A stretch of DNA of 49,462 bases from a virus (lineage: Duplodnaviria > Heunggongvirae > Uroviricota > Caudoviricetes). The notes under the pieces were generated by a model. That model had not been told where the DNA came from. It searched no databases and worked only from the letters and a program-made list of their open reading frames with translations. Of this stretch, positions 1 to 49,462 are shown piece after piece. Positions within the stretch are counted from its first letter, which is position 1; every line of letters starts with the position of its first letter. The position numbers and the translations under genes are program-made. The stretch covers positions 1 to 49,462 of IMG/VR virus record IMGVR_UViG_3300010365_001407; one strand, written 5' to 3'.

Positions 1-660
1 ATCAAAAACATCACCAACAAATTCATAATTATTTCTCTTTGTTGGAAATGGTTTGGTTTCAGATTTAACTCTTATACCAAACTCTGAATGTTCAACCACA
101 TTATTTATAGTCATTGGGTATATAAATTGTCCTAGGAAATCTTGGTCATCTGCTTGATAAATTCCTTTTGGAGTATGTGTTTCCCATTTTAATAATAAAT
201 CATCAATATTTGATATTTTGTTATTTCTACAACCCCACATACCAGTTAATATTGGCCAAGGATGATAAGGATGGTCTCTCATTATATGAAAATCTTTATC
301 ACTACTTAACCATTCATTTACTGCACTAACTTCTCTCTCTGATATTCTTGAGTCACAATCTCTAAATAGTATTACATCAATATCTTCTTCTTTAAGAGGT
401 AGAAATCTCCAGAATATACCACTATGATTAAATCTACTATTTTGATTATTAAAAGTATATTCTTTAGATTTCATTAAAATAACTTCAACATTATCACCTT
501 TTATAGTTTCAATTAACTCTTCTTTACTATTCTCATCTATGTAAAATCTACAAATATAATCAGGGTAGTATTTTTTGGCCAATTCAATATTATGTAATGC
601 ACCATTCCAATACATTAAACCATCACCCCATAGACAAAAAACTATTAGTTTTTTCTTCAT
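1..660 (-). CDS. glycosyltransferase-like protein, runs off window start
   Basis: Manual translation from ATG at 660: MKKKLIVFCLWGDGLMYWNGALHNIELAKKYYPDYICRFYID...ILFRDCDSRISERE...FHIMRDHP; DxD motif; TAATG-coupled to upstream ORF; no stop before position 1. Confidence 0.6.
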   Translation of the reverse strand, partial: MKKKLIVFCLWGDGLMYWNGALHNIELAKKYYPDYICRFYIDENSKEELIETIKGDNVEVILMKSKEYTFNNQNSRFNHSGIFWRFLPLKEEDIDVILFRDCDSRISEREVSAVNEWLSSDKDFHIMRDHPYHPWPILTGMWGCRNNKISNIDDLLLKWETHTPKGIYQADDQDFLGQFIYPMTINNVVEHSEFGIRVKSETKPFPTKRNNYEFVGDVFD

Positions 661-1391
661 TAATTATTTAATTTTTTTATAATCTCATCAAAACGAGATT
701 TATTTGAAATTTTATGTAATGGTGATACAATTCCATTTGACCATCTTTCTCTTTGATGCCACATATGAATTACAGTATTATCTAAAAGATTTGTGGTTTG
801 TAATTCTTCACCAAATACTGGTTCCAAATAATTGAATTTAATACCATTATCTTTCAATACCCACATAAAGTCATAATAAGGTTCAGTATCAGGTTTCCAT
901 ATTAATCCTACTGGTTTTCCAGATGAACCCCACTCCATATTATATTCATAATGTGAATGGTTTTTCTTTTCAAATGGATATTCTTCTATCCACTCTTTTT
1001 TAAACTGAGGTATTGATTTATGATTATGCCAAGTATCTATAACTTTTCTATTCATAATCATAAAGAAAGAATTAAATGCCATATGATTACCACTTCTATA
1101 TTCAAAATGACCATCTGGTGGTCCAGAAATATCCATATTATTCTCAGACATATATTCAACTAATTCCAAAATTCCTTTATCTGATGTGATAAAACAATCC
1201 TCATCTAAATGTATATACCAGTCAGATTCAATATCTTTTGCTAAATCTAACCATTTATACCATATTGTAAACCATCCACCTCTACCATCAATTATTATAT
1301 GTTGACTATCTGGAAATTGTTTCTTTATACAATTGGCTTGTGTTTCTTGTATATCTGAAAATGTACTTGTTGTAAAAAATGTAAATTTCAT
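660..1391 (-). CDS. putative glycosyltransferase-like protein
   Basis: HLDEDC (DxD) motif; in operon with gmd/fcl. Confidence 0.5.
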   Translation of the reverse strand: MKFTFFTTSTFSDIQETQANCIKKQFPDSQHIIIDGRGGWFTIWYKWLDLAKDIESDWYIHLDEDCFITSDKGILELVEYMSENNMDISGPPDGHFEYRSGNHMAFNSFFMIMNRKVIDTWHNHKSIPQFKKEWIEEYPFEKKNHSHYEYNMEWGSSGKPVGLIWKPDTEPYYDFMWVLKDNGIKFNYLEPVFGEELQTTNLLDNTVIHMWHQRERWSNGIVSPLHKISNKSRFDEIIKKLNN

Positions 1392-1398
1392 TATTTAA

Positions 1399-2433
1399 TT
1401 ATATTTTTATATCATTTTTCATCATGATTCCTACAAGTTCTTTGAACTTTACTTTAGGTTCCCAACCTAATTTCTCCTTGGCCTTTGTATAATCTCCTAA
1501 GAGAGTATCAACCTCTGCAGGTCTATAATATCTATCATCAATTTCAATTATTACTTTACCATCTTTAGTAACTGCCTTTTCGTTTACTCCCTCACCTATC
1601 CAATCTATATCTATTTCACATTCTAAGACTGCCTGGTTAACAAAATCTTTAATTGAGTATGTTTCATTAGTTGCTAAAACATAATCATCTGGAGTGTCTT
1701 GTTGTGTCATTAACCACATTCCATAAACATAGTCTTTAGCATAACCCCAATCTCTTTTAGAATATAAATTACCTAATTTCAATGTTTCAAAATTGGTTTT
1801 ATCAGTTAGTGCTTTTTTAATTTTACCCAAAGCAATAGTAATCTTTCTTGTAACAAATGTCTCACCTCTTCTCTCACCTTCATGATTAAAAAGTATTCCA
1901 TTACTAATATGCATTCCATAAGATTCTCTATAATTCTTTGTTATCCAAAGACCATACATCTTGGCACATCCATAAGGAGATCTTGGATGCATAGGTGATT
2001 CTTCTGTATAACCAGTGGTTGGCATATTATAACCCATCCCACCATATAATTCAGAAGTAGAAGCTTGATATATTCTTGCTTTAGGATGATGGTTTTTTAC
2101 TGCTTCTAAAACTGCTAGTGTACCTAATCCATCAACTTGTGCAGTATAATAAGGTATTTCAAATGAGACTTTAACATGAGATTGTGCACCTAAGTTATAA
2201 ACTTCATCTGGTTTAATCTCATTTACTAGGTTTGATATAACTAAAGGATCAGTTAAGTCACCATAATGTAATTTTATCTTATCAAAAATGTGATCTATTC
2301 TATCAGTGTTAAATGTAGAACATCTTCTAATTATACCATGTACTTCATAACCTTTTTCTAAAAGAAGTTCAGCTAAATGTGAACCATCCATCCCTGTTAT
2401 TCCTGTTATAAGTCCAACTTTTTTATTTGACAT
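1399..2433 (-). CDS. gmd: GDP-mannose 4,6-dehydratase
   Basis: [46 protein letters not shown] motifs. Confidence 0.97.
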
Positions 2434-3343
2434 AATCTTTATATGTTTTTTCTATACCTTCTCTAAGATTTGTTTTGTATTTCCAACCTAATTCACTAAG
2501 TTTAGAAACATCTAATAGTTTTCTTGGTGTTCCATTAGGCATTTCAGTGTTGAAGTAAATATCACCTTTGAATCCAACAACTTCTTTAACTAACAATGCC
2601 AAGTCTTTAATTGTTATATCTTCTCCAGTGCCAATGTTTACTATTTCAGAATCATTATAATTACACATTAAATGTAAGCAAGCATCCGCTAAGTCATCAA
2701 CAAATAAAAATTCTCTCATTGGTGAACCATCACCCCATATCTCAACTTTATCATTATTATTTAATTTAGCTTCATGAAACTTTCTAATCATTGCAGGAAG
2801 TACATGAGAATTATTCAAATCATAATTATCATTATAACCATATAGATTTGTTGGCATAACTGAAATAAAATTAGTATCATATTGTTGATTAAAACTCTGA
2901 CACATTTTAATACCTGCAATCTTTGCAATTGCATAAGCATCATTTGTAGGTTCTAATGTACCAGTTAGTAAGTATTCTTCTTTGATTGGTTGTTGACATA
3001 ACTTAGGATAAATACAAGATGAACCTAAGAAAAGTAATTTCTTAACTCCAAAATGTTTAGCAGAATGAATAACATTAGATTGAATCATTATATTATCATA
3101 GATAAAGTCTGCTTTAAAATCAGAATTTGCTTTTATACCACCAACTTTAGCAGCACATAAGAAAACATATTCAAAAGAATGTGTCCAGAAAAAATGTCTA
3201 ACATCTTCTTGATTTTTTAAGTTTAAATCTTGTTTTTTTGTAGTAATTATATTAGTAAATCCTAATTCTGTTAATTTTCTTAAAATAGCTGAACCAACCA
3301 TACCTTTGTGTCCTGCTATAAATATCTTTGAGTCTTTTTGCAC
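2423..3343 (-). CDS. fcl: GDP-L-fucose synthase
   Basis: [52 protein letters not shown] motifs; adjacent to gmd. Confidence 0.96.
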
Positions 3344-3406
3344 TATAGAAAATTATTTTTTATTTATAGTTGGTATTTGAATTTTGTTTAAAAAAAAAGA
3401 AGAGTA

Positions 3407-5512
3407 TTACTCTTCTTTTTCTTCTTTTTTCTTTCTTGTTTTCTTAACTTCTACAAAAGAAATATCATTTTCCTTATCATAGTCTAAGTTAAGTGTAGTT
3501 CCTTGTTTAGGATTGTTCTCAATGATGTATTCAGTCACAGTATCATCAATCCATCTTTGAATTGCTCTTTTCAATGGTCTTGCACCAAACTTAGGATCAT
3601 ATCCAACAGTAACCAAGTGTTCTTTTAAGTTTTCAGAGATAGTTAATTCATAACCAATATCAGAGCCTCTTTGTAGAGTTTTAACTAATTCTAAGTCAAC
3701 AATTTTAAGAATTTCTTCTTTACCTAAATCTCTAAAGTAGATGATTTCATCCAATCTATTGATAAACTCAGGTGCAAATTTCTTAGATAGTTCTTTTTCT
3801 AAGATACCTTTGATTTCTTCAACTCTTTTGTCTGCTTTACCTTTAGTAGAGAATCCAACTCCAGTTCCAAAATCTTTAACTGTTTTAGTTCCAACATTTG
3901 ATGTCATTAATATAACACAATTCTTAAAACTAACTTTTCTACCATGTGAATCAGTAACATGACCATCATCTAACATCTGTAAGAATAAATTAAATACATC
4001 AGGGTGTGCTTTCTCAATTTCATCAAAAAGAATTACTGAATAAGGTTTTCTTCTGATTTTGTCTAAGAAGTTTGCGTCTTCATACCCAACATACCCAGGT
4101 GCAGCACCTTGAATTCTTGTTAATGATATTTTCTCCATATACTCAGACATATCTAATCTGATTAAAGCATCCTCAGTTTCAAACAAATATTTAGACAATT
4201 GTTTTGCCAATTCTGTTTTACCAACTCCAGAGTTACCAATTAAGATACCACTAAAGATTGGTTTGTTTGGATCCTTCATACCAACTCTACCTCTTTGAAT
4301 AGATTTAACAATTTTCTTAACTGCATCATCTTGTCCAATAACTTTACCAGCAATGTTATCATACATCTTAGCAAGTTTAGTATTCTCATTTTGATTTACT
4401 CTATGAGCAGGAATACCAGTAATCATTGCAACTACTTCTGCAACATTTTCCTCTGTTACCGTTTCTTTGTTCTCAATACAATACTCTTCCCATTTTTCTT
4501 TTTCAATATTCAAAGACTTTTCAAATTGTTTCTCAGTATCTCTTAACTTAGCAGCATCTTCATACTTTTGTTGTTTGATAACAAGATTTTTCTTTTCTCT
4601 AATCTCTGTAAGTTTAGTTTCAAGTTGAGTAATTGCTTCTGGAACTACAATATTTGAAATGTGAACTCTTGCACCAGCTTCATCTAAAGCATCAATAGCT
4701 TTATCAGGTAAGTGTCTATCAGACATATATCTTACCGTCAAGTCAACACAAGCAGCAATTGCTTCTGGTGTATAAACTACATTGTGGTGGGACTCATATT
4801 TATCTTTAATATTGTTAAGGATTTCTAAAGATTCTTCTGGAGTAGCTGGTTCAACAATTACTTTTTGGAATCTTCTTTCTAATGCAGAATCTTTTTCAAT
4901 ATGTTTTCTGTATTCATCAAGAGTTGTTGCTCCAATGATTTGGATTTCACCTCTTGCTAAAGCTGGTTTAAACATATTAGAAGCATCCATAGAACCAGAT
5001 GCACCACCTGCACCAATCATAGTGTGTATTTCATCAATAAACAAGATAATGTCTGGTTGGTTTTCAACTTCAGCCATAAGAGCTTTAATTCTCTCCTCGA
5101 ATTGTCCCCGATACTTCGTCCCCGATACCATTGCTGCCAAATCCAACATAACAACTCTTTTATCAAAGAGAATTCTACTAACTTTTCTTTCAACAATTCT
5201 AATTGCCAATCCTTCTGCAATTGCTGATTTACCTACTCCGGCCTCTCCTAAAAGTATCGGATTATTTTTCTTTCTTCTTGATAAAATTTGAGATACCCTT
5301 TCAATTTCCTTTTCTCTACCAACAATAGTATCAAGTCTTCCTTCTGCAGCCATTTTTGTTAAGTCTCTAGAGTAAGTATCTAAGACAGGTGTATTAGATT
5401 TTTCATTACTTGATTTTTTAGGATTTCCAAACTTGTTATCATATTCATCATCATCATCTTCTAAAGATGCTTTAATTTCAAATGATTTTTTAAGATTTTC
5501 TTTATAAGTCAT
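3407..5512 (-). CDS. clpC: ClpC/ClpB-family AAA+ ATPase lacking N-terminal Clp-repeat domain
   Basis: Two AAA modules (GEAGVGKS/FIDEIH; GNSGVGKT/LFDEIEKAH), UVR-type coiled coil (QQKYEDAAKLRD), FGARPLKR; NBD1 begins about 40 aa from the start. Confidence 0.9.
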   Translation of the reverse strand: MTYKENLKKSFEIKASLEDDDDEYDNKFGNPKKSSNEKSNTPVLDTYSRDLTKMAAEGRLDTIVGREKEIERVSQILSRRKKNNPILLGEAGVGKSAIAEGLAIRIVERKVSRILFDKRVVMLDLAAMVSGTKYRGQFEERIKALMAEVENQPDIILFIDEIHTMIGAGGASGSMDASNMFKPALARGEIQIIGATTLDEYRKHIEKDSALERRFQKVIVEPATPEESLEILNNIKDKYESHHNVVYTPEAIAACVDLTVRYMSDRHLPDKAIDALDEAGARVHISNIVVPEAITQLETKLTEIREKKNLVIKQQKYEDAAKLRDTEKQFEKSLNIEKEKWEEYCIENKETVTEENVAEVVAMITGIPAHRVNQNENTKLAKMYDNIAGKVIGQDDAVKKIVKSIQRGRVGMKDPNKPIFSGILIGNSGVGKTELAKQLSKYLFETEDALIRLDMSEYMEKISLTRIQGAAPGYVGYEDANFLDKIRRKPYSVILFDEIEKAHPDVFNLFLQMLDDGHVTDSHGRKVSFKNCVILMTSNVGTKTVKDFGTGVGFSTKGKADKRVEEIKGILEKELSKKFAPEFINRLDEIIYFRDLGKEEILKIVDLELVKTLQRGSDIGYELTISENLKEHLVTVGYDPKFGARPLKRAIQRWIDDTVTEYIIENNPKQGTTLNLDYDKENDISFVEVKKTRKKKEEKEE

Positions 5513-5649
5513 ATTTTTTTAGTTTAATTATTAATAGTTATAGATTTTATATTATGTATTGTTTATTTAATTGGAACATTTTACCTCTATATTTTACTCC
5601 AACAGGGAGAAGATACTTTTTAATATATAAATAAAAAGTAATAAAGTTT

Positions 5650-6552
5650 ATGCCTAAAAAAATGACATTAGAAGAATTTATAGAGAAAGGTATTTCTATA
5701 CATAAAAATAAATATAATTATTCAAAATCTATATATTTTAATAGAGATACAGGGTTAATAATTATATGTAACAAACATGGTGAATTTATACAGAAACCAA
5801 GAGTACATATACAAGATAGATGTGGTTGTCCTAAATGTGATCCAACAAGTATATTAGGAAATGATAAATTTATTGAGAAATCTATAATAAAGCATAAAAA
5901 TAGGTATGATTATTCAAAGGTTGAATATACCAAGAATAGTGAAAGGGTTAAGATTATATGTAAAGAGCATGGTGAGTTTATACAAGTAGCAGGAGCTCAT
6001 TTAAGAGGACAGGGTTGTCCTAGTTGTTATACTGGTAATAAGAAGTCAAATACAAAAGAATTTGTTGAGAAATCCACATTATTACACAATGGTTTATATG
6101 ATTATTCATTAGTTGACTATAAAACTAAAAGGGAGAAGGTTAAAATTATATGTTTAGATCATGGAGTTTTTGAACAGAAGGCTTCAGTTCATTTATCAGG
6201 ACATGGTTGTCCTATTTGTAGGAATTCAAAATTGGAAAAATATCTAAGAAATAAATTAGTTGAACTTGGTATTGATTTTGAACAAAATAAAAGATATGAT
6301 GATTGTAGAAACTTTTTACCTCTTCCATTTGATTTTTATTTAAAAGATATTAATATTCTAATTGAGTGTGATGGTATTCAACATAGAGAACCAATTAAAC
6401 ACTTTGGAGGTGAGGACAGATTAGAATATCAAAAGTTTAATGATTCCATAAAAGATGATTATTGTTTAAAAAATTCAATTAGATTAATAAGGGTTACTAA
6501 TTTTTCTGAGATAGATAATATTTTTAATCATTTTCATTTAAAATTTGATTGA
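5650..6552 (+). CDS. putative homing endonuclease (Zn-binding repeats + C-terminal PD-(D/E)XK/Vsr-like domain)
   Basis: Three repeats of YDYSKV...IICKEHGEF.Q...H..G.GCP.C, then PFDFYLKDINILIECDGIQH. Confidence 0.75.
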   Translation: MPKKMTLEEFIEKGISIHKNKYNYSKSIYFNRDTGLIIICNKHGEFIQKPRVHIQDRCGCPKCDPTSILGNDKFIEKSIIKHKNRYDYSKVEYTKNSERVKIICKEHGEFIQVAGAHLRGQGCPSCYTGNKKSNTKEFVEKSTLLHNGLYDYSLVDYKTKREKVKIICLDHGVFEQKASVHLSGHGCPICRNSKLEKYLRNKLVELGIDFEQNKRYDDCRNFLPLPFDFYLKDINILIECDGIQHREPIKHFGGEDRLEYQKFNDSIKDDYCLKNSIRLIRVTNFSEIDNIFNHFHLKFD

Positions 6553-6847
6553 GAATATCTTCTCTTCTTTCAAGTATATCAGTATCAATAACATCACAGA
6601 GTATCTGTAAATGCAATTTAGTTTTGAATATTATATCCATACTTTTTATTACACAACTACTTGCAACAAACTTATTATTACTCATAGTAAATGTGTTCCA
6701 GTTCTCATACTTACTAATAAAGTAATCATAATACTCAGGGTATTTCTGAATATCAATTTCTAAGCCAATGTTGGCATGAGACATTATTGTAAATTGTACA
6801 TTAATATTTGAGATATAGAATATATCTTCTTCAATTTTGATCCACAT
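6524..6847 (-). CDS. hypothetical protein
   Basis: ORF track; ends in RREDILNQIL motif. Confidence 0.6.
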   Translation of the reverse strand: MWIKIEEDIFYISNINVQFTIMSHANIGLEIDIQKYPEYYDYFISKYENWNTFTMSNNKFVASSCVIKSMDIIFKTKLHLQILCDVIDTDILERREDILNQILNEND

Positions 6848-6883
6848 AAAATGACCTTTTTTAGGTTATATCATTTAATGTTC

Positions 6884-7228
6884 TTAAAGTTTTTTATCTT
6901 CTAAATAGGTCAATAGATTTTCTAAAAGTTCATCTGCTCTTTCTTTAAACTCTTTCTGCTTATCAAAGGTTACATTTGATGTATAATAATCAATTCCTTT
7001 ATTTATATGAAATGCTTGTACTAATTCATCTGGTACAAATACACCAGAATATTTCATTTGCATTATATAAGGTAATACTGTTGATTTAGGATCAATTGAA
7101 AATGGATCCATCATAACATCATATGATTCAGGTAATGGATTTTTTGTATAGTCTTTAGCACCATCATCGCCATGTACATAAAATGCACCAACTTTACCTT
7201 CTAAATGAACTTTCATTGTGTTTTTCAA
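6884..7228 (-). CDS. hypothetical protein
   Basis: ORF track; downstream of TAATATATA at 7252-7260. Confidence 0.6.
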   Translation of the reverse strand: MKNTMKVHLEGKVGAFYVHGDDGAKDYTKNPLPESYDVMMDPFSIDPKSTVLPYIMQMKYSGVFVPDELVQAFHINKGIDYYTSNVTFDKQKEFKERADELLENLLTYLEDKKL

Positions 7229-7263
7229 AAGATTTAATATGTTTCATAACATATATATTAAAT

Positions 7264-7295
7264 AAAAAAACCCAGACTTTCATCTGGGTTTTTTT
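7264..7295. terminator. intrinsic terminator (bidirectional)
   Basis: A7-CCCAGA ctttca TCTGGG-T7 immediately after the NADAR stop. Confidence 0.8.
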
Positions 7296-7767
7296 ATAAT
7301 ATTTCTTGTTTGACTAAGTTTATAGCTTGTCCTAAAAGGTTTAGACCTTTCCAGTTTATTGGATTTTCAACTCCTTTATCATTCTCTGCCATTCCAATAC
7401 CCCAAATGTTATCTACTGGTGATGCTTCAACTAAAATTCTGTTTTCAGTATCTTTCAGTTCTTGAAGTAAGTCAGGGTTTTGTTTAAATTTATGAAGATT
7501 ACCTTTATAAACTATAGATAAACAAACTTTATCCCAAACAGCCTTATCAAATCCTTTTATTTTTCTACCAAGAGCTTTATGTTCTCTTGGGTTTATTTCT
7601 TCTAATATTTCTTTAGCAATTTCATCATCATTGAATGTAAGTGCTTTTTGATGCATCATATACTGTTCACAACAGTTATATTCAATTCCATCTATTGTCA
7701 TTGGTGCAATATACCATTGTGAGTATATACCATTCCAAAAGAATACATATTTATCAGTTATTCTCAT
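7294..7767 (-). CDS. NADAR (YbiA-like) family protein
   Basis: FFWNGIYSQWY, EQYMMHQKA, KALGRKI, LVEASPVDNIWGIG, GLNLLG motifs. Confidence 0.9.
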   Translation of the reverse strand: MRITDKYVFFWNGIYSQWYIAPMTIDGIEYNCCEQYMMHQKALTFNDDEIAKEILEEINPREHKALGRKIKGFDKAVWDKVCLSIVYKGNLHKFKQNPDLLQELKDTENRILVEASPVDNIWGIGMAENDKGVENPINWKGLNLLGQAINLVKQEIL

Positions 7768-7773
7768 TTTATT

Positions 7774-8109
7774 TTATAATTGTTTTTCTATTAACTTTTC
7801 AAGTTTTATTAAAACTTGATTGTCAATTTTTACTAAGTTACCATCCACAAAAACTTCTTCTATAGTAACTTCTGTTTCTGTAACCTCTACATCACAAGAT
7901 GGTGGTGTCCAATAATCACCACAATCTTCATTAATAGTTCCATCAACATAAACTTCAAAGTTGATAGTTACTTCTTTATCACCATCTTCAAAGGTAATTG
8001 TTTGATTTTTTTCTGTAAAAGATCCTTCATTCTCATAGAACATATCTGAAATACTCTCAGAGTTTAAGAAATCACCATCTACAAATTTTAAATTATCTAA
8101 GTTTATCAT
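7774..8109 (-). CDS. hypothetical acidic protein
   Basis: ORF track 7774..8133; its TTG start lies in a promoter box, so ATG at 8109 is preferred. Confidence 0.6.
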   Translation of the reverse strand: MINLDNLKFVDGDFLNSESISDMFYENEGSFTEKNQTITFEDGDKEVTINFEVYVDGTINEDCGDYWTPPSCDVEVTETEVTIEEVFVDGNLVKIDNQVLIKLEKLIEKQL

Positions 8110-8164
8110 ATCTGTTTCTTTATTAGAGTACAAATATAAGGAACTTATCCAAGATAAAAAAATA

Positions 8165-8632
8165 TTATTGAATTTTTGTTATCTCAGAGAAAACATTTTT
8201 TCTTGGTTGTCTTTCTTTTGTCTTTGCAGTTACTGCATGTGGATGTTCAACTTTAGTTACAGGACTTGGTGTTTTATCTTTAGAGACATAAGACTTAGTT
8301 GTAACTTTATTCTTAACTTTATAAATCTCAGTTAATTTCTGATAGATTTCTTCATGTTTAGACTTATTTACTCCAACTTTAGTAAGATAATCAGTTATTG
8401 AACTCTTTGGGATTTCTTCAAATCTTTTACCTGTTGCTAAAATTGCCTCACTTAAAGCATCAATTATTTCTTTCATATTTTTATGTTTTTCTTGTTCTTT
8501 TGTTACATACCATCCTTTAGGATATTTAATACCTTCCGGACCTGTAATTCCTTTTGGACCTTCAAAGCCATTATATTTCTCCATTAATGTAGAGAGCTTT
8601 TGCATTTTTGCCTTTGTTAATTGTGTTGCCAT
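8165..8632 (-). CDS. hypothetical basic protein
   Basis: ORF track; stop/start overlap with upstream gene. Confidence 0.6.
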   Translation of the reverse strand: MATQLTKAKMQKLSTLMEKYNGFEGPKGITGPEGIKYPKGWYVTKEQEKHKNMKEIIDALSEAILATGKRFEEIPKSSITDYLTKVGVNKSKHEEIYQKLTEIYKVKNKVTTKSYVSKDKTPSPVTKVEHPHAVTAKTKERQPRKNVFSEITKIQ

Positions 8633-9126
8633 TATAATACAATTATTTCATCAAAACCTTCATCTAATGTAGGAACAACATAGTTTGAAATCATACTTCT
8701 CAATACACCATCTGGAATGTATTTGTTTTCTGTTTCATTTCTATAATCATTTCTTCTTTTATATTCATCCATTGGTAGAATAGGGAAAGCAACTGCTGCT
8801 TTATAATAGTCTTTACCAAAATAAGCTAAGTTTGCTTTTCTGGTTTTTGGTGTTAAGTTTGTCATATCAACTAAGACATTTCTACCTTCTTTACCATATT
8901 CAGTCATTCTATCTCTTAAAGTTTTATCTACTTTCTTTTGGTCAACATTTTTAAATGCTTCTGAATAGTTTCTTGAACCATATACTTCCATAAGTATTTC
9001 ATCCCTTGAAATAACTTCTGTATCAGGAAAGTATTTTTTAATAAAAGTCGTCTTACCTGATAGAGGAGGACCACATAAAATTAATATATAAGGAGTTGGT
9101 AAGTTTTTAAATTTATCTAAATTCAT
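8632..9126 (-). CDS. P-loop kinase (AAA_33/polynucleotide-kinase-like)
   Basis: LILCGPPLSGKTT, ISRDEI, VLVDMTNL...R motifs. Confidence 0.75.
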   Translation of the reverse strand: MNLDKFKNLPTPYILILCGPPLSGKTTFIKKYFPDTEVISRDEILMEVYGSRNYSEAFKNVDQKKVDKTLRDRMTEYGKEGRNVLVDMTNLTPKTRKANLAYFGKDYYKAAVAFPILPMDEYKRRNDYRNETENKYIPDGVLRSMISNYVVPTLDEGFDEIIVL

Positions 9127-9181
9127 TGTATTATTATTTAATTAAATATTATAATACAAATATAAACAAAGTTTTTTAATT

Positions 9182-10261
9182 ATGAAAAAAAGAATGAATA
9201 GATTTAGTATAGAAGATCAAATGGAGAGGTATAATATTACAAGAGAAGACGCAGAAGATAAAATTAAAGAATTAAAAAAATGCAGTATAAATAAATGGAA
9301 TATATACTCTGTAGAAGACCAAATGAAGAGGTATAATATTACAAGAGAAGAGGCAGAAAATAAAATTAAAGAAATTAAAAATGTTAATGTCTTTTCTGTT
9401 GAATGGCAGATGAATAAATTTAATATATCAAAAGATGATGCAATACTTAAAATAGAATCTATAAAAAATAAACATAAAAACACACAATCAAAAATGACTG
9501 AATTTGATTTCAATTCTATGTTACCTAGTAAAAAGGAGCACTGGATCAAAAAAGGATTTTCTGAGGAAGATTCAATATTAAAATCAAAGGAAATTATTAA
9601 ACAAGCAACATATAAATTAAATGAATTCAATAAAGATAAATTGTTAAATCCCAAAAAATATATTGGTATGTTTAATACAAGTATTGAATATTATTTAAAA
9701 AAAGGTTATTCTAAAGAAGAAAGTAGAGAATTACTAAAAGAAAGACAATCTACATTTTCAATGTCTAAGTGTATTGAAAAATATGGTAAGGAAGAAGGTA
9801 TGCAAAAGTGGAAAAATAGACAAGAAAAATGGTTAAGATCTCTAATGGTTAATGGAAATCTTAAAAATGGTTACTCTAAAATAAGTAATGAGATGTTCTG
9901 TAAGATAGTTAATAGACTCAATATAGAAGAGAGTGATTATGTTAAATATTACAATCTAAATGGTGAATTTTTTATAGAGAGTGATAATACTTATTATTTA
10001 TATGATTTTAAGTATCTAAATAAGATAATTGAGTTTAATGGTGATGTGTATCATGGAAATCCAACTATTTATAAAGAAGATGATATTTGTGTTAACTTTA
10101 AAGACAAACCTCTTATAGCCAAAGAACTTTGGGAGAGAGATAGAATAAAAACCAATTTAGCAATTGAGAATGGATTTGAAATATTGACTATATGGGAGTC
10201 TGAATATAAAAGTAACAAGGAACTTACTATTAAAAAGTGTTTAGATTTTATAAAAAATTAA
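9182..10261 (+). CDS. putative homing endonuclease with N-terminal tandem repeats and C-terminal PD-(D/E)XK/Vsr-like domain
   Basis: Three S(I/V)E.QM..YNITREEA..KI..IK repeats; YDFKYLNKIIEFNGDVYHGNP...GFEILTIWE. Confidence 0.65.
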   Translation: MKKRMNRFSIEDQMERYNITREDAEDKIKELKKCSINKWNIYSVEDQMKRYNITREEAENKIKEIKNVNVFSVEWQMNKFNISKDDAILKIESIKNKHKNTQSKMTEFDFNSMLPSKKEHWIKKGFSEEDSILKSKEIIKQATYKLNEFNKDKLLNPKKYIGMFNTSIEYYLKKGYSKEESRELLKERQSTFSMSKCIEKYGKEEGMQKWKNRQEKWLRSLMVNGNLKNGYSKISNEMFCKIVNRLNIEESDYVKYYNLNGEFFIESDNTYYLYDFKYLNKIIEFNGDVYHGNPTIYKEDDICVNFKDKPLIAKELWERDRIKTNLAIENGFEILTIWESEYKSNKELTIKKCLDFIKN

Positions 10262-10308
10262 TTTTTGGATTAACAATTTTTATATATACAAAAAAGTAAT
10301 AAGTTTAA

Positions 10309-12153
10309 ATGATTTTTAAGTATGATGACTTCCTATTAGAGAATATGATTAATGAATCAATCTTATATTACTCTCCTAAAGTAAGAAGTATTTTAAGTAA
10401 GATAGATGATCCTATTGCAAAAGAACTTAGTGCATTAGAGACTACAGACCTACCTATTGATGTAACATTTGTTGACATAGATGAAAATAGAGAGGGTTAC
10501 CTTACTTTCACTACAATGAAATCTGCTGAGAAGTATTTACTTCCATTGGGACAAGGAACTGTAGATTTCTTCAAAGGTACTTCATCAAATCCTGATTATG
10601 AATACAAACCAGAAGAAGCAAGAAAAAGTAATGATGCAATGGCAGTTGATAAACATCAACCATATATAAAGTCAAGAAATCCTGTTAAATTAGGTAAGTT
10701 TGTTAATAACTTACTACCCAATAAATACAATGAAAGAGAAAGGGAATTGTTTGTAAATAAATTTAAAGCAAGACTTGAAGTAGCTGCAGAGAAATTTATA
10801 ATAGTAGATGGTAGAGATATTAATTTTTACTATTGGCATGGAAACTATAAAGAGAAAAAAGGTACTTTAGGAAATTCTTGTATGTCAGATGAAGAGGATA
10901 TATTTGATATTTATGTTGAAAATACTGATGTTTGTAGATTATTAGTATTATTAGAAGATGAATTGGTAATAGGTAGAGCAGTTATATGGAAACTAAGTCA
11001 TATAAGTCAAGGTCTTGATGTAGATTATTTTTTGGATAGACAATATACTATAAAAGAATCTGATGTTGATAAATTTAGAGACTATGCAGATAAAGAAGGT
11101 TGGGCTTATAAAGATGTTAATTCTCATAGTTCTTTTAGTGGTATTATTTACAAAGGTAGTTCTTATAATGTTGATATGGAAGTTGAAGTTATAGCTAAAA
11201 GATATGATAGTTATCCTTATATGGATACATTTAGAAGTTATGAATACTCTACTGGTACTTTAATAAATGAGAGTAGAAATGGTGATAGAGATTATTATCT
11301 ATTAGATGATACTTCTGGTGGATATACAGATGAGTCAAGAGTTTATTCAGAATATGAAGGAGATGAAATTGATAGAGATGATGCAGTTTGGTCAGAACCT
11401 TTAGATTCTTGGATTAGTGATTATGACTCAGTAGAGGTTCAAAGAGCATCATCTTATAGAGATAAGGGTTGGTATCCATCTAGTCATAGAGATATTAGAT
11501 ATGATGGTTGGAGTGAGGAATATATTCATGTTGATGATGCTACATATTCAGAAGAGTATGGATATGATTTATATGAGGATGATGCAGTTAGTGTTATAAA
11601 TGAATTGGATGAAAATGGTGATGCAAATGAGGATTTATATTTTATGCATGAAGATGATACTGATATTATTAGAATTAGTGAATTAAAAGATAGTAATTGG
11701 TATAAAAACTTTATGGAATCTGATTCTGAAAATTATTGGGATAATCATAGATATATTAAAAAAGAATTACTAAGTAAAGATTATAAAGATGAATTAGTAC
11801 CAGATATATTCTTAGTAGGTATATATAAAATAGATAAATCATTAAATCTATTTAGTGAAATAAGTGATGATTTTATAGAGAAGTTTAAAAATATAGATAT
11901 GTTATCTGATATTGATGCAAGAGTGTTTGATTTTCATGGTATCAATTATGGTGAAGAAGAGAAAAAAGAAAAAGTAAGAACATCAGAAATGATGGATAAA
12001 TGGACTTATGATGATTATATTAAACCAATTAGAGAATTGCTTATTCAAGAATTAAAAACTAAGATTGAAGATACAATTGATGAAGATATACTTAATGACT
12101 ATGAAATTAGATTAGAAGAATTAGAATTAGAAAAAGAAGAAGCTGAGGATTAA
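10309..12153 (+). CDS. large acidic hypothetical protein, possible head-internal protein
   Basis: ORF track; N-terminus MIFKYDDFLLE; TATATATA upstream at 10281-10288. Confidence 0.65.
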   Translation: MIFKYDDFLLENMINESILYYSPKVRSILSKIDDPIAKELSALETTDLPIDVTFVDIDENREGYLTFTTMKSAEKYLLPLGQGTVDFFKGTSSNPDYEYKPEEARKSNDAMAVDKHQPYIKSRNPVKLGKFVNNLLPNKYNERERELFVNKFKARLEVAAEKFIIVDGRDINFYYWHGNYKEKKGTLGNSCMSDEEDIFDIYVENTDVCRLLVLLEDELVIGRAVIWKLSHISQGLDVDYFLDRQYTIKESDVDKFRDYADKEGWAYKDVNSHSSFSGIIYKGSSYNVDMEVEVIAKRYDSYPYMDTFRSYEYSTGTLINESRNGDRDYYLLDDTSGGYTDESRVYSEYEGDEIDRDDAVWSEPLDSWISDYDSVEVQRASSYRDKGWYPSSHRDIRYDGWSEEYIHVDDATYSEEYGYDLYEDDAVSVINELDENGDANEDLYFMHEDDTDIIRISELKDSNWYKNFMESDSENYWDNHRYIKKELLSKDYKDELVPDIFLVGIYKIDKSLNLFSEISDDFIEKFKNIDMLSDIDARVFDFHGINYGEEEKKEKVRTSEMMDKWTYDDYIKPIRELLIQELKTKIEDTIDEDILNDYEIRLEELELEKEEAED

Positions 12154-12872
12154 CTCAGCTTCTTTGCTTTAAATACTTTAACCATAGGTCCTTTAGCAGT
12201 GTGTATTCTGTGATAACCATCTATCACTCTCAATTTCCCGTCTTTCTCAAGTACAACACCTCTTATACCATCATAACTTTTTTCATCATAATGTGTTAAG
12301 TCTTTTTGTTTTACTTTATCATAGTGGTTGGTTGATCCAAATATTACATCTGATTTATCTAATTCAACTATTTCATAGTTACATTTTTCTAATTCAGGTA
12401 ATAATAAACCATACTCTAAACCTAATAGATATTCTATTCTACCATTTAATTCATCTATTGAAAATGCAATATTTAATTCCTCTTCAATTTTTTGTGCAAT
12501 ATTACTTACTATACTAATACTTTGTAGTTCATCACCATAGTAACCACCACAAACATCTATATCCCAACTATATTCATCATATAGTTTGTATTTTCTTACA
12601 ACTCTATCAATAGTATAGATGTCAAGTTCTTTACCAGTACCAAATAAAATACTTTTTAATTTATTATCTCTTTGAGTTACTAAATCATTATCACCTACAT
12701 ATTCTTGGTAAATTCTTTCTACAATTGCAGGTATATCAACTTTATCAATACAAGCATTTTGAATTGAACCGCAACGACATATTGAATCACATCCATAACT
12801 TTCACAGTCATAGATGTAATCATAATCACAATCTACTCCACTATAGTGGAAATCTATTTTATCTAAGTTCAT
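12150..12872 (-). CDS. hypothetical protein with C-terminal ParB/Srx-like motif
   Basis: Cys-rich N-terminus; LRVIDGYHRI motif. Confidence 0.55.
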   Translation of the reverse strand: MNLDKIDFHYSGVDCDYDYIYDCESYGCDSICRCGSIQNACIDKVDIPAIVERIYQEYVGDNDLVTQRDNKLKSILFGTGKELDIYTIDRVVRKYKLYDEYSWDIDVCGGYYGDELQSISIVSNIAQKIEEELNIAFSIDELNGRIEYLLGLEYGLLLPELEKCNYEIVELDKSDVIFGSTNHYDKVKQKDLTHYDEKSYDGIRGVVLEKDGKLRVIDGYHRIHTAKGPMVKVFKAKKLS

Positions 12873-13164
12873 CTATTTGTACTTTATATGTTGTTCCATT
12901 TATGTTCTTTGGTACATAAACTTTTCTTTCTTTTAATTTTCTGTGTATTTTCACTAAGGTACTTCCTTTTAATAAATACCAACTAATTGGTAATATCTCT
13001 TCTAATTGATAAGGTGAATGTGTATTTACTCTATCAATAACATAATCCCCCTCTACAATAGGTTCATCAAAAAATAGAAAGTTCTTATTAAATGATTCTA
13101 CATTAAGGTCAATCACCTCTTTTATAATTCTATTAATTATGTGTTCTGTTAAAAAGTTTGTCAT
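12859..13164 (-). CDS. hypothetical protein
   Basis: ORF track; ATGA overlap with upstream gene. Confidence 0.6.
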   Translation of the reverse strand: MTNFLTEHIINRIIKEVIDLNVESFNKNFLFFDEPIVEGDYVIDRVNTHSPYQLEEILPISWYLLKGSTLVKIHRKLKERKVYVPKNINGTTYKVQIDELR

Positions 13165-13583
13165 ACTGCAACTCCATTTAAAATACCATTATGAAAATAT
13201 CTAACATTTGAAATGTCAACATTTTCAACTTTATCCAAGTAATTCAATATTGTTCCTCTGATGTTTTGTCTTCCGCTTGTATTGTCAGTGTGTGCATACC
13301 AGTTTGGAAATTTTTTTTTATAATCCAAACAATAATCAATTAAGTAGTCTGCAGCTGTTTTACCAGTGTATTCTACACCTTCTTTATAACAAGCTAAGTC
13401 ATGATCAAAAGAAACCAAATCAATATCATCAAATCTTTTGTTTACTAAGTCAACAAAATCAAAGTAATCTCTAACAATAATCCATTTGTTTTTATCAGAA
13501 TATTCAGAACCTAAACCTTTACTCATATTGTGAGACATGTTTGGCATACGAATATCATCTAAAAAAACATTAATCTTGTTCAT
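13161..13583 (-). CDS. cyclic-phosphate-processing receiver-domain protein
   Basis: VFLDDIR.P, LVSFDHDL, TG..AA.YL, HTDN..G..NI pattern. Confidence 0.7.
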   Translation of the reverse strand: MNKINVFLDDIRMPNMSHNMSKGLGSEYSDKNKWIIVRDYFDFVDLVNKRFDDIDLVSFDHDLACYKEGVEYTGKTAADYLIDYCLDYKKKFPNWYAHTDNTSGRQNIRGTILNYLDKVENVDISNVRYFHNGILNGVAV

Positions 13584-14031
13584 TGTTATAATTTTTTAAA
13601 AAGTTCTTTTCTACATCTTTTAGTGAGTTCATTCCCACCTCTGTTATTCTATCTAGTACTATATCTATTTCTAAATTGTCATATATCCAACTCTCTAAAT
13701 CATCCATAAAGAAGTCATATTTAAAATAATTGGTGCTATCTAATTTATCTTCTAATAATTCCAAATCTATTTCATTTTTCAGAACTAGTTTTGATAAGTC
13801 AGAACTCTCATGTTCTATTAGATTATTTTTAAGTATTTTCAAATACCTGTCTAATTCAGTTGGTGTTGTTATCACAAAACAAACATAATTACACAATTCA
13901 TCTTCATAATCAAAGAAGGACTCTGTATTAAGTTCAGATATTATATCTTTCTCATAGTCAGATAGTCTTTCATAATCATCATTTAATTCAAATGATGATT
14001 TGTTAAATTTTATTTTATATACCTTTGTCAT
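13570..14031 (-). CDS. hypothetical protein
   Basis: ORF track; TATCTTTG promoter box at 14048-14055. Confidence 0.6.
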   Translation of the reverse strand: MTKVYKIKFNKSSFELNDDYERLSDYEKDIISELNTESFFDYEDELCNYVCFVITTPTELDRYLKILKNNLIEHESSDLSKLVLKNEIDLELLEDKLDSTNYFKYDFFMDDLESWIYDNLEIDIVLDRITEVGMNSLKDVEKNFLKNYNNEQD

Positions 14032-14079
14032 AATAGTATATATAATACAAAGATAATCTAAAAAAGTTTAATTAAAAAA

Positions 14080-14355
14080 TTACCATACATTAATTAGATT
14101 AATATCATTAAAAATTATTTCTTCACATTCAAACTCTCTTTTAAGTAGTTCATAGATTTCAACATCTTTAGAGATAATTTTATATTGATTATCCATCAAT
14201 TCTTTCTTATCAGTACCACCACAATTACATCCCTTTATATACATTTCTGCAATATAAATAAACTTTTTAAGTGATTGATTATCTTCAAATATTTCTTCTC
14301 TACTTTTAATTAAAGACCAGAAGTGTGTAGGTGATTCTACATTAATTGTTTTCAT
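14080..14355 (-). CDS. hypothetical protein
   Basis: ORF track. Confidence 0.55.
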   Translation of the reverse strand: MKTINVESPTHFWSLIKSREEIFEDNQSLKKFIYIAEMYIKGCNCGGTDKKELMDNQYKIISKDVEIYELLKREFECEEIIFNDINLINVW

Positions 14356-14400
14356 TAGATAAACTTATTTTTATATTCTATATATAGAACCATAATAATG

Positions 14401-14423
14401 AAACCTCTAAACAAGAGGTTTTT
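14401..14423 (-). terminator. hairpin terminator closing tRNA array 1
   Basis: AAACCTCT aaaca AGAGGTTT inverted repeat just 3' of the last tRNA. Confidence 0.65.
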
Positions 14424-14428
14424 AATAG

Positions 14429-14498
14429 TACCGAGAAAGGGATTCGAACCCTCCTATAGACGGATATGAGCCATCCATGGTCACCAAGACCCCTCGGA
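14429..14498 (-). tRNA. tRNA (CAT), Met-type, reduced D arm
   Basis: Anticodon arm GATGG-CTCATAT-CCGTC; T arm GAGGG-TTCGAAT-CCCTT; D hairpin only GGTC-TTGGT-GACC; 1:72 mismatch. Confidence 0.65.
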
Positions 14499-14505
14499 AT
14501 GTTAG

Positions 14506-14574
14506 CAGTAGATGTAGGATTCGAACCTCAACGCCCCATCATACGAGGAATTTTACCAATTAAACTATACCACT
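14506..14574 (-). tRNA. degenerate tRNA, apparent anticodon ATG (His?)
   Basis: D arm GTTT-AATTGGT-AAAA; loop GT-ATG-AT; TTCGAAT T loop; mismatched T and acceptor stems. Confidence 0.4.
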
Positions 14575-14641
14575 TCCTGATTATTTTTTATCTAGAACTA
14601 TTACATAATCAGTATTATACTTACCTTCCAGTAAGTTTTTG

Positions 14642-14715
14642 CGGGACCAACGGGATTCGAACCCGCACCACACACCGTGACAGGGTGGTATTGTAAACCA
14701 TTCAACCATGGTCCC
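14642..14715 (-). tRNA. tRNA-Asp (GTC)
   Basis: GGGACCA/TGGTCCC acceptor, CT-GTC-AC loop, G73. Confidence 0.92.
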
Positions 14716-14722
14716 ATTTTAG

Positions 14723-14796
14723 CAGACATACCCGGACTCAAACCAGGATCCACCCTCTGACACGAGAGTACTCTTACTCAATTAAGCTATATGTCT
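14723..14796 (-). tRNA. atypical tRNA-Asp-like (GTC)
   Basis: AGACATA/TATGTCT acceptor, G73; anticodon loop GTGTCA of irregular size. Confidence 0.55.
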
Positions 14797-14801
14797 ATTT
14801 G

Positions 14802-14877
14802 TCGGGGCACAGAGACTCGAACTCTGATGATGTCCACATCCCAAATGTGGCGACTTAGCCAATTAGTCCACACCCCG
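14802..14877 (-). tRNA. tRNA-Pro (TGG)
   Basis: CGGGGTG acceptor, CCACA-TTTGGGA-TGTGG, A73. Confidence 0.92.
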
Positions 14878-14940
14878 AAAAATTTAATTCTATGCAGACC
14901 AACTCTCTGTCCCTATGAATTAATAACAGTCTACCATGCG

Positions 14941-15013
14941 CGGTTTATGAGGGATTCGAACCCTCTCCGTACCGGGCGACAGCCGGACATCTTAGCCATT
15001 TGACCTATAAACC
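14941..15013 (-). tRNA. tRNA-Asp (GTC)
   Basis: GGTTTAT/ATAAACC acceptor, CT-GTC-GC loop, G73. Confidence 0.88.
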
Positions 15014-15020
15014 AATTTAG

Positions 15021-15094
15021 CAGTACTAACGGGACTCGAACCCGCAATCTCCACCGTGACAGGGTGGCGTCATACACCAATATGCTGTAGCACT
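15021..15094 (-). tRNA. tRNA-Asp (GTC)
   Basis: AGTGCTA/TAGTACT acceptor, CCACC-CTGTCAC-GGTGG, G73. Confidence 0.88.
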
Positions 15095-15100
15095 ATTTAG

Positions 15101-15173
15101 TCGAAAAGATGGGAATCGAACCCACTAACTGATGCCTCCAATGCACCCGTGCTTAAACCTTAGTCACTTCTCG
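15101..15173 (-). tRNA. tRNA-Pro (TGG), atypical D arm
   Basis: CGAGAAG/CTTTTCG acceptor, GGTGC-ATTGGAG-GCATC, A73. Confidence 0.7.
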
Positions 15174-15836
15174 TTATTTTAACCATTTTCTAATAGAATT
15201 ATCACTAACTCCATATTTTCTACCTGTACCACTATATCCAAACTCTAAAATATCTATATTTAATTGTTCTAAACTTGGTCTTTCTACTTTTCTTCTACTA
15301 TATTTTTCACACTTATTACATTTTTCAGAAATGTTTGTTATAATACAACCACATTTACAATAGTTTACTTTTTTATTTTTTAAGTTTTTACCAGCAAATG
15401 TATCTAAACCAGCATTACAATTAGGACATACTATTCTTAAATTTTCTATTCTATTATCATCATGTATACCATTTTTATGGTCTATAATTAATGATATTTT
15501 CATTCCATTCCAATTTTCATCTTGTCCACATAAACAACATTTTCTTTCTAATAATCCTTCATCATATAATCTCTTTTTAAGATGTCCTCTATTATATGAT
15601 GATTTTTCTACTAATATATCTGATAAATCTATTTTATTATATTTATTCAAATTAATCATTTTTTCATAATTATGAGAAAAATGTTTTGTGTCTATATCAT
15701 ACAAATCAATATACTTCTTTAATGTCTTTGAATTGCCACCTGATGATCTTATTCCCATTTTCTCTAAACACTCTTTTTGAGTTTTAGACTTTCTAACAAC
15801 TTCTTCTAAATTTTCTTTTAACCAAATGTTTTTCAT
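15174..15836 (-). CDS. HNH homing endonuclease inside tRNA array 1
   Basis: CCLCG...IDHKNG...DNRIENLRIVCPNCNA; C-terminal HTH-like GVSDNSIRKWL; stop codon abuts tRNA-Pro. Confidence 0.9.
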   Translation of the reverse strand: MKNIWLKENLEEVVRKSKTQKECLEKMGIRSSGGNSKTLKKYIDLYDIDTKHFSHNYEKMINLNKYNKIDLSDILVEKSSYNRGHLKKRLYDEGLLERKCCLCGQDENWNGMKISLIIDHKNGIHDDNRIENLRIVCPNCNAGLDTFAGKNLKNKKVNYCKCGCIITNISEKCNKCEKYSRRKVERPSLEQLNIDILEFGYSGTGRKYGVSDNSIRKWLK

Positions 15837-15911
15837 AATAGTATTTTATTTTACTATATATATTAAACTATTGAACCTTCTTTTACTACATTTTAACATT
15901 TAGTTTTTTTG

Positions 15912-15982
15912 TTGAGATACCAGGGCTCGAACCTGGACTGTGTGCGCCAAAAGCACATGTGCTACCATTACACCATATCTCA
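15912..15982 (-). tRNA. tRNA-Gln (TTG)
   Basis: TGAGATA/TATCTCA acceptor, TGTGC-TTTTGGC-GCACA. Confidence 0.92.
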
Positions 15983-16108
15983 GTATTTGGTATATCAGAG
16001 CAGGTTTAATGATGATATACCCATTAAAATACCTCTATCTTTTTATCTGTATCTCCACTTAAACCACTGGAGTGTCTCAAAGATTAAAACGCAATATTTT
16101 AATGTTTG

Positions 16109-16179
16109 TTAGAGTACTGGGGGTCGAACCCAGAGCACAGGATCCAAAGGCCTGAATATTACCATTATACGATACTCTA
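16109..16179 (-). tRNA. tRNA-Gln (TTG)
   Basis: TAGAGTA/TACTCTA acceptor, CT-TTG-GA loop. Confidence 0.88.
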
Positions 16180-16185
16180 ATTTAG

Positions 16186-16259
16186 CGGGACCAACGGGAT
16201 TCGAACCCGCACCGCACAGCGTGACAAGCTGGCATTGTAAACCATTCAACCATGGTCCC
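16186..16259 (-). tRNA. tRNA-Asp (GTC)
   Basis: Near-copy of 14642..14715 with a different anticodon stem; TT-GTC-AC loop. Confidence 0.92.
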
Positions 16260-16269
16260 ATTTTACTTC

Positions 16270-16306
16270 AAAAAAAAATCTCATAAGAACTAACTTATGA
16301 GATTTT
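16270..16306 (-). terminator. attenuator terminator upstream of tRNA array 1
   Basis: Minus strand AAAATCTCATAAG-TTAGTT-CTTATGAGATTTT plus U tract, between leader ORF and first tRNA. Confidence 0.85.
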
Positions 16307-16327
16307 ATATTTTTACATTGTAATTTC

Positions 16328-16396
16328 TTAATGTGATATAAATACATAGTTAGTCTGGTTCGTGATACGATCCTGATCCTGCATCGGCTGCGGCAT
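16328..16396 (-). CDS. leader peptide 1 MPQPMQDQDRITNQTNYVFISH
   Basis: ATG CCG CAG CCG ATG CAG GAT CAG GAT...CAT TAA; first 9 residues are only M/P/Q/D, matching array-1 tRNAs. Confidence 0.75.
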   Translation of the reverse strand: MPQPMQDQDRITNQTNYVFISH

Positions 16397-16431
16397 AACT
16401 ACTATATTTTTATATCACATTTTCATAATAC

Positions 16432-16490
16432 TATATATTAACTTTTTATTGTTCCTTTTTGTTTTTTCTTATTTTTATACTACAAAAGTA
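16432..16490 (-). promoter_or_regulatory. tandem promoters for array 1: late-type TAATATATA (16432-16440) and host-type TACTTTTG (16483-16490)
   Basis: Same arrangement as upstream of arrays 2 and 3. Confidence 0.7.
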
Positions 16491-16520
16491 ATATAAAGTT
16501 TTCAATTCACCTAATTTTTG

Positions 16521-16646
16521 TTAGATTTTTTTAATTTCTTTTTTAGAAAGTGCTCTTTCTGAGCTCCAAAAGATTCTTTTGTATTTCTTTCTCAAGTGTT
16601 TAGCCCATTCTTTACAAACAGCAAATTGTCCTTTTTTACCAGCCAT
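16521..16646 (-). CDS. small basic protein (41 aa), below ORF-track cutoff
   Basis: Manual translation MAGKKGQFAVCKEWAKHLRKKYKRIFWSSERALSKKEIKKI. Confidence 0.55.
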   Translation of the reverse strand: MAGKKGQFAVCKEWAKHLRKKYKRIFWSSERALSKKEIKKI

Positions 16647-16653
16647 ATTTTTA

Positions 16654-16812
16654 TTATTTTGAAATTATTATTTTTTTAATATTTTTTACTTTTTCCTCAA
16701 AATTCAGATGATTTCTAAGGTTATTAATAGTTGCATAACTTGCCCCAGTCATTAAAGTAATACTTGTATTACTTTCACCTTGTTTAATTAATCTTTTAAT
16801 TTGCTCATTCAT
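16654..16812 (-). CDS. small HTH-like protein
   Basis: MNEQIKRLIKQGESNTSITLMTGASYATINNLR; ATG at 16812 lies just downstream of TATCTTTG (16817-16824). Confidence 0.5.
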   Translation of the reverse strand: MNEQIKRLIKQGESNTSITLMTGASYATINNLRNHLNFEEKVKNIKKIIISK

Positions 16813-16834
16813 TTGACAAAGATACAACTTAATT

Positions 16835-17074
16835 TTAAGATAGACAAGAATATATGTCAATTCTTTGTTGTTCAGTTAAACCTTTTGAGAACCAATCTTT
16901 TTCTAACATAATTCTTAAATGCTCAACATTTCTATTTATTCTGTCTTTATCTTCTTCTGTTAAAGAAGGTAGTAATTTTAATTCATTAATTAGGTTAACA
17001 GAATCAAATGCAGATGATATAGATCTCTGTACTTGTTCTAGTGTTTGTTCTTCTGGGTTTATTGGTAATTCCAT
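16835..17074 (-). CDS. hypothetical protein
   Basis: ORF track. Confidence 0.55.
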   Translation of the reverse strand: MELPINPEEQTLEQVQRSISSAFDSVNLINELKLLPSLTEEDKDRINRNVEHLRIMLEKDWFSKGLTEQQRIDIYSCLS

Positions 17075-17079
17075 AATTT

Positions 17080-18300
17080 TTATTTATTTTTTCTTTTTAT
17101 TCTAAATGATTCATAAGTTTGTATATACTTCATATCATTTTTAGATTGGTCAATAACTTGTTCATCATTGTTACTTTTACCTGATTGACACATTTTTATA
17201 AAATTGTCTAATATTGGTTGTGTATCTTCAATATCTTCTGGATGAAAAAGTAAACCATAATGTTTCTTTTCATCATTTGCAATACCTGCAATCTTATCAT
17301 CTAGTTTAGCAATTGTTTTGAATCCTTGTGGACAATCTTCTAAGTAATCTTGAAAGTCAAAACTAACTTGTGTATTATCTAAATCTACACCATTAAATAA
17401 AGGATGTTCTTTGTCATATTCTTTTAATATAGTACTATCATCATATGTTTTATCAAGAGTTGCTAAATTAGCACCATTCTCTTTACCCATATGTTGCATA
17501 CCATAACACATTCCCAAAATAGGACATTGTAATGATTTTAAAGCTTCTGCACTTGTTGCATATTCATTGTCTGATTCTGGATTAGATAATCTATATTCTG
17601 AACCTGTTGAAATAGCGCCAATTACTTTATCATTGTTATTTTTATTTAATTCTTCTGTATTTGATGTAACAACATGTTCTATACCTCTTCCCTTTAAGTA
17701 ATTTACTATATTATCTAAGTATCTATTTTCTTGAGGTTTAGTATTATTAATAACAAGAATAATATCACCATTAAAACTTGGCATTAGTTTAACTGATTCG
17801 GTATAAACATAACTATCTTTATATTTATCAATAAATGTAAAGTCTTTTGTATCTAATTGAAATCCAAATCTGTTGAAGAAATTAACTAATTCTTTAATTG
17901 TTTCATCTTCAAATCCAAACTCTGTTTCTTTATCATATTTAGATCCAAATCCTGTATAGTGTGCAATAGTAGTTTCACCAGGCATTGATATAGTAAATTG
18001 TGAAACCATTGAATCACCATATGTTACATCAATATTAAGTTTAAGGTTATCAGGATTTGCTTCTGTACCATCATTAGTTTTAACCATACTTATATCAAAT
18101 TGTATAGTATCTGGTTCACCATCTTTATTAGCATCATTTGGACCATCAACAGTATTTTGATACCAAATAATTTGCATCTTATCACCATTAATAGTTAGGT
18201 CTGTTTGTTCTAACTCAAAGTGTCCATTATTAGTAACAACTTTTAGTTTTTGAGGTAGATATTTTCTCCAATCTTCTTTATCAAAAATTGATATATGCAT
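17080..18300 (-). CDS. unknown N-terminal domain fused to class I glutamine amidotransferase domain
   Basis: PILGMCYGMQ (catalytic Cys) and YGLLFHPE (His-Glu) motifs in the C-terminal half. Confidence 0.75.
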   Translation of the reverse strand: MHISIFDKEDWRKYLPQKLKVVTNNGHFELEQTDLTINGDKMQIIWYQNTVDGPNDANKDGEPDTIQFDISMVKTNDGTEANPDNLKLNIDVTYGDSMVSQFTISMPGETTIAHYTGFGSKYDKETEFGFEDETIKELVNFFNRFGFQLDTKDFTFIDKYKDSYVYTESVKLMPSFNGDIILVINNTKPQENRYLDNIVNYLKGRGIEHVVTSNTEELNKNNNDKVIGAISTGSEYRLSNPESDNEYATSAEALKSLQCPILGMCYGMQHMGKENGANLATLDKTYDDSTILKEYDKEHPLFNGVDLDNTQVSFDFQDYLEDCPQGFKTIAKLDDKIAGIANDEKKHYGLLFHPEDIEDTQPILDNFIKMCQSGKSNNDEQVIDQSKNDMKYIQTYESFRIKRKNK

Positions 18301-18338
18301 CTTATTGTATTTCTTTTTATGTATATATTAAAAAAGAA

Positions 18339-18360
18339 AAGTCAAGATTTCTCTTGACTT
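18339..18360 (-). terminator. hairpin after peptidase gene
   Basis: AAGTCAAGA tttc TCTTGACTT with flanking A/T tract. Confidence 0.6.
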
Positions 18361-18368
18361 CACTTTTT

Positions 18369-19628
18369 TTAATATAATAATTCACTTTCTATATAAGCTT
18401 CATAATCTTCCAATGTATCTAAATCTTTAAAATCTAACTCTGGTAGATATTCAACTATATCATTTCTATCACATTTTGTTTTATGACCTCCATTCTTAGT
18501 TGTATAAAAAACATTTAGATTAAATCCATTCCATTCAATTCTTGAATAATGTACCTCTAATGAGGTTAATAATGCTTCAATCTTTCTTGTTTCATATTGA
18601 ACTCTTTTTTCATGCAAATCTGCAGCAACTATTTTAGTAGTTGTGTGGTTAACATCTATATAAGAAACATAGTTAAATGGTTTATCATACACATAATTTC
18701 TTTTAATCTCTGGTTTTGATTGTAATGTACCATAGGCATAAGTCTTATCAAGGTTTTTTGCTTGATAGTTAGCTAATGCAGCAATGTTTTCTTTCTTACC
18801 AGAGTAGTTACCTGTATTGTATCTACTATCATAGTAATCATCATCCCAACCAGAACCCCAACCATAAGATGTTCCACCATACCAATCATCATACTCAACT
18901 TTTGCAGGATCTCTATCTACTGGTAATTCATTCCAATTAACACTTAAACAAGCTACTGCAAGTTTTCTTAAATGTTCAATATCTTGTCTTTCAGAGAAAG
19001 TATGTTCAGAGTAATAACCTACAGAAATGTTTGTACACTCTGGATAAATACTTGTGAATTGAATAGAGTCTGTTAAAACACCATTCTTATCTAATTTATA
19101 ATCAAATGTTTTGTTGATTAAGTTTAATTCATCTGCAAGTGCTTGACCAAATTTATCAGAACAAGAACGTTTAGAACTTTGAAATGTTATAATTGAACCT
19201 GTACCTCTTCTATCAAATGAGATAACTTTATTGATACCTGGTATTTTTTCTACTTTTTGTACACCTGCTACTTTTTTAGAACCAATACATCCTACTTCTT
19301 CACCTAAGAAAAAGTAATAAAGACCTGGTACATTATGTTCTATCATATACAACATAATAGTAACACCCGCTTTATCATCTGCACCTAAGATAGATTTACC
19401 ATCTGTTTTGATAATTGTTTTATCAAAGATATGGTTAACCTTACAAAGTGCTTTAGTTGCAGTATCTAAGTGTGAAGTAAACATAGCATCACTCTCACCA
19501 ATCTTGATAAATAAGTTACCAAACTCATCTTCTTTCAAATCTTTGTTAAGAAGATGGAATAGTTCTCTCTCAGTACCATGAGGGTAAGTTCTACTTGTTA
19601 ATTCTAAAAACTTTTTTGTAATATTCAT
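18369..19628 (-). CDS. M20/M28-family zinc metallopeptidase
   Basis: SHLDT, LGADDKAG, GEEVG, SFDRRG, SEHT metal-ligand motifs. Confidence 0.8.
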   Translation of the reverse strand: MNITKKFLELTSRTYPHGTERELFHLLNKDLKEDEFGNLFIKIGESDAMFTSHLDTATKALCKVNHIFDKTIIKTDGKSILGADDKAGVTIMLYMIEHNVPGLYYFFLGEEVGCIGSKKVAGVQKVEKIPGINKVISFDRRGTGSIITFQSSKRSCSDKFGQALADELNLINKTFDYKLDKNGVLTDSIQFTSIYPECTNISVGYYSEHTFSERQDIEHLRKLAVACLSVNWNELPVDRDPAKVEYDDWYGGTSYGWGSGWDDDYYDSRYNTGNYSGKKENIAALANYQAKNLDKTYAYGTLQSKPEIKRNYVYDKPFNYVSYIDVNHTTTKIVAADLHEKRVQYETRKIEALLTSLEVHYSRIEWNGFNLNVFYTTKNGGHKTKCDRNDIVEYLPELDFKDLDTLEDYEAYIESELLY

Positions 19629-19718
19629 TTTGCTCTATTTTGCTAATATTAAATACAAAGATATAACTTTTTTTATTCTATACAAAGAATATAGTAAATT
19701 ATTTTTAATATATAACAT

Positions 19719-21959
19719 ATGTTTACAATAAATTCAAATTCTTTAAATGGTACAATAACCATATCTGACAAATTTAATACATCTGTAGATCCTTCTGCAC
19801 CTGATGCAACTCCATATCTTAATGAAATAGATTCTGAATATATTCTTAGTTTTACTAACTTAGAAGGTGTTAGTAAGTTTACTAAATTTATCTATGATAC
19901 ATTAGGAATGACTGATACAAGATATTTAGTTCAATATTACAGACTTTCTCGTGATGGTGAAAGATGGACTGATTGGTATGATCTTAAAAAGAATATTGAT
20001 AACTTTCCTGTAATAGACCCAAAAGATAAATTAAACATTGACATTAAATGGGTAAGAAAAGGAACTAATAAAATAGGTTCTATTAGAATATTAGAATATT
20101 CATTAGAAGGTATTATTGAAACAACATCTATAATAGATGATGGTTCAACTGCAGTAATTGCTGCTGGAGAAACAAAAATTATTAAACCACCTTACATATT
20201 CAAAGTATTTAGAATTGATGATGTAGAAGTTATATCATCTACTGGTGTACCTGATGGTGCTCTAAAATATAGATACTCACAAGATAATGCAAGAACTTGG
20301 TCAGATTGGGAAGTTTTAACTAAAGAAAATATTAAAACTAAAAGATTTACTCCTGTAAGATTCTTCCAAGTTGAATACTCAATAGAAAATACATCAGGTT
20401 CTCAAATAAGAGTTCAGGATATTAACCTTATTGGTAACTTTCAAAATGTAACATTAGATTCTCAAAAAAGTAACTTATATGGAATAAGAGAATGTTGTCA
20501 ATCTAATCTAAATGGTGCTTATGATGCCAATGGTAATTTCATACCTAATAATTTAAACTCAAGTAGTTCAAGCTCTGGTGCAGCAGGTGGTGGAAATTGT
20601 GCAACTCCTGCAACTTATAAACCAATGACTGCAGACCAACAAGCACTTCTTTATAATCCATATGCTCAAAATACTGCAGTTAGTCTTCTTAATCAATTAA
20701 GTAATGATGCTCAGTTAATGTTTGGACACCAAGTTATTTACTTTGCAACTGACCCAGATAAAAATGGTTATGACTATTCATTACATGAATACTCTTTATA
20801 TAATATAGTTTGTCAAGGTGACCTTAGAATATCAGTTGAAAATAATAACTTTCCTGATAGTCAGGTAGTAATGAACCAATTTGATTTAAACTTGTTCTCA
20901 ACAATGGAAGTTCATGTTACTAAAGAACAATTTAAACAAATATTTGGTGTTCAAAGAAGACCAAGTAAAGAAGACTTCTTATATTTCTGTAATCTAAACA
21001 GAATGTATATTGTTGACCATGCTCAGCAATTTAGAAGTTTTAACAATGCTGCAGTTTACTACAAATTGATATTGAAAAAATACAATCAAAAAGCAAGTAT
21101 TCAATCTGGTACTACTGAAATCCAAAATAAAATGGATATGCTTACTCAGAACTCTACCATTGATTCATTATTTGGTATTGAAAATGCACAAGATAAAGCA
21201 AGTATTGCAAATAAAGACCAGTTCAAACCTTTAACTAAAGATCCAATTAGATTGAAATATCTTGCAACAATAGATAAAGAGTTAATTGAGAATAGTTCTA
21301 CTGTAATATCTAAATCTCACTATGATTTATCATCTGTTGACTTTGGTACACCAGGAGTTGAGTATTTCAATTTGGATCCATTATTAGAAGTATCTGACAA
21401 TATTGGTTTCACTGTATGGTTTAGTATAAATAACTATATCTTAGATGAATATTATAATATGTTTGACTATTATGATAATCAACATAGTTTAGGTTGGTCT
21501 GTTAATCTTAGAAATGATAAAGTGGTAGTTATGTTAAATGAAACTCAATATGACTTTGATTTTGGAACTGGTGATGTAATTGAATTAGAAGAAGAAACTT
21601 GGTATTGTTATGTATTGAATATTGACCAAAGAAATAGAAAAATGTCACAATATATTTATAAGAGAAATGTTGAAATTGAAGATGATGCTTCTAGATTATC
21701 AAGTACAGTATTGAAGAAAGTTCATTCTAATGAACAAACTATTGAACCAGTTGATTATCAACTTGAAGGAATTGATCCTGTTATCTTAGGTTCTGATATG
21801 AAATTAACTAATGTTAGATTATTCCTTGATATAATACCAGAAGATACACATAACAAGATACTTAATCAATATGTAATGAGAGAAGATTCTAAATATCTTG
21901 TATTTGCAGACAATGCAAACTCAAGAATCTACTTACCTTCATTTCCTCTATTTGAGTAA
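19719..21959 (+). CDS. virion structural protein with T4 gp14-like neck domain and N/C extensions
   Basis: Central LMFGHQVIYF...RPSKEDFLYFCNLNRMYIVDH resembles gp14 as recalled, not searched; TAATATATA at 19706-19714. Confidence 0.55.
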   Translation: MFTINSNSLNGTITISDKFNTSVDPSAPDATPYLNEIDSEYILSFTNLEGVSKFTKFIYDTLGMTDTRYLVQYYRLSRDGERWTDWYDLKKNIDNFPVIDPKDKLNIDIKWVRKGTNKIGSIRILEYSLEGIIETTSIIDDGSTAVIAAGETKIIKPPYIFKVFRIDDVEVISSTGVPDGALKYRYSQDNARTWSDWEVLTKENIKTKRFTPVRFFQVEYSIENTSGSQIRVQDINLIGNFQNVTLDSQKSNLYGIRECCQSNLNGAYDANGNFIPNNLNSSSSSSGAAGGGNCATPATYKPMTADQQALLYNPYAQNTAVSLLNQLSNDAQLMFGHQVIYFATDPDKNGYDYSLHEYSLYNIVCQGDLRISVENNNFPDSQVVMNQFDLNLFSTMEVHVTKEQFKQIFGVQRRPSKEDFLYFCNLNRMYIVDHAQQFRSFNNAAVYYKLILKKYNQKASIQSGTTEIQNKMDMLTQNSTIDSLFGIENAQDKASIANKDQFKPLTKDPIRLKYLATIDKELIENSSTVISKSHYDLSSVDFGTPGVEYFNLDPLLEVSDNIGFTVWFSINNYILDEYYNMFDYYDNQHSLGWSVNLRNDKVVVMLNETQYDFDFGTGDVIELEEETWYCYVLNIDQRNRKMSQYIYKRNVEIEDDASRLSSTVLKKVHSNEQTIEPVDYQLEGIDPVILGSDMKLTNVRLFLDIIPEDTHNKILNQYVMREDSKYLVFADNANSRIYLPSFPLFE

Positions 21960-22013
21960 ATATCTTTTTGTGATAATACTAAAAGGTAGTTATAGTATTT
22001 TAATATATACTAT

Positions 22014-22883
22014 ATGAAATATTATGTATATGCTTATTTAGACTCAAAATTAGAAGAAAATATATCATTTGATGATATTATCTTCACACATAGACCTATT
22101 TATATAGGAAAAGGTAAAAACAATAGAATGTTTACACACCTCAATGATAGGAAAAGGTATAAGTATTATTTTTATAATAAATTAAATAAAATGATTTTAG
22201 AAGAGAATATACCATTAATAGTAAAGTTAAGAGAGTTTGAAAATGAGGAAGATGCTATTAATTTAGAAATTAAACTAATAGATTATTTAGGTAGAAAGAA
22301 ATCAGGTGGTTTATTATATAATATGACTGATGGTGGTGATGGTGTATCTGGTTATGTATATACTGATGAAGCTAAAGAAAAAATGAGTAAAAAGGCAATT
22401 GAGAACAAAAACCATATAAGATTACAAAGTTATTGGAATAAAAATACTATATTATCAGGTGAAAATCATCCTATGTTTGGTAAAAAACATAAACAATCAT
22501 CTATTGATAAAATGATTGAAAGTAGAACAGGTACTAAACAGAGTGAAGAGTGGATTGAAAAAAGAGCTGCTAAGTTAAGAGGAATTCCACTATCACAAGA
22601 ACATAGAGATAAATTAGCAGAGGTAAATAGAGGTAAGTTAGTTTCAGATGAAACAAGACAAAAACAATCAATTGCAAGACTTGGTAAAGAACCTCACAAT
22701 AAAGGTAAAATAAAGGATATTATTTTACAAATTGATTCTAATGGTATTATAGTAAAAGAATGGAATAACCTAAATGAATTGATTGATTATGGCTTTCAAA
22801 AGAGTAATGTTATAAATGTTTGTACAGGTAAAAGGAAATCACATGGTGGATTTATATGGAAATATAAATCAGACTATAATTAG
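22014..22883 (+). CDS. GIY-YIG homing endonuclease with NUMOD3-like repeats and NUMOD1
   Basis: YVYAY...IYIGKG..NR, YNMTDGGDG, GENHPMFGKKH, NVINVCTGKRKSHGGFIWKY. Confidence 0.88.
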   Translation: MKYYVYAYLDSKLEENISFDDIIFTHRPIYIGKGKNNRMFTHLNDRKRYKYYFYNKLNKMILEENIPLIVKLREFENEEDAINLEIKLIDYLGRKKSGGLLYNMTDGGDGVSGYVYTDEAKEKMSKKAIENKNHIRLQSYWNKNTILSGENHPMFGKKHKQSSIDKMIESRTGTKQSEEWIEKRAAKLRGIPLSQEHRDKLAEVNRGKLVSDETRQKQSIARLGKEPHNKGKIKDIILQIDSNGIIVKEWNNLNELIDYGFQKSNVINVCTGKRKSHGGFIWKYKSDYN

Positions 22884-23062
22884 TGATGTTTATTACCTTT
22901 TTCCTCATAGTCATGTCCTGTTTCAGATATGGCTATTTTGATTTCTAATCCAGTTTTATCATCTATAACAATAACTGATTTTTTATTAACTTTTATAATC
23001 TTACCAGTATGAATTAGTTTTGTACGAGGTACATGAAACTCTATAATATTACCTACTTTCAT
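22880..23062 (-). CDS. hypothetical protein
   Basis: ORF track; TAATG coupling. Confidence 0.5.
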   Translation of the reverse strand: MKVGNIIEFHVPRTKLIHTGKIIKVNKKSVIVIDDKTGLEIKIAISETGHDYEEKGNKHH

Positions 23063-23502
23063 TATTTAACTAAATAATCAGTAATTGCTTTCCAATCAGG
23101 AAATTTTTCTTTACCAAAGTGTAACCACTCACCTTCAAACTCAGGTTGACCTGCTTTATTATCATCATCAATTAATAAATCACCTTTTAATAATGATTTA
23201 TCACCAGCCATAATAGTTTTTTGTACAACATCATAACCTAAGTAATCCCAAACCCATTGAGCTTTCTCAGTTAATGAGTTAACATTTCTGAATGATGGTC
23301 TTGTTAAAATCCAAACATCATAATGTTCTTTAAGTAAATTAAATGCTTCTATTGCTCCTTCCATTGGTTCAAGTTTTAAGAAGAAACCCCATCTTGATTG
23401 TGGGTATTTTTGACTTGGTGTTTCTAATAAGTCTTTTTCAAAGGCTCCTTTGAAGTTACAAAGTACACCATCCATATCTATGTATAATCTTTTCTTTTTC
23501 AT
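23062..23502 (-). CDS. 5'(3')-deoxyribonucleotidase, HAD superfamily
   Basis: YIDMDGVL, WILTRP, EKAQWV, DKSLLKGDLLIDD motifs. Confidence 0.85.
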   Translation of the reverse strand: MKKKRLYIDMDGVLCNFKGAFEKDLLETPSQKYPQSRWGFFLKLEPMEGAIEAFNLLKEHYDVWILTRPSFRNVNSLTEKAQWVWDYLGYDVVQKTIMAGDKSLLKGDLLIDDDNKAGQPEFEGEWLHFGKEKFPDWKAITDYLVK

Positions 23503-23540
23503 AGTTATTATATTAAATTATTCTACAAAGATACAAAATA

Positions 23541-23576
23541 AAAAAGACATTATCTAATTTTTGATAATGTCTTTTT
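23541..23576. terminator. hairpin terminator closing tRNA array 2
   Basis: AAAAAGACATTATC...GATAATGTCTTTTT 14-bp inverted repeat. Confidence 0.8.
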
Positions 23577-23580
23577 GTTG

Positions 23581-23661
23581 AGCTAGTGACAGGATTTGAA
23601 CCTGCGGTGTTGGAGTTCCTACTTACAAGGTAGGTGCAATCGACCACTATGCGACACCAGC
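23581..23661 (-). tRNA. tRNA-Thr (TGT), extended variable region
   Basis: CCTAC-CTTGTAA-GTAGG; 12-nt variable region; U73. Confidence 0.85.
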
Positions 23662-23669
23662 ATTTTATG

Positions 23670-23743
23670 AGCTTCTCATTGGATTCGAACCAATAACATC
23701 CACATTACTAAAGTGGTACTCTGGCCAGTTGAGCTAGAGAAGC
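23670..23743 (-). tRNA. tRNA-Thr (AGT)
   Basis: GCTTCTC/GAGAAGC acceptor; loop TT-AGT-AA; U73. Confidence 0.8.
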
Positions 23744-23752
23744 ATATTTTAG

Positions 23753-23840
23753 AGGTATAGGTAGGATTTGAACCTACGATGATGAAATTAATCATTACAG
23801 TTTTGCAGACTGCACCTTTCGACCACTCAGGCACTATACC
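23753..23840 (-). tRNA. tRNA-Cys (GCA) with long variable arm
   Basis: GCAGT-CTGCAAA-ACTGT; about 19-nt variable region; U73. Confidence 0.82.
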
Positions 23841-23849
23841 ATTTTTCAG

Positions 23850-23922
23850 AGCTTCTGGCCGGGCTCGAACCGACGACATCCTCATTACAAGTGAGGTGCT
23901 CTACCAACTGAGCTACAGAAGC
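23850..23922 (-). tRNA. tRNA-Thr (TGT)
   Basis: Canonical cloverleaf, CCTCA-CTTGTAA-TGAGG. Confidence 0.93.
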
Positions 23923-23929
23923 ATTTTAG

Positions 23930-24000
23930 AGGTGCTGACTGGATTTGAACCAGTGTAGGAGGTTTTGCAGACCTCTGCCTAACCACTCGGCCACAGCACC
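23930..24000 (-). tRNA. tRNA-Cys (GCA)
   Basis: Canonical cloverleaf, GAGGT-CTGCAAA-ACCTC, U73. Confidence 0.93.
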
Positions 24001-24002
24001 AT

Positions 24003-24581
24003 CTATTTTATTTCTAAAAGATTTTCATGTATTTCTCTATGACAATTTGCACATACTAAAATACACTTATCTAATTCATCTTTAATCTTATCCCAAGCTG
24101 TACACATATTTTTAGATAGTGTAAAATCTTTTTTAGAGGGATCCAAATGGTGAAACTCTAATGCGGATACACACTTATTATATTCACATATAACACATTT
24201 ACCACCTTTATATTCTACTGCTTTTTCTTTTGTTCTTTTTCTAAATGTTTTTGTTCTTATATAGTTAGACTTTCTTCTATCATCATCACTATCAAATGTA
24301 AACTTTTTATTCTCACCATATTTGGTAACGGTACTTCTACCTACACCAAATTCCTTCATTGTTTCCTCTATAGAATTTAGTTTATAAAATTCTTTCAATT
24401 TTTCAATTTCATCTTTATCTAACTTTTTACCAGAATTAAGACCTATATCATTTAACATTTCACTCTTACAAAAGTAAGAAATTAAACTTCTAGAACAATT
24501 TAATTCTTTTTGTATTTCTCTATAGCTTTTACCTTGTTTTCTTAGTAAAATTATATTTTCTTTTTTAGAACCTTCAACCAT
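24003..24581 (-). CDS. HNH homing endonuclease inside tRNA array 2
   Basis: N-terminal HTH; CVICEY...LEFHHLDP...CILVCANCHREIH. Confidence 0.9.
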   Translation of the reverse strand: MVEGSKKENIILLRKQGKSYREIQKELNCSRSLISYFCKSEMLNDIGLNSGKKLDKDEIEKLKEFYKLNSIEETMKEFGVGRSTVTKYGENKKFTFDSDDDRRKSNYIRTKTFRKRTKEKAVEYKGGKCVICEYNKCVSALEFHHLDPSKKDFTLSKNMCTAWDKIKDELDKCILVCANCHREIHENLLEIK

Positions 24582-24627
24582 AACATATCTTTTTATGATA
24601 TATATTAATTTTTTGGTTCTACCTTTG

Positions 24628-24700
24628 TTGGTACTGTGGGTTACGATCCCACTACCTTTCGCGTATCAGGCGAATGCTCTACCGAGTGAGCTAAGTACCA
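24628..24700 (-). tRNA. tRNA-Ile (GAT)
   Basis: TTCGC-CTGATAC-GCGAA; T loop ATCGTAA is atypical. Confidence 0.85.
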
Positions 24701-24708
24701 ATATATTG

Positions 24709-24782
24709 TGATTCCTGTAGGATTCGAACCTACGACCTCTTGCATGTTAAACAAGCGCTCTTACCAGCTGAGCTAAGGAATC
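24709..24782 (-). tRNA. tRNA-Val (AAC)
   Basis: GATTCCT/AGGAATC acceptor; CTTGT-TTAACAT-GCAAG; A73. Confidence 0.82.
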
Positions 24783-24787
24783 TCTTG

Positions 24788-24870
24788 TAGGTCTACTCGG
24801 ACTCGAACCGAGATTATACTTCACGTCTCTTCCATGTAAAAGAAGGATGTTGCCATTACACCATAGACCT
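24788..24870 (-). tRNA. tRNA-Val (TAC), long variable region
   Basis: CTTCT-TTTACAT-GGAAG; 16-nt variable region. Confidence 0.8.
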
Positions 24871-24876
24871 ATTTAG

Positions 24877-24957
24877 TTGGCACAGAGGGATTTGAACCCA
24901 CATTTTCAACAACCATTTACAGTTCTCCAACTTATCAGGTTGGGCTGGTATGTGCCA
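24877..24957 (-). tRNA. D-armless tRNA-Ile-like (GAT) with very long variable region
   Basis: TGGCACA/TGTGCCA acceptor; only TACCAGC before CCAAC-CTGATAA-GTTGG; 25-nt region before the T arm. Confidence 0.6.
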
Positions 24958-24962
24958 ATATG

Positions 24963-25049
24963 CTACTGGGGTGGGATTCGAACCCACGGTGGAGCAGTGC
25001 TCATCAGATTAACAGTCTGAACCGTTCGACCAACTACGGCAACCCAGTA
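24963..25049 (-). tRNA. tRNA-Asn (GTT) with long variable arm
   Basis: TCAGA-CTGTTAA-TCTGA; variable hairpin GAGC-ACT-GCTC; G73. Confidence 0.82.
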
Positions 25050-25056
25050 ATTTTTG

Positions 25057-25127
25057 CTCTCCCACCAGGACTCGAACCTGGAATAACTGATTAACAGTCA
25101 GACGTGATACCATTTCACCATAGGAGA
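25057..25127 (-). tRNA. tRNA-Asn (GTT)
   Basis: Canonical, CT-GTT-AA loop; identical to 25340..25410. Confidence 0.93.
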
Positions 25128-25138
25128 ATATATTTTTG

Positions 25139-25212
25139 TTGACAATACTGGATTCGAACCAGTGACCTTCCCACTCGACAGGGACACTCTAACCAGACTG
25201 AGCTAATCATCA
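25139..25212 (-). tRNA. tRNA-like gene, anticodon undetermined (possibly CGA)
   Basis: Good acceptor, D and T arms; anticodon arm TCCC-TGTCGAGT-GGGA is irregular. Confidence 0.5.
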
Positions 25213-25339
25213 TAGGTAAATGTCGCACCCTTTTGTAATCTCTACCTCCACTCATGGGAGGACACAATTCTAACTTCCTTATTTCCAATTAGGTGCGAAC
25301 TAATTTTTCATATATCTGTTCCAATAGGCATTTACTTTG

Positions 25340-25410
25340 CTCTCCCACCAGGACTCGAACCTGGAATAACTGATTAACAGTCAGACGTGATACCATTTCA
25401 CCATAGGAGA
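25340..25410 (-). tRNA. tRNA-Asn (GTT), duplicate
   Basis: Exact copy of 25057..25127. Confidence 0.93.
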
Positions 25411-25420
25411 ATATTTATAT

Positions 25421-25456
25421 AAAAAGAAAAGACCCAAACTTTATGTTCGGGTCTTT
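25421..25456 (-). terminator. attenuator terminator upstream of tRNA array 2
   Basis: Minus strand AAAGACCCGAAC-ATAAA-GTTTGGGTCTTT-TCTTTTT. Confidence 0.85.
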
Positions 25457-25480
25457 AGAAATTGTTTATAATATATGAGT

Positions 25481-25570
25481 TTATACTATACATAACTGCT
25501 TACCCGATGTTGTGTTATTCACACAATTCGTAATCGTAATCACATTAATATTTATAGTAGTTGTTTTCAT
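25481..25570 (-). CDS. leader peptide 2 MKTTTININVITITNCVNNTTSGKQLCIV
   Basis: 29-aa ORF starting 6 nt after TAATATATA; residues 3-21 are only T/I/N/V/C, the array-2 amino acids. Confidence 0.85.
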   Translation of the reverse strand: MKTTTININVITITNCVNNTTSGKQLCIV

Positions 25571-25575
25571 TGTTT

Positions 25576-25646
25576 TATATATTAAATTTTTATTGTCCCT
25601 TTTTGGTTTTTTTTGTTTTTCTTTGATTATTTATAGTACAAAAGTA
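25576..25646 (-). promoter_or_regulatory. tandem promoters for array 2: TAATATATA (25576-25584) and TACTTTTG (25639-25646)
   Basis: Motif recurrence at the same relative positions as arrays 1 and 3. Confidence 0.7.
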
Positions 25647-25847
25647 ATATAAAGTTTTTAATCTACCTAATCTTTTATTATTTATTTTGATAATTTTTTT
25701 TAATCTTGTCTGAAATCATATTTCCAATTCTTTCTCTTTCCTTTTGTTCACTATCATACTTACCTGATAAGTAGTCATATGTCATTAACATACCTGTTCT
25801 TTTATCAATGTCCTCTTCATTGGGCCATATTTCCCACATATATTCAA

Positions 25848-26060
25848 CTAATCTTTCATATGCAACATGTCTATTTTAGGAAAATATTTTGTTAAAAAGT
25901 CATATGCTTTTATCATACCTTCTTTTTCATCTACTTGACGTTCTGGTGTATGATTACTTAAATGACTATTATTAAATATATCTTCTATATGTTTTTCTAA
26001 ATCTTCTTTACTTTTTAAGTTTTCATTTACTGAGAAATCATTGAACTTTTTAATTGACAT
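25848..26060 (-). CDS. small hypothetical protein with CTS-like N-terminus
   Basis: MSIKKFNDFSVNE start. Confidence 0.55.
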   Translation of the reverse strand: MSIKKFNDFSVNENLKSKEDLEKHIEDIFNNSHLSNHTPERQVDEKEGMIKAYDFLTKYFPKIDMLHMKD

Positions 26061-26061
26061 A

Positions 26062-26292
26062 TTAATTGTTTTTCTTATATATTAAATCTATCTTATCATT
26101 TCTTTCTTCTCTAAGAGTAACATCTTCTGCTATTTCTTTATTGAATATAACATATGTTGAAGTACAATTATCACAATACCACCCATCAGTGTTCCAAGGT
26201 AAATCCTCAGGTGAATATTCTATTTCATCCTTCTTACAATGTAAACAAGGTTTAACTTCATATATCTTATCTTCAACTTTAATTAGTTTCAT
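26062..26292 (-). CDS. small Zn-ribbon-like protein
   Basis: CLHC...CDNC; ends with RNDKIDLI motif. Confidence 0.6.
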   Translation of the reverse strand: MKLIKVEDKIYEVKPCLHCKKDEIEYSPEDLPWNTDGWYCDNCTSTYVIFNKEIAEDVTLREERNDKIDLIYKKNN

Positions 26293-26305
26293 ATCTTAGT
26301 TTTTG

Positions 26306-26386
26306 TACGCCTGGAGGGACTCGAACCCTCACACCTTTCGGCACTAGCTCCTAAGGCTAGCGTGTCTACCATTCCACCACAGACGC
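26306..26386 (-). tRNA. tRNA-Leu (TAG)
   Basis: CTAGC-CTTAGGA-GCTAG, variable arm, A73. Confidence 0.93.
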
Positions 26387-26395
26387 ATATTTTTG

Positions 26396-26482
26396 TACCC
26401 CTACCCAGACTCGAACTGGGAACGTATCATTGTTTTCCACGGTGTCTTAGACCGCAAGCTTTACCAATTTGCTCATAAGGGC
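26396..26482 (-). tRNA. tRNA-Leu (AAG)
   Basis: GCGGT-CTAAGAC-ACCGT, long variable region, A73. Confidence 0.8.
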
Positions 26483-26487
26483 TTTTG

Positions 26488-26568
26488 TACCCCAGATAGG
26501 ATTCGAACCTATATTTTCAGTTTCCAATTACCCGTAGTTGTTTAGAAGACAACTGGGACTACTGAGGC
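26488..26568 (-). tRNA. D-armless tRNA-Arg-like (TCT) with very long variable region
   Basis: GCCTCAG/CTGGGGT acceptor; GTTGT-CTTCTAA-ACAAC; T arm ATAGG-TTCGAAT-CCTAT; same 81-nt layout as 24877..24957. Confidence 0.6.
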
Positions 26569-27324
26569 ATATTTTAACCATTTTCTTATAGAGTTATCAC
26601 TAACTCCATATTTTCTACCTGTTCCACAATATCCTAATTCTTTAATATCTATTTCTAATTGTTCAATTGATGGTCTTTCTTTTATTCTTAGTGATTTAGT
26701 ATGACATGTATTACAATTTTTTGATGTCTTTTTTATTTGTTTACCACAAGAACAAATATTTTTAATTTTTAATTTTTTAACTTTTATTTTTTTAACTTCT
26801 TCTAATTCACTTCTATTCAAATATTTCTCATTTCTATATTCTGATTTACTACTTTTATTTAGGTTACCACCACAATATGTAGATGTTTGACTATGACAAT
26901 TTGGACACAATATTCTTAAATTATCTATTCTATTATCCATATTATTACCATTTATATGGTCTAAATGAAATGATAGTGGTTTACCACACCAGCTTTCTAT
27001 ATTACATAATTCACATTTACTATCTTTTAATCCCTCTTTTATTAATCTAATTTTAAGATGATGTGTACTTGTATAAGTAGAGTTCTCAACCAAAATATCT
27101 GATATATCTGTTATTTTATTAACAGGTTTATATCTCAAACCAGTATTCCAACCTTGTCCTGTAAAGTGTGATATATCTATATCATATAAATTAATATACT
27201 TTTTTATTGTCTTATAATTACCACCTGCTGGCCTAATTTCTAATCTTCTACAAACTTCTGCAGTGGATAAAACCTCCTTTACTATTTTTTCCAACTCTTC
27301 TTTATCAATCTTATACTTACTCAT
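26542..27324 (-). CDS. HNH homing endonuclease inside tRNA array 3
   Basis: CELCN...HLDHINGNNMDNRIDNLRILCPNCHSQT; paralogue of 15174..15836; C-terminus overlaps the tRNA at 26488..26568. Confidence 0.9.
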   Translation of the reverse strand: MSKYKIDKEELEKIVKEVLSTAEVCRRLEIRPAGGNYKTIKKYINLYDIDISHFTGQGWNTGLRYKPVNKITDISDILVENSTYTSTHHLKIRLIKEGLKDSKCELCNIESWCGKPLSFHLDHINGNNMDNRIDNLRILCPNCHSQTSTYCGGNLNKSSKSEYRNEKYLNRSELEEVKKIKVKKLKIKNICSCGKQIKKTSKNCNTCHTKSLRIKERPSIEQLEIDIKELGYCGTGRKYGVSDNSIRKWLKYASVVPVVF

Positions 27325-27395
27325 AATTAAAATTATTTTAGTATATATATTAAAAAGTTGTGTCTTCCTTTTTATTTAACTTTTCAGTTCAATTG

Positions 27396-27469
27396 TATCT
27401 GGGACGGGAGTCGAACCCGCAGCTTACAAGGCTTAAACTTGTTGTGTTTTCCAGTTTCACCACCCAGAC
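27396..27469 (-). tRNA. tRNA-Leu (TAA) lacking the long variable arm
   Basis: Leu-type D loop; ACAAG-TTTAAGC-CTTGT; 5-nt variable region. Confidence 0.75.
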
Positions 27470-27474
27470 ATTTG

Positions 27475-27558
27475 TACCGAGAGCGGGACTTGAACCCGCA
27501 CGCCACAAGGGCACAAGATTTTAAGTCTTGCATGTACTACCAATTTCATCACCTCGGC
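27475..27558 (-). tRNA. tRNA-Leu (TAA)
   Basis: CAAGA-CTTAAAA-TCTTG, variable arm, A73. Confidence 0.93.
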
Positions 27559-27568
27559 ATTAATTTTA

Positions 27569-27670
27569 ATTAATAGTAGGACTTGAACCTACACTAAGTT
27601 TATTTCATCCTTAGCCATATCCTCTATATCTCTGTATAAAGTTAGGTGTTTACCAGTTCCACCATATCAA
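27569..27670 (-). pseudogene. tRNA-Leu-type body with expanded, non-canonical anticodon/variable region
   Basis: D arm GGTGGAACTGGTAAACAC and T arm GTAGG-TTCAAGT-CCTAC present; no standard anticodon arm. Confidence 0.5.
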
Positions 27671-27673
27671 TTG

Positions 27674-27747
27674 TGACTCCGACAGGGCTCGAACCTGTGA
27701 CCCACAGATTAGAAATCTGTTGCTCTATCCATCTGAGCTACGGAGCC
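27674..27747 (-). tRNA. tRNA-Arg (TCT)
   Basis: Canonical, ACAGA-TTTCTAA-TCTGT. Confidence 0.93.
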
Positions 27748-27752
27748 AATTT

Positions 27753-27790
27753 AAAACAAAAAACCCAAAACTTTTTGAGTCTTGGGTTTT
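27753..27790 (-). terminator. attenuator terminator upstream of tRNA array 3
   Basis: Minus strand AAAACCCAAGACT-CAAAA-AGTTTTGGGTTTT-TTGTTTT. Confidence 0.85.
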
Positions 27791-27813
27791 GTTATTTGTT
27801 ATACTTTAATTGA

Positions 27814-27915
27814 TTACCAACTAAAATCATTTCCAAATTGAGCAAAACCCATCCCTTGTCTCAAAGATAAGACAGTCAGTGTTAAGTTTCTTCTATTTAG
27901 AATTGTTGTGTTCAT
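27814..27915 (-). CDS. leader peptide 3 MNTTILNRRNLTLTVLSLRQGMGFAQFGNDFSW
   Basis: 33-aa ORF starting 6 nt after TAATATATA; Leu x5 (CTA,TTA,CTG,TTA,TTG) and Arg x3 (all AGA) within residues 6-19. Confidence 0.8.
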   Translation of the reverse strand: MNTTILNRRNLTLTVLSLRQGMGFAQFGNDFSW

Positions 27916-27920
27916 AATTG

Positions 27921-27980
27921 TATATATTAAAGTTTTATTCTCTCTTTTTGTTTATTTGTTATTTTTATAGTACAAAAGTA
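27921..27980 (-). promoter_or_regulatory. tandem promoters for array 3: TAATATATA (27921-27929) and TACTTTTG (27973-27980)
   Basis: Motif recurrence. Confidence 0.7.
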
Positions 27981-28005
27981 TAAAAAGTTTTCTAATGTAC
28001 CTAAT

Positions 28006-28263
28006 TTATTTTAATATTTCTTTTAATTTTTCTTCTCTCTTTTCTTCTACAGACATATTATCAATCTTTTCATTAGTATAATTTGACCAACCCATTAAGG
28101 TAAAAAATAAGATAAAATATATCCAAATAAATGTTATATTATTAAGTAATGAGGTTGGTAAAAAGAATGGTATTACAAACAACATTAAGATTGCTGTTAT
28201 ACCTGTAACTAATGTTAGTTTACTTTTAATTTTAGAATTACACATTTTTTGATAAAGGATCAA
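28006..28263 (-). CDS. small membrane protein (2 TM)
   Basis: Two hydrophobic stretches; ends with REEKLKEIL motif; true start uncertain. Confidence 0.55.
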   Translation of the reverse strand: MILYQKMCNSKIKSKLTLVTGITAILMLFVIPFFLPTSLLNNITFIWIYFILFFTLMGWSNYTNEKIDNMSVEEKREEKLKEILK

Positions 28264-28414
28264 ATAATATATTTATATCTGGTATTATATAAAAACAAAA
28301 AATAGGAACTGCTATTCCAACAATAGCAGTTAGTATTGATAAGTCTTTCTTTAAATTTTTCCAGAATTTACTATTCATCTCATTATTTTATTTTACAAAG
28401 ATACAAAAATAAAT

Positions 28415-28576
28415 TTAACCTTGTTGTTGTCTTTTTCTCCAAGCTGCTATATCATTTTCCATATACTTTCTAATTCTCTTTGATGCATTCATTGAGTTTT
28501 CATCACAAAACTTTTGAAATTCTTCCAATAGTTTTTCAGATACTCTTATTCCAAATATTCTATCTTTACTTGCCAT
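28415..28576 (-). CDS. ribbon-helix-helix-type DNA-binding protein (53 aa), below ORF-track cutoff
   Basis: Manual translation MASKDRIFGIRVSEKLLEEFQKFCDENSMNASKRIRKYMENDIAAWRKRQQQG. Confidence 0.6.
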   Translation of the reverse strand: MASKDRIFGIRVSEKLLEEFQKFCDENSMNASKRIRKYMENDIAAWRKRQQQG

Positions 28577-28651
28577 AATGTTTACTTATTTTTACAAGTA
28601 TATATTTATATGTACATTCTATATTTTATATTTTTTTCTCAACATAGGTAA

Positions 28652-28957
28652 CTATTTCACCTGTTTCAAATCCTTTTCAATAAGTAGTGGTAGTGAACTG
28701 TCTTTACACCAGGCATATATGGTATAATCTTTGTAGTTTTCTAATACATATTCCCATCTGGTTTCCCATAGAAGTCTATAGATTCCCATTCTTCTGTAGT
28801 CAGAGTGTACCCAAGCATCAAGAAACTTTATCCTATTATCTTTCTCAATATTCATAAATATATGACCAACTGCCAGGTTGTTTGTTTGGTCATTTGCAAT
28901 CCACATTTCCAAGTTCTGTGCATTTGTTTTAAGGTGAGTGATAATAAGGTTTTCCAT
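28652..28957 (-). CDS. GNAT-family acetyltransferase
   Basis: WVHSDYRRMGIYRLL acetyl-CoA binding motif. Confidence 0.7.
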   Translation of the reverse strand: MENLIITHLKTNAQNLEMWIANDQTNNLAVGHIFMNIEKDNRIKFLDAWVHSDYRRMGIYRLLWETRWEYVLENYKDYTIYAWCKDSSLPLLIEKDLKQVK

Positions 28958-29005
28958 AAACTATATATCATAAAAATAAATGAAAAAACCTATATTTCTA
29001 TAGGT

Positions 29006-29662
29006 TTAGTAAATTTTTTCTGCAACTCTTATACAAGATGTTACATCCTTCTCACAATATGTTTTAACTTCTTCAACTCTACCATCCCAGAAAGCAACAT
29101 GAACATCTGATCCATTCATATTATCTTTAGGTGATTCAACATCTAATTCGTATGTCACTTCATCAAATGTACTTGTATATGCAAATCGTATTTTCCAATC
29201 ATCAGAAATATCAACTATTCTTGTCTCCCAAGGTTTTTTATTATGTAATGTAATAATACTGGCAGGATTAATATCATACTTATGAAGTTTATGTAATATC
29301 CAAGGTATATCAAAATATAATATTCTATACCCACCTAATTTGAAATTTTTAGTTTCAATCTTTTTCAAAAGATTATTAAATTTTTCAACTATATCTTTTT
29401 CATCATCACCATAGAAACTAGATATTCTTTCTGTACCATTGTCTAAGTAACCAAATGATATACAAGTTATTCTACCATAAGTTGATATTATTGGGGATTC
29501 CTCCAAGTATGCTTTTTCTAAAGTTTCATACTTATCAACCCAATTATATTTTATATATTTGTTAGAGAATAGGTTATATCCTCTAATATCATTTATTTTT
29601 AATTCTTCTATATTTCTATACTGACCTGCAGTTTCTATATCAAACATGAATATATCTTCCAT
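29006..29662 (-). CDS. PolB-like 3'-5' exonuclease domain protein
   Basis: FDIET, FDIPWI, YCEKDV (DEDDy) motifs. Confidence 0.8.
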   Translation of the reverse strand: MEDIFMFDIETAGQYRNIEELKINDIRGYNLFSNKYIKYNWVDKYETLEKAYLEESPIISTYGRITCISFGYLDNGTERISSFYGDDEKDIVEKFNNLLKKIETKNFKLGGYRILYFDIPWILHKLHKYDINPASIITLHNKKPWETRIVDISDDWKIRFAYTSTFDEVTYELDVESPKDNMNGSDVHVAFWDGRVEEVKTYCEKDVTSCIRVAEKIY

Positions 29663-29665
29663 TTT

Positions 29666-30379
29666 CTAATATTTATGATTTTTACTTCTATTTTTTTCTA
29701 CTTCAAGAGGTTGAAAGTTTGAATAGTGATTTAACTTTAATAACTCTTCTTCATTTGTTGAAGTTGCTAATTGTATTATATGATCAAACTCCCAATACGA
29801 ACCATAATTATCCCAGTTCATACTTTCATTAAATTGTTTTTCTATATGATTTTTAAAATCTTCAAATGTACAACCAAGAATTTCTATTGTCTTTTTTGAT
29901 TTGGTACTAAACCTTCTTTTAAATGAAGAATATATTAAATTTCTTACAGAGAGTTTAAATTTGAAAAAACTATCATTTTTCTTTCTATCTGAGTAATACT
30001 TATTAATTTTATCTTTATTTTTTTGCTTATACTCTCTATTGTAATTAGAGACATAATCTTTGTTTTTATCTTTATTTTTTTGATAATATACTTTTTTATT
30101 TTTGTTTAAAGTTTCTTTATTATCTTCTCTATATTTTTTAATTATTTCTTTATTATCTTCTCTATATTTTTTAAAGCATTGTTTACAGGATGCACAAAAT
30201 CCATCTTTACTTCTATCATCAACATTATAATTCTCTATTTTTAAATTTTCATTACACTTTGAACAGACTTTATACTCTATAATTAAATCTTTGTTACACT
30301 CTATACAAATTATTCTTCTTTTATAAAATTGAGTAATTTCCTTTTCTGTATTACATTCTATACAATTCCTCATAACCAC
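29666..30379 (-). CDS. HNH-type homing endonuclease with CxxC repeats
   Basis: Four CxxC; HIEKQF...MNWDNYG..WEFDHII...LNHYSNFQPL. Confidence 0.75.
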   Translation of the reverse strand: MVMRNCIECNTEKEITQFYKRRIICIECNKDLIIEYKVCSKCNENLKIENYNVDDRSKDGFCASCKQCFKKYREDNKEIIKKYREDNKETLNKNKKVYYQKNKDKNKDYVSNYNREYKQKNKDKINKYYSDRKKNDSFFKFKLSVRNLIYSSFKRRFSTKSKKTIEILGCTFEDFKNHIEKQFNESMNWDNYGSYWEFDHIIQLATSTNEEELLKLNHYSNFQPLEVEKNRSKNHKY

Positions 30380-30416
30380 AACTTTTTTATTATATATATT
30401 AAAAAGTTGTTGTTCT

Positions 30417-30608
30417 CTAATAAATTTTATCTATTAACTCTTTAATATTTAGAGTCCCTTCTCTGTATTGAAATTCTTTTAATCTTCTATCTGGAAAAGA
30501 TGATTTTCTCCATATAGATGCAATTGATTTGGTCACATCAAAATATTTTTCTAATTTTTGTGAGTATTTCTTTTTAATATAAAATTCTATAAATAATATA
30601 TCTATCAT
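30417..30608 (-). CDS. small hypothetical, possibly DNA-binding
   Basis: ORF track. Confidence 0.5.
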   Translation of the reverse strand: MIDILFIEFYIKKKYSQKLEKYFDVTKSIASIWRKSSFPDRRLKEFQYREGTLNIKELIDKIY

Positions 30609-30663
30609 CTAATTTTTTATTAATTATATCACATTTATCCTTAAAAGTTTTATATATAGTACT

Positions 30664-31239
30664 ATGATACATATAAAGACATTTGAGAGTTTTCTACCAA
30701 AATTTAAACTTGTTACTAGTAATGCTAGAAAAATAAGAGAATATAGAGAACTTATACCGAATCTTAGAGTTGAAGAAGGTAGAGACTTACCAGAAGTTGA
30801 TTCTGATGATGAAACAGTTGCTATATACAAAGCAATTGATAATGGTATTTATACTATATCAGAAGATACATCATTAGAAATTGAAGGTGAAAATGTTGGA
30901 GTTAATTTAAAATGGTTTAAAAGTAGAATGCATGAATTTGCTGGTAAAAGAGCATATTGGAAAGTTTTACTTGCTAAAAATGATGGTGAATATATTAAAA
31001 TATATGAAGGATTTATTGAAGGTGAAATTGTAGAAAGTGATGATTTATCATCTTTTGATAAATATTTTAAAGTTACTAAATATGATAAATTATTAGGTGA
31101 TTTAAAATTGACAGATATAAATTCTTATTTATATTCTGCAAGAGCGATGGCTGCTAAAAATTTAAGACAAGATAAGTTTATTCTTAGAAAAAGAATAAAA
31201 TTTATCCCAAAATGGACCGGAAAATATCAAAACTCATGA
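30664..31239 (+). CDS. hypothetical protein with CTS-like N-terminus
   Basis: MIHIKTFESF start; TATATATA at 30651-30658. Confidence 0.6.
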   Translation: MIHIKTFESFLPKFKLVTSNARKIREYRELIPNLRVEEGRDLPEVDSDDETVAIYKAIDNGIYTISEDTSLEIEGENVGVNLKWFKSRMHEFAGKRAYWKVLLAKNDGEYIKIYEGFIEGEIVESDDLSSFDKYFKVTKYDKLLGDLKLTDINSYLYSARAMAAKNLRQDKFILRKRIKFIPKWTGKYQNS

Positions 31240-31403
31240 AAATAAATATTCAAAAAGATTTTTATAATCATCAATGGGTTATTTACTATGGTGATATTAA
31301 ACAAACAGTAGATTTTTTTAAAAGTGATGATTATTTAGAGAAAATGATAAATAAAATAATACAGAATCATAGGAATAAACAATTAAAAGATATATTATCA
31401 TAA
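31236..31403 (+). CDS. small hypothetical protein
   Basis: ATGA overlap with previous gene; ends RNKQLKDIL. Confidence 0.5.
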   Translation: MKINIQKDFYNHQWVIYYGDIKQTVDFFKSDDYLEKMINKIIQNHRNKQLKDILS

Positions 31404-31409
31404 ATCTTT

Positions 31410-31865
31410 TCATACAATATATTTTTTTATCATATCTGGACCGCCAAATTCTTCAATTTTTCTAATCGCGGATGATGAAATATGTTCATAATCCCTATCA
31501 CAAGTAAGGTAAATTACATTCACATCTTTTTTGAAATCATCTATAAATCTATATTGATTTACTTCATAGTCTAAGTCAACTCCATTTCTTAGACCTCTAA
31601 TTACAACTACTTTATAACCATCATCTTCATAATCATTTATAAGTTCATGTAGAAATTTATTATAAGTAATTATTTTTCGATTAATTCTTTGTTCTAACAG
31701 ATGAAAATATTCATCTGATTTTGATATTTTTGGTTTATCAGGATTAATACCAACTGCAATTAACACATTACCTCTACCAAATATTCTTTCAGCTTTCTCA
31801 ATTATGTTAATGTGTCCAATATGCATTTTGTTAAAGGAGCCTGGATAAATTGCTATTGTTTTCAT
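31410..31865 (-). CDS. coaD: phosphopantetheine adenylyltransferase
   Basis: AIYPGSFNKMHIGH (HxGH), VIRGLR...DLDYE, ISSSAIR motifs. Confidence 0.85.
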   Translation of the reverse strand: MKTIAIYPGSFNKMHIGHINIIEKAERIFGRGNVLIAVGINPDKPKISKSDEYFHLLEQRINRKIITYNKFLHELINDYEDDGYKVVVIRGLRNGVDLDYEVNQYRFIDDFKKDVNVIYLTCDRDYEHISSSAIRKIEEFGGPDMIKKYIV

Positions 31866-32134
31866 ATTCCTAATTCATTAAGTTTCTCTTCTCTTGCAAT
31901 ATGTTTTGGTTTAGCCTCAACTTCATTTTTATGATATGGAGTACCATTAGTTGAATAGATATGTGTTTTATCAACTCTTGCAATAATTCCAATAGTAGGT
32001 TCTTTACTATACTTTGAAGTATAATAGAACTCTGCACTTGGATAAGGTTCATTACCACATTTACAAACTAAGACTACTGGATCATTTGAATGTATAATAG
32101 TAATTGGATTTATATTAACCGTATTTATTGACAT
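31862..32134 (-). CDS. hypothetical protein
   Basis: ORF track; ends REEKLNELGI. Confidence 0.55.
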   Translation of the reverse strand: MSINTVNINPITIIHSNDPVVLVCKCGNEPYPSAEFYYTSKYSKEPTIGIIARVDKTHIYSTNGTPYHKNEVEAKPKHIAREEKLNELGI

Positions 32135-32136
32135 TG

Positions 32137-32523
32137 TTATAATATTTTTTCCAGTTTATCACCTCTTTTATTTTGTAAACTATTTACTTGTAGATGTTTA
32201 ATATCTGGATCATGTTTCTTTTGTAAGGTACATTCTGTTAAAATTTCTAATAGACTTGCATCTCTCTCAACTCCAATATATTTACCATCTGGTTTTATTT
32301 CCAAACCATTGTAATAATGTTTCATTTTACCATTACCAGATTCAATTTCTAAGATAAATTCAATTTTTGGATCCAAATTATATTTTTCTAGAAGTTTTAA
32401 AACTTCTAATGGTTCTACTAACATTTTAAGACTTAATATATTATTAATGTCTTTTAATTGACCATAAATAATCTTCCATTGTTTTTGTGATATATTATCA
32501 AGTTCTTTTAAGAAATTATTCAT
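32137..32523 (-). CDS. hypothetical protein
   Basis: ORF track; ends RGDKLEKIL. Confidence 0.55.
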   Translation of the reverse strand: MNNFLKELDNISQKQWKIIYGQLKDINNILSLKMLVEPLEVLKLLEKYNLDPKIEFILEIESGNGKMKHYYNGLEIKPDGKYIGVERDASLLEILTECTLQKKHDPDIKHLQVNSLQNKRGDKLEKIL

Positions 32524-32687
32524 TTGTATATGTTATATTAGTTACTTCTTCTAATCTTTCTCCAATATTAGAAATAAGACTTTCGTTATATATTTTATCA
32601 ATAAGATTAATAACAATATCTCTATACTCTGGAGTAATTTTAGTTCTAAAATTAGGTCTTATTTTCATATTGTTTTTATTTTATTTA

Positions 32688-32915
32688 TTACATTCCTAAT
32701 AAACCCATAAGATTTCTATGTAGGCTCATTACTCTTATATGTGTAAGGAATTCCATTTCATTCATAGATTTGGAACATCCTAATTGTTCTTTTACATTAT
32801 CTTTCTGATTACTATCTAATTTAAGATATTTATCTAACATTTCTCTCATTTGATCAGTGCTAACACCATCTTTATTTACAAATTTTCTATTCATAGAATG
32901 TGACAAGTTTATCAA
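32688..32915 (-). CDS. hypothetical protein
   Basis: ORF track; start uncertain. Confidence 0.45.
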   Translation of the reverse strand: MINLSHSMNRKFVNKDGVSTDQMREMLDKYLKLDSNQKDNVKEQLGCSKSMNEMEFLTHIRVMSLHRNLMGLLGM

Positions 32916-33189
32916 CTGGTTTAACTACAGAACCATAACCTTCATCAAAGTAAGTTCCATCATAAGATGAATACCAACCATCAGTTCTGATATAAACATC
33001 ATGCTCTACAAAGTATTGAACTTTATACCAAGTTGAACCCATATCTGGGCCACCATATTTATCAACTACTTTTACTTCACCTAATCCTAATTCGGTTGGA
33101 TTATAATCTTCATAGGCAAATTCTTGTACACTCATGTTTGCTTGGATTTTTTCCAAGATTTGCTCTCCAGTTAATTTATTGTTTGTCAT
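32887..33189 (-). CDS. small acidic protein, tandem paralogue 4
   Basis: C-terminal ...YSSYDG...VKPVDKLVTFYE motif shared with neighbours. Confidence 0.6.
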   Translation of the reverse strand: MTNNKLTGEQILEKIQANMSVQEFAYEDYNPTELGLGEVKVVDKYGGPDMGSTWYKVQYFVEHDVYIRTDGWYSSYDGTYFDEGYGSVVKPVDKLVTFYE

Positions 33190-33538
33190 ATACTGTTGTT
33201 GTTACTTGTTTAGGAAATACTTGTGTTACTTTACTATTATAGTAATGTTCATATTGGCCATATGAATCATATGTACCTGTGATTTTGATATAAGCATCTG
33301 CTACTGGAAAGTATATTACTGACCAAAATTCAGATGTATCACATCTACCTGCTACTTTTTTATATTCTGTTGGTAATCCAACTGATTCTAAATAAGCATC
33401 TACTGTTTCAAATTCACCTTCTTCATCTAACTCTTCTAAAAGATATTCTTCATCATCAAAACAATCAAAAAGTGCTTTTTGTAATCCTTTATCTTGAATG
33501 ATTTTAATAATTTCTTCTGCTGTTTGTACTACTGCCAT
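33176..33538 (-). CDS. small acidic protein, tandem paralogue 3
   Basis: ...YDSYGQ...VFPKQVTTTVY. Confidence 0.6.
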   Translation of the reverse strand: MAVVQTAEEIIKIIQDKGLQKALFDCFDDEEYLLEELDEEGEFETVDAYLESVGLPTEYKKVAGRCDTSEFWSVIYFPVADAYIKITGTYDSYGQYEHYYNSKVTQVFPKQVTTTVYDKQ

Positions 33539-33822
33539 ACTGTAATTGTTTTTTCTACTTTTTTAACTTCTTTCATTTCATCCCACTCTTCTCCTTCATA
33601 AGAACATCTTGTTCCAGAGAACATAACATTAATATCATACTTCTCAAAGTAAATAACTCTTTCTAAACTAGTATCTTCATTTCCATATGAATCATAGTTA
33701 AACTGGTCATTGTTTTCTAATAGTTTACCACCAAATGGTTCTCTGTAGAAGTCTTCCATGTAATCATAGATAGAGCCAAATTTTTCATCAAACTCTTGTT
33801 TAAATTCTTCAAATTTTGTCAT
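33529..33822 (-). CDS. small acidic protein, tandem paralogue 2
   Basis: ...CSYEG...VKKVEKTITVW. Confidence 0.6.
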   Translation of the reverse strand: MTKFEEFKQEFDEKFGSIYDYMEDFYREPFGGKLLENNDQFNYDSYGNEDTSLERVIYFEKYDINVMFSGTRCSYEGEEWDEMKEVKKVEKTITVWQ

Positions 33823-33831
33823 AATAAATTT

Positions 33832-34086
33832 TTAGTTAATTGTTTGATAATCTGTAATTGTTTTTGTTACTGGTTGTACAAATTGTAATTCAGTAAGCTC
33901 TGCATTTTCTCCATAAGAGTCAACTCTAATTGTTTCTTTAAGAAACAAACCCTCACCTACATCATAAATAGTAGTTGTACTTGGTCTGTATTCACCATCT
34001 GATTCTTCTGCAACTTTTTTGTACTTGCTTGAAAAGTTTCCAACTTTGGAAAGGATTTCATTTAGTTTTTTAACTTCAATGTTCAT
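33832..34086 (-). CDS. small acidic protein, tandem paralogue 1
   Basis: ...DSYGE...VQPVTKTITDY. Confidence 0.6.
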   Translation of the reverse strand: MNIEVKKLNEILSKVGNFSSKYKKVAEESDGEYRPSTTTIYDVGEGLFLKETIRVDSYGENAELTELQFVQPVTKTITDYQTIN

Positions 34087-34807
34087 ATTTATAGTTTTTA
34101 TTAATTAATTCTCTGTAATTCACCTTTGGCGTTTCTAAATTCTTATAGTTCTCAATTGCAAACATTGCAATATAAGAAGGAAAATGTTTGATGATATTAT
34201 CTTTTAATTGTAATTTATATCCTTCTCTCCAATGGTTGTGTTTATATCTTTCCCAAGCCATTACTGCTGTTTCTTCATAAACAACTTTTGACTTATCTTC
34301 ATATGATAATTTATGAAATTTGTTTTCATCTAATTCAACTTCTGCACCATCTTTTAAAAGTAATGTGTACATAGGTACTGGATTGATTAAAGTATGAATA
34401 TAATCATGTTGTTCTGTATCAGCATTAACTGCATTACTAAAGAAATCTTCTTTAGTAAGCATTAGATTAGATTTCTTTACTTTTTTATGAAGGTCATTCC
34501 AAAATGGAATTAATTCATCAATAATATCTTTATTATATTGAACACCTTTAGACATAAGGAATTGTACATCAAACATATGTTTGAACCAATTAATATCATG
34601 GAAAAGATGTGAAATCTTTAATGATAAAAGTAACTCAGGTTTTAAGAAACCATCATTCTGATATTTTAGTATGATTGGATTATATAGGTATTCAATATTA
34701 TCAGAGTTTTTATTATCTTCTTTATCTACTACATAATCTAAGTCTTTTGGATTTCTTGGGAAATCTGGAAAGAAATTCTTTATTGCGGTTGAGCCTATTA
34801 TTAACAT
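34076..34807 (-). CDS. putative nucleotidyltransferase-fold phage protein
   Basis: IIGSTA...PKDLDY (GS...DxD); LKISH...W.KH..D pattern. Confidence 0.55.
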   Translation of the reverse strand: MLIIGSTAIKNFFPDFPRNPKDLDYVVDKEDNKNSDNIEYLYNPIILKYQNDGFLKPELLLSLKISHLFHDINWFKHMFDVQFLMSKGVQYNKDIIDELIPFWNDLHKKVKKSNLMLTKEDFFSNAVNADTEQHDYIHTLINPVPMYTLLLKDGAEVELDENKFHKLSYEDKSKVVYEETAVMAWERYKHNHWREGYKLQLKDNIIKHFPSYIAMFAIENYKNLETPKVNYRELINKNYKYEH

Positions 34808-34818
34808 GTTTTAATTTT

Positions 34819-35436
34819 TTACAAAGATAAGGAATATTTTTCTTTAATTGTCAACTCTATTAAATCATTTATGTTTTTCCAAAAAACTGAATTATTATCA
34901 ATAAGTTTTTTTATTTGGTCAGTACCCAGAGCTCTAACTCTACCAGAAAATACTTTTGATTCTGTTACCCAGTGTAAACCTGTTGAGTTCGTAAATACTA
35001 TCATATTTGTTCTTGTATCTTTATCAACATTATAGTTTATTATAGATTGGAATGCAAACTGTTTAATATCACTTTCAGTTAGTTCAGTAGTTGGATCAGA
35101 TCGAAATTTAACTTGAACTGTTAGAGGTTTTTCATCCATTCCTTGTCCTATACCATCCACACCATAATCGTCGATTGGTGGTGCTGGTTTATAGTCATAT
35201 ACACCAATTCTATTATCTGCAGAAAGGATTTTGAAGAAACATTCTGCAAATATTTCAAAAAGGTCACCTTTTACTTTCTCAGCATCATTATAAGCCAATG
35301 ATTTGAAAGTTTTAGATAGTTTTATTATTTTACTTGTAAGTTTTGCTAGTGTATTGGTATCTTTAAATAATGTATTAAAAATATCATTATTTTTATTGTA
35401 AAGATTTACAAATGCTTCATGTTGTATTGTTTTCAT
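34819..35436 (-). CDS. Mrr-like PD-(D/E)XK restriction endonuclease domain protein
   Basis: GDLFEIFAE...DYGVDGIG...VQVKF catalytic pattern. Confidence 0.7.
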   Translation of the reverse strand: MKTIQHEAFVNLYNKNNDIFNTLFKDTNTLAKLTSKIIKLSKTFKSLAYNDAEKVKGDLFEIFAECFFKILSADNRIGVYDYKPAPPIDDYGVDGIGQGMDEKPLTVQVKFRSDPTTELTESDIKQFAFQSIINYNVDKDTRTNMIVFTNSTGLHWVTESKVFSGRVRALGTDQIKKLIDNNSVFWKNINDLIELTIKEKYSLSL

Positions 35437-35597
35437 TTTTAATTATAAAGTTAAAATTATTGCGTTTTTTATTTCTAATAACTTATTATATCTAGCATCA
35501 TCTATTAAAATGTGAAATTCATCATCAAATTTTTTTAAGACTTTCAGTATTTTTTAATTTTTGTAAAATATTCATATTAATTTTTTATAGTTTAAGT

Positions 35598-37160
35598 CTA
35601 TTGTTCTATAAATTCTTTCCAAAAATCTTCTCTAAAATATGTGAATAATCTCCAATCTATTCTAAAGTTACCCCAACTTGTACCTTCTAAAACAAGTTTG
35701 AACTTTTTTGATTCTAAAGCCATTTTTAGATTTGATATATTATCTTTATTAATTTTAATACCCATTGCACCTTGTGTCATTCCATATTCCCCATTTATAT
35801 CAGCAACAACATTGTTAATACCACTCTCACCAAAAATTACTTTAGTAAATCCAAAATGTTTATCATTTTTAACACTTGTCCAATATAATCTATTTCCTGA
35901 TTTATTAGTAGAATGTATTAATGGGTAGATATGTTCATTAGTTTTATTTAAACTAACATATTCATATCTATTGGTGGCAGTATGATAATATGTATTCCAT
36001 ATTAAATCACATTTGTTCTCATTATTATTTGTAATTATCTTTTTTATAATATCAAAATTTTTATTTGGTAAAAATGGCCATTCTCTAATATCAATTATAT
36101 TTTCTATACCATCTTCATCAATGATAGTTATTGGTTTATGATAACTTTTATTTTGCATTAAATACCAATCATATCTAGTACCAGCACCAAAAGTAGATAA
36201 TCCATCCTTCACACCATGTATTTCTAGATAAACTATTTGATATTTAGTAAAAAAATTATATAACCCCTTATTTTTTGAATTTTTTGACTCTGGCTTTCTC
36301 CACATAGATGGATGAACAAATAATAAATACTTTGACTCATTTAATAAACTCATTGATTTAATTACAAATTTATCCCAAAGTGAACGACCTCCACCTCTTT
36401 TACTACCAATCATAATTTGGTCATCATTATAAGGTGGATTACCTAAAATTATATCAAACTTATCAATATTCCAGACATCTTTCATATGTCTATCAAAACC
36501 ATCATCCAAAAATGATCCCCAATATGCATTTGTAGTATATTCATCTTTTGGATCAACACCACACAACCACAAAAAAACATTTCTTGATTGTAGTTCACAA
36601 GTATAAATCATATTCTCAACAATATGTTTATATCTCTTCTCTTCATCAGACTCCCATTCAATTAACCCATTCATTAATTTATAAATAACAACAAATGGAA
36701 ATGTACCTGCCCCATTAGCAGGATCTAACCATTTTAAATCAGGATTAGACCATACTTCTTTTGGTAAAGAATCAAGCATTTCTCTAACTAAAGTAATTGG
36801 TGTCATTACCTCACCATGCTTTTTCTTTTCTACTTCACCATCTTTAACAAATTTATTAATAATTTTGATAACATCCTTAATATGTTCCATTTTATTAACA
36901 TTATCTCTAACATATGATACCATTTCTGACCACAAGTGGTTAACATCACCTTTTCTTTCTTTATCAATAAGTGATAAAACTGCAAGTCTTTGTTTCTCTT
37001 TTGGAAGAGAAAGTATAAACTCTGTTAGATTTTGATCATCAGAATGTTTATTAAGTATAATATCTGAAATTAATTTTTCAAATATTTCACCATCCTTAGT
37101 TTCTTTATATTGTTCATATACATTTGGATGCATTGAAAAACTTGCCCCTATAAAACCCAT
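35598..37160 (-). CDS. N6-adenine DNA methyltransferase (Eco57I/gamma-class-like)
   Basis: GEVMTP, LDPANGAGTF (motif I), ILGNPPY (motif IV). Confidence 0.88.
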   Translation of the reverse strand: MGFIGASFSMHPNVYEQYKETKDGEIFEKLISDIILNKHSDDQNLTEFILSLPKEKQRLAVLSLIDKERKGDVNHLWSEMVSYVRDNVNKMEHIKDVIKIINKFVKDGEVEKKKHGEVMTPITLVREMLDSLPKEVWSNPDLKWLDPANGAGTFPFVVIYKLMNGLIEWESDEEKRYKHIVENMIYTCELQSRNVFLWLCGVDPKDEYTTNAYWGSFLDDGFDRHMKDVWNIDKFDIILGNPPYNDDQIMIGSKRGGGRSLWDKFVIKSMSLLNESKYLLFVHPSMWRKPESKNSKNKGLYNFFTKYQIVYLEIHGVKDGLSTFGAGTRYDWYLMQNKSYHKPITIIDEDGIENIIDIREWPFLPNKNFDIIKKIITNNNENKCDLIWNTYYHTATNRYEYVSLNKTNEHIYPLIHSTNKSGNRLYWTSVKNDKHFGFTKVIFGESGINNVVADINGEYGMTQGAMGIKINKDNISNLKMALESKKFKLVLEGTSWGNFRIDWRLFTYFREDFWKEFIEQ

Positions 37161-37208
37161 AATTTATTATATTTTTATTCTATTTATATGAAATAATAGT
37201 GTGTTTGT

Positions 37209-38804
37209 TTAGAAATTAAGTTTTTCTTTTAAAAGATCTATTTTACTCAAATCTATAAGCCTTAGTTTTTCTTTTTCATCTTGTTCTTCAAAATCCAACA
37301 CTTCAATCTCATGATTTATTTCTTCAATTACTGCAAATTTTCTATTTTTTTCATCAGTCTCATTTAATTCAGCAATTTCAGAATCTGGTTTACCTTTACC
37401 AATATCAGAACCAATACTTACATAGAAAATTGGATCATATCCAAAATTATCTCTTAATGATTTAATCTGTCTTGCAAGTTCTCTTGAAGTGAACTCACTC
37501 TCTCTATCATAATAAGGTATAATAACAGAGCAATAGGGTTTAATCCAGTTACCATCACCTACTTTAATTTTACCTTCTCTAAAACTATTTCTATCTTCTT
37601 TATGAAGTCTTGTTGCTCTTCCAGTATTTTGTAATGTTTTTGTAATAGTTGGTAGTTTACCACCTAAAAATTCAACTCCTGTAAACCCTGCAACATTAAT
37701 ACCCTCACTCATTGTATCATAGTGAAGAACAATTGCCATTTCTGAATCTTCTAAGTTTTGTAACTTTTCTAAATATTCACTTCTACCTACAATTCCTTCA
37801 TCATCAATAAAGTGACAGAAGTTTGAAGTTTCATTTCTTGATGCACCTGCACAAATTTTAACATCCTGAATAGTACCAAGTAATTGTTTGTGTATTTTCC
37901 ACATATCATCTACTGATGCACACTTAACCAATATTTTTGGTGCTATCTTTTCAGAATCTATAGAATTTTGTTTAATGAAGTCTCTATGTGCAAAGAAAGT
38001 ATCTCTTACAAATTTTGACATATTTTCAATTGATTTAAAATCAACAGTTGGATCAAAATTGTTTGGTAAGGCAATATGTATAACAGGTCTTACAATATAA
38101 CCATTATCTACACAATGTCTAAAGTCTAAACCAATTCTCTCACCAAAAACCTCTTCATTATTCATTAAAAATGATTCAGTATCTTCTACACAATCTTTTG
38201 GTGTTGCAGTTAAGAAGTAACATCTTTTATGTGAGATAAGACTATAATTATCTTTAAATTTTGCAGTATCTTCTACTGATGCCAATGTATGTGCTTCATC
38301 ACAATACAAAGTATCAATTTCTAAATCTTTCAAAGTATTTAATGAGTGATATGTAGTTAAGATAACCACTTTTCTACCATTATCTATATGATTTTTAACT
38401 ATCTCATTAACTTCTTTAGAATTTGTTGTTGAAGATACAAGTTCATTATAAGAAAGTTTCTTTTCAAGAAGTGATTTGTTTAAATCAACATTCTCTTGAA
38501 ATTTTGAAACATCATATTTAGAACTACCAACAAAGATATATCCTATCTTACCAAGCATTGGAGATAACATTTCAAATATATCATTAAGATGTTGTGTATT
38601 CAACATAAGTCTATGTGTTGATATAGTATAAACTTTATTTCTGGTAGATATAATTTGATTTAACAAATCAACCATCATAAGATAACCTTTACCTGCTCCT
38701 GTTGGAATACAAATTTGTAATAGGTTATTTGATAGCATATCATTATAGAGTAACTTTTGGTCCTCTGTCAAACTATCTAATCTACTCTTTAAGTATGTTT
38801 TCAT
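37209..38804 (-). CDS. SF2 DEAH helicase (restriction-associated Res-like)
   Basis: IPTGAGKG, CDEAH, TATP, MSEGINV, QNTGRATR motifs. Confidence 0.88.
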   Translation of the reverse strand: MKTYLKSRLDSLTEDQKLLYNDMLSNNLLQICIPTGAGKGYLMMVDLLNQIISTRNKVYTISTHRLMLNTQHLNDIFEMLSPMLGKIGYIFVGSSKYDVSKFQENVDLNKSLLEKKLSYNELVSSTTNSKEVNEIVKNHIDNGRKVVILTTYHSLNTLKDLEIDTLYCDEAHTLASVEDTAKFKDNYSLISHKRCYFLTATPKDCVEDTESFLMNNEEVFGERIGLDFRHCVDNGYIVRPVIHIALPNNFDPTVDFKSIENMSKFVRDTFFAHRDFIKQNSIDSEKIAPKILVKCASVDDMWKIHKQLLGTIQDVKICAGASRNETSNFCHFIDDEGIVGRSEYLEKLQNLEDSEMAIVLHYDTMSEGINVAGFTGVEFLGGKLPTITKTLQNTGRATRLHKEDRNSFREGKIKVGDGNWIKPYCSVIIPYYDRESEFTSRELARQIKSLRDNFGYDPIFYVSIGSDIGKGKPDSEIAELNETDEKNRKFAVIEEINHEIEVLDFEEQDEKEKLRLIDLSKIDLLKEKLNF

Positions 38805-38809
38805 TTTTA

Positions 38810-38992
38810 TTATTTAATTTTTTCTATTCTATTTGTTTTCATATTCAATAACATATCACCACCAATAACCTCATAATTAATACCATTAATTACCCTAATT
38901 GTTCCATGTTCTTTATGTGACCTTATTGATTTTAGTAATTGTGAAGTATCTTCGCAAAATACCCTTACTGGTACTTTTCTTGTCTTGGTCAT
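38810..38992 (-). CDS. hypothetical protein
   Basis: ORF track; downstream of TATCTTTG at 39040-39047. Confidence 0.5.
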   Translation of the reverse strand: MTKTRKVPVRVFCEDTSQLLKSIRSHKEHGTIRVINGINYEVIGGDMLLNMKTNRIEKIK

Positions 38993-39091
38993 ATTTTTTT
39001 ATATCAGATTTATATTTATTAATAAAACTAAAGTTTCTACAAAGATAATATTTTATTTATTATAAAAGAAGTAAATTTTAATATATATTAC

Positions 39092-39997
39092 ATGAGATTA
39101 CCAAATGGATACTGGACTAAAGAAAGATGTATGGAAGAAGTAAAAAAATATACCACAAAGAAAGATTTTTATACTTTATCAAAAAGTGCATATCAATCAG
39201 CATATCACAATGGTTGGTTATCAGAAATAACTGAAAGGTTGGAAGGTATTAAAATGAATTTTTTCATTCATAAGGAAAATTGTATAGAAGAAGCATTGAA
39301 ATATAAAACAATTACTGAATTTATAAAAAAATCACCTGGTGCATACAAATCGGCATCTAAAAATGGTTGGATAGATGAAATAACAGGTCATATGACACAT
39401 ATGGGAGATAAATATAAAAGATGTATATATAGTTATGAATTTGATGATAATAGTGTCTATATTGGTCTTACTTACAATTTAGAGAAAAGAGATACATTAC
39501 ACAAATCAAATTTAAAGAGTACAGTTAATATACATATTAATAAGACAGGAATTGTACCTAAGTTGGTTAAATTGACTGATTATATAGATGTAGAAGAAGC
39601 AATAAAAATGGAATTCTATTTTTTGAATAGGTATAAAAATAATGGTTATATCATTTTAAATAAAGTGAAAACTGGAGGTCTTGGTAGAGAAAATAAATGG
39701 ACTAAGGAAAATTGTCTTGAATTGGCTCTAAAATGTGAAACTCTTAAAGATTTTTATGAAAAATATGAAGGTGCATATACTAAATCTATAAAAGAAGGGT
39801 GGTTAAATTTATTTACACACTTAAAGATAAGTAAATTACCAAATGGTTATTGGACTAAGGAAAAATGTCTTGAAGAATCATTAAAGTATAAAAGTAAGAA
39901 AGATTTTAGGATAAATAGTAAATCTGCTTATTCTTCTGCCACAAAAAATAAATGGTTAGATGAAATCTGTATTCATTATAACCTAAAAATTATTTAA
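39092..39997 (+). CDS. GIY-YIG homing endonuclease with WTKE.C.E.A.KY repeats
   Basis: CIYSY...VYIGLT...KR...E motif flanked by four helical repeats; TAATATATA at 39079-39087. Confidence 0.8.
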   Translation: MRLPNGYWTKERCMEEVKKYTTKKDFYTLSKSAYQSAYHNGWLSEITERLEGIKMNFFIHKENCIEEALKYKTITEFIKKSPGAYKSASKNGWIDEITGHMTHMGDKYKRCIYSYEFDDNSVYIGLTYNLEKRDTLHKSNLKSTVNIHINKTGIVPKLVKLTDYIDVEEAIKMEFYFLNRYKNNGYIILNKVKTGGLGRENKWTKENCLELALKCETLKDFYEKYEGAYTKSIKEGWLNLFTHLKISKLPNGYWTKEKCLEESLKYKSKKDFRINSKSAYSSATKNKWLDEICIHYNLKII

Positions 39998-40606
39998 TTA
40001 AATAATTAAATAATATCCAATTGTTGTATTTGTAAAACCTGATGTGTAGTCTATAATTAATTTATAATCAGGAAAACAATATTTAATGAAGTATTCATAC
40101 ATTCTTATTTTATTGGCACTTGGTTTACCAAACATGAATACATAATCATTATTTATTTTATACTCATTTAATTCAATTAAATATCTTATTCTTGACATAA
40201 CATCATATAATTCATTCAAATTTGTTGGAGTATCATAGTTTTCATCATTAGAATTTGCCACAGAGAAGCTAACTGATATAAACTTCTTATCATGTAGTCT
40301 TACATCTTTTAAATTTGAATTTTCTTCCATTAAGATAACTAAGTCAAGTCTATATTCTATATTACTTTTTGATTTAAAATAATATATTATGTTTTCTTCA
40401 TTTGGATATTTTGAATGTTTATATTTTTCTTCATTGTATTCTAATTTATCCAATTTAGAGTCAAATATTTCATTCACTTTATTTATATTCATAAAGTTAA
40501 CAACACCAATACTATTATCCAATTTTTCACTTTTTGATAATCTATTTGTATTATTCTCTTTTATAAATTCATTATAGGTAAATAAAGTTGTTTTATAATA
40601 TATCAT
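39998..40606 (-). CDS. hypothetical protein
   Basis: ORF track; FTYNEFIKE near N-terminus; late motif at 40641-40649. Confidence 0.55.
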   Translation of the reverse strand: MIYYKTTLFTYNEFIKENNTNRLSKSEKLDNSIGVVNFMNINKVNEIFDSKLDKLEYNEEKYKHSKYPNEENIIYYFKSKSNIEYRLDLVILMEENSNLKDVRLHDKKFISVSFSVANSNDENYDTPTNLNELYDVMSRIRYLIELNEYKINNDYVFMFGKPSANKIRMYEYFIKYCFPDYKLIIDYTSGFTNTTIGYYLII

Positions 40607-40707
40607 TTAATTTAGGACCTATTTGTTCTTTCATATTACTTATATATTAAATAGTACTATTTGATTAACTTTTCACTAATAATAAATATAAATAATAAAT
40701 ATTTTTT

Positions 40708-41826
40708 ATGAAATTAAGAGTAATTGAACTATTTGCAGGAATAGGAAGTCAACATAAAGCACTTAAAAATATTGGAGTTGATTGTGAAGTAGTAGGTATA
40801 AGTGAATGGTCTATTGACTCAATCATAAGTTATGCCAATGTTCACCACAATTCAAATGAAACAACTGACTTAACTAAAGAAGAAATACTTGAAGAACTTA
40901 AAAACTTTACTTTCTCTTCTAATACCAAAACACCTATCAAAACAAGTACACTTAAACTTGATCGTCTAAAGAAATTATATGTAGCTAATAAAAACTCTAA
41001 AAATCTTGGATCAATTGTTGATTTAAAAGGTTCTATGACACCAGATCATGATTTATTAACTTACTCATTCCCTTGCCAAGATTTGTCAAACCAAGGATCT
41101 CAAAGAGGTTTATTTGAAGGCAAATCATCTTCTTTGTTATGGGATGTAAACAGATTACTAAATGAATTAAATGAAGAAGGTAGATTACCTAAATATCTTT
41201 TAATGGAGAATGTACCTGCTATTTTTGGAGATAAAAATAAAGATGGTTTTAATATCTGGAAAGATAATCTTAAAGAAATGGGTTATATCAACTTTGACTT
41301 TAAATTGAAAGCATCATACTTTGGTATTCCTCAAAATAGAGAAAGAGCTTATATGGTTTCTATCTTAAATGGTACAGAGAATGATTTTGCTATTCCTACT
41401 CAAGATAAGTTAACTGATTTAACTATTTCTGATATTTTAACTCCTAATCAAGTTAGTAAATATTACTTAGACTTTAAAAGATTTTATCCACCTACAATTA
41501 AAACAGATAAAACTAAAAATGGTATTAGTTGTTTTGATTTAGTTGGTTACACTAATTTTGCAAGTGAAAAGAAAGTATATCACTTAAATAGTATATCACC
41601 AACAATTACTGCAACAGGTGCTCAGTCAAGAATTAAAGTATATGAAAATGGTGAGATTAGAATATTAAGTCCAAGAGAATGTTGGAAGATGATGGGTTTC
41701 ACTGACTCAGACTTTGATAAAGTAGAAGGAACTTTAATTGATAGTGCTTTGACTAAACAAGCTGGAAATTCAATTGTAGTAAATGTTTTAGAAGCAATCT
41801 TCACAAATCTATTAAAACCCTCTTAA
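40708..41826 (+). CDS. dcm: DNA (cytosine-5) methyltransferase
   Basis: ELFAGIG, SFPCQDLS, MENV, QNRER, QAGNSI motifs. Confidence 0.95.
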   Translation: MKLRVIELFAGIGSQHKALKNIGVDCEVVGISEWSIDSIISYANVHHNSNETTDLTKEEILEELKNFTFSSNTKTPIKTSTLKLDRLKKLYVANKNSKNLGSIVDLKGSMTPDHDLLTYSFPCQDLSNQGSQRGLFEGKSSSLLWDVNRLLNELNEEGRLPKYLLMENVPAIFGDKNKDGFNIWKDNLKEMGYINFDFKLKASYFGIPQNRERAYMVSILNGTENDFAIPTQDKLTDLTISDILTPNQVSKYYLDFKRFYPPTIKTDKTKNGISCFDLVGYTNFASEKKVYHLNSISPTITATGAQSRIKVYENGEIRILSPRECWKMMGFTDSDFDKVEGTLIDSALTKQAGNSIVVNVLEAIFTNLLKPS

Positions 41827-41839
41827 AGAGGGTTTTTTT
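41814..41839 (+). terminator. hairpin/terminator at dcm stop
   Basis: AAAACCCTCT taa AGAGGGTTTT-TTT. Confidence 0.7.
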
Positions 41840-41850
41840 ATATATAATAT

Positions 41851-42357
41851 ATGTCAAGAAAAAGTTCAATCAATAAAATAAAAAGAGATAATTCACAATC
41901 AAAGAATATAGAAGCTGCTCTTTGTATGTATCTTTATGAAAAATCACATTCACCTATCACCACTCACTTTACTGGTATGGGTTTACAAGAATGTGATGTA
42001 ATATCAATATCAAAGTCTGATTATATCTATGAGTATGAAGTTAAAATAAGTAAAGCGGATTTTAAGAAAGATTTTATAAAAGAAAAACATACTCACATCA
42101 TAAATGAAAAATACACCAAGACCAGAAAAGGTGAATTGGTGTATTTACTTCCAAATTATTTCAATTTTGTAACACCAAAAGATTTAATATCTATTGATGA
42201 AGTTCCTGATTATGCTGGTCTAATTTATATGAATGAAGATGGTTCATTTGATATTATAAAGAAACCTAAACTTTTACATTCAACTAAAGCAAATGATGCT
42301 TTCATTAGAAAGTTAGCTCATAATCTAAGTTGTAAATTAGTGTTTAAGAAAGTTTAA
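41851..42357 (+). CDS. PD-(D/E)XK protein (MmcB-like)
   Basis: ECDVISI...EYEVKISKADFKKD...YFNFV.P...YAGL. Confidence 0.65.
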   Translation: MSRKSSINKIKRDNSQSKNIEAALCMYLYEKSHSPITTHFTGMGLQECDVISISKSDYIYEYEVKISKADFKKDFIKEKHTHIINEKYTKTRKGELVYLLPNYFNFVTPKDLISIDEVPDYAGLIYMNEDGSFDIIKKPKLLHSTKANDAFIRKLAHNLSCKLVFKKV

Positions 42358-42540
42358 AGTTCAATTTCAACTGGTTTTTTATATTTTCTAATTATACCAA
42401 TTATTTTAAAAGTTGCTAAAATGAATGGATATGTTACAATACATCTATACCAAAAGTATTGACCATTACATATTTCTGAAGCTAAGGCTATAGTTGATAG
42501 GTACATTAGTACCACAAAAATTATTAAGAATGTTTTCATA
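42354..42540 (-). CDS. small membrane protein
   Basis: ORF track 42354..42653; ATG at 42540 (MKTFLIIFVVL) avoids overlap with the neighbour. Confidence 0.45.
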
Positions 42541-42549
42541 TTTATTATA

Positions 42550-42792
42550 TTATTTAGTTGAACAATGTTGGTGACCACATTTTTTATGTCTGCACTTATA
42601 TGAAGTAAAAAGAAGAGGTATAAGACAACAAAAAATGTGAAACTTAAATCCATATACTAAAATGAATCCAAACCAACCTAGCCATCCAAAATCAAGTGTA
42701 TCAAGATTTATATTGAAGAAATAGGAGATTGAATGTTCAATTAAATAGAACAGGATAAATGATAATATAAATGTGATTATAAATTTTTTCAT
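42550..42792 (-). CDS. small membrane protein
   Basis: Two hydrophobic segments, Cys/His-rich tail. Confidence 0.55.
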   Translation of the reverse strand: MKKFIITFILSFILFYLIEHSISYFFNINLDTLDFGWLGWFGFILVYGFKFHIFCCLIPLLFTSYKCRHKKCGHQHCSTK

Positions 42793-42860
42793 AGGTTTTT
42801 TATTTGTTAGTATTTGTTAAAAACATGTAACATCATGATATATAATATAAAATAATATAA

Positions 42861-43571
42861 TTATTCTACCAATCTTAACATTTTATCTACTCTTAATTCT
42901 GATAGTTTAATCAGTCTATCTAAGTAAATGTTTAGAGTTTTGTAATCTTTTTCTGACAATTCTTCTCTTCTCAACATTGGTGCCAAGTCCGGATAGTTTT
43001 GTATTAATCCATTTTTAGTATAGGAGTCTTTTTCAAAACCATCAACTAAAGAAAACAACTGTCCAAATTGAAAGGCCATTACTTTGTAAATGTCTTTGAT
43101 AGATTCTTTTTTACCTGGAAAGTCTTTCATTACTTCAAAGTCAATCATTTTCATCACAGGGATTTTATCTCTTAAATCACCTCTAAGTGCTGGTTTGATA
43201 ATTGCTCTTAAATGACTTCTTGAGAAAAAAGATAAGATGTTTCTGTAAGCTCTAAGTATTTTCATATCATACTCTCTAACAATAGGTTCTTTAACTACTA
43301 AAGGATGATATTGAGTATGAAAATCATAAGTATAGAAAAGAGCATTGTTAACTTCATCAGGAGTACCTTTGAATACTTTAACAATGAATCCATCTTCAAC
43401 TATAGCTAAGTTGCAGTTTAGTGGTTTGTCAGTTAATATTTTAGACAATTCTACATCATACATTTTACACAATGTATGAGATTGATCAATGATTTCTGGT
43501 ATTTCATCAACAAATACCATAACATCATAATCTAAACTGTTTTCACTACCAAAAATTTGAAATCTTTCCAT
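42861..43571 (-). CDS. putative Pol-beta-superfamily nucleotidyltransferase
   Basis: FGSENSLDYDV (GS...DxD) at N-terminus. Confidence 0.55.
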   Translation of the reverse strand: MERFQIFGSENSLDYDVMVFVDEIPEIIDQSHTLCKMYDVELSKILTDKPLNCNLAIVEDGFIVKVFKGTPDEVNNALFYTYDFHTQYHPLVVKEPIVREYDMKILRAYRNILSFFSRSHLRAIIKPALRGDLRDKIPVMKMIDFEVMKDFPGKKESIKDIYKVMAFQFGQLFSLVDGFEKDSYTKNGLIQNYPDLAPMLRREELSEKDYKTLNIYLDRLIKLSELRVDKMLRLVE

Positions 43572-43607
43572 ACTGCAAATATAATAAAAATATTTTATAT
43601 ATAAGGT

Positions 43608-43796
43608 ATGAAATACCTAAAAAAGTTTTTAATAACAGAGAGAGTTGACTTAGATGAATTACAAGAACTTTGTGATAATACTTTAGCTTATCTTATTGAT
43701 GAAGGATTTAAAGTAGAAATTAATCAATTTAATGCTAAGGGATATATTGCAATTCTTTTAAGAAAAAAACATGGTGATAGAAAACATCAAAATTAA
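43608..43796 (+). CDS. small protein with CTS-like N-terminus, possibly truncated
   Basis: MKYLKKFLITE start; TATATA upstream. Confidence 0.45.
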   Translation: MKYLKKFLITERVDLDELQELCDNTLAYLIDEGFKVEINQFNAKGYIAILLRKKHGDRKHQN

Positions 43797-44020
43797 CTTT
43801 TACAATATCACCACAAAAAGTAATGAGACCTGTTCTTGTTATTCTAAAGTAAAATTCAAACATCTTATTAAAATTGTTTGAATATTTTTTAAGTTTACGA
43901 TCATTTCTGGATCCAACACTCTTTTTAGTCTGTTCTATTCTATCTTTCTTATTAACGTCACAGTAAGACTTATCTTCTGTGACTATTGTGCGACCTGCTG
44001 TCTGTTTGTTTTCATATTGT

Positions 44021-44317
44021 TTATAATTTTGGAATAACTGATCTACTATATATTGAATTATTGTTAATCTTATAATTTAAAGTATTACCATCTAAAAAAA
44101 TTACTTTAACTTCATTTATATTATTTATATCTAAAAAATCAAATTTATATTTCTGTGAGGTATGTATTTGTCTATCAATTCTTTCTGGTTTATCTTCAAA
44201 AAGTCTGTCAAAACCAGCCATACTATTCATATATAACTCTTCTGATTTTCCAAAAATACCTTCATCACTATATAATATAAAATAATTAGAACTATTTTTT
44301 ACTTCTTTTAAAATCAT
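44021..44317 (-). CDS. hypothetical protein
   Basis: ORF track; ATGA overlap. Confidence 0.5.
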   Translation of the reverse strand: MILKEVKNSSNYFILYSDEGIFGKSEELYMNSMAGFDRLFEDKPERIDRQIHTSQKYKFDFLDINNINEVKVIFLDGNTLNYKINNNSIYSRSVIPKL

Positions 44318-45111
44318 ACTATTAAATATTTTTTATCAAAGGTTTCAATCCTTTGTAGTAATTCTATTATAGAAATAGAAGAAGTTTTGTTTTTTGACAC
44401 ATTTTCATTGTGTATCATTAACTTACAATTAGCAGGATGTGATAATAATTTTGGATCAATCCCTTGTTCAAATCCTTCTTTAATAGAAAACATATGGTCT
44501 CTACTAACTCCACCTAAATTATTCTTCTTATTTGATGGTGAATACCATCCATATTTCTCAATTAATGTAAAGTCAAATTCATCAGGATAATCATTTAAAC
44601 TAAATTTAAAATTACAATCTGTTCTGTAACATTGTAATACATCTTTATCTTTTCTTTTGAACTCTTTTTGACAAATATCAGAACAAAATTTTCTTCTCCT
44701 GTTCTCAAAACTTATTTTACCTTGGCAAAACTTACATTCTTTTGGATTTTCATCATAATTATTATTAGTATGTTTAAAATTTATTGATGCTGATTGTCTA
44801 TACTTTATTAAACTTTCTTCAGTTATGTTATATTTTAAACCCTTTCTGTTTATATTAATTACTTTTTTACTACAATCTTTAGAACAGTATAAATTTTCTC
44901 TATATTCATAGGGTATATCATTATTACATTCTTCTAATTTACATTTTTTTGGAATATATTTTTCTTTGTAACTATTTTTTACACCTTCTATATTTTTTGA
45001 GTAATCTCTTAAATATTTATTAACATAATAGTTTCTACAAGATAAAGAGCAATATAATTTTTTACCTATTACTTCATTATTACAATCAATATTTTTACAG
45101 TTCATAACCAC
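44314..45111 (-). CDS. HNH-type homing endonuclease at the 3' end of tRNA array 4
   Basis: Repeated YCS..C zinc motifs; VSRDHMFS...HPANCKLM..NEN. Confidence 0.75.
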   Translation of the reverse strand: MVMNCKNIDCNNEVIGKKLYCSLSCRNYYVNKYLRDYSKNIEGVKNSYKEKYIPKKCKLEECNNDIPYEYRENLYCSKDCSKKVININRKGLKYNITEESLIKYRQSASINFKHTNNNYDENPKECKFCQGKISFENRRRKFCSDICQKEFKRKDKDVLQCYRTDCNFKFSLNDYPDEFDFTLIEKYGWYSPSNKKNNLGGVSRDHMFSIKEGFEQGIDPKLLSHPANCKLMIHNENVSKNKTSSISIIELLQRIETFDKKYLIV

Positions 45112-45155
45112 TTTTTATTTTTATATATAAAAAGTGGAGAACTCCCTTTTTGAAT

Positions 45156-45232
45156 TGGTGGAGACGGTGGAAATCGAATCCACCTCAGAAACCTTGCAAG
45201 GGTTTCTCGCCAGCCTTGGTACATGCGTCCCC
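45156..45232 (-). tRNA. tRNA-Ala (TGC), CCA encoded
   Basis: G3:U70 pair, AAACC-CTTGCAA-GGTTT, ends ACCA. Confidence 0.9.
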
Positions 45233-45243
45233 ATTAATTTTAG

Positions 45244-45332
45244 AGCGAGTTGTGGGATTTGAACCCACGATGTGAACCTTATCTGACTGATTTGGAAGAC
45301 CAGTGCCATCGACCGAACTAGGCAAAACTCGC
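45244..45332 (-). tRNA. tRNA-Gly (TCC) with long variable region
   Basis: CTGGT-CTTCCAA-ATCAG; 18-nt variable region; U73. Confidence 0.8.
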
Positions 45333-45407
45333 ATTATTTCCTATGGTTTTAACTATAACTTATATACTTTTCAGTAGAAAGAGGTTATAATCTACACCAT
45401 TTATGTG

Positions 45408-45480
45408 AGCGAAAGACGGGACTCGAACCCGCAACAACCTGCTTGGAAGGCAGGAGCTCTACCAATTGAGCTACTTTCGC
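45408..45480 (-). tRNA. tRNA-Gly (TCC)
   Basis: Canonical, CCTGC-CTTCCAA-GCAGG, U73. Confidence 0.94.
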
Positions 45481-45558
45481 ATATAAGGTGACTGAACTCT
45501 TAAATAATCAACTCGCGATTATCATATCTAAGTTTCTATTAATTCTATACATCATTAC

Positions 45559-45630
45559 TTGGTCTGGGTAGGATTCGAACCTACGTTTCCTGTTACATAC
45601 AGGCGTCCTCACCACTAGACGATCCAGATT
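45559..45630 (-). pseudogene. degenerate tRNA-like element
   Basis: CGTC/GACG D stem and GTAGG-TTCGAAT-CCTAC T arm; 5-nt loop ATGTA; only 5-bp acceptor. Confidence 0.45.
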
Positions 45631-45674
45631 GCTAACTTTATATAAAATTAAATCACCTACCGGTTTTTTAATTG

Positions 45675-45748
45675 TTGGCAAGGTGGGTAACGATCCCACT
45701 CTCTCATGTGTATAAGACATACGCTTTTACCGTCTAAGCTACTTGCCA
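45675..45748 (-). tRNA. tRNA-Ile (TAT)
   Basis: TATGT-CTTATAC-ACATG; A73; T loop ATCGTTA. Confidence 0.85.
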
Positions 45749-45759
45749 ATATTATTTTG

Positions 45760-45833
45760 TAGTCTATACGGGATTCGAACCCGTGTCTTACCCGTGAAAG
45801 GGGCACGTCCTGACCTGACTAGACGAATAGACC
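45760..45833 (-). tRNA. tRNA-Glu (TTC)
   Basis: TGCCC-CTTTCAC-GGGTA; CGTC/GACG D stem. Confidence 0.92.
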
Positions 45834-45842
45834 ATATTTTTG

Positions 45843-45914
45843 TACTATTGACGGGGGTCGAACCCGCATCTCCCACCCTGAGAAGGTGGTTTCCTGCCAT
45901 TAGAAGACAATAGT
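45843..45914 (-). tRNA. tRNA-Glu (CTC)
   Basis: CCACC-TTCTCAG-GGTGG; body shared with 46054 and 46133 copies. Confidence 0.85.
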
Positions 45915-45920
45915 ATTTTG

Positions 45921-45988
45921 TGGGATGTGAGAGACTCGAACTCTCCTGCTAGCGTTTTACAGACACGGCTATCACCATAATCCATCCC
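45921..45988 (-). tRNA. degenerate tRNA-Tyr-like (GTA), reduced D arm
   Basis: GGGATG/CATCCC acceptor, CT-GTA-AA loop, T arm GAGAG-TTCGAGT-CTCTC. Confidence 0.5.
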
Positions 45989-46053
45989 AATTAGATATAT
46001 CATTTACACGGTGTTAGGTCTTACTATCCTGTTATAACTTATTTATATCTTTG

Positions 46054-46125
46054 TACTATTGACGGGACTCGAACCCGCATCTCCCGGTTTGAAAAACCAG
46101 TTTCCTGCCATTAGAAGACAATAGT
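46054..46125 (-). tRNA. tRNA-Glu (TTC)
   Basis: CTGGT-TTTTCAA-ACCGG. Confidence 0.88.
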
Positions 46126-46132
46126 GTTTTTG

Positions 46133-46204
46133 TACTAGTGACGGGACTCGAACCCGCATCTTCCGGTTTGAAAAACCAGCTTCCTGCCATTAGAAGACAC
46201 TAGC
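46133..46204 (-). tRNA. tRNA-Glu (TTC)
   Basis: Near-copy of 46054..46125 with compensatory acceptor changes. Confidence 0.88.
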
Positions 46205-46212
46205 ATATTTTG

Positions 46213-46295
46213 TGGGTGTAGTAGGACTCGAACCTACTCAGCTAATAGCAACGGTGTTACAGACCGCCATGACTCTCCAACTTCATCGTACACCC
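46213..46295 (-). tRNA. tRNA-Tyr (GTA)
   Basis: GCGGT-CTGTAAC-ACCGT, variable arm, A73. Confidence 0.9.
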
Positions 46296-46308
46296 TTATG
46301 TACTTTTG

Positions 46309-46391
46309 TGGGCAGAGAGGGATTCGAACCCCCGAACTCTAATGAGAGCAGTTTTACAGACTGCCAGCTTTAACCACTTGCATATCTACCC
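46309..46391 (-). tRNA. tRNA-Tyr (GTA)
   Basis: GCAGT-CTGTAAA-ACTGC, variable arm, A73. Confidence 0.93.
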
Positions 46392-46404
46392 AATTTATTT
46401 CAAT

Positions 46405-46439
46405 AAAAAAACCCAATCTGTTTTTGCCAGATTGGGTTT
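46405..46439 (-). terminator. attenuator terminator upstream of tRNA array 4
   Basis: Minus strand AAACCCAATCTG-GCAAAAA-CAGATTGGGTTT-TTTT. Confidence 0.87.
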
Positions 46440-46464
46440 GTTGTTTTATAATGTTTTTACTCCA

Positions 46465-46566
46465 TTACTTTATACACATAACGCTTCTGACCGATGGTAT
46501 TCTATACCCCGCCTCATATCCGCCTATCGCTTCTATTGCTATTGTTATGTTAGTAATTGTTGTCAT
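46465..46566 (-). CDS. leader peptide 4 MTTITNITIAIEAIGGYEAGYRIPSVRSVMCIK
   Basis: 33-aa ORF; residues 9-21 are only I(ATA)/A/E/G/Y, matching array-4 tRNAs; 6 of 7 Ile codons are ATA. Confidence 0.85.
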   Translation of the reverse strand: MTTITNITIAIEAIGGYEAGYRIPSVRSVMCIK

Positions 46567-46617
46567 TTTTTCTATTTTTTTAAATGTTTGTTGTTGTTTT
46601 GTTTTCTAATTCTTCTA

Positions 46618-46625
46618 CAAAAGTA
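46618..46625 (-). promoter_or_regulatory. host-type -7 box (TACTTTTG) for array 4, with TTTG about 20 nt upstream
   Basis: Matches the Bacteroidota primary-sigma consensus TTTG-N19-21-TAnnTTTG. Confidence 0.7.
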
Positions 46626-46676
46626 AGGTGACTTTTTTAATCTACCAAATCTTTTTGTAATTATTTTTAATCTTTG

Positions 46677-46749
46677 TAGCGGGAACAGGACTCGAACCTG
46701 TGACCTCAAGGTTATGAGCCTTGCGAGCTGCCTACTGCTCTATCCCGCG
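46677..46749 (-). tRNA. initiator-type tRNA-fMet (CAT)
   Basis: CGCGGGA 5' strand with C1:U72 mismatch; CAAGG-CTCATAA-CCTTG. Confidence 0.88.
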
Positions 46750-46783
46750 ATATATTGTTTTGTGAGACTATCTCTCAACTTTG

Positions 46784-46854
46784 TAGCGTAGCGTGGATTC
46801 GAACCACCCCTTGGAGTTTATGAGACTCTAATGCAACCTTTACACTTTAACGCG
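46784..46854 (-). tRNA. divergent fMet-like tRNA (CAT)
   Basis: CGCGT start with 1:72 mismatch; CT-CAT-AA loop; weaker acceptor stem. Confidence 0.65.
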
Positions 46855-46872
46855 ATATATGTTTTATAGTTC

Positions 46873-46881
46873 TATATATTA
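46873..46881 (-). promoter_or_regulatory. late-type TAATATATA promoter for the fMet pair
   Basis: Motif recurrence; 19 nt upstream of tRNA. Confidence 0.6.
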
Positions 46882-46919
46882 AAAAGTTTTTCCCCTTTTT
46901 GATATTTCTGAACATTTTT

Positions 46920-47492
46920 TTAAATTTTTTTCAATATTTCATCAATTTCTTGTTTAGATTTCTCTAAATCAACATTTTCTATTACAAAATCTGCTAATTT
47001 GGCTTTATCTTCATCAGACCATTGAGATCTTATTCTTTTAAGAACATCTTCTTTATTAGTATTATCTCTACTAATAACTCTTTCAACTCTTACATCTTCT
47101 GGTGCAGTTACTAAAATTGTTACATCACAATCTTTATAAGCACCACTTTCAAATAATATTGCAGCTTCTTTAACTACAAATGGTTTATCAAATTGTTTAG
47201 TCCAATTAATAAAGTGTTCTCTAACTTTAGGATGGACAATCTCATTTAACTTTTTGAGATTGTCCTCATTCCCAAAGACAAAAGAAGCTAACTTCTTTTT
47301 ATCTACCAAATTATTTTCTAAAATATTTTCACTAAAAGTATCAGTTAGTTCTTTTATCACTTCTGGTGTATCAAGTAACTTCTTGGCTTCATCATCTGCA
47401 ATATAGACAGGAATACCCAAAGACTCAATATACTTTGTTATGGTAGTTTTTCCTGATCCAATACCCCCAGTGATTCCCAATATGTATTTCAT
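46920..47492 (-). CDS. coaE: dephospho-CoA kinase
   Basis: LGITGGIGSGKT, ADDEAK, LNEIVHP, KEAAILFE, R...Q motifs. Confidence 0.92.
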   Translation of the reverse strand: MKYILGITGGIGSGKTTITKYIESLGIPVYIADDEAKKLLDTPEVIKELTDTFSENILENNLVDKKKLASFVFGNEDNLKKLNEIVHPKVREHFINWTKQFDKPFVVKEAAILFESGAYKDCDVTILVTAPEDVRVERVISRDNTNKEDVLKRIRSQWSDEDKAKLADFVIENVDLEKSKQEIDEILKKI

Positions 47493-47587
47493 ATATTCTA
47501 TAATTTAATATCAAAGATACAAAAAATAAATTATTGGTATAACAGGGAACATTAATTTTTAATATATAAATTAAAAATAATTAATCA

Positions 47588-48403
47588 ATGGTAAAAACAT
47601 TTATTTATGTATTAAAAGATCCAATATCTAATGAAGTTAGATATGTTGGTAAATCAAATAATCCAAATAAAAGATTTTCTAGTCATTTGGATACAAGTAA
47701 AGATATAGGAACACACAAAAGAAATTGGATAAATAAACTATTGTCTGATAATCAAAAACCAATATTGGAAATTATTGATGAAGTAGATATTGATAATTGG
47801 TCATATTATGAAAAGAAGTATATAGATTATTACATCAATAAAGGATGTAATCTTGTAAACTGTGGTTTAGGTGGTGAGGGTTTAACATATGGTAATCAAA
47901 CTTCCTTTAAGAAGGGACATAACACTAAAAAGATTGTTCTTTTTGATAAAAATGGTATTTTAACTAATATTTCAGATTCTATAAAAGATGCAGAAAAGTT
48001 TATTGGTAAAAGAGGTGTATCATCTGTACTTAGTGGTAAAACTAAAAAGTGTGGTGGGTATATTTGTGTATATGAAAATGACTATCTAAAAATGTCAAGT
48101 ATAGAATTATGTAATTTAATAGAATTTTCTAATCTAAATAATGGATTGGATAATGGAAAAAAAACAAGATTTGTTAAAAATACTAAGCCTTGGAATACAG
48201 GTAAAAAGTATGAGTCCTTTAAAAAAAGAAAGGTAGTATATCAATATGATAAAATAACAAAAAAACTAATAAAAGAATGGAGTGGTATTATTGAAATATC
48301 TAATGAGTTAGGACTTGATTATAAATCAATAAATAATAATTTAAGAAATAAAAGTAAAAGTTCTTGTGGGTTTATATGGAGTTATGAAAAAAGACCTACT
48401 TAA
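47588..48403 (+). CDS. GIY-YIG homing endonuclease with NUMOD1
   Basis: FIYVL..P....VRYVGKSNN..KR; GGEG; C-terminal SSCGFIWSY; TAATATATA at 47560-47568. Confidence 0.88.
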   Translation: MVKTFIYVLKDPISNEVRYVGKSNNPNKRFSSHLDTSKDIGTHKRNWINKLLSDNQKPILEIIDEVDIDNWSYYEKKYIDYYINKGCNLVNCGLGGEGLTYGNQTSFKKGHNTKKIVLFDKNGILTNISDSIKDAEKFIGKRGVSSVLSGKTKKCGGYICVYENDYLKMSSIELCNLIEFSNLNNGLDNGKKTRFVKNTKPWNTGKKYESFKKRKVVYQYDKITKKLIKEWSGIIEISNELGLDYKSINNNLRNKSKSSCGFIWSYEKRPT

Positions 48404-48409
48404 TAGGTC

Positions 48410-48733
48410 TCATTCTAATATTTTATCAATTCTTTCATTTCTCATAGCTTTAAGTGATTTATACACAGCTACTGATTTTGAACCAACTTTATAATCTATC
48501 ATTCTCCATGAATATTCTAAAGGTTCAACTTTAACTGATATGTAATAAACTCCTAAATTACCTTCATTTACTAATTCTTGTAATACATTTTCAATATTAT
48601 AAGAGTAATATAGAAATCCATTTTTTCTGGTATTTTCTATACATCTTAATATTTGTTCTTTAGTAAACTCTAATAATGATTCTCTTCTCACAATGTCAAT
48701 AACATTGTGTTTTTCTAATTTTTTCCAGTTCAT
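48410..48733 (-). CDS. hypothetical protein
   Basis: ORF track 48410..48817 starts at a TTG inside the promoter box; ATG at 48733 preferred; ends RNERIDKIL. Confidence 0.55.
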   Translation of the reverse strand: MNWKKLEKHNVIDIVRRESLLEFTKEQILRCIENTRKNGFLYYSYNIENVLQELVNEGNLGVYYISVKVEPLEYSWRMIDYKVGSKSVAVYKSLKAMRNERIDKILE

Positions 48734-48844
48734 ATTCCTAATTTTTGTTTTTAGGAAACTACTATCGTGAATTTCTTTAACGCCGCCAGTTGTTAAATCA
48801 ACACTGCAAATATACAACTTAATTTTGCATTACCAAATTATATA

Positions 48845-49462
48845 TTAAATAAATGAAAAAATAAATGCAATCACATCTACTGTCCAACCATTACCTAACA
48901 TTGAGTATCTATGAATATCAGCAATTCCAGTATTTGTATAATCTACAGGAACAGTTTGTAATCTCTCACACTCATTAGGAGTTAACTTTCTAAACTTACC
49001 ATCTTGAAGTAATCTTAATGAATTATGATGTGGTAAAGTCAATGTAGGACTCTTTCTATCTTTCTTAAACTTCTTATTATAAACATCAATGCAACAAATA
49101 TCAGGTGCACCTTCTATACTAACTTTCTTAGAAAGTAATTCAGTATTTCTTTCTTTTAACCAATACTTACTATCAAAAGTATTATCAAGTATATCTTCAA
49201 TATAAATCTGTTTATCATCAGGTAAACCTACAACAGGGATATTTGTCCAGTAAAGTCTCTCACGATTCTGAGCACTTACAAGATTGGAATTAATCTTGAT
49301 AGGTTGAACTCCTAATTCTTCTGAGATAATATCTTGCCATTCTTTTTTCATCTTAACATTTTCAAGTAAGAAGTAAGTTGGTTTACATTCTTTTAATAAT
49401 CTAACATAATCATAGAATAATCCAGACTTACCATCAAACCCAGTTCCATTACCAGCATTTGA
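48845..49462 (-). CDS. dcm: DNA (cytosine-5) methyltransferase, 5' part outside window
   Basis: Frame open to window end: ...GKSGLFY...FLLENV...SAQNRERLYW...ERLQ...LGNGWTVDVI. Confidence 0.9.
   Translation of the reverse strand, partial: SNAGNGTGFDGKSGLFYDYVRLLKECKPTYFLLENVKMKKEWQDIISEELGVQPIKINSNLVSAQNRERLYWTNIPVVGLPDDKQIYIEDILDNTFDSKYWLKERNTELLSKKVSIEGAPDICCIDVYNKKFKKDRKSPTLTLPHHNSLRLLQDGKFRKLTPNECERLQTVPVDYTNTGIADIHRYSMLGNGWTVDVIAFIFSFI

Follow-up and report, generated by a model that had tools for sequence, protein, structure and literature searches.

The question raised by this locus is how a phage governs the expression of its own tRNA genes, which are gathered in arrays behind short ORFs and terminators. 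The window, a 49,462-nt stretch of a 113-kb contig, is a fragment of a huge Bacteroidetes-type phage. By ARAGORN and Rfam, the tRNAs of the window all lie on the minus strand and form four arrays. Two further cassettes were located elsewhere in the same contig, and the six modules jointly covered all 20 amino acids. Judged from their sequences, the six cassettes are likely to be transcription attenuators of the ribosome-mediated (leader-peptide) type, one gating each phage tRNA module, and each tRNA set is probably produced only while ribosomes are slow to decode the matching codons.

Layout of the tRNA cassettes

The four arrays of the window had one order in common on the minus strand: a Bacteroidetes-type promoter motif, a leader ORF, a strong intrinsic terminator and the tRNAs. 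This shared layout, proposed in the sequence-only reading, was borne out in 4/4 window arrays and in the two cassettes outside. The leader ORFs of these four arrays were 22-33 codons long, and the attenuation model allows for 22-35 codons. The terminators of the window consisted of a 12-13 bp hairpin and a U-tract, with about -14 to -17 kcal/mol, and started 21-25 nt past the leader stop; for the six cassettes of this genome, the distance from the stop codon was 21-32 nt.

The promoter motif upstream of each window array was TT(A/T)GGTA..N..TAnnTTTG, whose TAnnTTTG part is known in flavobacteria as the -7 box of sigma-A (PMC9723704). The host group uses leader-peptide logic too: clues to such attenuation have been described for Flavobacterium amino-acid operons (PMC9723704). 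Among the eight copies of the sigma-A-type motif (TTAG..N20..TAnnTTTG) in the 113-kb contig, five were upstream of tRNA leaders. A second, phage promoter-like motif, TTAATATATA, was shared with many other, ordinary genes of the phage, where the ATG lay at +4/5 or +19-26.

In cassette 1 (Asp/Gln/Pro/Met), the sigma-A-type motif (TTAG..N20..TAnnTTTG, 16483..16514) was followed by the TTAATATATA motif (16432..16441), with an ATG 5 nt downstream (16426). This ATG, the canonical leader start, now encodes only MKM-stop in this genome. Leader ORF 1, MPQPMQDQDRITNQTNYVFISH (16328..16396), had only Met, Pro, Gln and Asp in codons 1-9, and its homologues in relatives read ..VVMPQPMQDQD... The codon-matched MPQPMQDQD leader described earlier does exist, but it begins at an internal Met of an ancestral leader whose canonical start is broken. 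The terminator (16270..16306; 13-bp stem, -13.9 kcal/mol, U-tract) preceded array 1 (14428..16259), which comprised four Asp-GTC and one Asp-like tRNA, two Gln-TTG, two Pro-TGG and Met-CAT and was interrupted by an HNH endonuclease ORF (15174-15836). An element with an ATG anticodon, formerly listed in this array, was not found.

Cassette 2 (Thr/Asn/Ile/Val/Cys/Ser) consisted of a sigma-A-type motif (25639..25670), a TTAATATATA motif (25576..25585, ATG 5 nt downstream), leader ORF 2, MKTTTININVITITNCVNNTTSGKQLCIV (25481..25570), a terminator (25427..25456; 12-bp stem, -16.2 kcal/mol) and array 2 (23580..25410). The array comprised Asn-GTT (three copies), Ser-CGA, Ile-GAT (two), Val-TAC, Val-AAC, Cys-GCA (two), Thr-TGT (two) and Thr-AGT, and was interrupted by an HNH ORF (24003-24581).

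Cassette 3 (Leu/Arg) had the same elements: a sigma-A-type motif (27973..28004), a TTAATATATA motif (27921..27930, ATG 5 nt downstream), leader ORF 3, MNTTILNRRNLTLTVLSLRQGMGFAQFGNDFSW (27814..27915), a terminator (27758..27790; 13-bp stem, -14.7 kcal/mol) and array 3 (26305..27747), also interrupted by an HNH ORF (26542-27324). Array 3 contained Arg-TCT, two Leu-TAA, Leu-AAG and Leu-TAG. Of the two Arg-TCT genes reported earlier, one was clear and the other turned out to be an odd 104-nt tRNA-like element (27568-27671).

In cassette 4 (Glu/Tyr/Gly/Ala/Ile/Thr), a sigma-A-type motif (46618..46649), with no TTAATATATA motif at this cassette, preceded leader ORF 4, MTTITNITIAIEAIGGYEAGYRIPSVRSVMCIK (46465..46566), a terminator (46405..46439; 12-bp stem, -17.3 kcal/mol) and array 4 (45156..46391), with Tyr-GTA (three copies), Glu-TTC (three), Glu-CTC, Ile-TAT, Thr-TGT, Gly-TCC (two) and Ala-TGC.

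Codon matching between leaders and arrays

Codon matching was scored within the best 20-codon window of each leader by counting the codons that its own array can read, with a binomial test against the genome's own codon usage. The tails for the six cassettes were 3e-4, 1e-10, 1e-3, 1e-7, 1.6e-5 and 6e-8, the first four belonging to cassettes 1 to 4. In leader 1, the nine readable codons were the first nine. Leader 2 had 19/20 readable codons, with codons 3-22 consisting of Thr, Ile, Asn, Val and Cys codons plus a TCG that fits the Ser-CGA of array 2. Leader 4 had 16/20, including six ATA, which fit its Ile-TAT, and one ATT, plus Glu, Ala, Gly, Tyr and Thr-ACA codons. Leaders 2 and 4 were each top-scoring for their codon sets among the 416 short ATG ORFs of the genome. 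Leader 3 gave the weakest match, a modest 8/20, with five Leu and three AGA-Arg codons within codons 6-19; its remaining Asn, Thr and Val codons look like relics of a merged Asn/Leu/Thr/Val/Ile/Arg leader found in relatives.

The claim that each leader matches only its own array held in all six cassettes, as the true pairing (summed log10 p = -35.6) was top of 720 pairings, with the runner-up at -29.7. The two cassettes outside the window, with a Phe/Lys/His/Trp leader and a Ser/Arg(CGC) leader, served as blind tests, and both agreed with the prediction made before inspection. The matching extended to single codons: AGA preceded Arg-TCT, TCG preceded Ser-CGA and CGC went with Arg-ACG, and in leader 6 the codons AGC, AGT, TCG, TCA, TCT and CGC preceded Ser-GCT, Ser-TGA, Ser-GGA and Arg-ACG. 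Across leaders, ATA versus ATY tracked Ile-TAT versus Ile-GAT in the arrays (p = 0.006). In frame, the own array could read a fraction of 0.55 of the leader codons, versus 0.14 and 0.15 in the two shifted frames (35 leaders, p = 2e-7), and wobble-read NNG codons were favoured in leaders (47% versus 12.6% genome-wide, p = 3e-10).

When IMG/VR huge-phage contigs were scanned for the promoter motif irrespective of ORF content, about 50 leader-plus-array units emerged. These leaders are homologous, and counts among relatives are not independent events. Among 22 non-redundant complete pairs, the match was 0.545 for own pairs versus 0.294 for cross pairs (p < 1e-5). Leader composition split or merged along with the arrays across genomes. 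In LR745206.1, a Gln-only array was behind MTTTQQIQQQQINQTD, a Glu/Tyr array behind ..SYESYYEEG.., an Ile-TAT/Gly/Ala array behind ..ISIAVIGNGAGAI.. and a merged Asn/Leu/Thr/Val/Ile/Met/Arg array behind MTTMNLNMTMNLTLNVVNITLCNIR.

These data bear on whether the leaders are short AT-rich ORFs that by chance separate an ordinary promoter from the terminator of an upstream gene, with tRNAs that mirror common phage codons. Short ORFs are indeed abundant in AT-rich genomes, and the score of leader 3 was reached by 23/416 short ORFs, so that this leader alone is not exceptional. However, the rank of the true pairing, the two blind predictions and the frame-specific signal speak against chance, and the terminators are downstream of the promoters in a layout kept in 38 leaders. 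The same crude scan of Bacteroides phage crAss001, with 23 tRNAs, showed nothing comparable. Chance or composition is effectively refuted by these statistics.

Direct sensing of tRNA by the leader RNA, as in T-box riboswitches, or a function of the short peptides themselves is very improbable. T-boxes are known tRNA-sensing terminator/antiterminator switches, and nothing specific in the leaders pointed to them or to a peptide function. No T-box or other Rfam cis-regulatory family was detected in the leaders, even at E <= 1. One tRNA is read per T-box, whereas the phage leaders list 4-8 species. Their codon runs keep the reading frame of a fixed ATG, and the spacing between stop codon and terminator is fixed as well. 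What the peptides of different leader classes have in common is array-matched composition, not sequence.

Terminators and predicted antiterminators

An intrinsic terminator was present in 38/38 distinct related leaders (-11 to -22 kcal/mol), starting 16-38 nt past the stop. The ORF segment directly after the codon run (codons about 15-30), termed region 2, was complementary to the 5' arm of the terminator. In cassette 1, region 2, AGACUAACUAUGUAUUUA (16339..16356), was predicted to pair with the terminator 5' arm and loop (-9.7 kcal/mol), and the relatives showed a compensatory change (CAGACTAAC|GTTAGTCT versus CAAACTAAC|GTTAGTTT). In cassette 2 (25501..25527, -11.8 kcal/mol), the predicted core was UCGGGU with ACCCGA of the 5' arm, with rank 0 of 37 against foreign terminators. 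In cassette 3 (27843..27866, -12.3 kcal/mol), UGGGUUUUG was predicted to pair with CAAAACCCA of the 5' arm, and the identical leader in L003 had rank 0 of 37 against foreign terminators. The candidate strand of cassette 4 (46505..46525, -9.9 kcal/mol) was weak, and in the folding model its pairing with the terminator arm was abolished with a ribosome at codons 23-24. Against shuffles, the p values in this genome were 0.019, 0.007, 0.067, 0.32 and 0.032, the first four for cassettes 1 to 4.

In the relatives, region 2 was predicted to pair more strongly with its own terminator (mean -13.5 kcal/mol) than with foreign ones (-9.1; 0 of 20,000 permutations). In alignment A1, 7/8 antiterminator pairs were kept in 11/11 sequences, and both sides had changed at three. 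Folding and covariation thus revealed terminator/antiterminator alternatives whose pairing is preserved by compensatory changes. The complementary segment claimed for every leader was supported overall by own-terminator pairing and covariation, but not in leader 4 taken alone.

The codon-matched leaders, if translated, could act by another route, such as Rho-dependent polarity, RNase access or ribosome protection of the precursor, with the hairpins as constitutive terminators or processing signals and a sign of regulation that could even be opposite. In favour of such routes, conditional termination is itself a prediction; tRNA precursors are heavily processed, and the hairpins may also mark 5' processing boundaries. 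However, region 2 co-varies with its own terminator and always comes just after the run, for which Rho or RNase offers no role, and a constitutive strong terminator between promoter and tRNAs would silence the arrays. Such routes are therefore considered quite improbable.

Proposed attenuation and its signal

In the attenuation reading, host RNA polymerase would start at the sigma-A-type promoter, possibly also at the TTAATATATA motif, and transcribe the leader ORF, whose codons about 3-20 are those read by the tRNAs encoded downstream. With plentiful cognate aminoacyl-tRNAs, ribosomes would traverse region 2, the terminator hairpin would form and transcription would stop before the tRNAs. If any tRNA of the module became scarce, by insufficient supply for phage codon demand, by cleavage or decay, or by lack of charging, ribosomes would queue within the codon run and leave region 2 free. 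It could then capture the emerging terminator 5' arm, and the polymerase would read into the array. Once made, the tRNAs would let ribosomes pass the leader faster and thereby close the gate, a negative feedback within each module.

Read-through under scarcity of cognate charged tRNA, and the negative feedback, are proposed because of this anatomy and the established logic of the trp, his and ilv attenuators. We likewise infer that the leaders are translated and coupled, in which direction and how strongly they regulate, and which physiological signal matters. The sequence-level predictions of ribosome stalling that were examined all held in the phage leaders: the in-frame runs, the terminators, the co-varying antiterminator and the tracking of array partition support the earlier proposal of stalling attenuators. 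A literature search found no description of leader-peptide attenuation controlling tRNA genes.

No anti-antiterminator (1:2) was found in the leaders, and in the folding model the terminator arm was already captured without a ribosome. The default state is therefore probably read-through (ON), unlike that of trp. About half of the leaders had >15 nt between the end of region 2 and the stop, too far for a ribosome halted on the stop codon to cover the segment, so that shut-off would have to rely on kinetics or trailing ribosomes.

The same attenuators might instead respond to the overall state of translation or the timing of the infection and act as an early/late or stress switch. The gate would be open when leader translation is absent or slow (few free ribosomes, amino-acid starvation, host shut-off) and closed only under vigorous translation. 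The predicted ON default and the lack of an anti-antiterminator agree with this, and a ribosome would stall identically for a missing amino acid or a missing tRNA. However, six different leaders matched to their arrays at the codon level would be needless, there would be no need to re-partition leaders whenever arrays split, and the excess of wobble-read NNG codons speaks for a gate that is sensitive to particular tRNA species. A general signal is thus considered unlikely, and module-specific attenuation is preferred.

Phage tRNAs neutralise PARIS (PMC11464382). A sensor for tRNA cleavage inflicted by defence systems is plausible, and the evidence equally fits general supply-and-demand control. 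Should the TTAATATATA motif serve a phage polymerase that ignores intrinsic terminators, some transcription would bypass the gate.

Upstream of cassette 4, a tRNA-Met(CAT) (46676..46749) had its own TTAATATATA motif (46882) and neither leader nor terminator. It is probably the initiator, outside attenuator control. This leaderless arrangement recurred in relatives, as expected of a sensor of elongation.

Layout of the tRNA cassettes

ARAGORN predicted 38 tRNA genes in the window, all on the minus strand and arranged in four arrays; Rfam and lower-threshold ARAGORN searches added the array-internal genes Pro (15100–15176), Tyr (45919–45990), and Ala-TGC (45156–45230). Upstream of arrays 1 (Asp/Gln/Pro/Met), 2 (Asn/Ser/Ile-GAT/Val/Cys/Thr), 3 (Arg-TCT/Leu), and 4 (Tyr/Glu/Ile-TAT/Thr/Gly/Ala), the order of the parts on this strand was identical: a promoter motif, a short leader ORF, a hairpin with a U-tract, and the tRNA genes. 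The leader ORFs (window 16328–16396, 25481–25570, 27814–27915, and 46465–46566) consisted of 22–33 codons. The terminator hairpin lay 21–25 nt after the stop codon and had a GC-cored stem of 12–13 bp and a U-tract (−14 to −17 kcal/mol), and the first tRNA followed within about 10 nt. The window is the opening 49 kb of a 113-kb contig with further tRNAs beyond it, where leader ORFs 5 (genome 59284–59391) and 6 (genome 57036–57140) were located. The sequence-only reading had described this layout for the four arrays; it was confirmed on the minus strand and extended to six cassettes and to the clade of the relatives.

The motif TT(A/T)GGTA...TAnnTTTG was present upstream of each of arrays 1–4; it ends 3' in the −7 box of sigma-A promoters of Flavobacteria/Bacteroidetes (PMC9723704). 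This sigma-A-type motif occurred eight times in the whole contig, five times before leaders, and was almost confined to tRNA cassettes. Cassettes 1–3 carried the TTAATATATA motif with the ATG 5 nt further downstream; this spacing of the leader ATG (+4/5) was also found in many long phage genes. Across the whole contig, TTWATATATA preceded dozens of ordinary genes, which lay on both strands and had their ATG 4–5 nt or 19–26 nt downstream of it; this suggests a putative phage promoter giving leaderless or very-short-leader mRNAs. Short ORFs following the TTAATATATA motif elsewhere in the contig (89666, 7261, and 40650) were examined and were not attenuators, and no attenuator-like unit preceded protein genes in this contig.

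The large gaps in arrays 1–3 were occupied by HNH-type homing-endonuclease ORFs (window 15174–15836, 24003–24581, and 26542–27324, minus strand), each preceded by a TTAATATATA motif of its own. Between arrays 1 and 2 lay a GIY-YIG-like ORF (window 22014–22883, plus strand), and a further HNH-like ORF (genome 59164–58700) between the leader 5 terminator and array 5. Odd tRNA-like genes were located inside arrays on the minus strand (window 14722–14796, 26488–26568, and 27568–27671; genome 57189–57282); one of them, probably Asp-GTC, had an irregular anticodon loop, one was 104 nt long, and one was called with a 4-nt anticodon. DNA of this phage was present in metagenome runs of activated sludge, wastewater, and freshwater, and made up small shares of a few metatranscriptomes.

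Codon match between leaders and their own arrays

The codons readable by each array were derived from its anticodons by standard wobble, and the codon usage of the long ORFs of the genome was taken as background. In the best 20-codon window, 9, 19, 8, 16, 12, and 11 of the 20 codons of leaders 1–6, respectively, were readable by the leader's own array; the binomial tails against long-ORF usage were 3e-4, 1e-10, 1e-3, and 1e-7 for leaders 1–4. No other of the genome's 416 short ATG ORFs scored as high as leader 2 or leader 4 for the respective codon set. The readable fraction was 0.55 in the ORF frame vs 0.14 and 0.15 in the other two frames. In the 6 × 6 matrix of leaders and arrays, the true pairing was the best of 720 (diagonal sum of log10 p = −35.6; runner-up −29.7), so the earlier claim that each leader matches only its own array held, and it held in a frame-specific manner. 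Jointly, the six arrays covered all 20 amino acids.

Cassettes 5 and 6 were both found at the array at genome 58688. A leader rich in Lys, Phe, His, and Trp codons had been predicted before this array was inspected, and MRTNFKHTSFSKSFKWFSHKFG... was found upstream, followed by a terminator. A motif scan inside the same array revealed cassette 6, whose leader MKTIISTHIVRVQSTTSSSSSSRSSK... contained the codons AGC, TCG, TCA, AGT, TCT, and CGC; downstream were a terminator and then Arg-ACG, two Ser-TGA, Ser-GGA, and Ser-GCT.

The match extended to synonymous codons. Leader 4 used ATA before Ile-TAT and leader 2 used ATT before Ile-GAT, and this split between ATA and ATT by Ile anticodon was significant across all leaders (Fisher p = 0.006). 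The corresponding test of AGR vs CGN Arg codons went in the expected direction (odds ratio 9, p = 0.11) and was under-powered. Leader 3 kept codons for Asn, Thr, and Val, amino acids of the neighbouring array 2, and these codons look like a relic of a merged ancestral leader. Among the A/G-ending pairs read by U34 tRNAs, leaders 1–6 used the wobble-read NNG codon in 27 of 58 cases, vs 12.6% in long ORFs (p = 3e-10). This bias fits selection for shortage-sensitive codons; alternatively, it could arise from the G+C need of the RNA structures. Runs such as CCG CAG CCG occurred in the leaders of a genome with 27% G+C.

The nearest public genome found was LR745206.1, a complete 634,780-bp genome of an uncultured phage. 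Al-Shayeb et al. assigned complete genomes of 634–642 kb with predicted Bacteroidetes hosts to the Mahaphage clade (PMC7162821); that paper lists the tRNAs of huge phages and contains no regulatory analysis of them. A homologue search with the neighbouring 406-aa protein returned three loci only, while a scan of IMG/VR with the motif 5' of the leader ATG, which is blind to ORF content, was far richer: it returned 101 stretches, and in about 50 of the matches examined a 24–40-codon ORF and a tRNA array followed. The leader ORFs were open in all relatives, which, like the spacing of the ATG, indirectly favours their translation. Leaders rich in K/H/F/W(/S) preceded Lys/His/Phe/Trp arrays, ..PQPMQDQD.. 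leaders preceded Asp/Pro/Gln arrays, A/G leaders preceded Ala/Gly arrays, and S/R(CGC) leaders preceded Ser/Arg-ACG arrays. For 22 non-redundant complete leader/array pairs, the own match was 0.545 vs a cross match of 0.294 (p < 1e-5).

LR745206.1 contained seven leader cassettes, with loci at 342554–344291, 364870–367156, 387898–390332, and 406869–408120. The counterpart of array 4 was split there: MNTITNIASYESYYEEG preceded a Glu/Tyr array and MKNLNNISIAVIGNGAGAI an Ile-TAT/Gly/Ala array. The Gln genes were outside the Asp/Pro array and formed a Gln-only array with its own poly-Gln leader, MTTTQQIQQQQINQTD, and the counterparts of arrays 2 and 3 were a single array behind MTTMNLNMTMNLTLNVVNITLCNIR. 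These re-partitioned arrays were the most telling cases for leaders following their arrays.

The device is not universal among phage tRNA arrays, because it was not found in two phages: a crude scan of the array gaps of the cultured Bacteroides phage crAss001 (23 tRNAs) gave neither a matched short ORF nor a hairpin plus U-tract, and no cassette was found at the lone tRNA-Leu of the crAss-like phage cr127_1. No cultured model phage carrying it was found.

Terminators, antiterminators, and the position of the ribosome

The terminators measured in five of the six cassettes were GC-cored hairpins of 12–15 bp with a U-tract (−14 to −17 kcal/mol), and a whole-region fold of cassette 6 (Ser/Arg) gave a comparable hairpin and U-tract. 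A terminator was present in all 38 distinct leaders of the relatives, starting 16–38 nt after the stop codon.

The sequence-only reading had placed, in each leader after the codon run, a segment complementary to the 5' arm or loop of the terminator. In this genome, the best leader duplex with the 5' arm and loop was at codons 14–25, and against dinucleotide shuffles the duplexes of the five leaders had p = 0.019, 0.007, 0.067, 0.32, and 0.032; four of the five leaders had p ≤ 0.07, and the duplex of leader 4 was not significant on its own (p = 0.32). In the relatives, this segment (region 2, the antiterminator strand) was always directly 3' of the codon run, at about codons 15–30. There, mean pairing with the leader's own terminator arm was −13.5 kcal/mol vs −9.1 kcal/mol with foreign arms, and none of 20,000 permutations was as good. 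When 11 Lys/Phe/His/Trp leaders were aligned, seven of eight antiterminator pairs were kept in 11/11, three pairs showed changes on both sides (e.g., CAAGUUCGG/CCGAACUU vs CAUGUUCGG/CCGAACAU), and the terminator helix co-varied in step with the antiterminator. The Asp/Pro/Gln class also had a compensatory change (CAGACTAAC/GTTAGTCT vs CAAACTAAC/GTTAGTTT).

When the ribosome was modelled by simple folding as a footprint masked on the nascent RNA, region 2 captured the terminator arm with the ribosome at codons 2–17 or absent, and released it with the ribosome at about codons 18–27. In ribosome-free nascent RNA, the 5' arm of the terminator was paired to region 2 in all five leaders (P = 0.8–1.0). 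Folding of the leaders gave no 1:2 anti-antiterminator or pause hairpin. Region 2 was positioned inside the ORF, 0–39 nt before the stop codon, and in about half of the leaders it was beyond the cover of a ribosome waiting at the stop. Rfam searches (14000–47000 at E ≤ 1, and the whole window at gathering scores) matched only tRNA and tRNA-like models and none of the leader families (Trp, His, Leu, and Thr) or the T-box.

The canonical start of leader 1 (window 16415–16426, minus strand) now opens only MKM-stop, owing to a −1/+1 double frameshift relative to three relatives (L002, L003, and L015), and the regulatory ORF begins at the position equal to Met-11 of the relatives. Through the same change, the end of the leader ORF has gained a complementary segment of 13 nt. 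A 13-bp stem in leader 1 is derived and was absent from the relatives.

Proposed attenuation of the tRNA arrays and comparison with known systems

A cognate codon run and an intrinsic terminator were found in 6/6 cassettes, and a mutually exclusive antiterminator was supported in four of the five leaders compared with shuffles and across the relatives; an anti-antiterminator was not found. The interpretation of the leaders as ribosome-mediated (leader-peptide) transcription attenuators of tRNA arrays is well supported by these comparisons of sequence. By classical attenuator logic, a ribosome stalled in the codon run would lead to read-through of the terminator. Since there is no 1:2 anti-antiterminator, an untranslated leader should also read through. 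Because a ribosome at the stop misses region 2 in about half of the leaders, shut-off would need ribosomes that traverse region 2 during synthesis of the terminator, and trailing ribosomes may help in this step.

In the trp attenuator (trpL; RF00513), the contest between terminator and antiterminator is likewise set by the position of the ribosome on the leader ORF; however, the trp ribosome at the stop covers region 2 and the 1:2 hairpin terminates without translation, whereas in the phage leaders region 2 is inside the ORF and the modelled ribosome-free default is read-through. The 1:2 element is not required in every accepted attenuator, and its absence therefore lowers the likeness to trp and does not exclude the class. 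The enterobacterial ilvGMEDA (Ile/Leu/Val codons) and thr (Thr/Ile) leaders also have a run of several codon types, a terminator, and an antiterminator freed by the stalled ribosome, and there too one leader senses several amino acids. Those leaders regulate biosynthetic enzymes, while the phage leaders would regulate the very tRNAs by which their codon runs are read; these leaders are phage-borne, list up to eight tRNA species each, have no detected 1:2 anti-antiterminator, and share no sequence similarity with the Rfam leader families.

The nearest precedent for decoding speed fed back onto the decoding machinery is the E. coli pheST attenuator, in which the Phe-tRNA synthetase gene is under a leader peptide (pheM) rich in the cognate codon. 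That system is cellular and concerns one amino acid and a synthetase gene, whereas the phage cassettes are viral and concern tRNA genes. T-box riboswitches likewise respond to the state of a specific tRNA by switching between terminator and antiterminator before translation-related genes, as proposed here, but they bind the tRNA directly, without ribosome or ORF and with one tRNA per element, and the phage leaders had no T-box match.

The textbook examples of leader-peptide attenuation concern amino-acid biosynthesis and a few synthetase genes, and slow decoding there signals that the amino acid is lacking. Full-text searches of PubMed Central and bioRxiv found attenuation of this kind for amino-acid, synthetase, transporter, and resistance genes only; as had been supposed, they gave no description of attenuators before tRNA genes, nor of regulation of phage tRNA genes by decoding speed. 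Here the same device would be wired to viral tRNA genes, so that the phage would respond to slow decoding with synthesis of the decoder. This would be a first description of the regulation of large viral tRNA arrays and would explain their fixed amino-acid modules.

We tentatively propose, with slightly less than even confidence, that huge phages have a modular, self-tuning tRNA supply. The leader of each module would be a codon-resolved sensor, its gate opening on depletion of any of its own tRNA species (including by host anticodon nucleases and phage-induced decay of host tRNAs), and exactly the attacked tRNAs would be replaced on demand; six sensors would monitor all 20 amino acids, and the NNG bias would tune them to the most shortage-sensitive codons. 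Each leader could then be read as a list of the codons that the phage treats as limiting. The proposal ties to tRNA-targeting defences and to phage tRNAs as counter-measures, as with T5 tRNA-Lys against PARIS AriB, where phage tRNAs replace host tRNAs destroyed in infection (PMC11464382). That is a situation which the proposed sensor would detect, although the T5/PARIS work concerns the tRNAs themselves and not the regulation of their genes. The cassettes would also allow transcription-translation coupling in Bacteroidetes to be tested in a natural system and, as compact, orthogonal, codon-specific sensors, could be reused as reporters of single tRNA pools.

One tRNA unit was leaderless. A tRNA-Met(CAT) gene (window 46676–46749, minus strand) and an adjoining weak tRNA-like element (window 46784–46854, minus strand; 24.9 bits) directly followed a TTAATATATA motif without a leader ORF or terminator, and such a leaderless tRNA-Met(CAT) unit after the promoter motif was found in this genome and in relatives. 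Because of its C1 × U72 mismatch, this tRNA is probably an initiator, whose supply would escape a sensor of elongation.

Follow-up and report, generated by a model that had tools for sequence, protein, structure and literature searches.

Codon-matched leaders ahead of tRNA gene packs in giant phages: putative ribosome-mediated transcription attenuators

We found a short open reading frame (ORF) between a promoter-like element and an intrinsic terminator, directly ahead of a pack of tRNA genes in a giant phage, and its codons call for the tRNAs encoded behind it. The family to which this leader belongs probably acts as a ribosome-mediated leader-peptide transcription attenuator that gates a pack of Asp, Gln, Pro and Met tRNAs. 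This reading, drawn from sequence comparison, follows from the conservation of the module, the selection on codon identity, a fixed pairing between GUUAGU and GACUAAC, and five sister modules with a like logic. The DNA analysed here (49,462 nt, hereafter the window) covers the initial 49 kb of a giant-phage fragment of 113 kb from IMG/VR, which has a G+C content of 28% and carries 47 tRNA genes, all on one strand. The distant kin of the fragment are the uncultured phages LR745206 and LR756501-4 (630-735 kb). Among public sequencing runs, two activated-sludge DNA runs, in which 97% of the sampled words occur, are its possible source; just 6-9% of the sampled words are present in the RNA runs.

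The module lies on the minus strand, and its anatomy could be read directly from the DNA (Table 1). The promoter-like element may resemble the Bacteroidota -33/-7 consensus (TTTG / TAnnTTTG). The TTAATATATA motif sits 3-25 nt 5' of the ATG of many phage ORFs, among them those of the leaders and the HNH genes located within tRNA arrays, and may be a phage-specific promoter or initiation signal. The ORF at 16396-16328 reads ATG CCG CAG CCG ATG CAG GAT CAG GAT ... CAT TAA. The first tRNA of the pack (Asp) begins 11 nt past the T tract of the terminator, and transcription of the tRNAs therefore needs read-through. Behind the leader there are only tRNA genes and one homing-endonuclease ORF, and no biosynthetic or synthetase genes. 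The Asp-like tRNA of the pack (window 14722-14796) has a 6-nt anticodon loop.

Table 1. Features of the Pro/Gln/Met/Asp leader module, HNH ORFs of the tRNA arrays, and the six leaders with their tRNA packs. Positions refer to the window unless marked as contig positions.
Feature	Position	Strand	Remarks
Promoter-like element: TTAG/TTTG, about 20 nt, then TACTTTTG (16490-16483)	16483..16514	minus	kept upstream of leader modules in contig G000 and relatives
TTAATATATA motif of the leader module	16432..16441	minus	5 nt ahead of the conserved leader start codon
TTAATATATA motif sites in the window	16432-16441, 15857-15865, 24599-24607, 27344-27352		about 30 others across the contig
Conserved leader start ATG (16426-16424), then AAA ATG TGA	16415..16426	minus	TGA in frame, codon 4
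Segment 1, anti-antiterminator 5' strand: outer arm 16421-16409, inner arm 16407-16397	16397..16421	minus	predicted fold
Remaining leader ORF, 22 codons and stop	16328..16396	minus	codons 11-33 of the family leader
Regulatory run Met-Pro-Gln-Pro-Met-Gln-Asp-Gln-Asp	16370..16396	minus	apical loop separating segments 1 and 2
Segment 2: GACUAACUAUGU (16355-16344), outer 3' arm 16342-16330	16330..16355	minus	partners: segment 1 or terminator 5' arm
Segment 3: end of terminator 5' arm and loop (CAUAAGUUAGUU)	16288..16299	minus	antiterminator partner of segment 2 (nascent-RNA folds)
Intrinsic terminator: 13-bp stem, 6-nt loop (16306-16275), 9-T run to 16270	16270..16306	minus	-13.9 kcal/mol
Downstream tRNA pack: Asp, Gln, Gln, [HNH ORF 15836-15174], Asp, Asp, Pro, Asp-like, Asp, Met(CAT)	14428..16259	minus
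HNH homing-endonuclease-like ORF within the tRNA array	15174-15836	minus
HNH homing-endonuclease-like ORF within another tRNA array	contig 58700-59163	minus
Leader Pro/Gln/Met/Asp			pack Asp, Gln, Pro, Met
Leader Thr/Ile/Asn/Val/Cys/Ser			pack Asn, Ser(CGA), Ile(GAT), Val, Cys, Thr
Leader Leu/Arg(AGA)			pack Arg(TCT), Leu
Leader Ile(ATA)/Ala/Glu/Gly/Tyr			pack Tyr, Glu, Ile(TAT), Thr, Gly (Ala in relatives)
Leader Phe/Lys/His/Trp/Ser	outside window		pack Lys, Phe, His, Trp
Leader Ser/Arg(CGY)	outside window		pack Arg(ACG), Ser(TGA)

A degenerate pattern of the run retrieved four related IMG/VR contigs, already known from other searches, and 17 metagenome contigs. The comparison set consisted of 14 distinct leader sequences, that of the window and those of 13 relatives. 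In all 13 relatives an intact 32-codon ORF, reading MKNVN..., begins at the ATG equivalent to 16426, and the ATG at 16396 is its codon 11; the sequence-only reading had put the leader start at 16396, 30 nt too far downstream. The run itself (MPQPMQDQD) occupies leader codons 11-19, and its peptide is unchanged in 13/13 relatives. Four sites of the run vary, all at synonymous third positions (CAG/CAA twice, CCG/CCT and GAT/GAC), and amino-acid changes in the relatives are found elsewhere in the leader, at codons 2, 6, 8, 20, 21, 23 and 30-32. An invariant run peptide with synonymous variation only is expected if codon identity is under selection, and not if selection acts on a folded peptide or on the RNA sequence. 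All relative contigs that extend far enough have Gln, Asp and Pro tRNAs behind the leader, and four of them also have a tRNA-Met(CAT) farther on. The earlier proposal that the codons of the run call for the downstream Asp, Gln, Pro and Met(CAT) tRNAs holds for nine consecutive codons and is borne out by the permutation analysis described below. Its companion, that the final CAT codon of the leader matches an ATG-anticodon element, had to be given up: the last codon is His, Ser or Arg in the relatives, and no tRNA is called at that element by ARAGORN or by Rfam.

The relatives have reworked their terminator stem six or more times, and its bases, lengths and loops differ. GUUAGU is nevertheless present in the 5' arm or loop of the terminator in 14/14 sequences, across at least six different stems, and its partner is always the (A/G)ACUAAC of the leader. 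The 3' arm of the terminator tolerates the wobble variants AUUAAC and ACUAGC. In the nearest relative of the window (G001), a synonymous change in the leader, CAG to CAA, is matched by a compensatory C-to-U change in the terminator.

The minimum free energy structure of 16430-16262 (ViennaRNA) consists of a 13 + 11 bp hairpin, whose top is rich in G+C, and the terminator behind it. Its energy is -47.4 kcal/mol, as compared with -23.5 +/- 3.4 kcal/mol for 200 shuffles (z = -7.1). On the minus strand, AATGTGATATAAA (16421-16409) is the exact complement of TTTATATCACATT (16342-16330), and GACTAACTATG (16355-16345) can pair with CATAAGTTAGTT (16299-16288) through 8 bp, a one-base bulge and 3 bp, with one G-U pair. 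The three pairings and the terminator thus lie where the sequence-only reading had placed them. The 13-bp stem that it described is perfect in the window; the stem of the relatives is imperfect, so perfection is peculiar to the window copy. The hairpin of segments 1 and 2 is predicted for every leader variant, and its helix is 93.5% paired over the 14 sequences, as against 24-45% when the partner is slid. Among the 14 sequences no two-sided covariation was found in this helix, both arms of which are coding; this counts against a switch.

In full-length equilibrium folds the terminator wins every time. The earlier proposal of folding with a ribosome constraint succeeded only in another form. 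Equilibrium folds with a simple ribosome mask always gave the terminator, and they were discarded as unphysical because stems close around the ribosome. They were replaced by nascent-RNA folds, in which the ribosome is put on the run and only the RNA downstream of it is folded, as far as the terminator loop. The antiterminator then appears in all leader variants, as it does in four further families treated in this way (C, E, G and H), and it is lost once the ribosome is moved toward the stop codon. When segment 4 is added to these folds, the terminator becomes more stable than the antiterminator. In the Pro/Gln/Met/Asp family the antiterminator has -7.7 to -14.1 kcal/mol and the terminator -14 to -22 kcal/mol (-9.2 versus -13.9 kcal/mol in the window copy), a difference that counts against the switch. 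In classical attenuators the terminator is likewise more stable, and the order of folding decides the outcome.

Taken by itself, the duplex of segments 2 and 3 in the Pro/Gln/Met/Asp family is not significant against shuffles (fraction 0.07-0.37), and the case for the antiterminator in this family therefore rests on conservation. The duplex is better than shuffles in four families (fraction about 0.01), and the antiterminator of the Tyr/Glu/Gly family has no clear edge over shuffles (fraction about 0.3). The Leu/Arg family displays a three-way covariation, with U/C in segment 2, A/G in segment 3 and U/C in segment 4. On this comparative evidence the core of the earlier reading, a leader-peptide attenuator, stands; its leader start, the generality of its perfect stem and its CAT link do not.

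We infer that the leader ORF is translated, that its translation is coupled to transcription, and that the module responds to slow decoding. The promoter would drive a short leader transcript, and the 32-codon ORF would be translated as RNA polymerase proceeds. With rapid reading of codons 11-19, which are mostly rare and G-ending, or with no translation at all, segment 1 would pair with segment 2, the terminator would form, and transcription would halt 11 nt short of the first tRNA. If the cognate charged tRNAs are scarce, the ribosome would linger on the run and segment 1 would be held apart. GACUAAC in segment 2 could then pair with the emerging GUUAGU in the 5' arm of the terminator. With the terminator blocked, the tRNA genes would be transcribed, and the tRNAs would be cut from the read-through RNA. 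The net effect would be a negative feedback on decoding capacity. As a counterpoint, amino-acid starvation would stall the ribosome too and would induce the tRNAs uselessly.

The copy in the window is altered. Compared with G001, it has three changes within 10 nt (an A lost, a G gained and an A-to-T change). Through this cluster (16409-16426, minus) a formerly imperfect 5' arm matches the 3' arm base for base, and the sequence ATG AAA ATG TGA arises; we suggest that a template switch may have perfected a quasi-palindrome here, a type of mutation that yields such clusters. The resulting in-frame TGA at codon 4 (16417-16415) is found only in the window among the 14 distinct sequences, and an exact search of IMG/VR found the TGA variant in no other contig. 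The hairpin of segments 1 and 2 has -31.0 kcal/mol in the window and -16.6 to -23.8 kcal/mol in the relatives, making it 7-14 kcal/mol stabler. TGA is an ordinary stop in this genome, where it terminates 16/103 long ORFs. Recoding of TGA was considered and rejected: the standard code gives about 82% coding, and reading TGA as sense adds less coding than reading TAG as sense.

All this speaks for the possibility that the window copy is a crippled attenuator and, in effect, a constitutive terminator, a reading that we hold to be somewhat less likely than its opposite. The proximal tRNAs would then hardly be made from this promoter, and the distal tRNAs would rely on the TAATATATA signal ahead of the HNH gene of the array; such a motif is indeed present at 15865-15857, 5' of the HNH ORF. 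However, the copy retains an undamaged regulatory run, segment 2, GUUAGU and terminator. Restart is also conceivable, because the in-frame ATG directly before the run (16396), 18 nt past the TGA, is unpaired in the predicted fold; its place at the top of the -31 kcal/mol hairpin speaks against a response. An error in the metagenome assembly is a further possible source of the TGA variant. As modelled, the window copy would respond only if ribosomes start or restart at 16396, and would otherwise be a constitutive stop. It may thus be locked off by its mutation.

The attenuator reading of the family draws on six modules in the contig, each consisting of a promoter, a 25-36-codon ORF, a terminator and a tRNA pack. 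The same is true of five related IMG/VR contigs, in which the order of modules and packs is the same. Modules also occur in 17 metagenome contigs and in the published huge-phage genomes LR745206 and LR756502. Another of the six leaders lies at window 46566-46465 (minus), and two modules lie beyond the window, at about contig 59390 and 57139. The upstream regions of the other arrays contain, in order, TTTG or TTAG, about 20 nt, TACTTTTG, an A-rich leader, TTAATATATA, an ATG, the ORF, a strong terminator and the tRNAs. The six packs jointly cover all 20 amino acids, nearly without overlap. Ile and Arg are divided among the packs by anticodon, and the leaders mirror this split at the codon level: AGA precedes Arg(TCT) and CGC/CGT precede Arg(ACG), and ATA precedes Ile(TAT) and ATT precedes Ile(GAT). 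A TCG codon precedes Ser(CGA).

We compared each leader with each pack in a codon-versus-anticodon matrix, counting the codons that a pack can read via standard wobble rules. In every row of the matrix the strongest enrichment falls on the pack behind the leader concerned (p from 8e-3 to 1e-8), and of the 720 permutations the actual pairing of leaders with packs comes first in each of four genomes. No 9-residue run from {P,Q,D,M} exists in the 151,998 aa of background long ORFs of six contigs, the longest such run having 6 residues. The pack-residue runs of three other leaders are also longer than any background run, and the runs measure 9-17 residues overall. Rare codons account for 20-25% of the codons in leaders versus 6.7% in genes (p 8e-10 to 3e-15); in these phages, only 3% of Pro codons are CCG and 12% of Gln codons are CAG.

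We found related leaders in more distant phages. LR745206 has a Pro/Gln/Asp/Met leader ahead of Pro, Asp and Gln tRNAs, with GUUAGUC in the terminator. The leader of its merged Leu/Arg and Asn/Ile/Val/Thr array is a blend of Asn, Leu, Met, Thr, Val, Ile, Cys and Arg, and merged Asn/Leu/Val/Ile/Thr leaders precede merged packs in both LR745206 and LR756502. The latter phage has seven consecutive Gln codons (CAG, CAA) located 66 nt 5' of three Gln(UUG) genes and one Gln(CUG) gene, with a terminator and a predicted antiterminator. A second, separate Asp/Gln/Pro leader of LR756502 stands ahead of Pro and Asp tRNAs. These leaders indicate that leader composition tracks pack composition across phages.

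Alternatively, each leader might be an ordinary small-protein gene with its own terminator and no switch. The tRNAs would then come from leaky read-through or other promoters, and the codon match would reflect coincidence or shared ancestry. The thermodynamic preference for the terminator in all full-length folds is in line with this, and the common N-terminal MK(T/N) pattern of the leaders suggests duplication. We nevertheless consider it quite improbable, given the first rank of the leader-to-pack assignment (1/720) in four genomes, the absence of the 9-17-residue pack runs from a background of 152,000 aa, the match at the codon level, the change of leaders together with packs in LR745206 and LR756502, and the retention of GUUAGU through rebuilt terminators.

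If the modules are attenuators, they may form a larger scheme. We lean slightly toward the view that the giant phages of this clade possess a closed-loop control of decoding capacity, in which six attenuators each induce their own pack and the window copy is a natural locked-off mutant. The sensor codons would preferentially be rare, G- or C-ending ones. Depletion of tRNAs, whether by host shut-off, anticodon nucleases or a codon-usage mismatch, would be sensed and answered pack by pack. In that case the ribosome would be the sensor of tRNA supply, and phages would regulate large tRNA sets on demand rather than just carry them. This would bear on the near-complete tRNA sets of giant phages and on how they cope with host defences that target tRNA. 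It would also offer compact, codon-programmable sensors of decoding speed, with the truncated copy of the window and its intact relatives as a natural pair of mutant and wild type.

To our knowledge, the genes described as subject to leader-peptide attenuation are those of amino-acid biosynthesis and a small number encoding synthetases. A full-text literature search found no description of leader-peptide control of tRNA genes. The proposed phage design corresponds to that of the multivalent enterobacterial attenuators (ilvGMEDA, ilvBN and thr; also trpL, leuL and pheL), in which a short leader is translated and regulatory codons of several amino acids stand in a run. Those attenuators have three pairings (1:2, 2:3 and 3:4), an intrinsic terminator, and termination as the default without translation. 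Unlike them, the phage element would control tRNA genes instead of biosynthetic enzymes and has a putative Bacteroidota-like promoter. Its run is located in the loop that separates segments 1 and 2; its ORF continues through segment 2. The two have no relation in sequence or in Rfam. The his operon leader, with seven consecutive His codons, is similar to the leader with seven Gln codons before the four tRNA-Gln genes of LR756502, which however precedes the tRNAs of the amino acid and not genes for its synthesis; the leader of the window differs further in being multivalent.

Closer in target are the pheM leader of pheST and the His leaders before hisS paralogues of bacilli (PMC2965389), which sense charged tRNA and act on the decoding machinery, as the phage leaders would. 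Those leaders control aminoacyl-tRNA synthetases in cellular genomes, whereas the phage leaders precede tRNA genes. The hisS study knew leader peptides only from Proteobacteria, Actinobacteria and Firmicutes (PMC2965389). The T-box riboswitch is, like the proposed phage switch, a terminator/antiterminator switch that answers to the state of a specific tRNA. It differs in binding uncharged tRNA directly, through the specifier codon and the T-box sequence, without translation, and the phage element has no T-box match.

Searches with the Rfam leader families (Trp, His, Leu, Thr and Phe) and T-box found none of them, and only tRNA reached the gathering score in the window, L013 and L086, except for a GOLLD RNA of LR745206. 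At an E-value of up to 10, no relevant family was found in window 15800-16900. An RNA that works independently of translation, as a structured small RNA or as a leader binding tRNA or protein directly in the manner of T-box or TRAP, is the least credible reading and very unlikely: the very stable fold (z = -7.1), the G+C-rich apical region as a candidate binding site and the broken ORF of the window would suit it, but Rfam detects no family other than tRNA even at this E-value, the frame is intact in the relatives and the run varies at synonymous sites only, pointing to selection on codons, and the six leaders have unrelated sequences with only their coding logic in common.

Several minor features of the tRNA arrays were also observed. 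Among its tRNA genes, LR745206 has a full-length GOLLD RNA (Rfam RF02032, 287 bits) at about 420875-421280 (L086:34268-34673), and Rfam found no copy of it in the window. Between a TTAATATATA motif and a tRNA-Met there is a tRNA-like sequence (window 46760-46855, minus) that has a GGTTCGAATCC T arm and CTCATAA at the anticodon position; neither ARAGORN nor Rfam called it. The tRNAs at window 26488-26568 and 27568-27671 are called by Rfam alone, and one of them perhaps has a 10-nt intron. The HNH ORF at contig 59163 separates a leader terminator from its tRNAs, where the relatives have a mere 73-90 nt. An odd tRNA at contig 57189-57282 has an 8-nt anticodon loop (cgat).

Follow-up and report, generated by a model that had tools for sequence, protein, structure and literature searches.

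A codon-matched leader ORF and a candidate transcription attenuator ahead of a phage tRNA gene array

The tRNA-rich contig and transcription unit 2

The window considered here, i.e. the whole stretch of 49,462 bp that was analysed, is the start of a 113,462 bp virus contig of ~28% GC from activated sludge/wastewater. ARAGORN identifies 38 tRNA genes in the window and 47 contig-wide, which fall into six blocks and lie on the minus strand throughout. Most of these calls were confirmed by an Rfam scan, which added two weak tRNA-like matches that ARAGORN does not call. The anticodon loops of two ARAGORN calls are aberrant (`gt' and `cgat'). These four loci (Table 1) may represent tRNAs with unusual loops, tRNAs with introns or degenerate copies. 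Pfam matches in the window include a ClpB-like double AAA+ ATPase, a GDP-mannose 4,6-dehydratase, a C5 cytosine methyltransferase and an Eco57I/N6-type methyltransferase-like protein. An alternative genetic code was also considered and rejected: ORFs lengthen about equally when TGA or TAG is read as sense, which gives no signal of recoding.

The phage GenBank collection contains no close relative of this contig, with a single match of 519 bp in near mode and zero matches to the leader in distant mode. The closest GenBank phage record is a distant relative, the uncultured LR745206.1 (634,780 bp). Other relatives were gathered by pattern scans of IMG/VR and metagenomes; the related IMG/VR contigs have CheckV completeness values of 16-43% and are therefore taken to be fragments of larger phages.

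The features of the second transcription unit are listed in Table 1. The spacing of the putative promoter P1 agrees with the -33/-7 consensus TTTG/TAnnTTTG described for Bacteroidota (PMC6847099), and the P1 block is conserved upstream of cassettes 1, 2, 3 and 5. Between P1 and the TTAATATATA motif lies an A-rich untranslated region. The TTAATATATA motif occurs in 33 copies in the contig, mostly 4-25 nt ahead of the ATG of an ORF, those of homing-endonuclease genes included; examples in the window, all on the minus strand, are found at 25585, 27930, 16441, 24608 and 27353. Because most of the 33 copies stand just before ORF starts, we read TTAATATATA as probably a phage-specific promoter element. 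If transcription begins just past this motif, the leader mRNAs would be wholly or almost leaderless. We also note an AAAGG/GGGA-like element that often lies ~20 nt upstream of TTAATATATA.

Downstream of the leader the intrinsic terminator and its T-run are followed directly by the array, with no gene between the terminator and the first tRNA (tRNA-Asn, 25410). The gap between hairpin and tRNA is too small to hold a promoter, and transcripts from P1 must therefore read through the hairpin to make the array-2 tRNAs. The array contains Asn (three genes), Ser(cga), Ile(gat) (two), Val(tac), Val(aac), Cys (two), Thr(tgt) (two) and Thr(agt). ORFs with an HNH motif (CxxC...HH...CxxCH), each behind a TTAATATATA motif, are found in or ahead of arrays at 24003-24581, 26542-27324 and contig position 58700-59164 (all minus strand), and in cassette 5 an HNH-motif gene separates the first tRNA from the terminator of the candidate attenuator. 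The homing-endonuclease genes inside arrays carry their own promoter-like motif, which could drive the distal tRNAs independently.

Table 1. Positions of the features discussed in the text (numbered from the first nucleotide of the window; `contig' marks a position given for the contig).
Feature	Position	Strand	Description
Promoter P1 (putative)	25670-25639	-	-33-like TTAGGT 25670-25665, -7 box TACTTTTG 25646-25639; Bacteroidota sigma-A type
TTAATATATA motif	25576-25585	-	5 nt before leader 2 ATG
Leader ORF 2	25570-25481	-	29 codons + stop; translation MKTTTININVITITNCVNNTTSGKQLCIV
Regulatory block, codons 3-22	25505-25564	-	19/20 codons readable by array-2 anticodons
Optional outer antiterminator strand UUGUGU	25526-25521	-	Nested partner of ACAUAA (5' arm end + loop); bipartite duplex -11.8 kcal/mol
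Antiterminator 5' strand UCGGGU (codons 22-23)	25507-25502	-	Exact complement of ACCCGA 25452-25447
Intrinsic terminator hairpin 2	25428-25456	-	12-bp stem, 5-nt loop, -16.2 kcal/mol; 5' arm 25456-25445, 3' arm 25439-25428
T-run after hairpin 2	25417-25427	-	Ends ~6 nt before tRNA-Asn
tRNA array 2	25410-23580	-	13 genes: Asn, Ser(cga), Asn, Asn, Ile, Val, Val, Ile, (HNH ORF), Cys, Thr, Cys, Thr(agt), Thr
HNH-type ORF interrupting array 2	24581-24003	-	Behind a TTAATATATA motif
Terminator closing array-2 transcription unit	23541-23576	-	Second terminator
Cassette 1	16396-16276	-	Leader starts MPQPMQDQD; terminator 16305-16276; Asp/Gln/Pro/Met array
Cassette 2		-	T/I/N/V/C(/S) leader; Asn/Ser/Ile/Val/Cys/Thr array
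Cassette 3	27760-27915	-	Leu + Arg(AGA)-rich leader, terminator; Arg(tct) + Leu x4 array
Cassette 4	46409-46566	-	Ile(ATA)/Thr/Glu/Gly/Tyr/Ala leader, terminator; Tyr/Glu/Ile(tat)/Thr/Gly array
Cassette 5	Outside window	-	F/K/H/W-rich leader; Lys/Phe/His/Trp array
Cassette 6	Outside window	-	Ser run + CGC Arg codon in leader; Arg(acg)/Ser(tga) array
Four odd tRNA-like loci (as grouped)	26488-26568, 27568-27671; 14722-14796; contig 57189-57282	-	Rfam/ARAGORN
Four Pfam-matched genes (as grouped)	3407-5512 (-), 1399-2433 (-), 40708-41826 (+), 35598-37160 (-)		

Leader codons and the tRNA genes downstream

The sequence-only reading had described leader 2 as an ORF in which 22 of the 29 residues (T7, I5, N5, V3 and C2) belong to five amino acids and in which codons 3-21, 19 in succession, specify nothing else. 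Retranslation reproduces the counts, the coordinates and the uninterrupted run. The same reading had remarked that Cys occurs twice in both leader and array and that the ACT ACT codons fit the Thr(agt) tRNA of the array, and we find both to be the case. Its account of array 2 as Thr/Ile/Asn/Val/Cys is right for these five amino acids and incomplete as a set, since tRNA-Ser(cga) had been overlooked. Codon 22 of the leader is TCG, which fits this tRNA, and the matched run is therefore 20 codons long.

In the six-frame translation of the 113,462 bp, the run of 19 residues is the longest composed of T/I/N/V/C and the runner-up is 11. Given the six-frame composition, in which the set has a frequency of 0.29, ~1e-5 runs of at least 19 are expected, and the longest such run in 60 first-order Markov genomes did not exceed 13. 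These run statistics exclude the possibility, raised in the sequence-only reading as grounds for abandoning its claim, that an AT-rich background explains the composition. When standard wobble rules are applied with long ORFs as background, array-2 anticodons can decode 19 of the 24 codons from position 2 to position 25 (background 0.26, p about 1e-7). The ATA codons at positions 6 and 28 are read by no array-2 anticodon, and Ile(tat) is found in array 4; AGY Ser codons in other leaders are also unread by the tRNAs downstream of them. The leader start has A at positions -3, -6, -12 and -13, which are positive initiation determinants reported for Bacteroidota in the absence of a Shine-Dalgarno sequence. 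We regard it as virtually certain that cassette 2 is genuinely codon-matched.

The same cassette architecture is common to all six tRNA blocks of the contig (Table 1). With the amino-acid and codon sets defined from the tRNA genes alone, before the leaders were considered, the cognate assignment of leaders to arrays is the best of the 720 permutations at both the residue level (summed -log10 binomial p of 21.6) and the codon level (23.9). Leader 4 contains three Ala codons (GCA, GCG and GCG), and no tRNA-Ala was found in the contig by ARAGORN or by BLAST with the tRNA-Ala of relatives. These codons are explained by the array 4 of two related IMG/VR contigs, which ends with Gly(gcc) and Ala(tgc).

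Several further observations concern individual cassettes. In the present contig the last Gly gene of array 4 is followed by an ORF of 265 amino acids (45111-44314, minus strand). An anticodon that is unusual in bacteria, TAT, is found in the tRNA-Ile at 45674-45748 (minus strand). Six of the seven Ile codons of leader 4 are ATA, while those of leader 2, whose array has Ile-GAT, are mainly ATT. In leader 1 of the relatives a conserved ATG stands 5 nt after TTAATATATA and is in frame into MPQPMQDQD (MKNVN[VK]NIVVMPQP...). The same frame here (16396-16426, minus strand) reads ATG AAA ATG TGA, and in view of this in-frame stop either the Pro/Gln/Met/Asp block must start at the internal ATG at 16396 or the leader is damaged. 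Upstream of tRNA-Met (46749) there is a tRNA-like remnant with GGTTCGAATCC (46780-46850, minus strand), which stands behind a TTAATATATA motif and lacks a leader ORF.

Four IMG/VR contigs were retrieved by a scan with the promoter-block pattern, and the leaders of all their six cassettes are near-identical to those described here. A second pattern, degenerate so as to allow synonymous change in codons 7-18 of leader 2, yielded 27 loci representing 22 unique variants. Wherever the arrays downstream of these variants could be read they consist solely of Asn, Ile, Val, Cys and Thr tRNAs, with differences in order and copy number. Codons 7-18 are identical at the nucleotide level in 21 of the 22 variants. 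The replacements among the variants are of seven types that stay within the amino-acid set versus three that leave it (M4, Y19 and A21), which is a small sample. A metagenome contig, L045, carries a hybrid leader, the N-terminal part of which corresponds to cassette 2 and the C-terminal end of which resembles cassette 3 of the relatives (...DYDGV); downstream of it come Asn, Cys and a tRNA called by ARAGORN as `Stop(tta)', which may be suppressor-like.

In the more distant LR745206.1 the tRNA genes are grouped differently. The stretch SYESYYEE occurs in the leader of a Glu/Tyr array, and ISIAVIGNGAGAI (I/G/A) in that of a separate Ile(tat)/Gly/Met/Gly block, ~2 kb beyond which Gly(gcc) and Ala(tgc) are found. 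A merged Asn/Arg/Leu/Val/Ile/Thr/Met array is preceded by a leader that is likewise merged, in which N, L, M, T, V and I are abundant and a Cys and an Arg are also present. The leader of a Pro/Asp block contains PVNPQPQDQDP, and three tRNA-Gln genes stand behind a 16-codon leader of their own with seven Gln codons. This correspondence shows that the leaders track array content through splits and merges. Each of these cassettes also has its own hairpin and T-run and a complementary leader segment, for example CUGAGGGUU with AACCCUCAG.

Terminator and predicted alternative folds

All six leaders of the contig end in a strong hairpin followed by a U-run. TCGGGT (25507-25502) and ACCCGA of the terminator 5' arm, the pairing of which was put forward in the sequence-only reading, are exact complements. 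A second pairing proposed there, TTATGT with ACATAA, is complementary but crosses the TCGGGT:ACCCGA helix, and for this reason we have rejected it as part of the same nested fold. The alternative outer strand UUGUGU is optional, and a local hairpin (UUGUGU/ACACAA) competes with it. Folding analysis, which the earlier reading had named as a check, predicts mutually exclusive terminator and antiterminator folds that share the 5' arm. For RNA that ends short of the 3' arm, all six cassettes are predicted to pair the 5' arm with the leader segment that directly follows the matched codons.

The UCGGGU:ACCCGA helix of cassette 2 has 6 bp and closes an interior of ~49 nt; in most relatives it has 7 bp (UUCGGGU:ACCCGAA). 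In cassette 3 the antiterminator has 8-9 bp, (U)GGGUUUUG:CAAAACCC(A). The terminator is favoured at equilibrium, and a switch between the folds would therefore have to be kinetic. The fold of the leader 2 RNA is more stable than those of 200 of 200 shuffles (z = -3.6).

The energy of the UCGGGU:ACCCGA duplex is -10.4 kcal/mol, whereas dinucleotide-shuffled versions of the upstream RNA give -5.0 +/- 1.7 (p=0.007). Combined over the six cassettes by Fisher's method, the comparison of leader-arm duplexes with shuffles gives 7e-4, with cassettes 1, 4 and 6 individually non-significant. A test of the energy gained on adding the 5' arm to the upstream fold gives p=0.03 for cassette 2 and a Fisher value of 0.004, with cassettes 3, 4 and 6 not significant. 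This latter test penalises cassettes with strand 2 already engaged in a 1:2 hairpin, and we have therefore relied on a permutation across cassettes. For 13 cassettes, six from this contig and seven from LR745206.1, the summed energy of the cognate leader-arm pairs was not matched in 100,000 permutations (p<=1e-5); the cognate pair ranks first in six of the 13.

To represent a stalled ribosome, all RNA between the 5' end and a point 12 nt beyond the first base of the A-site codon was masked. In these masked folds the antiterminator of cassette 2 is kept when the ribosome stands at any of codons 1-18 and is lost when it stands at codon 19 or later, up to the stop. In each of the six cassettes the transition falls no more than a few codons from where the matched block ends, which is the arrangement that classical attenuation calls for. 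A clear 1:2 anti-antiterminator hairpin is not evident in the folds of cassette 2. The local hairpin present there (leader nt 41-66) overlaps just 3 nt of UCGGGU, and with so little of the strand sequestered an untranslated transcript might read through. Cassette 3 has clearer 1:2 pairing than cassette 2.

Among the relatives UCGGGU is invariant in 21 of the 22 variants, with variation in the neighbouring codons, and UCGGGU and ACCCGAAC are both essentially invariant while the remainder of the 3' end of the ORF and the spacer are variable. As both pairing strands are invariant, they show no covariation in cassette 2. The base of the terminator 2 stem has undergone a compensatory G-C to A-U change in relatives. 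A compensatory U:A to C:G change is seen in cassette 3, but a third type of variant places C opposite A and breaks the terminal pair; the apparent three-way covariation is suggestive only.

Proposed attenuation, alternatives and known systems

In our view, the tRNA block is probably gated by a ribosome-mediated (leader-peptide) transcription attenuator of the ilv/thr/trp type. The sequence-level predictions of this interpretation that were tested, namely the promoter, start context, terminator, alternative pairing, sister cassettes and co-variation, all agree with it. Transcription would start upstream of leader 2 and a ribosome would translate the 29-codon leader close behind the polymerase. 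Were charged Thr, Ile, Asn, Val or Cys tRNA scarce, the ribosome would linger at about codons 3-18 and leave UCGGGU free to pair with ACCCGA of the terminator 5' arm; the terminator hairpin would then not form and the polymerase would continue into the 13 tRNA genes. With fast decoding the ribosome would cover UCGGGU, or sit in the antiterminator loop at the stop codon, and block this pairing, so that the terminator would form and transcription would end ~6-15 nt before the first tRNA. Since host and phage tRNAs both read the leader, such a circuit would be a negative feedback loop, which would hold the supply of array-2 tRNAs at the level that decoding needs. What the analysis establishes is the ORF with its matched codons, the terminator and the specific complementarity to it, the six parallel cassettes and their co-variation with array content; the translation of the leader, the stalling and the direction and size of the effect are our inference.

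Other readings of these features have to be weighed. A codon-matched and translated leader could act not on termination but on precursor processing or stability, for example through ribosome rescue, or on Rho shielding, with the hairpin serving as a constitutive partial terminator or processing signal. The short antiterminator of cassette 2 and the weak thermodynamic tests for cassettes 1, 4 and 6 would be in keeping with this, but it leaves unexplained both the cognate leader-arm complementarity (p<=1e-5) and the agreement between stall window and matched block in six of six cassettes, and we think it improbable. We find it still harder to accept that the polarity is reversed or non-specific, such that overall translation capacity is sensed (for instance during host shut-off) or that fast translation promotes readthrough. 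It is true that the direction of regulation is deduced from geometry alone and that, without a strong 1:2 hairpin, the untranslated RNA may default to antitermination. A general sensor, however, would not need six leaders that each spell out their own array and track the splits and merges of LR745206.1, and since the leader 2 stop codon lies ~25 nt before the hairpin a terminating ribosome would not reach the terminator.

The near-invariance of codons 7-18, even at synonymous sites, might point instead to a leader that acts as RNA, the triplets of which bind uncharged tRNAs at their anticodons, much as a T-box specifier does, and stabilise an antiterminator. Against this, the ATG, open frame and stop are kept in all six leaders, the substitutions in relatives preserve the frame and in most cases do not lead out of the amino-acid set, T-boxes use a single specifier codon and not twenty, and an Rfam scan of 14000-48000 at the gathering threshold returned tRNA matches only and no T-box; we consider this reading very unlikely. 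As for coincidence, AT-rich DNA does favour Ile and Asn, and T/I/N/V/C make up 29% of six-frame residues, so a spurious ORF between the terminator of an upstream gene and the array might be imagined. The ~1e-5 runs expected and the runner-up of 11, the match of six of six cassettes to their own arrays, the conservation of the ORF in 22 variants and the leader-array co-variation in LR745206.1 all speak against it, and the presence of a promoter upstream of hairpin 2 argues that this hairpin is not simply the terminator of the previous gene. We give chance practically no weight.

If leader-peptide attenuation does operate here, it would provide direct, amino-acid-specific feedback on tRNA supply and would extend trp/his/ilv attenuation to a new class of target. 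Sequence alone would predict which tRNAs are co-regulated, as with the Ala codons of leader 4 and the tRNA-Ala of the relatives, the cassettes could serve as compact, programmable parts for sensing decoding speed, and the response of a phage to depletion of host tRNAs would become testable. Phage tRNAs are usually seen as constitutive codon-usage helpers or as decoys against tRNA-targeting defences. We suggest tentatively, as a possibility that we would not yet favour, that giant phages split their tRNA repertoire into modular regulons with their own decoding sensors, each raising the subset of tRNAs that is being read slowly; this might include counter-defence against a host anticodon nuclease or tRNA degradation and might be widespread in unrelated tRNA-rich phages.

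Among the amino-acid operons of enterobacteria, multivalent leader-peptide attenuators are known from ilvGMEDA (Ile/Leu/Val) and thr (Thr/Ile), and those of trpL, hisL, leuL and pheL respond to single amino acids. The leader-peptide attenuator pheL has been described (PMC3082878). The present cassettes share with ilv and thr a short 5' ORF that is rich in regulatory codons and covers several amino acids, an intrinsic terminator just before the first regulated gene, an antiterminator that uses the terminator 5' arm with its other strand at or after the regulatory codons, and the decoding speed of specific codons as the presumed signal. They differ in that the regulated genes would be tRNA genes, so that feedback would act on tRNA and not on amino-acid supply, in that a leader covers up to six amino acids, and in that six cassettes partition nearly the whole tRNA repertoire. 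The setting is also that of a phage and of Bacteroidota, without a Shine-Dalgarno sequence, and cassette 2 has no convincing 1:2 hairpin.

In layout and logic, the ilv and thr attenuators together with pheM-pheST stand closest to the cassettes described here. In E. coli the pheM leader attenuates pheST, the operon for phenylalanyl-tRNA synthetase. This is also leader-peptide attenuation of a component of the translation machinery, but pheM controls a synthetase for a single amino acid and not tRNA genes. T-box riboswitches, found in Firmicutes, bind uncharged tRNA directly and do not need translation. They too sense tRNA status through a terminator/antiterminator switch upstream of translation-related genes, whereas the presumed sensor here is an ORF with its ribosome. 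The only regulated accessory tRNA array that we found in the literature is the trn operon of Anabaena, an array of 26 tRNAs that is repressed by TrcR and induced by translational stress (PMC10272220). Both arrays would be switched on when translation is impaired, but trn relies on an RHH protein repressor at the promoter, without a codon-matched leader, an attenuator or amino-acid specificity. Full-text literature searches turned up no report in which leader-peptide attenuation acts on tRNA genes. The known targets of leader-peptide attenuators are genes for amino-acid biosynthesis, transport and aminoacyl-tRNA synthetases, whereas here 13 tRNA genes lie downstream; the new element is thus the use of tRNA genes as the presumed target of an otherwise known attenuator design.

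Follow-up and report, generated by a model that had tools for sequence, protein, structure and literature searches.

Putative trp-type leader-peptide attenuation of an Arg/Leu tRNA block in a very large phage

Leader-peptide attenuators are familiar from enterobacterial operons, where they include trpL, hisL, leuL, thrL and pheL as well as the multivalent leaders of ilvGMEDA and thr; in Escherichia coli the pheST genes for phenylalanyl-tRNA synthetase are also under control of this kind. Here we describe a unit on the minus strand of a phage genome fragment that is likely to be a trp-type leader-peptide transcription attenuator, gating a block of Arg(TCT) and Leu(TAA, AAG and TAG) tRNA genes and sensing the decoding of Leu and Arg codons, although no experimental data are available for it. 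What is shown is the set of parts, their conservation, one co-varying base pair and the match between leader and tRNA array.

The resemblance to the enterobacterial attenuators lies in a short leader rich in regulatory codons, in the alternative pairings 1:2, 2:3 and 3:4, in a terminator placed before the first gene, and in the overlap of region 1 with the regulatory codons; as in ilv and thr, several amino acids are represented in one leader. Unlike these systems, the genes controlled are phage tRNA genes rather than those for biosynthetic enzymes, so that the charged tRNA thought to be sensed is related to the product, and the phage unit has its leader stop codon well downstream of region 2, has no Shine–Dalgarno-like sequence and carries two promoter-like boxes. 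The parallel with pheST is that a gene of the translation apparatus lies under a leader peptide with cognate codons, but there the product is a synthetase, whereas the phage products are tRNAs and come from several parallel units, every one of which matches its own block. None of the Rfam leader families (Trp_leader, His_leader, Leu_leader, Thr_leader and Phe_leader) has a match at gathering score in the 49,462-nt stretch analysed (the window); the best score is that of His_leader, at 17.2 bits against 49 required (E = 1.2). The sub-threshold Rfam matches (ohsC, His_leader and others) are at chance level and were set aside.

A further comparison is with the T-box riboswitches (RF00230), in which tRNA charging is sensed and a choice between terminator and antiterminator is made upstream of translation-related genes, both of which the phage unit would share if its inferred sensing is correct. 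In a T-box, however, a single specifier codon serves for the direct binding of uncharged tRNA and no translation is needed, whereas the phage unit has an ORF with many cognate codons. RF00230 has no match in the window, and none at E-values up to 10 in 27740-28000. By sequence, the unit thus belongs neither to an Rfam leader family nor to the T-box family. No account of tRNA genes under leader-peptide attenuation emerged from the searchable full-text literature, which leaves out most subscription journals, so that this is an absence of evidence and not proof; the single paper joining 'tRNA operon' and 'leader peptide' concerns pheL frameshifting.

Anatomy of the Arg/Leu unit

The window comprises the first 49 kb of an IMG/VR virus record that is 113 kb long and has 27 mol% G+C. 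CheckV rates the record as 15 % complete, and at 113 kb it is therefore a fragment of a very large phage. The tRNA genes identified by ARAGORN number 38 in the window and 47 in the whole record, and Rfam recovers several others that it missed. Near-identical DNA is present in metagenomes from activated sludge, wastewater and freshwater; no cultured relative was found, an INPHARED blastn search with the region matching tRNA genes only (73-78 % identity). The features of the unit, in window coordinates, are as follows.

27973..28004, minus strand: promoter-like motif, consisting of TTAG (28004-28001), a 20-nt spacer and TACTTTTG (27980-27973)
27921..27930, minus strand: TTAATATATA box, a general promoter-like or start-context box of the phage, ending 5 nt 5′ of the leader ATG
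27814..27915, minus strand: leader ORF of 33 codons plus stop, MNTTILNRRNLTLTVLSLRQGMGFAQFGNDFSW, with ATG at 27915 and TAA at 27816-27814
27859..27900, minus strand: regulatory codon run, codons 6-19, with Leu as CTA, TTA, CTG, TTA and TTG, and Arg as AGA three times
27883..27902, minus strand: region 1, 5′ strand of the anti-antiterminator, codons 5-11, partner 27851-27831
27857..27874, minus strand: inner 7-bp hairpin capping the 1:2 stem-loop, as found by folding
27843..27851, minus strand: core of region 2, antiterminator 5′ strand, TGGGTTTTG, inside the ORF at codons 22-25
27803..27827, minus strand: spacer hairpin of 10 bp, with the leader stop codon in its loop
27783..27791, minus strand: region 3, CAAAACCCA, common to the antiterminator and the terminator 5′ arm
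27750..27790, minus strand: intrinsic terminator, a 13-bp stem (27790-27760; ΔG about -15) followed by a U-rich tail (TTGTTTT)
Terminator 3′ arm, minus strand: region 4
27673..27747, minus strand: tRNA-Arg(TCT), first gene of the controlled block, starting 13 nt past the terminator stem
26305..27671, minus strand: rest of the tRNA block, Arg and Leu tRNAs with an inserted gene, made up of the next five entries
27671-27568, minus strand: tRNA-like element
27558-27395, minus strand: two Leu(TAA) genes
27324-26542, minus strand: HNH endonuclease gene, inserted in the block
26568-26488, minus strand: second Arg(TCT) gene (Rfam, 39.5 bits; anticodon loop CTTCTAA), missed by ARAGORN
26482-26305, minus strand: Leu(AAG) and Leu(TAG), the end of the block

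Along the minus strand the order is thus promoter-like boxes, ORF, terminator and tRNA, and a second promoter would not fit into the 13 nt that separate the terminator stem from the first tRNA. Most of what the initial annotation had claimed about these parts is upheld. It listed CTA, AGA, AGA, TTA, CTG, TTA, TTG and AGA among residues 6-19, which is correct on the minus strand, and it placed an exact 9-nt complement between 27843-27851 and 27783-27791 in the terminator 5′ arm, which is also correct, as are all of its coordinates. Where it has this segment immediately following the codon run, 7 nt separate the last AGA from TGGGTTTTG. The two Arg(TCT) genes that it counted in the array are present (27747-27673 and 26568-26488), but the match that it drew between AGA codons and the TCT anticodon, though true, is uninformative because AGA makes up 90 % of all Arg codons in the record. 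The Leu anticodons TAG and TAA, to which it matched the Leu codons, are both found in the block, and CTG and CTA are read by Leu(TAG).

The promoter-like motif (TTAG, 20 nt, TACTTTTG) is one that we take to be similar to the Bacteroidota -33/-7 promoter consensus. In its extended form, GGTnnATTnnAAA..TACTTTTGTA, it occurs in the record only in front of tRNA leader units, and it also precedes units of leader, terminator and tRNA genes in relatives. The TTAATATATA box is more widely distributed, occurring 31 times where base composition predicts about 9; downstream of 21 of these copies, at a distance of 4-35 nt, lies the ATG with which an ORF no shorter than 60 aa begins. Five leader ORFs use this box, the one described here starting 5 nt after it, and no Shine–Dalgarno-like sequence is found at the leader. 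The leader ORF thus shares its start context with real genes of the phage and so lies in what we infer, from sequence alone, to be a translatable context; that it is translated remains an inference.

Leu and Arg account for eight of codons 2-21, compared with a frequency of 11.2 % among residues in the record's long ORFs (binomial p = 9e-4). Counted across the entire leader they make up 8 of 32 residues (p = 0.022), the lowest enrichment among the six units of this kind in the record. The choice of Leu codons is unusual, CTG constituting 0.6 % and CTA 10 % of Leu codons in the record, and both are read by the Leu(TAG) of the array. By composition this unit is the weakest of the six and by structure it is the clearest.

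The leader region (27925-27753) folds with a ΔG of -45.5 (z = -5.13 against 200 dinucleotide shuffles), and the minimum free energy and centroid folds both contain the 1:2 stem-loop, the spacer hairpin and the terminator. The 1:2 stem pairs 27902-27883 (ATT CTA AAT AGA AGA AAC TTA) with 27851-27831, including the TGGGTTTT segment, and the stem-loop on its own (27907-27826) has a ΔG of -21.5 and a z-score of -4.46; this third pairing, of region 1 with region 2 across the regulatory codons, had been overlooked in the initial annotation. The 2:3 antiterminator is a perfect 9-bp helix (-11.1 kcal/mol) of TGGGTTTTG with CAAAACCCA. A complement of at least 9 nt to the terminator arm arose in 0.86 % of 20,000 dinucleotide shuffles of the 131 nt upstream, and the one seen here is the longest among the 15 strong terminator-like sites in the record, the others having 0-7 nt. 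Terminator and antiterminator are mutually exclusive, since both use region 3. As sequence anatomy, the alternatives 1:2, 2:3 and 3:4 are therefore all present and complete the classical four-segment layout. We note that the spacer hairpin, which a ribosome would melt, lies exactly in the loop that the 2:3 helix would close.

When the transcript is truncated at 27775, with the terminator 3′ arm still unmade, the best fold turns to the 2:3 pairing (-29.8 versus -28.0). The effect of a ribosome was modelled by masking the RNA around the first A-site base, starting 15 nt before it and ending 12 nt after it. All nine antiterminator pairs can form while the A site is at any of codons 1-18 (eight of nine at codon 12), and the antiterminator is blocked when it is at codons 19-28. 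On this mask Leu6, Arg8, Arg9, Leu11, Leu13, Leu16 and Leu18 fall in the productive stalling zone and Arg19 falls outside it, because a ribosome held at Arg19, near region 2, would itself cover the antiterminator strand. Folding the full transcript at equilibrium with a masked ribosome was rejected as evidence for a switch, since it always returns the terminator and only the truncated transcript is informative. For a ribosome at the stop codon the footprint is approximately 27831-27804, which ends some 13 nt short of the terminator arm at 27790, and the geometry rules out direct occlusion of that arm.

Conservation and the other units of the record

The locus L002, which was reached through the neighbouring exonuclease gene and carries tRNA units, is almost identical to the window over the 250 nt of promoter, leader and terminator, the differences being a small indel and the replacement of one TTG by the synonymous TTA, even though its neighbouring protein is only 72 % identical and its tRNA-Arg gene is clearly diverged. 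Three other loci found with the exonuclease gene (L003-L005) have no tRNAs nearby. Further homologues were retrieved from metagenome and viral contigs by a pattern in the 5′-untranslated region, which is unbiased with respect to the switch region, and 13 distinct homologues were aligned (alignment A1). In all 13 the ORF starts at the same ATG and ends 29-34 codons later, and indels within the coding part stay in frame. The peptide C-terminus is variable in length and sequence, and a G-F motif is invariant. Leu is kept in every homologue at the positions equivalent to 6, 11, 13, 16 and 18, as is Arg19, whereas Arg8 and Arg9 are missing from most.

The Arg part of the proposal put forward in the initial annotation consequently needs correction: Arg19 is too near the switch, which leaves Arg8 and Arg9, and these are present only in the lineage of the window, so that Arg sensing is doubtful outside it. 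We considered whether the tandem Arg8-Arg9 is tied to the presence of the second Arg(TCT) gene and rejected this, since the second gene is also found in homologues that have no Arg8-Arg9. As for that annotation's overall reading of a Leu/Arg attenuator, every feature that can be tested at the sequence level supports it, and the response to Leu or Arg limitation is inference only.

All three helices are kept across the 13 homologues. The antiterminator is paired in 98.3 % of cells of the alignment, compared with 57-60 % after a one-column shift of one strand, and eight of its nine pairs never vary. At the remaining, terminal pair five sequences have U-A, six have C-G and two have a C.A mismatch. 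In the C-G state, ATG or CTG of the leader has become CCG, a non-synonymous replacement of Met or Leu by Pro, and in the terminator an A-U pair has become G-C, a change that is compensated within the homologue terminators. The two C.A sequences have the look of an intermediate between the U-A and C-G states. In the spacer hairpin three pairs have changed on both sides and 85.5 % of cells are paired; in the 1:2 helix one pair has changed on both sides and there are also U-G/U-A switches, with the core pairs conserved; and the inner hairpin is paired in 98.9 % of cells. Unguided RNAalifold on the same alignment returns the inner hairpin and the antiterminator helix, in part because the terminator 3′ arm is poorly aligned. 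The covariation is real but thin, since the sequences are close to one another and that of the antiterminator rests on a single terminal pair.

The 113-kb record contains six units of leader, terminator and tRNA genes, whose peptides are unrelated beyond the first residues.

Unit 1: leader MPQPMQDQD...; block Asp/Gln/Pro/Met
Unit 2: leader TTTININVITITNCVNNTTS; block Asn/Ser(CGA)/Ile/Val/Cys/Thr
Unit 3: leader is the ORF at 27915..27814; block Arg/Leu
Unit 4: leader ...IEAIGGYEAGY...; block Tyr/Glu/Ile(TAT)/Thr/Gly
Unit 5a: leader FKHTSFSKSFKWFSHKF; block Lys/Phe/His/Trp
Unit 5b: leader STTSSSSSSRSS, with CGC; block Arg(ACG)/Ser

When each leader is scored against each array by the standardised excess of cognate residues, every one of the six fits its own array best and the true pairing ranks first of 720. 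With the diverged units L008, L011, L067 and L082 included, all ten leaders match their own arrays, and only one of 500,000 random permutations reaches the true score, which it equals. Rare codons also fit the arrays, TCG (0.4 % of Ser codons) preceding Ser(CGA) and CGC (0.2 % of Arg codons) preceding Arg(ACG). In the group formed by L008, L018 and L022, the leader MKNYNNIMNLLLSNLLLQNNRTENIMSYLL stands ahead of five Leu tRNAs, the run in L008 being NLLLSNLLL; the terminator arm of this group is different (AACCTCAGTCA), and a complementary GACTGAG is found in the ORF just past the Leu run. The array of L067 mixes Leu, Ile, Arg, Val and Asn behind the leader NINRNNNTINLVINNVNTLCVIR, and in L082 the leader LHIAVIKPMAVCQWYPRAI matches an array of 14 tRNAs.

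A complement of the antiterminator type was sought in 13 units by testing how stably the leader region pairs with the terminator 5′ arm, the duplex energy being set against 500 shuffles for each unit, and is significant (p ≤ 0.02) in nine; in L082 and unit 1 the partner includes bases of the loop or the 3′ arm, which lie outside the scope of a test on the 5′ arm. The switch from 1:2 to 2:3 on folding before and after region 3 is also found in L006, L008, L067 and L082 and in units 2 and 5a. At the level of sequence, relatives whose units cannot be aligned with this one thus rebuild the same design with other sequences.

Evidence from RNA is slight. A 347-nt contig, present in two metatranscriptome libraries of one study and derived from a close relative, spans 27898..27565 and runs from inside the leader through the terminator and tRNA-Arg into the element that follows; a contig over 27791-27484 comes from a library of a second study. 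These are a weak hint that read-through molecules may exist, as such contigs could stem from DNA carry-over and give no starts, ends or levels. Stretches without metatranscriptome contig cover carry no meaning.

Proposed mechanism and rival explanations

In the model that we favour, transcription would start at the upstream promoter-like boxes and the 33-codon leader would be translated while it is being made. If Leu and AGA codons are decoded rapidly, the ribosome would pass codons 5-11 and TGGGTTTTG and move towards the stop codon; behind it region 1 would re-pair with region 2, region 3 would be left for region 4, and the resulting 3:4 terminator would halt RNA polymerase 13 nt short of tRNA-Arg. 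If charged tRNA-Leu or tRNA-Arg(UCU) is short, the ribosome would instead be held at codons 6-18, covering region 1, and the freed region 2 would pair with CAAAACCCA once this is made, so that no terminator forms and the tRNA block is transcribed. The outcome would be a demand-driven feedback on the phage's own tRNA supply. That the ORF is translated, and that its translation is coupled to transcription, is inferred, and the same holds for the timing, the physiological signal and the direction in which the unit responds. Unlike in trp, a ribosome waiting at the leader stop codon leaves region 2 uncovered, since that codon is 27 nt further downstream; the OFF state therefore needs either the 1:2 helix to re-form behind the ribosome or the ribosome to sit inside the 2:3 loop. 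Equilibrium folding does not decide between these two routes.

The rival that deserves most weight, although we regard it as unlikely, is that the leader does sense Leu/Arg decoding but that its output does not pass through the 2:3 helix, acting instead on Rho access, RNA decay or precursor processing, with the hairpin as a leaky terminator or as a processing or stability element. In its favour, the match of codons to array supports the sensing and not the output step, the 2:3 covariation comes from a single pair, and four of the 13 units have no significant complement to the 5′ arm. Against it, a 9-bp complement is improbable by chance and is conserved, the complement is rebuilt with different sequences in non-homologous units and always just downstream of the codon run, and polarity of the Rho type would have the opposite sign, giving less tRNA when tRNA is short. 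A reversal of sign within the unit itself, such that efficient leader translation opens the structure and tRNAs are read through only while translation is healthy, is very unlikely. Its attraction is that the spacer hairpin, which separates regions 2 and 3, carries the stop codon in its loop and would be remodelled by a terminating ribosome; yet that ribosome stops short of the terminator arm, the regulatory codons overlap region 1 and not the terminator, which is the classical arrangement for stalling to cause read-through, and the enrichment in the array's own codons would have no rationale.

Two further explanations dispense with sensing. The ORF might be an ordinary small gene with an ordinary terminator, its complement and its Leu and Arg content being coincidental and the tRNAs being made by constitutive leakage. 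The modest enrichment of this leader when taken alone (p = 0.022 over the whole ORF) speaks for this, as do the facts that Leu is a common residue and AGA the default Arg codon; but all six leaders of the record, and ten of ten when relatives are included, match best to their own arrays, the 9-mer has a probability of 0.0086, the structures are conserved, and the L002 region has remained near-identical beside a protein of only 72 % identity and a diverged tRNA-Arg. We strongly disfavour this explanation and consider it very improbable. Alternatively the function could reside in the 33-residue peptide itself, perhaps as a small regulator or a membrane peptide, and the RNA structures could merely terminate its gene, a view for which the conservation of the ORF in 13 homologues and the invariant G-F motif can be cited. 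The peptides of the six units, however, are unrelated past their first residues and yet each mirrors its own tRNA block; the invariant G-F codons are the antiterminator strand itself; the residue on the 5′ side of G-F changes non-synonymously, from Met or Leu to Pro, with the pairing restored; and the C-terminus varies in both length and sequence. We consider this view very unlikely.

Implications for phage tRNA genes

Attenuation of the tRNA block by its leader remains the preferred reading, and it has several consequences. If correct, the composition of a leader would predict the content of its array, including tRNAs missed by detection programs, and so serve as an aid to annotation; the units would also offer compact programmable sensors for synthetic biology, their specificity being set by the codon run. 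They would provide a testable handle on the large tRNA sets of huge phages, with a prediction of which tRNAs are limiting in the host.

A bolder reading, which we put forward only as a possibility, is that the six amino-acid-specific attenuators form a network that senses which tRNA species become limiting during infection, whether through mismatch of codon usage, through host shut-off or through host anticodon nucleases acting as a defence, and that only the matching block is then induced. This would amount to a self-tuning circuit for translation supply and counter-defence, of which no precedent has been described among tRNA genes. The tRNA genes of phages are commonly seen as constitutive cargo that offsets codon bias or the loss of host tRNA. 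If the attenuator reading holds, this phage would instead gauge decoding speed codon by codon and make its tRNAs on demand, and the trp-type mechanism would extend from amino-acid synthesis to the tRNA pool.

Further tRNA elements in the Arg/Leu block

Two elements belong with the Arg and Leu tRNAs of unit 3, which lie behind a 33-codon leader ORF.

Window 27568-27671, minus strand: tRNA-like element between tRNA-Arg and tRNA-Leu (Rfam, 35.8 bits)
Window 26488-26568, minus strand: second tRNA-Arg(TCT) (Rfam, 39.5 bits; not found by ARAGORN)

The tRNA-like element matches the tRNA model in its acceptor, D and T arms, and its anticodon arm, for which 17 nt are expected, is replaced by 45 nt resembling an intron insertion. 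ARAGORN detects it only when introns are allowed, labelling it Tyr(ATA), and it is 93-100% conserved among relatives. The second tRNA-Arg(TCT), with CTTCTAA as its anticodon loop and an unusually long variable region, is also kept by relatives.

Protein-coding genes

The tRNA blocks are broken up by protein-coding genes at three sites in the window and at one further site in the record.

Window 26542-27324, minus strand: gene with an HNH match only below Pfam cut-offs
Window 24003-24581, minus strand: gene with HTH/NUMOD-like domains
Window 15174-15836, minus strand: ORF
Record 58700-59185, minus strand: gene in unit 5a, HNH-like by eye only, without a domain scan

The last of these is placed between the terminator of the unit 5a leader and the Lys/Phe/His/Trp tRNAs, each with its own copy of the TTAATATATA box, a short motif also found 5 nt upstream of the unit 3 leader ATG. 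The phage also encodes a 701 aa double AAA+ protein of the ClpB/Hsp104 type (window 3407-5512, minus strand; AAA_2, E = 1e-58; ClpB D2-small).

Departures from the standard unit layout

Window 16394-16441, minus strand: unit 1 leader region, compared with L017 12566-12664 and L032 3798-3896 from relatives
Window 46676-46870, minus strand: two tRNAs with a CAT anticodon, of Met or Ile2 type, directly after a TTAATATATA box

The ATG beside the box in unit 1 encodes just MKM-stop, and the Pro/Gln/Met/Asp leader begins at a second ATG 35 nt farther on. In relatives the same ATG opens a 32-codon leader (MKNVNKNIVVMPQPMQDQD...) with the reading frame uninterrupted. The window copy also differs from them in its terminator. 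Neither a leader ORF nor a terminator is present between the box and the two CAT-anticodon tRNAs, and some phage tRNAs are not behind an attenuator. At four related loci (L009, L010, L011 and L020; e.g. L010 9730-10100) the promoter motif of the tRNA units is followed by a mini-ORF rich in Tyr/Asn/Glu/Cys/Ile, a terminator, a small protein gene and then tRNA-Met. These may be units with an inserted protein gene, or the attenuator could control the protein as well.

The TTAATATATA box

Throughout the record there are 31 copies, against about 9 expected, and a start codon lies 4-35 nt downstream in nearly all cases.

Window 19705, 22000 and 39078, plus strand: examples of the box
Window 27930 and 25585, minus strand: examples of the box

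The motif probably serves this phage as a promoter or start box of its own, a role that would imply very short 5′ leaders.

Follow-up and report, generated by a model that had tools for sequence, protein, structure and literature searches.

The leader cassette described here lies on the minus strand of a viral contig, in front of an array of tRNA genes. The window, by which we mean the whole stretch of 49,462 nucleotides that was analysed (IMGVR_UViG_3300010365_001407:1-49462), belongs to a viral contig of 113,462 bp that has a GC content of 27.3% and 47 tRNAs called by ARAGORN; at an estimated completeness of 15%, the contig is therefore a fragment of a very large phage. The genes nearby are of the kind that huge phages commonly carry: CoaE, a ClpB-like ATPase, DNA methylases and numerous homing endonucleases of the HNH and GIY-YIG types, some of which sit inside tRNA arrays. 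The nearest named relative with the same cassette is the uncultured phage LR745206.1 (634,780 bp). Apart from this genome, blastn against the phage GenBank collection returned only tRNA-level similarity, and scanning LR745206.1 for more leaders of the M-x-TITNI type found only the orthologue. Codon usage is that of an AT-rich phage, with ATA accounting for 44% of the Ile codons and for 3.9% of codons overall, and with AGA and TTA also heavily used. The window contains 38 tRNA genes in four arrays (ARAGORN, confirmed by Rfam), a fifth array lies on the contig outside the window, and all five are organized as promoter box, short open reading frame (ORF), terminator and tRNAs. The subject of this study is the cassette before array 4, which a first-pass annotation had read as an attenuator with a codon-level match of ATA to a rare tRNA-Ile(TAT).

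Organization of the leader cassette

Read 5' to 3' along the minus strand, the cassette consists of a promoter-like box, an A-rich leader, a 33-codon ORF, a 26-nt spacer, a terminator and then tRNA array 4; unless stated otherwise, all features below are on this strand and in window coordinates. The promoter-like box (46616..46649) has an upstream T(T/A)(T/A)GGTAGATTA element and, about 20 nt later, TACTTTTG, the latter in agreement with the Bacteroidota -7 consensus TAnnTTTG. It stands before all five leader cassettes and, elsewhere on the contig, before one or more protein genes, and is kept in two relatives (L001 and L002). Neither promoter scan of the whole window gave an enrichment, be it for the two-box pattern TTTG-N17-21-TAnnTTTG (6 found versus 3.8 expected) or for sigma-70 promoters, and for that reason the promoter assignment rests on the box being common to the five cassettes. 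The 5' untranslated leader (46567..46615) is A-rich, ends in AAAAAATG and is unpaired in both the MFE and the centroid fold. It lacks a Shine-Dalgarno sequence, an absence that is expected for Bacteroidota-type initiation.

What follows is the leader ORF (46465..46566; 33 codons and a TAA stop; MTTITNITIAIEAIGGYEAGYRIPSVRSVMCIK), a short ATG frame that stands, with a plausible initiation region, before the genes it would regulate, and whose translation is predicted. Its first seven codons (46546..46566) form a constant N-terminal module, M-x-T-I-T-N-I, which is encoded by an identical 21-mer in about 45 loci; within this module lies region 1 (ACAUAAC, 46550-46544), which can pair with GUUAUGU further downstream. 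Codons 8-21 (46504..46545) form the sensor, ACA ATA GCA ATA GAA GCG ATA GGC GGA TAT GAG GCG GGG TAT, of which residues 9-21 read IAIEAIGGYEAGY. The end of the sensor runs into hairpin H1 (CGGGGUAU / AUACC-UCG; 46492..46511, codons 19-25), predicted by folds and by the class consensus, with the hypervariable codon 22 as its loop. Region 2 (46476..46491), the predicted 5' strand of an antiterminator, comprises GUCAGA (46491-46486), which enters a helix that we call P1, and GUUAUGU (46482-46476), which enters either helix P2 or the alternative 1:2 helix with region 1. A further hairpin, P3 (46448..46468; GUAAUG ... CAUUAU), appears in every fold and holds the stop codon in its 5' arm.

Region 3 and the intrinsic terminator occupy 46402..46441 and include the partners of both antiterminator helices, ACAAAC (46441-46436) for P2 and UCUGGC (46431-46426) for P1. 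A terminator scan placed the hairpin itself at 46439-46409, with a 12-bp stem containing 5 G-C pairs, a 7-nt loop, a run of seven U residues to 46402 and a predicted energy of -17.3 kcal/mol. The first tRNA gene, for tRNA-Tyr, begins 10 nt past this U-tract, which leaves no promoter space between terminator and tRNA. As a whole, the 226-nt leader folds better than shuffled sequences (z = -4.2; 0 of 200 shuffles as good). Two plus-strand ORFs (46306-46626 and 46424-46609) were set aside as spurious, being antisense to tRNA and leader, as was an Rfam match to MicC (E = 0.23), a chance match of the terminator hairpin. No Rfam cis-regulatory family reached the gathering score in the window or E <= 1 in 45050-46950, and the same holds for the T-box riboswitch (RF00230).

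tRNA array 4 and its tRNA-Ile(UAU)

Array 4 (45156..46391; ARAGORN and Rfam) contains about 12 genes in the order Tyr, Tyr, Glu, Glu, a Tyr-like element, Glu(CTC), Glu, Ile(TAT), Thr(TGT), Gly, Gly and an Ala(UGC)-like element. The ARAGORN calls are two Tyr(gta), three Glu(ttc), Glu(ctc), Ile(tat), Thr(tgt) and two Gly(tcc), and both Ile(gat) genes of the window were called in array 2. Neither ARAGORN nor the Rfam tRNA model called an Ala tRNA in array 4 of the window. The Ala(UGC)-like element at 45232-45156 is non-canonical, with a G3.U70 pair, a CUUGCAA anticodon loop and an encoded CCA, and it resembles an Ala(tgc) that ARAGORN did call in a relative (L123); both uncalled elements, the Tyr-like and the Ala-like, are kept in relatives. 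Downstream of the array, the ORFs at 45111-44314 and 44317-44021 gave no informative family.

The tRNA-Ile gene with anticodon UAU lies at 45674..45748 (ARAGORN; Rfam tRNA, 58.8 bits). It is kept in eight relatives, in which both the acceptor stem and the anticodon stem have changed in a compensatory way, and the anticodon loop CUUAUAC/U is invariant across the window and these eight aligned sequences. The gene has the predicted cloverleaf of a tRNA-Ile with a 7-nt anticodon loop and a UAU anticodon, its charging with Ile being putative. Rare as such a tRNA is among bacteria, it is a conserved array member in this phage lineage.

Leader peptides match the arrays that they precede

The sensor of leader 4 mirrors the contents of the array behind it. 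Scored as the count of leader codons that the anticodons of each array can read, codons 8-21 agree with array 4 at 14 of 14 amino acids (1.00) and 13 of 14 codons (0.93), compared with at most 0.29 (amino acid) and 0-0.07 (codon) for the other arrays. The earlier statement that residues 9-21 use only array-4 amino acids is borne out, with Ala resting on the non-canonical element at 45232-45156. The single sensor codon that lacks a cognate tRNA in the array is GGC. As had also been noted, both Glu codons are used (GAA at codon 12 and GAG at codon 18), and array 4 carries both Glu(ttc) and Glu(ctc). When the five leaders of the contig were paired with the five arrays in all ways, the true pairing ranked first of 120 permutations at the amino-acid and the codon level. 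Across 14 leader/array sets, in which the sensor ranges were set partly by hand, own-array scores were 0.86 (amino acid) and 0.78 (codon) versus 0.27 and 0.21 for cross pairings, and none of 100,000 permutations was as good.

Related loci were retrieved with the 21-mer from the start of leader 4; a 15-mer scan of viral contigs had been dropped as unspecific, with more than 100 chance hits. The search gave 9 viral and 65 metagenome contigs, and about 45 of the loci are leader-terminator-tRNA cassettes. These share a constant M-x-TITNI N-terminus that is identical in nucleotides despite unrelated sensor parts, their variable sensor follows the tRNAs downstream, and each ORF contains a copy of the terminator 3' arm. 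Leaders with the sensor ITIAIEAIGGYEAGY precede arrays of Tyr, Glu, Ile(tat), Gly and Ala tRNAs, and IAYYYEGE stands before Glu, Tyr, Gly and Ala. Likewise, IERREREE is found with Glu and Arg(tct), ILVVTLCLL with Cys, Val and Leu, and IHQLSHSRRLSS with Ser, His, Arg and Gln. One leader of 50 codons stands before an array of 16 tRNAs.

The amino-acid match of leader 4 to its own array is strong against chance. The candidate regulatory codons match the product of the genes they precede, as they do in a leader-peptide attenuator.

The sensor is constrained as codons

Substitutions within the leader-4 class indicate that the ORF is read. In sensor codons 8-21 we counted six synonymous changes (GCA->GCT, ATA->ATC, GCG->GCC, GCG->GCA, GGA->GGG and GAG->GAA) and one non-synonymous change, a replacement of Thr by Ala, both of which are amino acids that the array serves; the sensor also shows one in-frame 6-nt deletion. 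Tail codons 22-33, by comparison, carry at least 10 non-synonymous changes and 1 synonymous change (Fisher p about 0.0025, computed by hand). From this contrast it follows that the sensor is constrained as codons and the tail only as RNA structure. The frame of the ORF is retained across the 6-nt indel as well as between leader classes.

A conserved antiterminator

P1, formed by GUCAGA (46491-46486) and UCUGGC (46431-46426), spans 6 bp with one G.U pair and has a predicted energy of -6.0 kcal/mol. Together, the P1 and P2 duplexes reach -9.6 kcal/mol versus -17.3 kcal/mol for the terminator, and by energy the antiterminator is so much weaker that the switch must be kinetic. Taken in the window alone, the P1 duplex energy is not above chance (it ranks 6 of 16 when unrelated terminator arms serve as the comparison).

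Comparison across relatives supports the pairing. P1 is kept in all 25 distinct sequences of the leader-4 lineage. Its second pair is U-A in 22 sequences, U.G in two (the window and L167) and C-G in one (L163), and its first pair is G-C, G.U or A-U. In L163 the encoded Val has become Thr and the pairing is retained, from which we conclude that the constraint is on the RNA and not on the peptide. P3 is likewise kept in the 25 sequences, with two of its pairs changed on both sides. When P1 and P3 were aligned over these sequences, 98.8% of cells were paired, versus 23-41% with the partners slid. Six pairs were changed on both sides, a number reached by 0 of 500 shuffles, with most of these double changes stemming from one lineage. 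The remaining helices behave differently: the 1:2 helix (ACAUAAC of the constant module with GUUAUGU) occurs in the MFE fold and the class consensus and is kept in 14 of 14 sequences, as are all pairs of H1, which adjoins P1 and whose loop codon 22 varies between AGA, ACA, ACT, ATT, AAA and AAC. Within the leader-4 class the 1:2 helix, H1 and P2 are invariant and hence give no covariation signal. Overall, 3 of 72 paired alignment columns are variable versus 44 of 94 other columns (p = 2e-10), a comparison that is in part circular, since this alignment also yielded the structure.

P2 pairs GUU-UGU with ACAAAC at the base of the terminator 5' arm, so that between them P1 and P2 take up 8 of the arm's 12 nt; across leader classes, P2 is not conserved. 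The in-ORF copy of the terminator 3' arm is more general. In unrelated leader classes with unrelated terminators, the late part of each ORF copies the 3' arm of its own terminator, over 6-10 bp in all classes and 8-10 bp in those other than leader 4. Folds of the transcript truncated before the terminator 3' arm, with a ribosome of assumed footprint size placed on codons 9-21, gave the antiterminator of P1, P2 and P3. By the same geometry, again with assumed footprint sizes, P2 would lie within the footprint of a ribosome at the stop codon and P1 just behind it.

We thus have a predicted antiterminator that uses the terminator 5' arm and that is conserved with covariation. On these comparisons it appears to be real and more extensive than originally proposed, though weak in the window's own copy. 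The first-pass annotation had suggested GTCAGA with TCTGGC as a weaker antiterminator: its coordinates and complementarity hold, with covariation in 25 of 25 sequences, but to call the pairing weaker understates a structure in which P1 is one of three helices. Folding and covariation across orthologues, which it had named as a check, gave an antiterminator in the constrained folds and covariation in P1 and P3.

Proposed mechanism

We consider it likely that the cassette is a ribosome-mediated (leader-peptide) transcription attenuator controlling a phage tRNA gene array. This agrees with the reading of the first-pass annotation and draws on the array-specific matching, the conserved terminator that leaves no room for a promoter, the covarying antiterminator and the synonymous-only change within the sensor. 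In the scheme that we propose, where the transcription start, ORF translation, kinetics and direction of response are all inferred, transcription would begin from the conserved promoter-like box, after which a ribosome would load on the A-rich leader. Where aminoacyl-tRNA for codons 8-20 is scarce (Thr-ACA, the three Ile-AUA, Ala, Glu-GAA/GAG, Gly and Tyr), the ribosome would stall, covering region 1 and leaving region 2 free. The free region 2 (GUCAGA...GUUAUGU) could then pair with the emerging terminator 5' arm, so that P1 and P2 close over P3, no terminator forms and RNA polymerase enters the tRNA genes. With fast decoding, the ribosome would reach the stop codon inside P3 and unwind P2 and P3, whereupon the 12-bp terminator would form. 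With no ribosome on the leader, region 1 would pair with region 2 and leave the terminator free, again giving termination. The products of the array would relieve the stall, which amounts to negative feedback on tRNA supply; the phage probably makes array-4 tRNAs only at times when too few of them are available to ribosomes. For its Ile codons, the sensor would report only AUA-decoding capacity, that is, host tRNA-Ile2 plus the array's own tRNA-Ile(UAU), and not the Ile(GAU) of array 2.

ATA codons and tRNA-Ile(UAU)

Whether the ATA codons were selected for this purpose is a separate matter from whether they work in this way. The seven Ile codons of leader 4 are ATT at codon 4 and ATA at codons 7, 9, 11, 14, 23 and 32, and the ORF and the ARAGORN calls agree with the first-pass annotation that six of seven are ATA, with Ile(TAT) in array 4 and Ile(GAT) in array 2. 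At the 44% genome background, six or more ATA among seven has a probability of 0.03. Three of the six are tied to other functions or positions, codon 7 belonging to the constant module and region 1, codon 23 to the H1 stem and codon 32 to the tail. The free Ile codons of the sensor are only 9, 11 and 14, for which three of three ATA has P = 0.086. A possible but on balance improbable account is that the attenuator is real and senses amino-acid families, the ATA codons reflecting ordinary codon usage together with the constraints on the constant module (codon 7) and H1 (codon 23). Both of the above figures for background and free codons fit this account, as does the synonymous drift elsewhere in the sensor (GCA->GCT, GCG->GCC, GGA->GGG, GAG->GAA). 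Relatives supply further support for it: codon 11 is ATC in a subclade (L018, L099, L120, L141 and L143) in which the array still carries Ile(tat), two loci (L139 and L177) keep the Ile sensor although the 3-4 kb of array behind it show no Ile(tat), and two others (L001 and L068) have Ile(tat) without Ile codons in the sensor.

Three lines of evidence speak against sensing by amino-acid family. First, of ten arrays that follow Ile-rich sensors, eight carry Ile(tat), compared with none of the seven that follow the Ile-free AYYYEGE sensor, so that the Ile-rich insertion in the sensor tracks this tRNA. Second, leaders before Ile(gat) arrays (leader 2 of the window, L125, L133 and L144) use ATT or ATC, whereas those before Ile(tat) arrays use ATA (Fisher about 0.01, from few independent lineages and without phylogenetic independence); for leader 2 itself, the search for orthologues that could extend the ATT/ATA contrast found only one nearly identical copy. 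Third, AUA is read only by tRNA-Ile2, which carries lysidine, or by a UAU tRNA; Ile(GAU) does not read it at all. Provided that the attenuator works, the codons therefore report AUA-decoding capacity, which among the arrays only array 4 can relieve, and they would do so whatever their history of selection. The codon-level match put forward in the first-pass annotation is in this mechanistic sense automatic, but as an evolved match of ATA to tRNA-Ile(UAU) it is plausible, with only modest support (44% background, joint p about 0.01-0.03, few independent lineages, four exceptions among relatives). The rare sensor codons GCG, GGG and GGC make up 1%, 2.7% and 1.3% of their families and lie in H1 or in a small hairpin, and RNA structure would seem to explain these G- or C-ending codons better than sensing does.

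Bacteria read AUA by means of lysidine made by TilS. The first-pass annotation had suggested that a UAU tRNA would bypass the loss of TilS or tRNA-Ile2, and an unlikely extension of this idea is that tRNA-Ile(UAU) and the ATA sensor free the phage from host TilS and tRNA-Ile2 (against their loss, depletion or cleavage), the cassettes being alarms against anticodon nucleases. Classic anticodon-nuclease targets, namely Tyr, Glu, Lys, Asn, Asp, Gln and His tRNAs, are well represented in the arrays; a stall sensor, however, cannot separate defence-driven depletion from ordinary shortage. The contig encodes no TilS-type domain, which is uninformative given that it represents only about 15% of the genome, and nothing in the sequence bears on TilS. 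In Mycoplasma mobile (PMC3575796) and in B. subtilis without tilS (PMC3919564), a UAU tRNA can indeed take the place of the TilS system. To account for the phage tRNA, however, no such bypass is required, and codon supply is the simpler explanation in a 27% GC phage in which ATA accounts for 3.9% of codons.

Discussion

Leader-peptide attenuation is textbook for amino-acid operons. The phage cassette resembles the enterobacterial trpL, hisL, leuL, thrL and ilvGMEDA leaders in its layout, in which a promoter is followed by a short ORF whose regulatory codons are clustered and by 1:2, 2:3 and 3:4 helices that exclude one another and end in an intrinsic terminator. In these leaders a stalled ribosome favours the antiterminator, as we propose for the phage cassette, and the ilv and thr leaders likewise sense several amino acids together. 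Unlike them, the phage cassette would control tRNA genes and not biosynthetic enzymes, the tRNA itself closing the loop; its sensor mixes six amino acids, and it is modular, with a constant N-terminus and an exchangeable sensor and terminator, and is repeated before each array. The pheST attenuator (pheM) and T-box riboswitches share with it the regulation of translation components by a specific tRNA or amino-acid state through a terminator/antiterminator choice, but pheM controls a synthetase and not tRNA genes, and T-boxes bind uncharged tRNA directly without an ORF. Clustered tRNAs for heavily used codons, with homing endonuclease genes between them, are also found in the arrays of T4-like, T5-like and huge phages, which are seen as compensation for codon usage. 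Phage tRNA arrays are usually treated as constitutive or temporal, whereas here each array appears to sit behind its own demand sensor. As for the tRNA-Ile(UAU), it shares with that of Mycoplasma mobile and of B. subtilis tilS suppressors (PMC3575796, PMC3919564) a gene-encoded UAU anticodon and, presumably, the reading of AUA without lysidine; in our case it is phage-encoded and kept as part of a Tyr/Glu/Gly array in a huge-phage lineage.

We also weighed what the cassette would sense. Leader-peptide attenuators read the rate of A-site filling, which is set by charging as well as by tRNA amount (Elf and Ehrenberg, PMC1183508), and the cassette might on these grounds respond mainly to amino-acid starvation or global translation capacity and tune tRNA output to the state of the host. 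We find this quite unlikely: extra tRNA does not relieve amino-acid starvation, so that array-specific sensors would be purposeless, and the one-to-one tracking of sensor and tRNA genes across loci points to tRNA supply. Very improbable is that the ORF is untranslated or non-regulatory, the hairpin being a constitutive leaky terminator or a processing signal that insulates the array and the resemblance of the peptide incidental, for although a 33-codon open frame is not very rare in 27% GC DNA (estimated at about 5%) and the P1 energy in the window is not above chance, all five cassettes and about 45 loci match their own arrays and not others, the frame survives indels, sensor change is synonymous-only, the antiterminator covaries and there is no promoter space before the tRNA.

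The attenuator that we favour would be a known mechanism, leader-peptide attenuation, on a new target, tRNA genes, and in modular form. Our search of the full-text literature found no paper that connects attenuation or leader peptides with tRNA genes or with the tRNA arrays of phages, and no report of attenuation governing tRNA genes or of a circuit closed by its tRNA product. A broader joint reading, which we offer tentatively and with not quite even confidence, is that huge phages use a portable cassette for each tRNA array, transcribed only during stalls; that the ATA sensor and tRNA-Ile(UAU) free AUA decoding from TilS-dependent tRNA-Ile2; and that the cassettes may also be an alarm that refills pools cut by host anticodon nucleases.

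For annotation, the rule would be that one can tell from a leader peptide which tRNAs to expect in the array that follows, among them non-canonical ones overlooked by standard programs. If the attenuator reading is true, these leaders would also provide natural, modular and codon-specific sensors of tRNA availability for synthetic biology. The leader peptide would be a readable record of the decoding steps that are limiting in the host, AUA being one of them here, and the cassettes would explain how a phage carrying dozens of tRNA genes keeps its tRNA synthesis from becoming wasteful or unbalanced.

Array 4, the tRNA array behind leader 4, contains two tRNA-like elements that standard tools do not call. 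The first (window 45925-46000, minus strand) is conserved, resembles tRNA-Tyr(GUA) and has a long variable arm; neither ARAGORN nor Rfam returned a call for it. The same conserved element has a counterpart at about 2836-2905 of the related locus L001, and it is also found at the array start in the uncultured phage LR745206.1 and in several metagenome loci. The second is a non-canonical tRNA-Ala(UGC)-like element (45156-45232, minus strand) that combines G3.U70 with an unusual D-arm and has its CCA encoded. It received no call from ARAGORN or the Rfam tRNA model, and scored 29.6 bits with the Rfam tmRNA model, under the cut-off of 47; a resembling element in the related locus L123 is called there as Ala(tgc).

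Immediately 5' of the leader-4 promoter lie two CAT-anticodon elements on the minus strand, one at 46676-46749 with an initiator-like C1.U72 mismatch and one at 46784-46854 that reaches just 24.9 bits with the Rfam tRNA model; each may be a Met, fMet or Ile2 tRNA. Three minus-strand tRNAs of the window, Gly(tcc) at 45243-45332, Ile(gat) at 24876-24965 and Cys(gca) at 23752-23840, measure 88-90 nt and carry additional sequence 3' of the anticodon arm, which may represent introns or insertions.

Six homing-endonuclease-type genes, of HNH, HTH and GIY-YIG/NUMOD types, lie within the tRNA arrays of the window or adjoin them, three on the minus strand (15174-15836, 24003-24581 and 26542-27324) and three on the plus strand (22014-22883, 39092-39997 and 47588-48403). 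Arrays 1, 2 and 3 are each interrupted by one such gene. Outside the window, the same viral contig (G000 C1) carries a fifth cassette at 59391-59215 on the minus strand, in which a leader beginning MRTNFKHTSFSKSFKWFSHKF is followed by a terminator and then by a Lys/Phe/His/Trp/Ser/Arg tRNA array. Between this terminator and the first tRNA is a Cys-rich ORF (59164-58700) that looks like a homing endonuclease.

Leader 1 (MPQPMQDQD..., 16275-16426, minus strand) is without the constant N-terminal module, M-x-TITNI. A simple duplex test, which ranks the energy of a leader's own pairing against unrelated arms, found no in-ORF antiterminator in leader 1 (own energy -3.9, rank 15 of 16). Any switch in leader 1, if present, must have a different construction.

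The first seven leader codons, which encode M-x-TITNI, form a nucleotide-identical 21-mer in approximately 45 of the related loci L001-L184, from freshwater, marine and other metagenomes. The cassettes that have this 21-mer in common carry unrelated sensors (the leader codons matching the array behind), terminators and arrays, for example in L124, L125, L009, L133 and L144. Sharing of the 21-mer by otherwise unrelated cassettes points to M-x-TITNI as a portable module that would have been recombined with different sensors.
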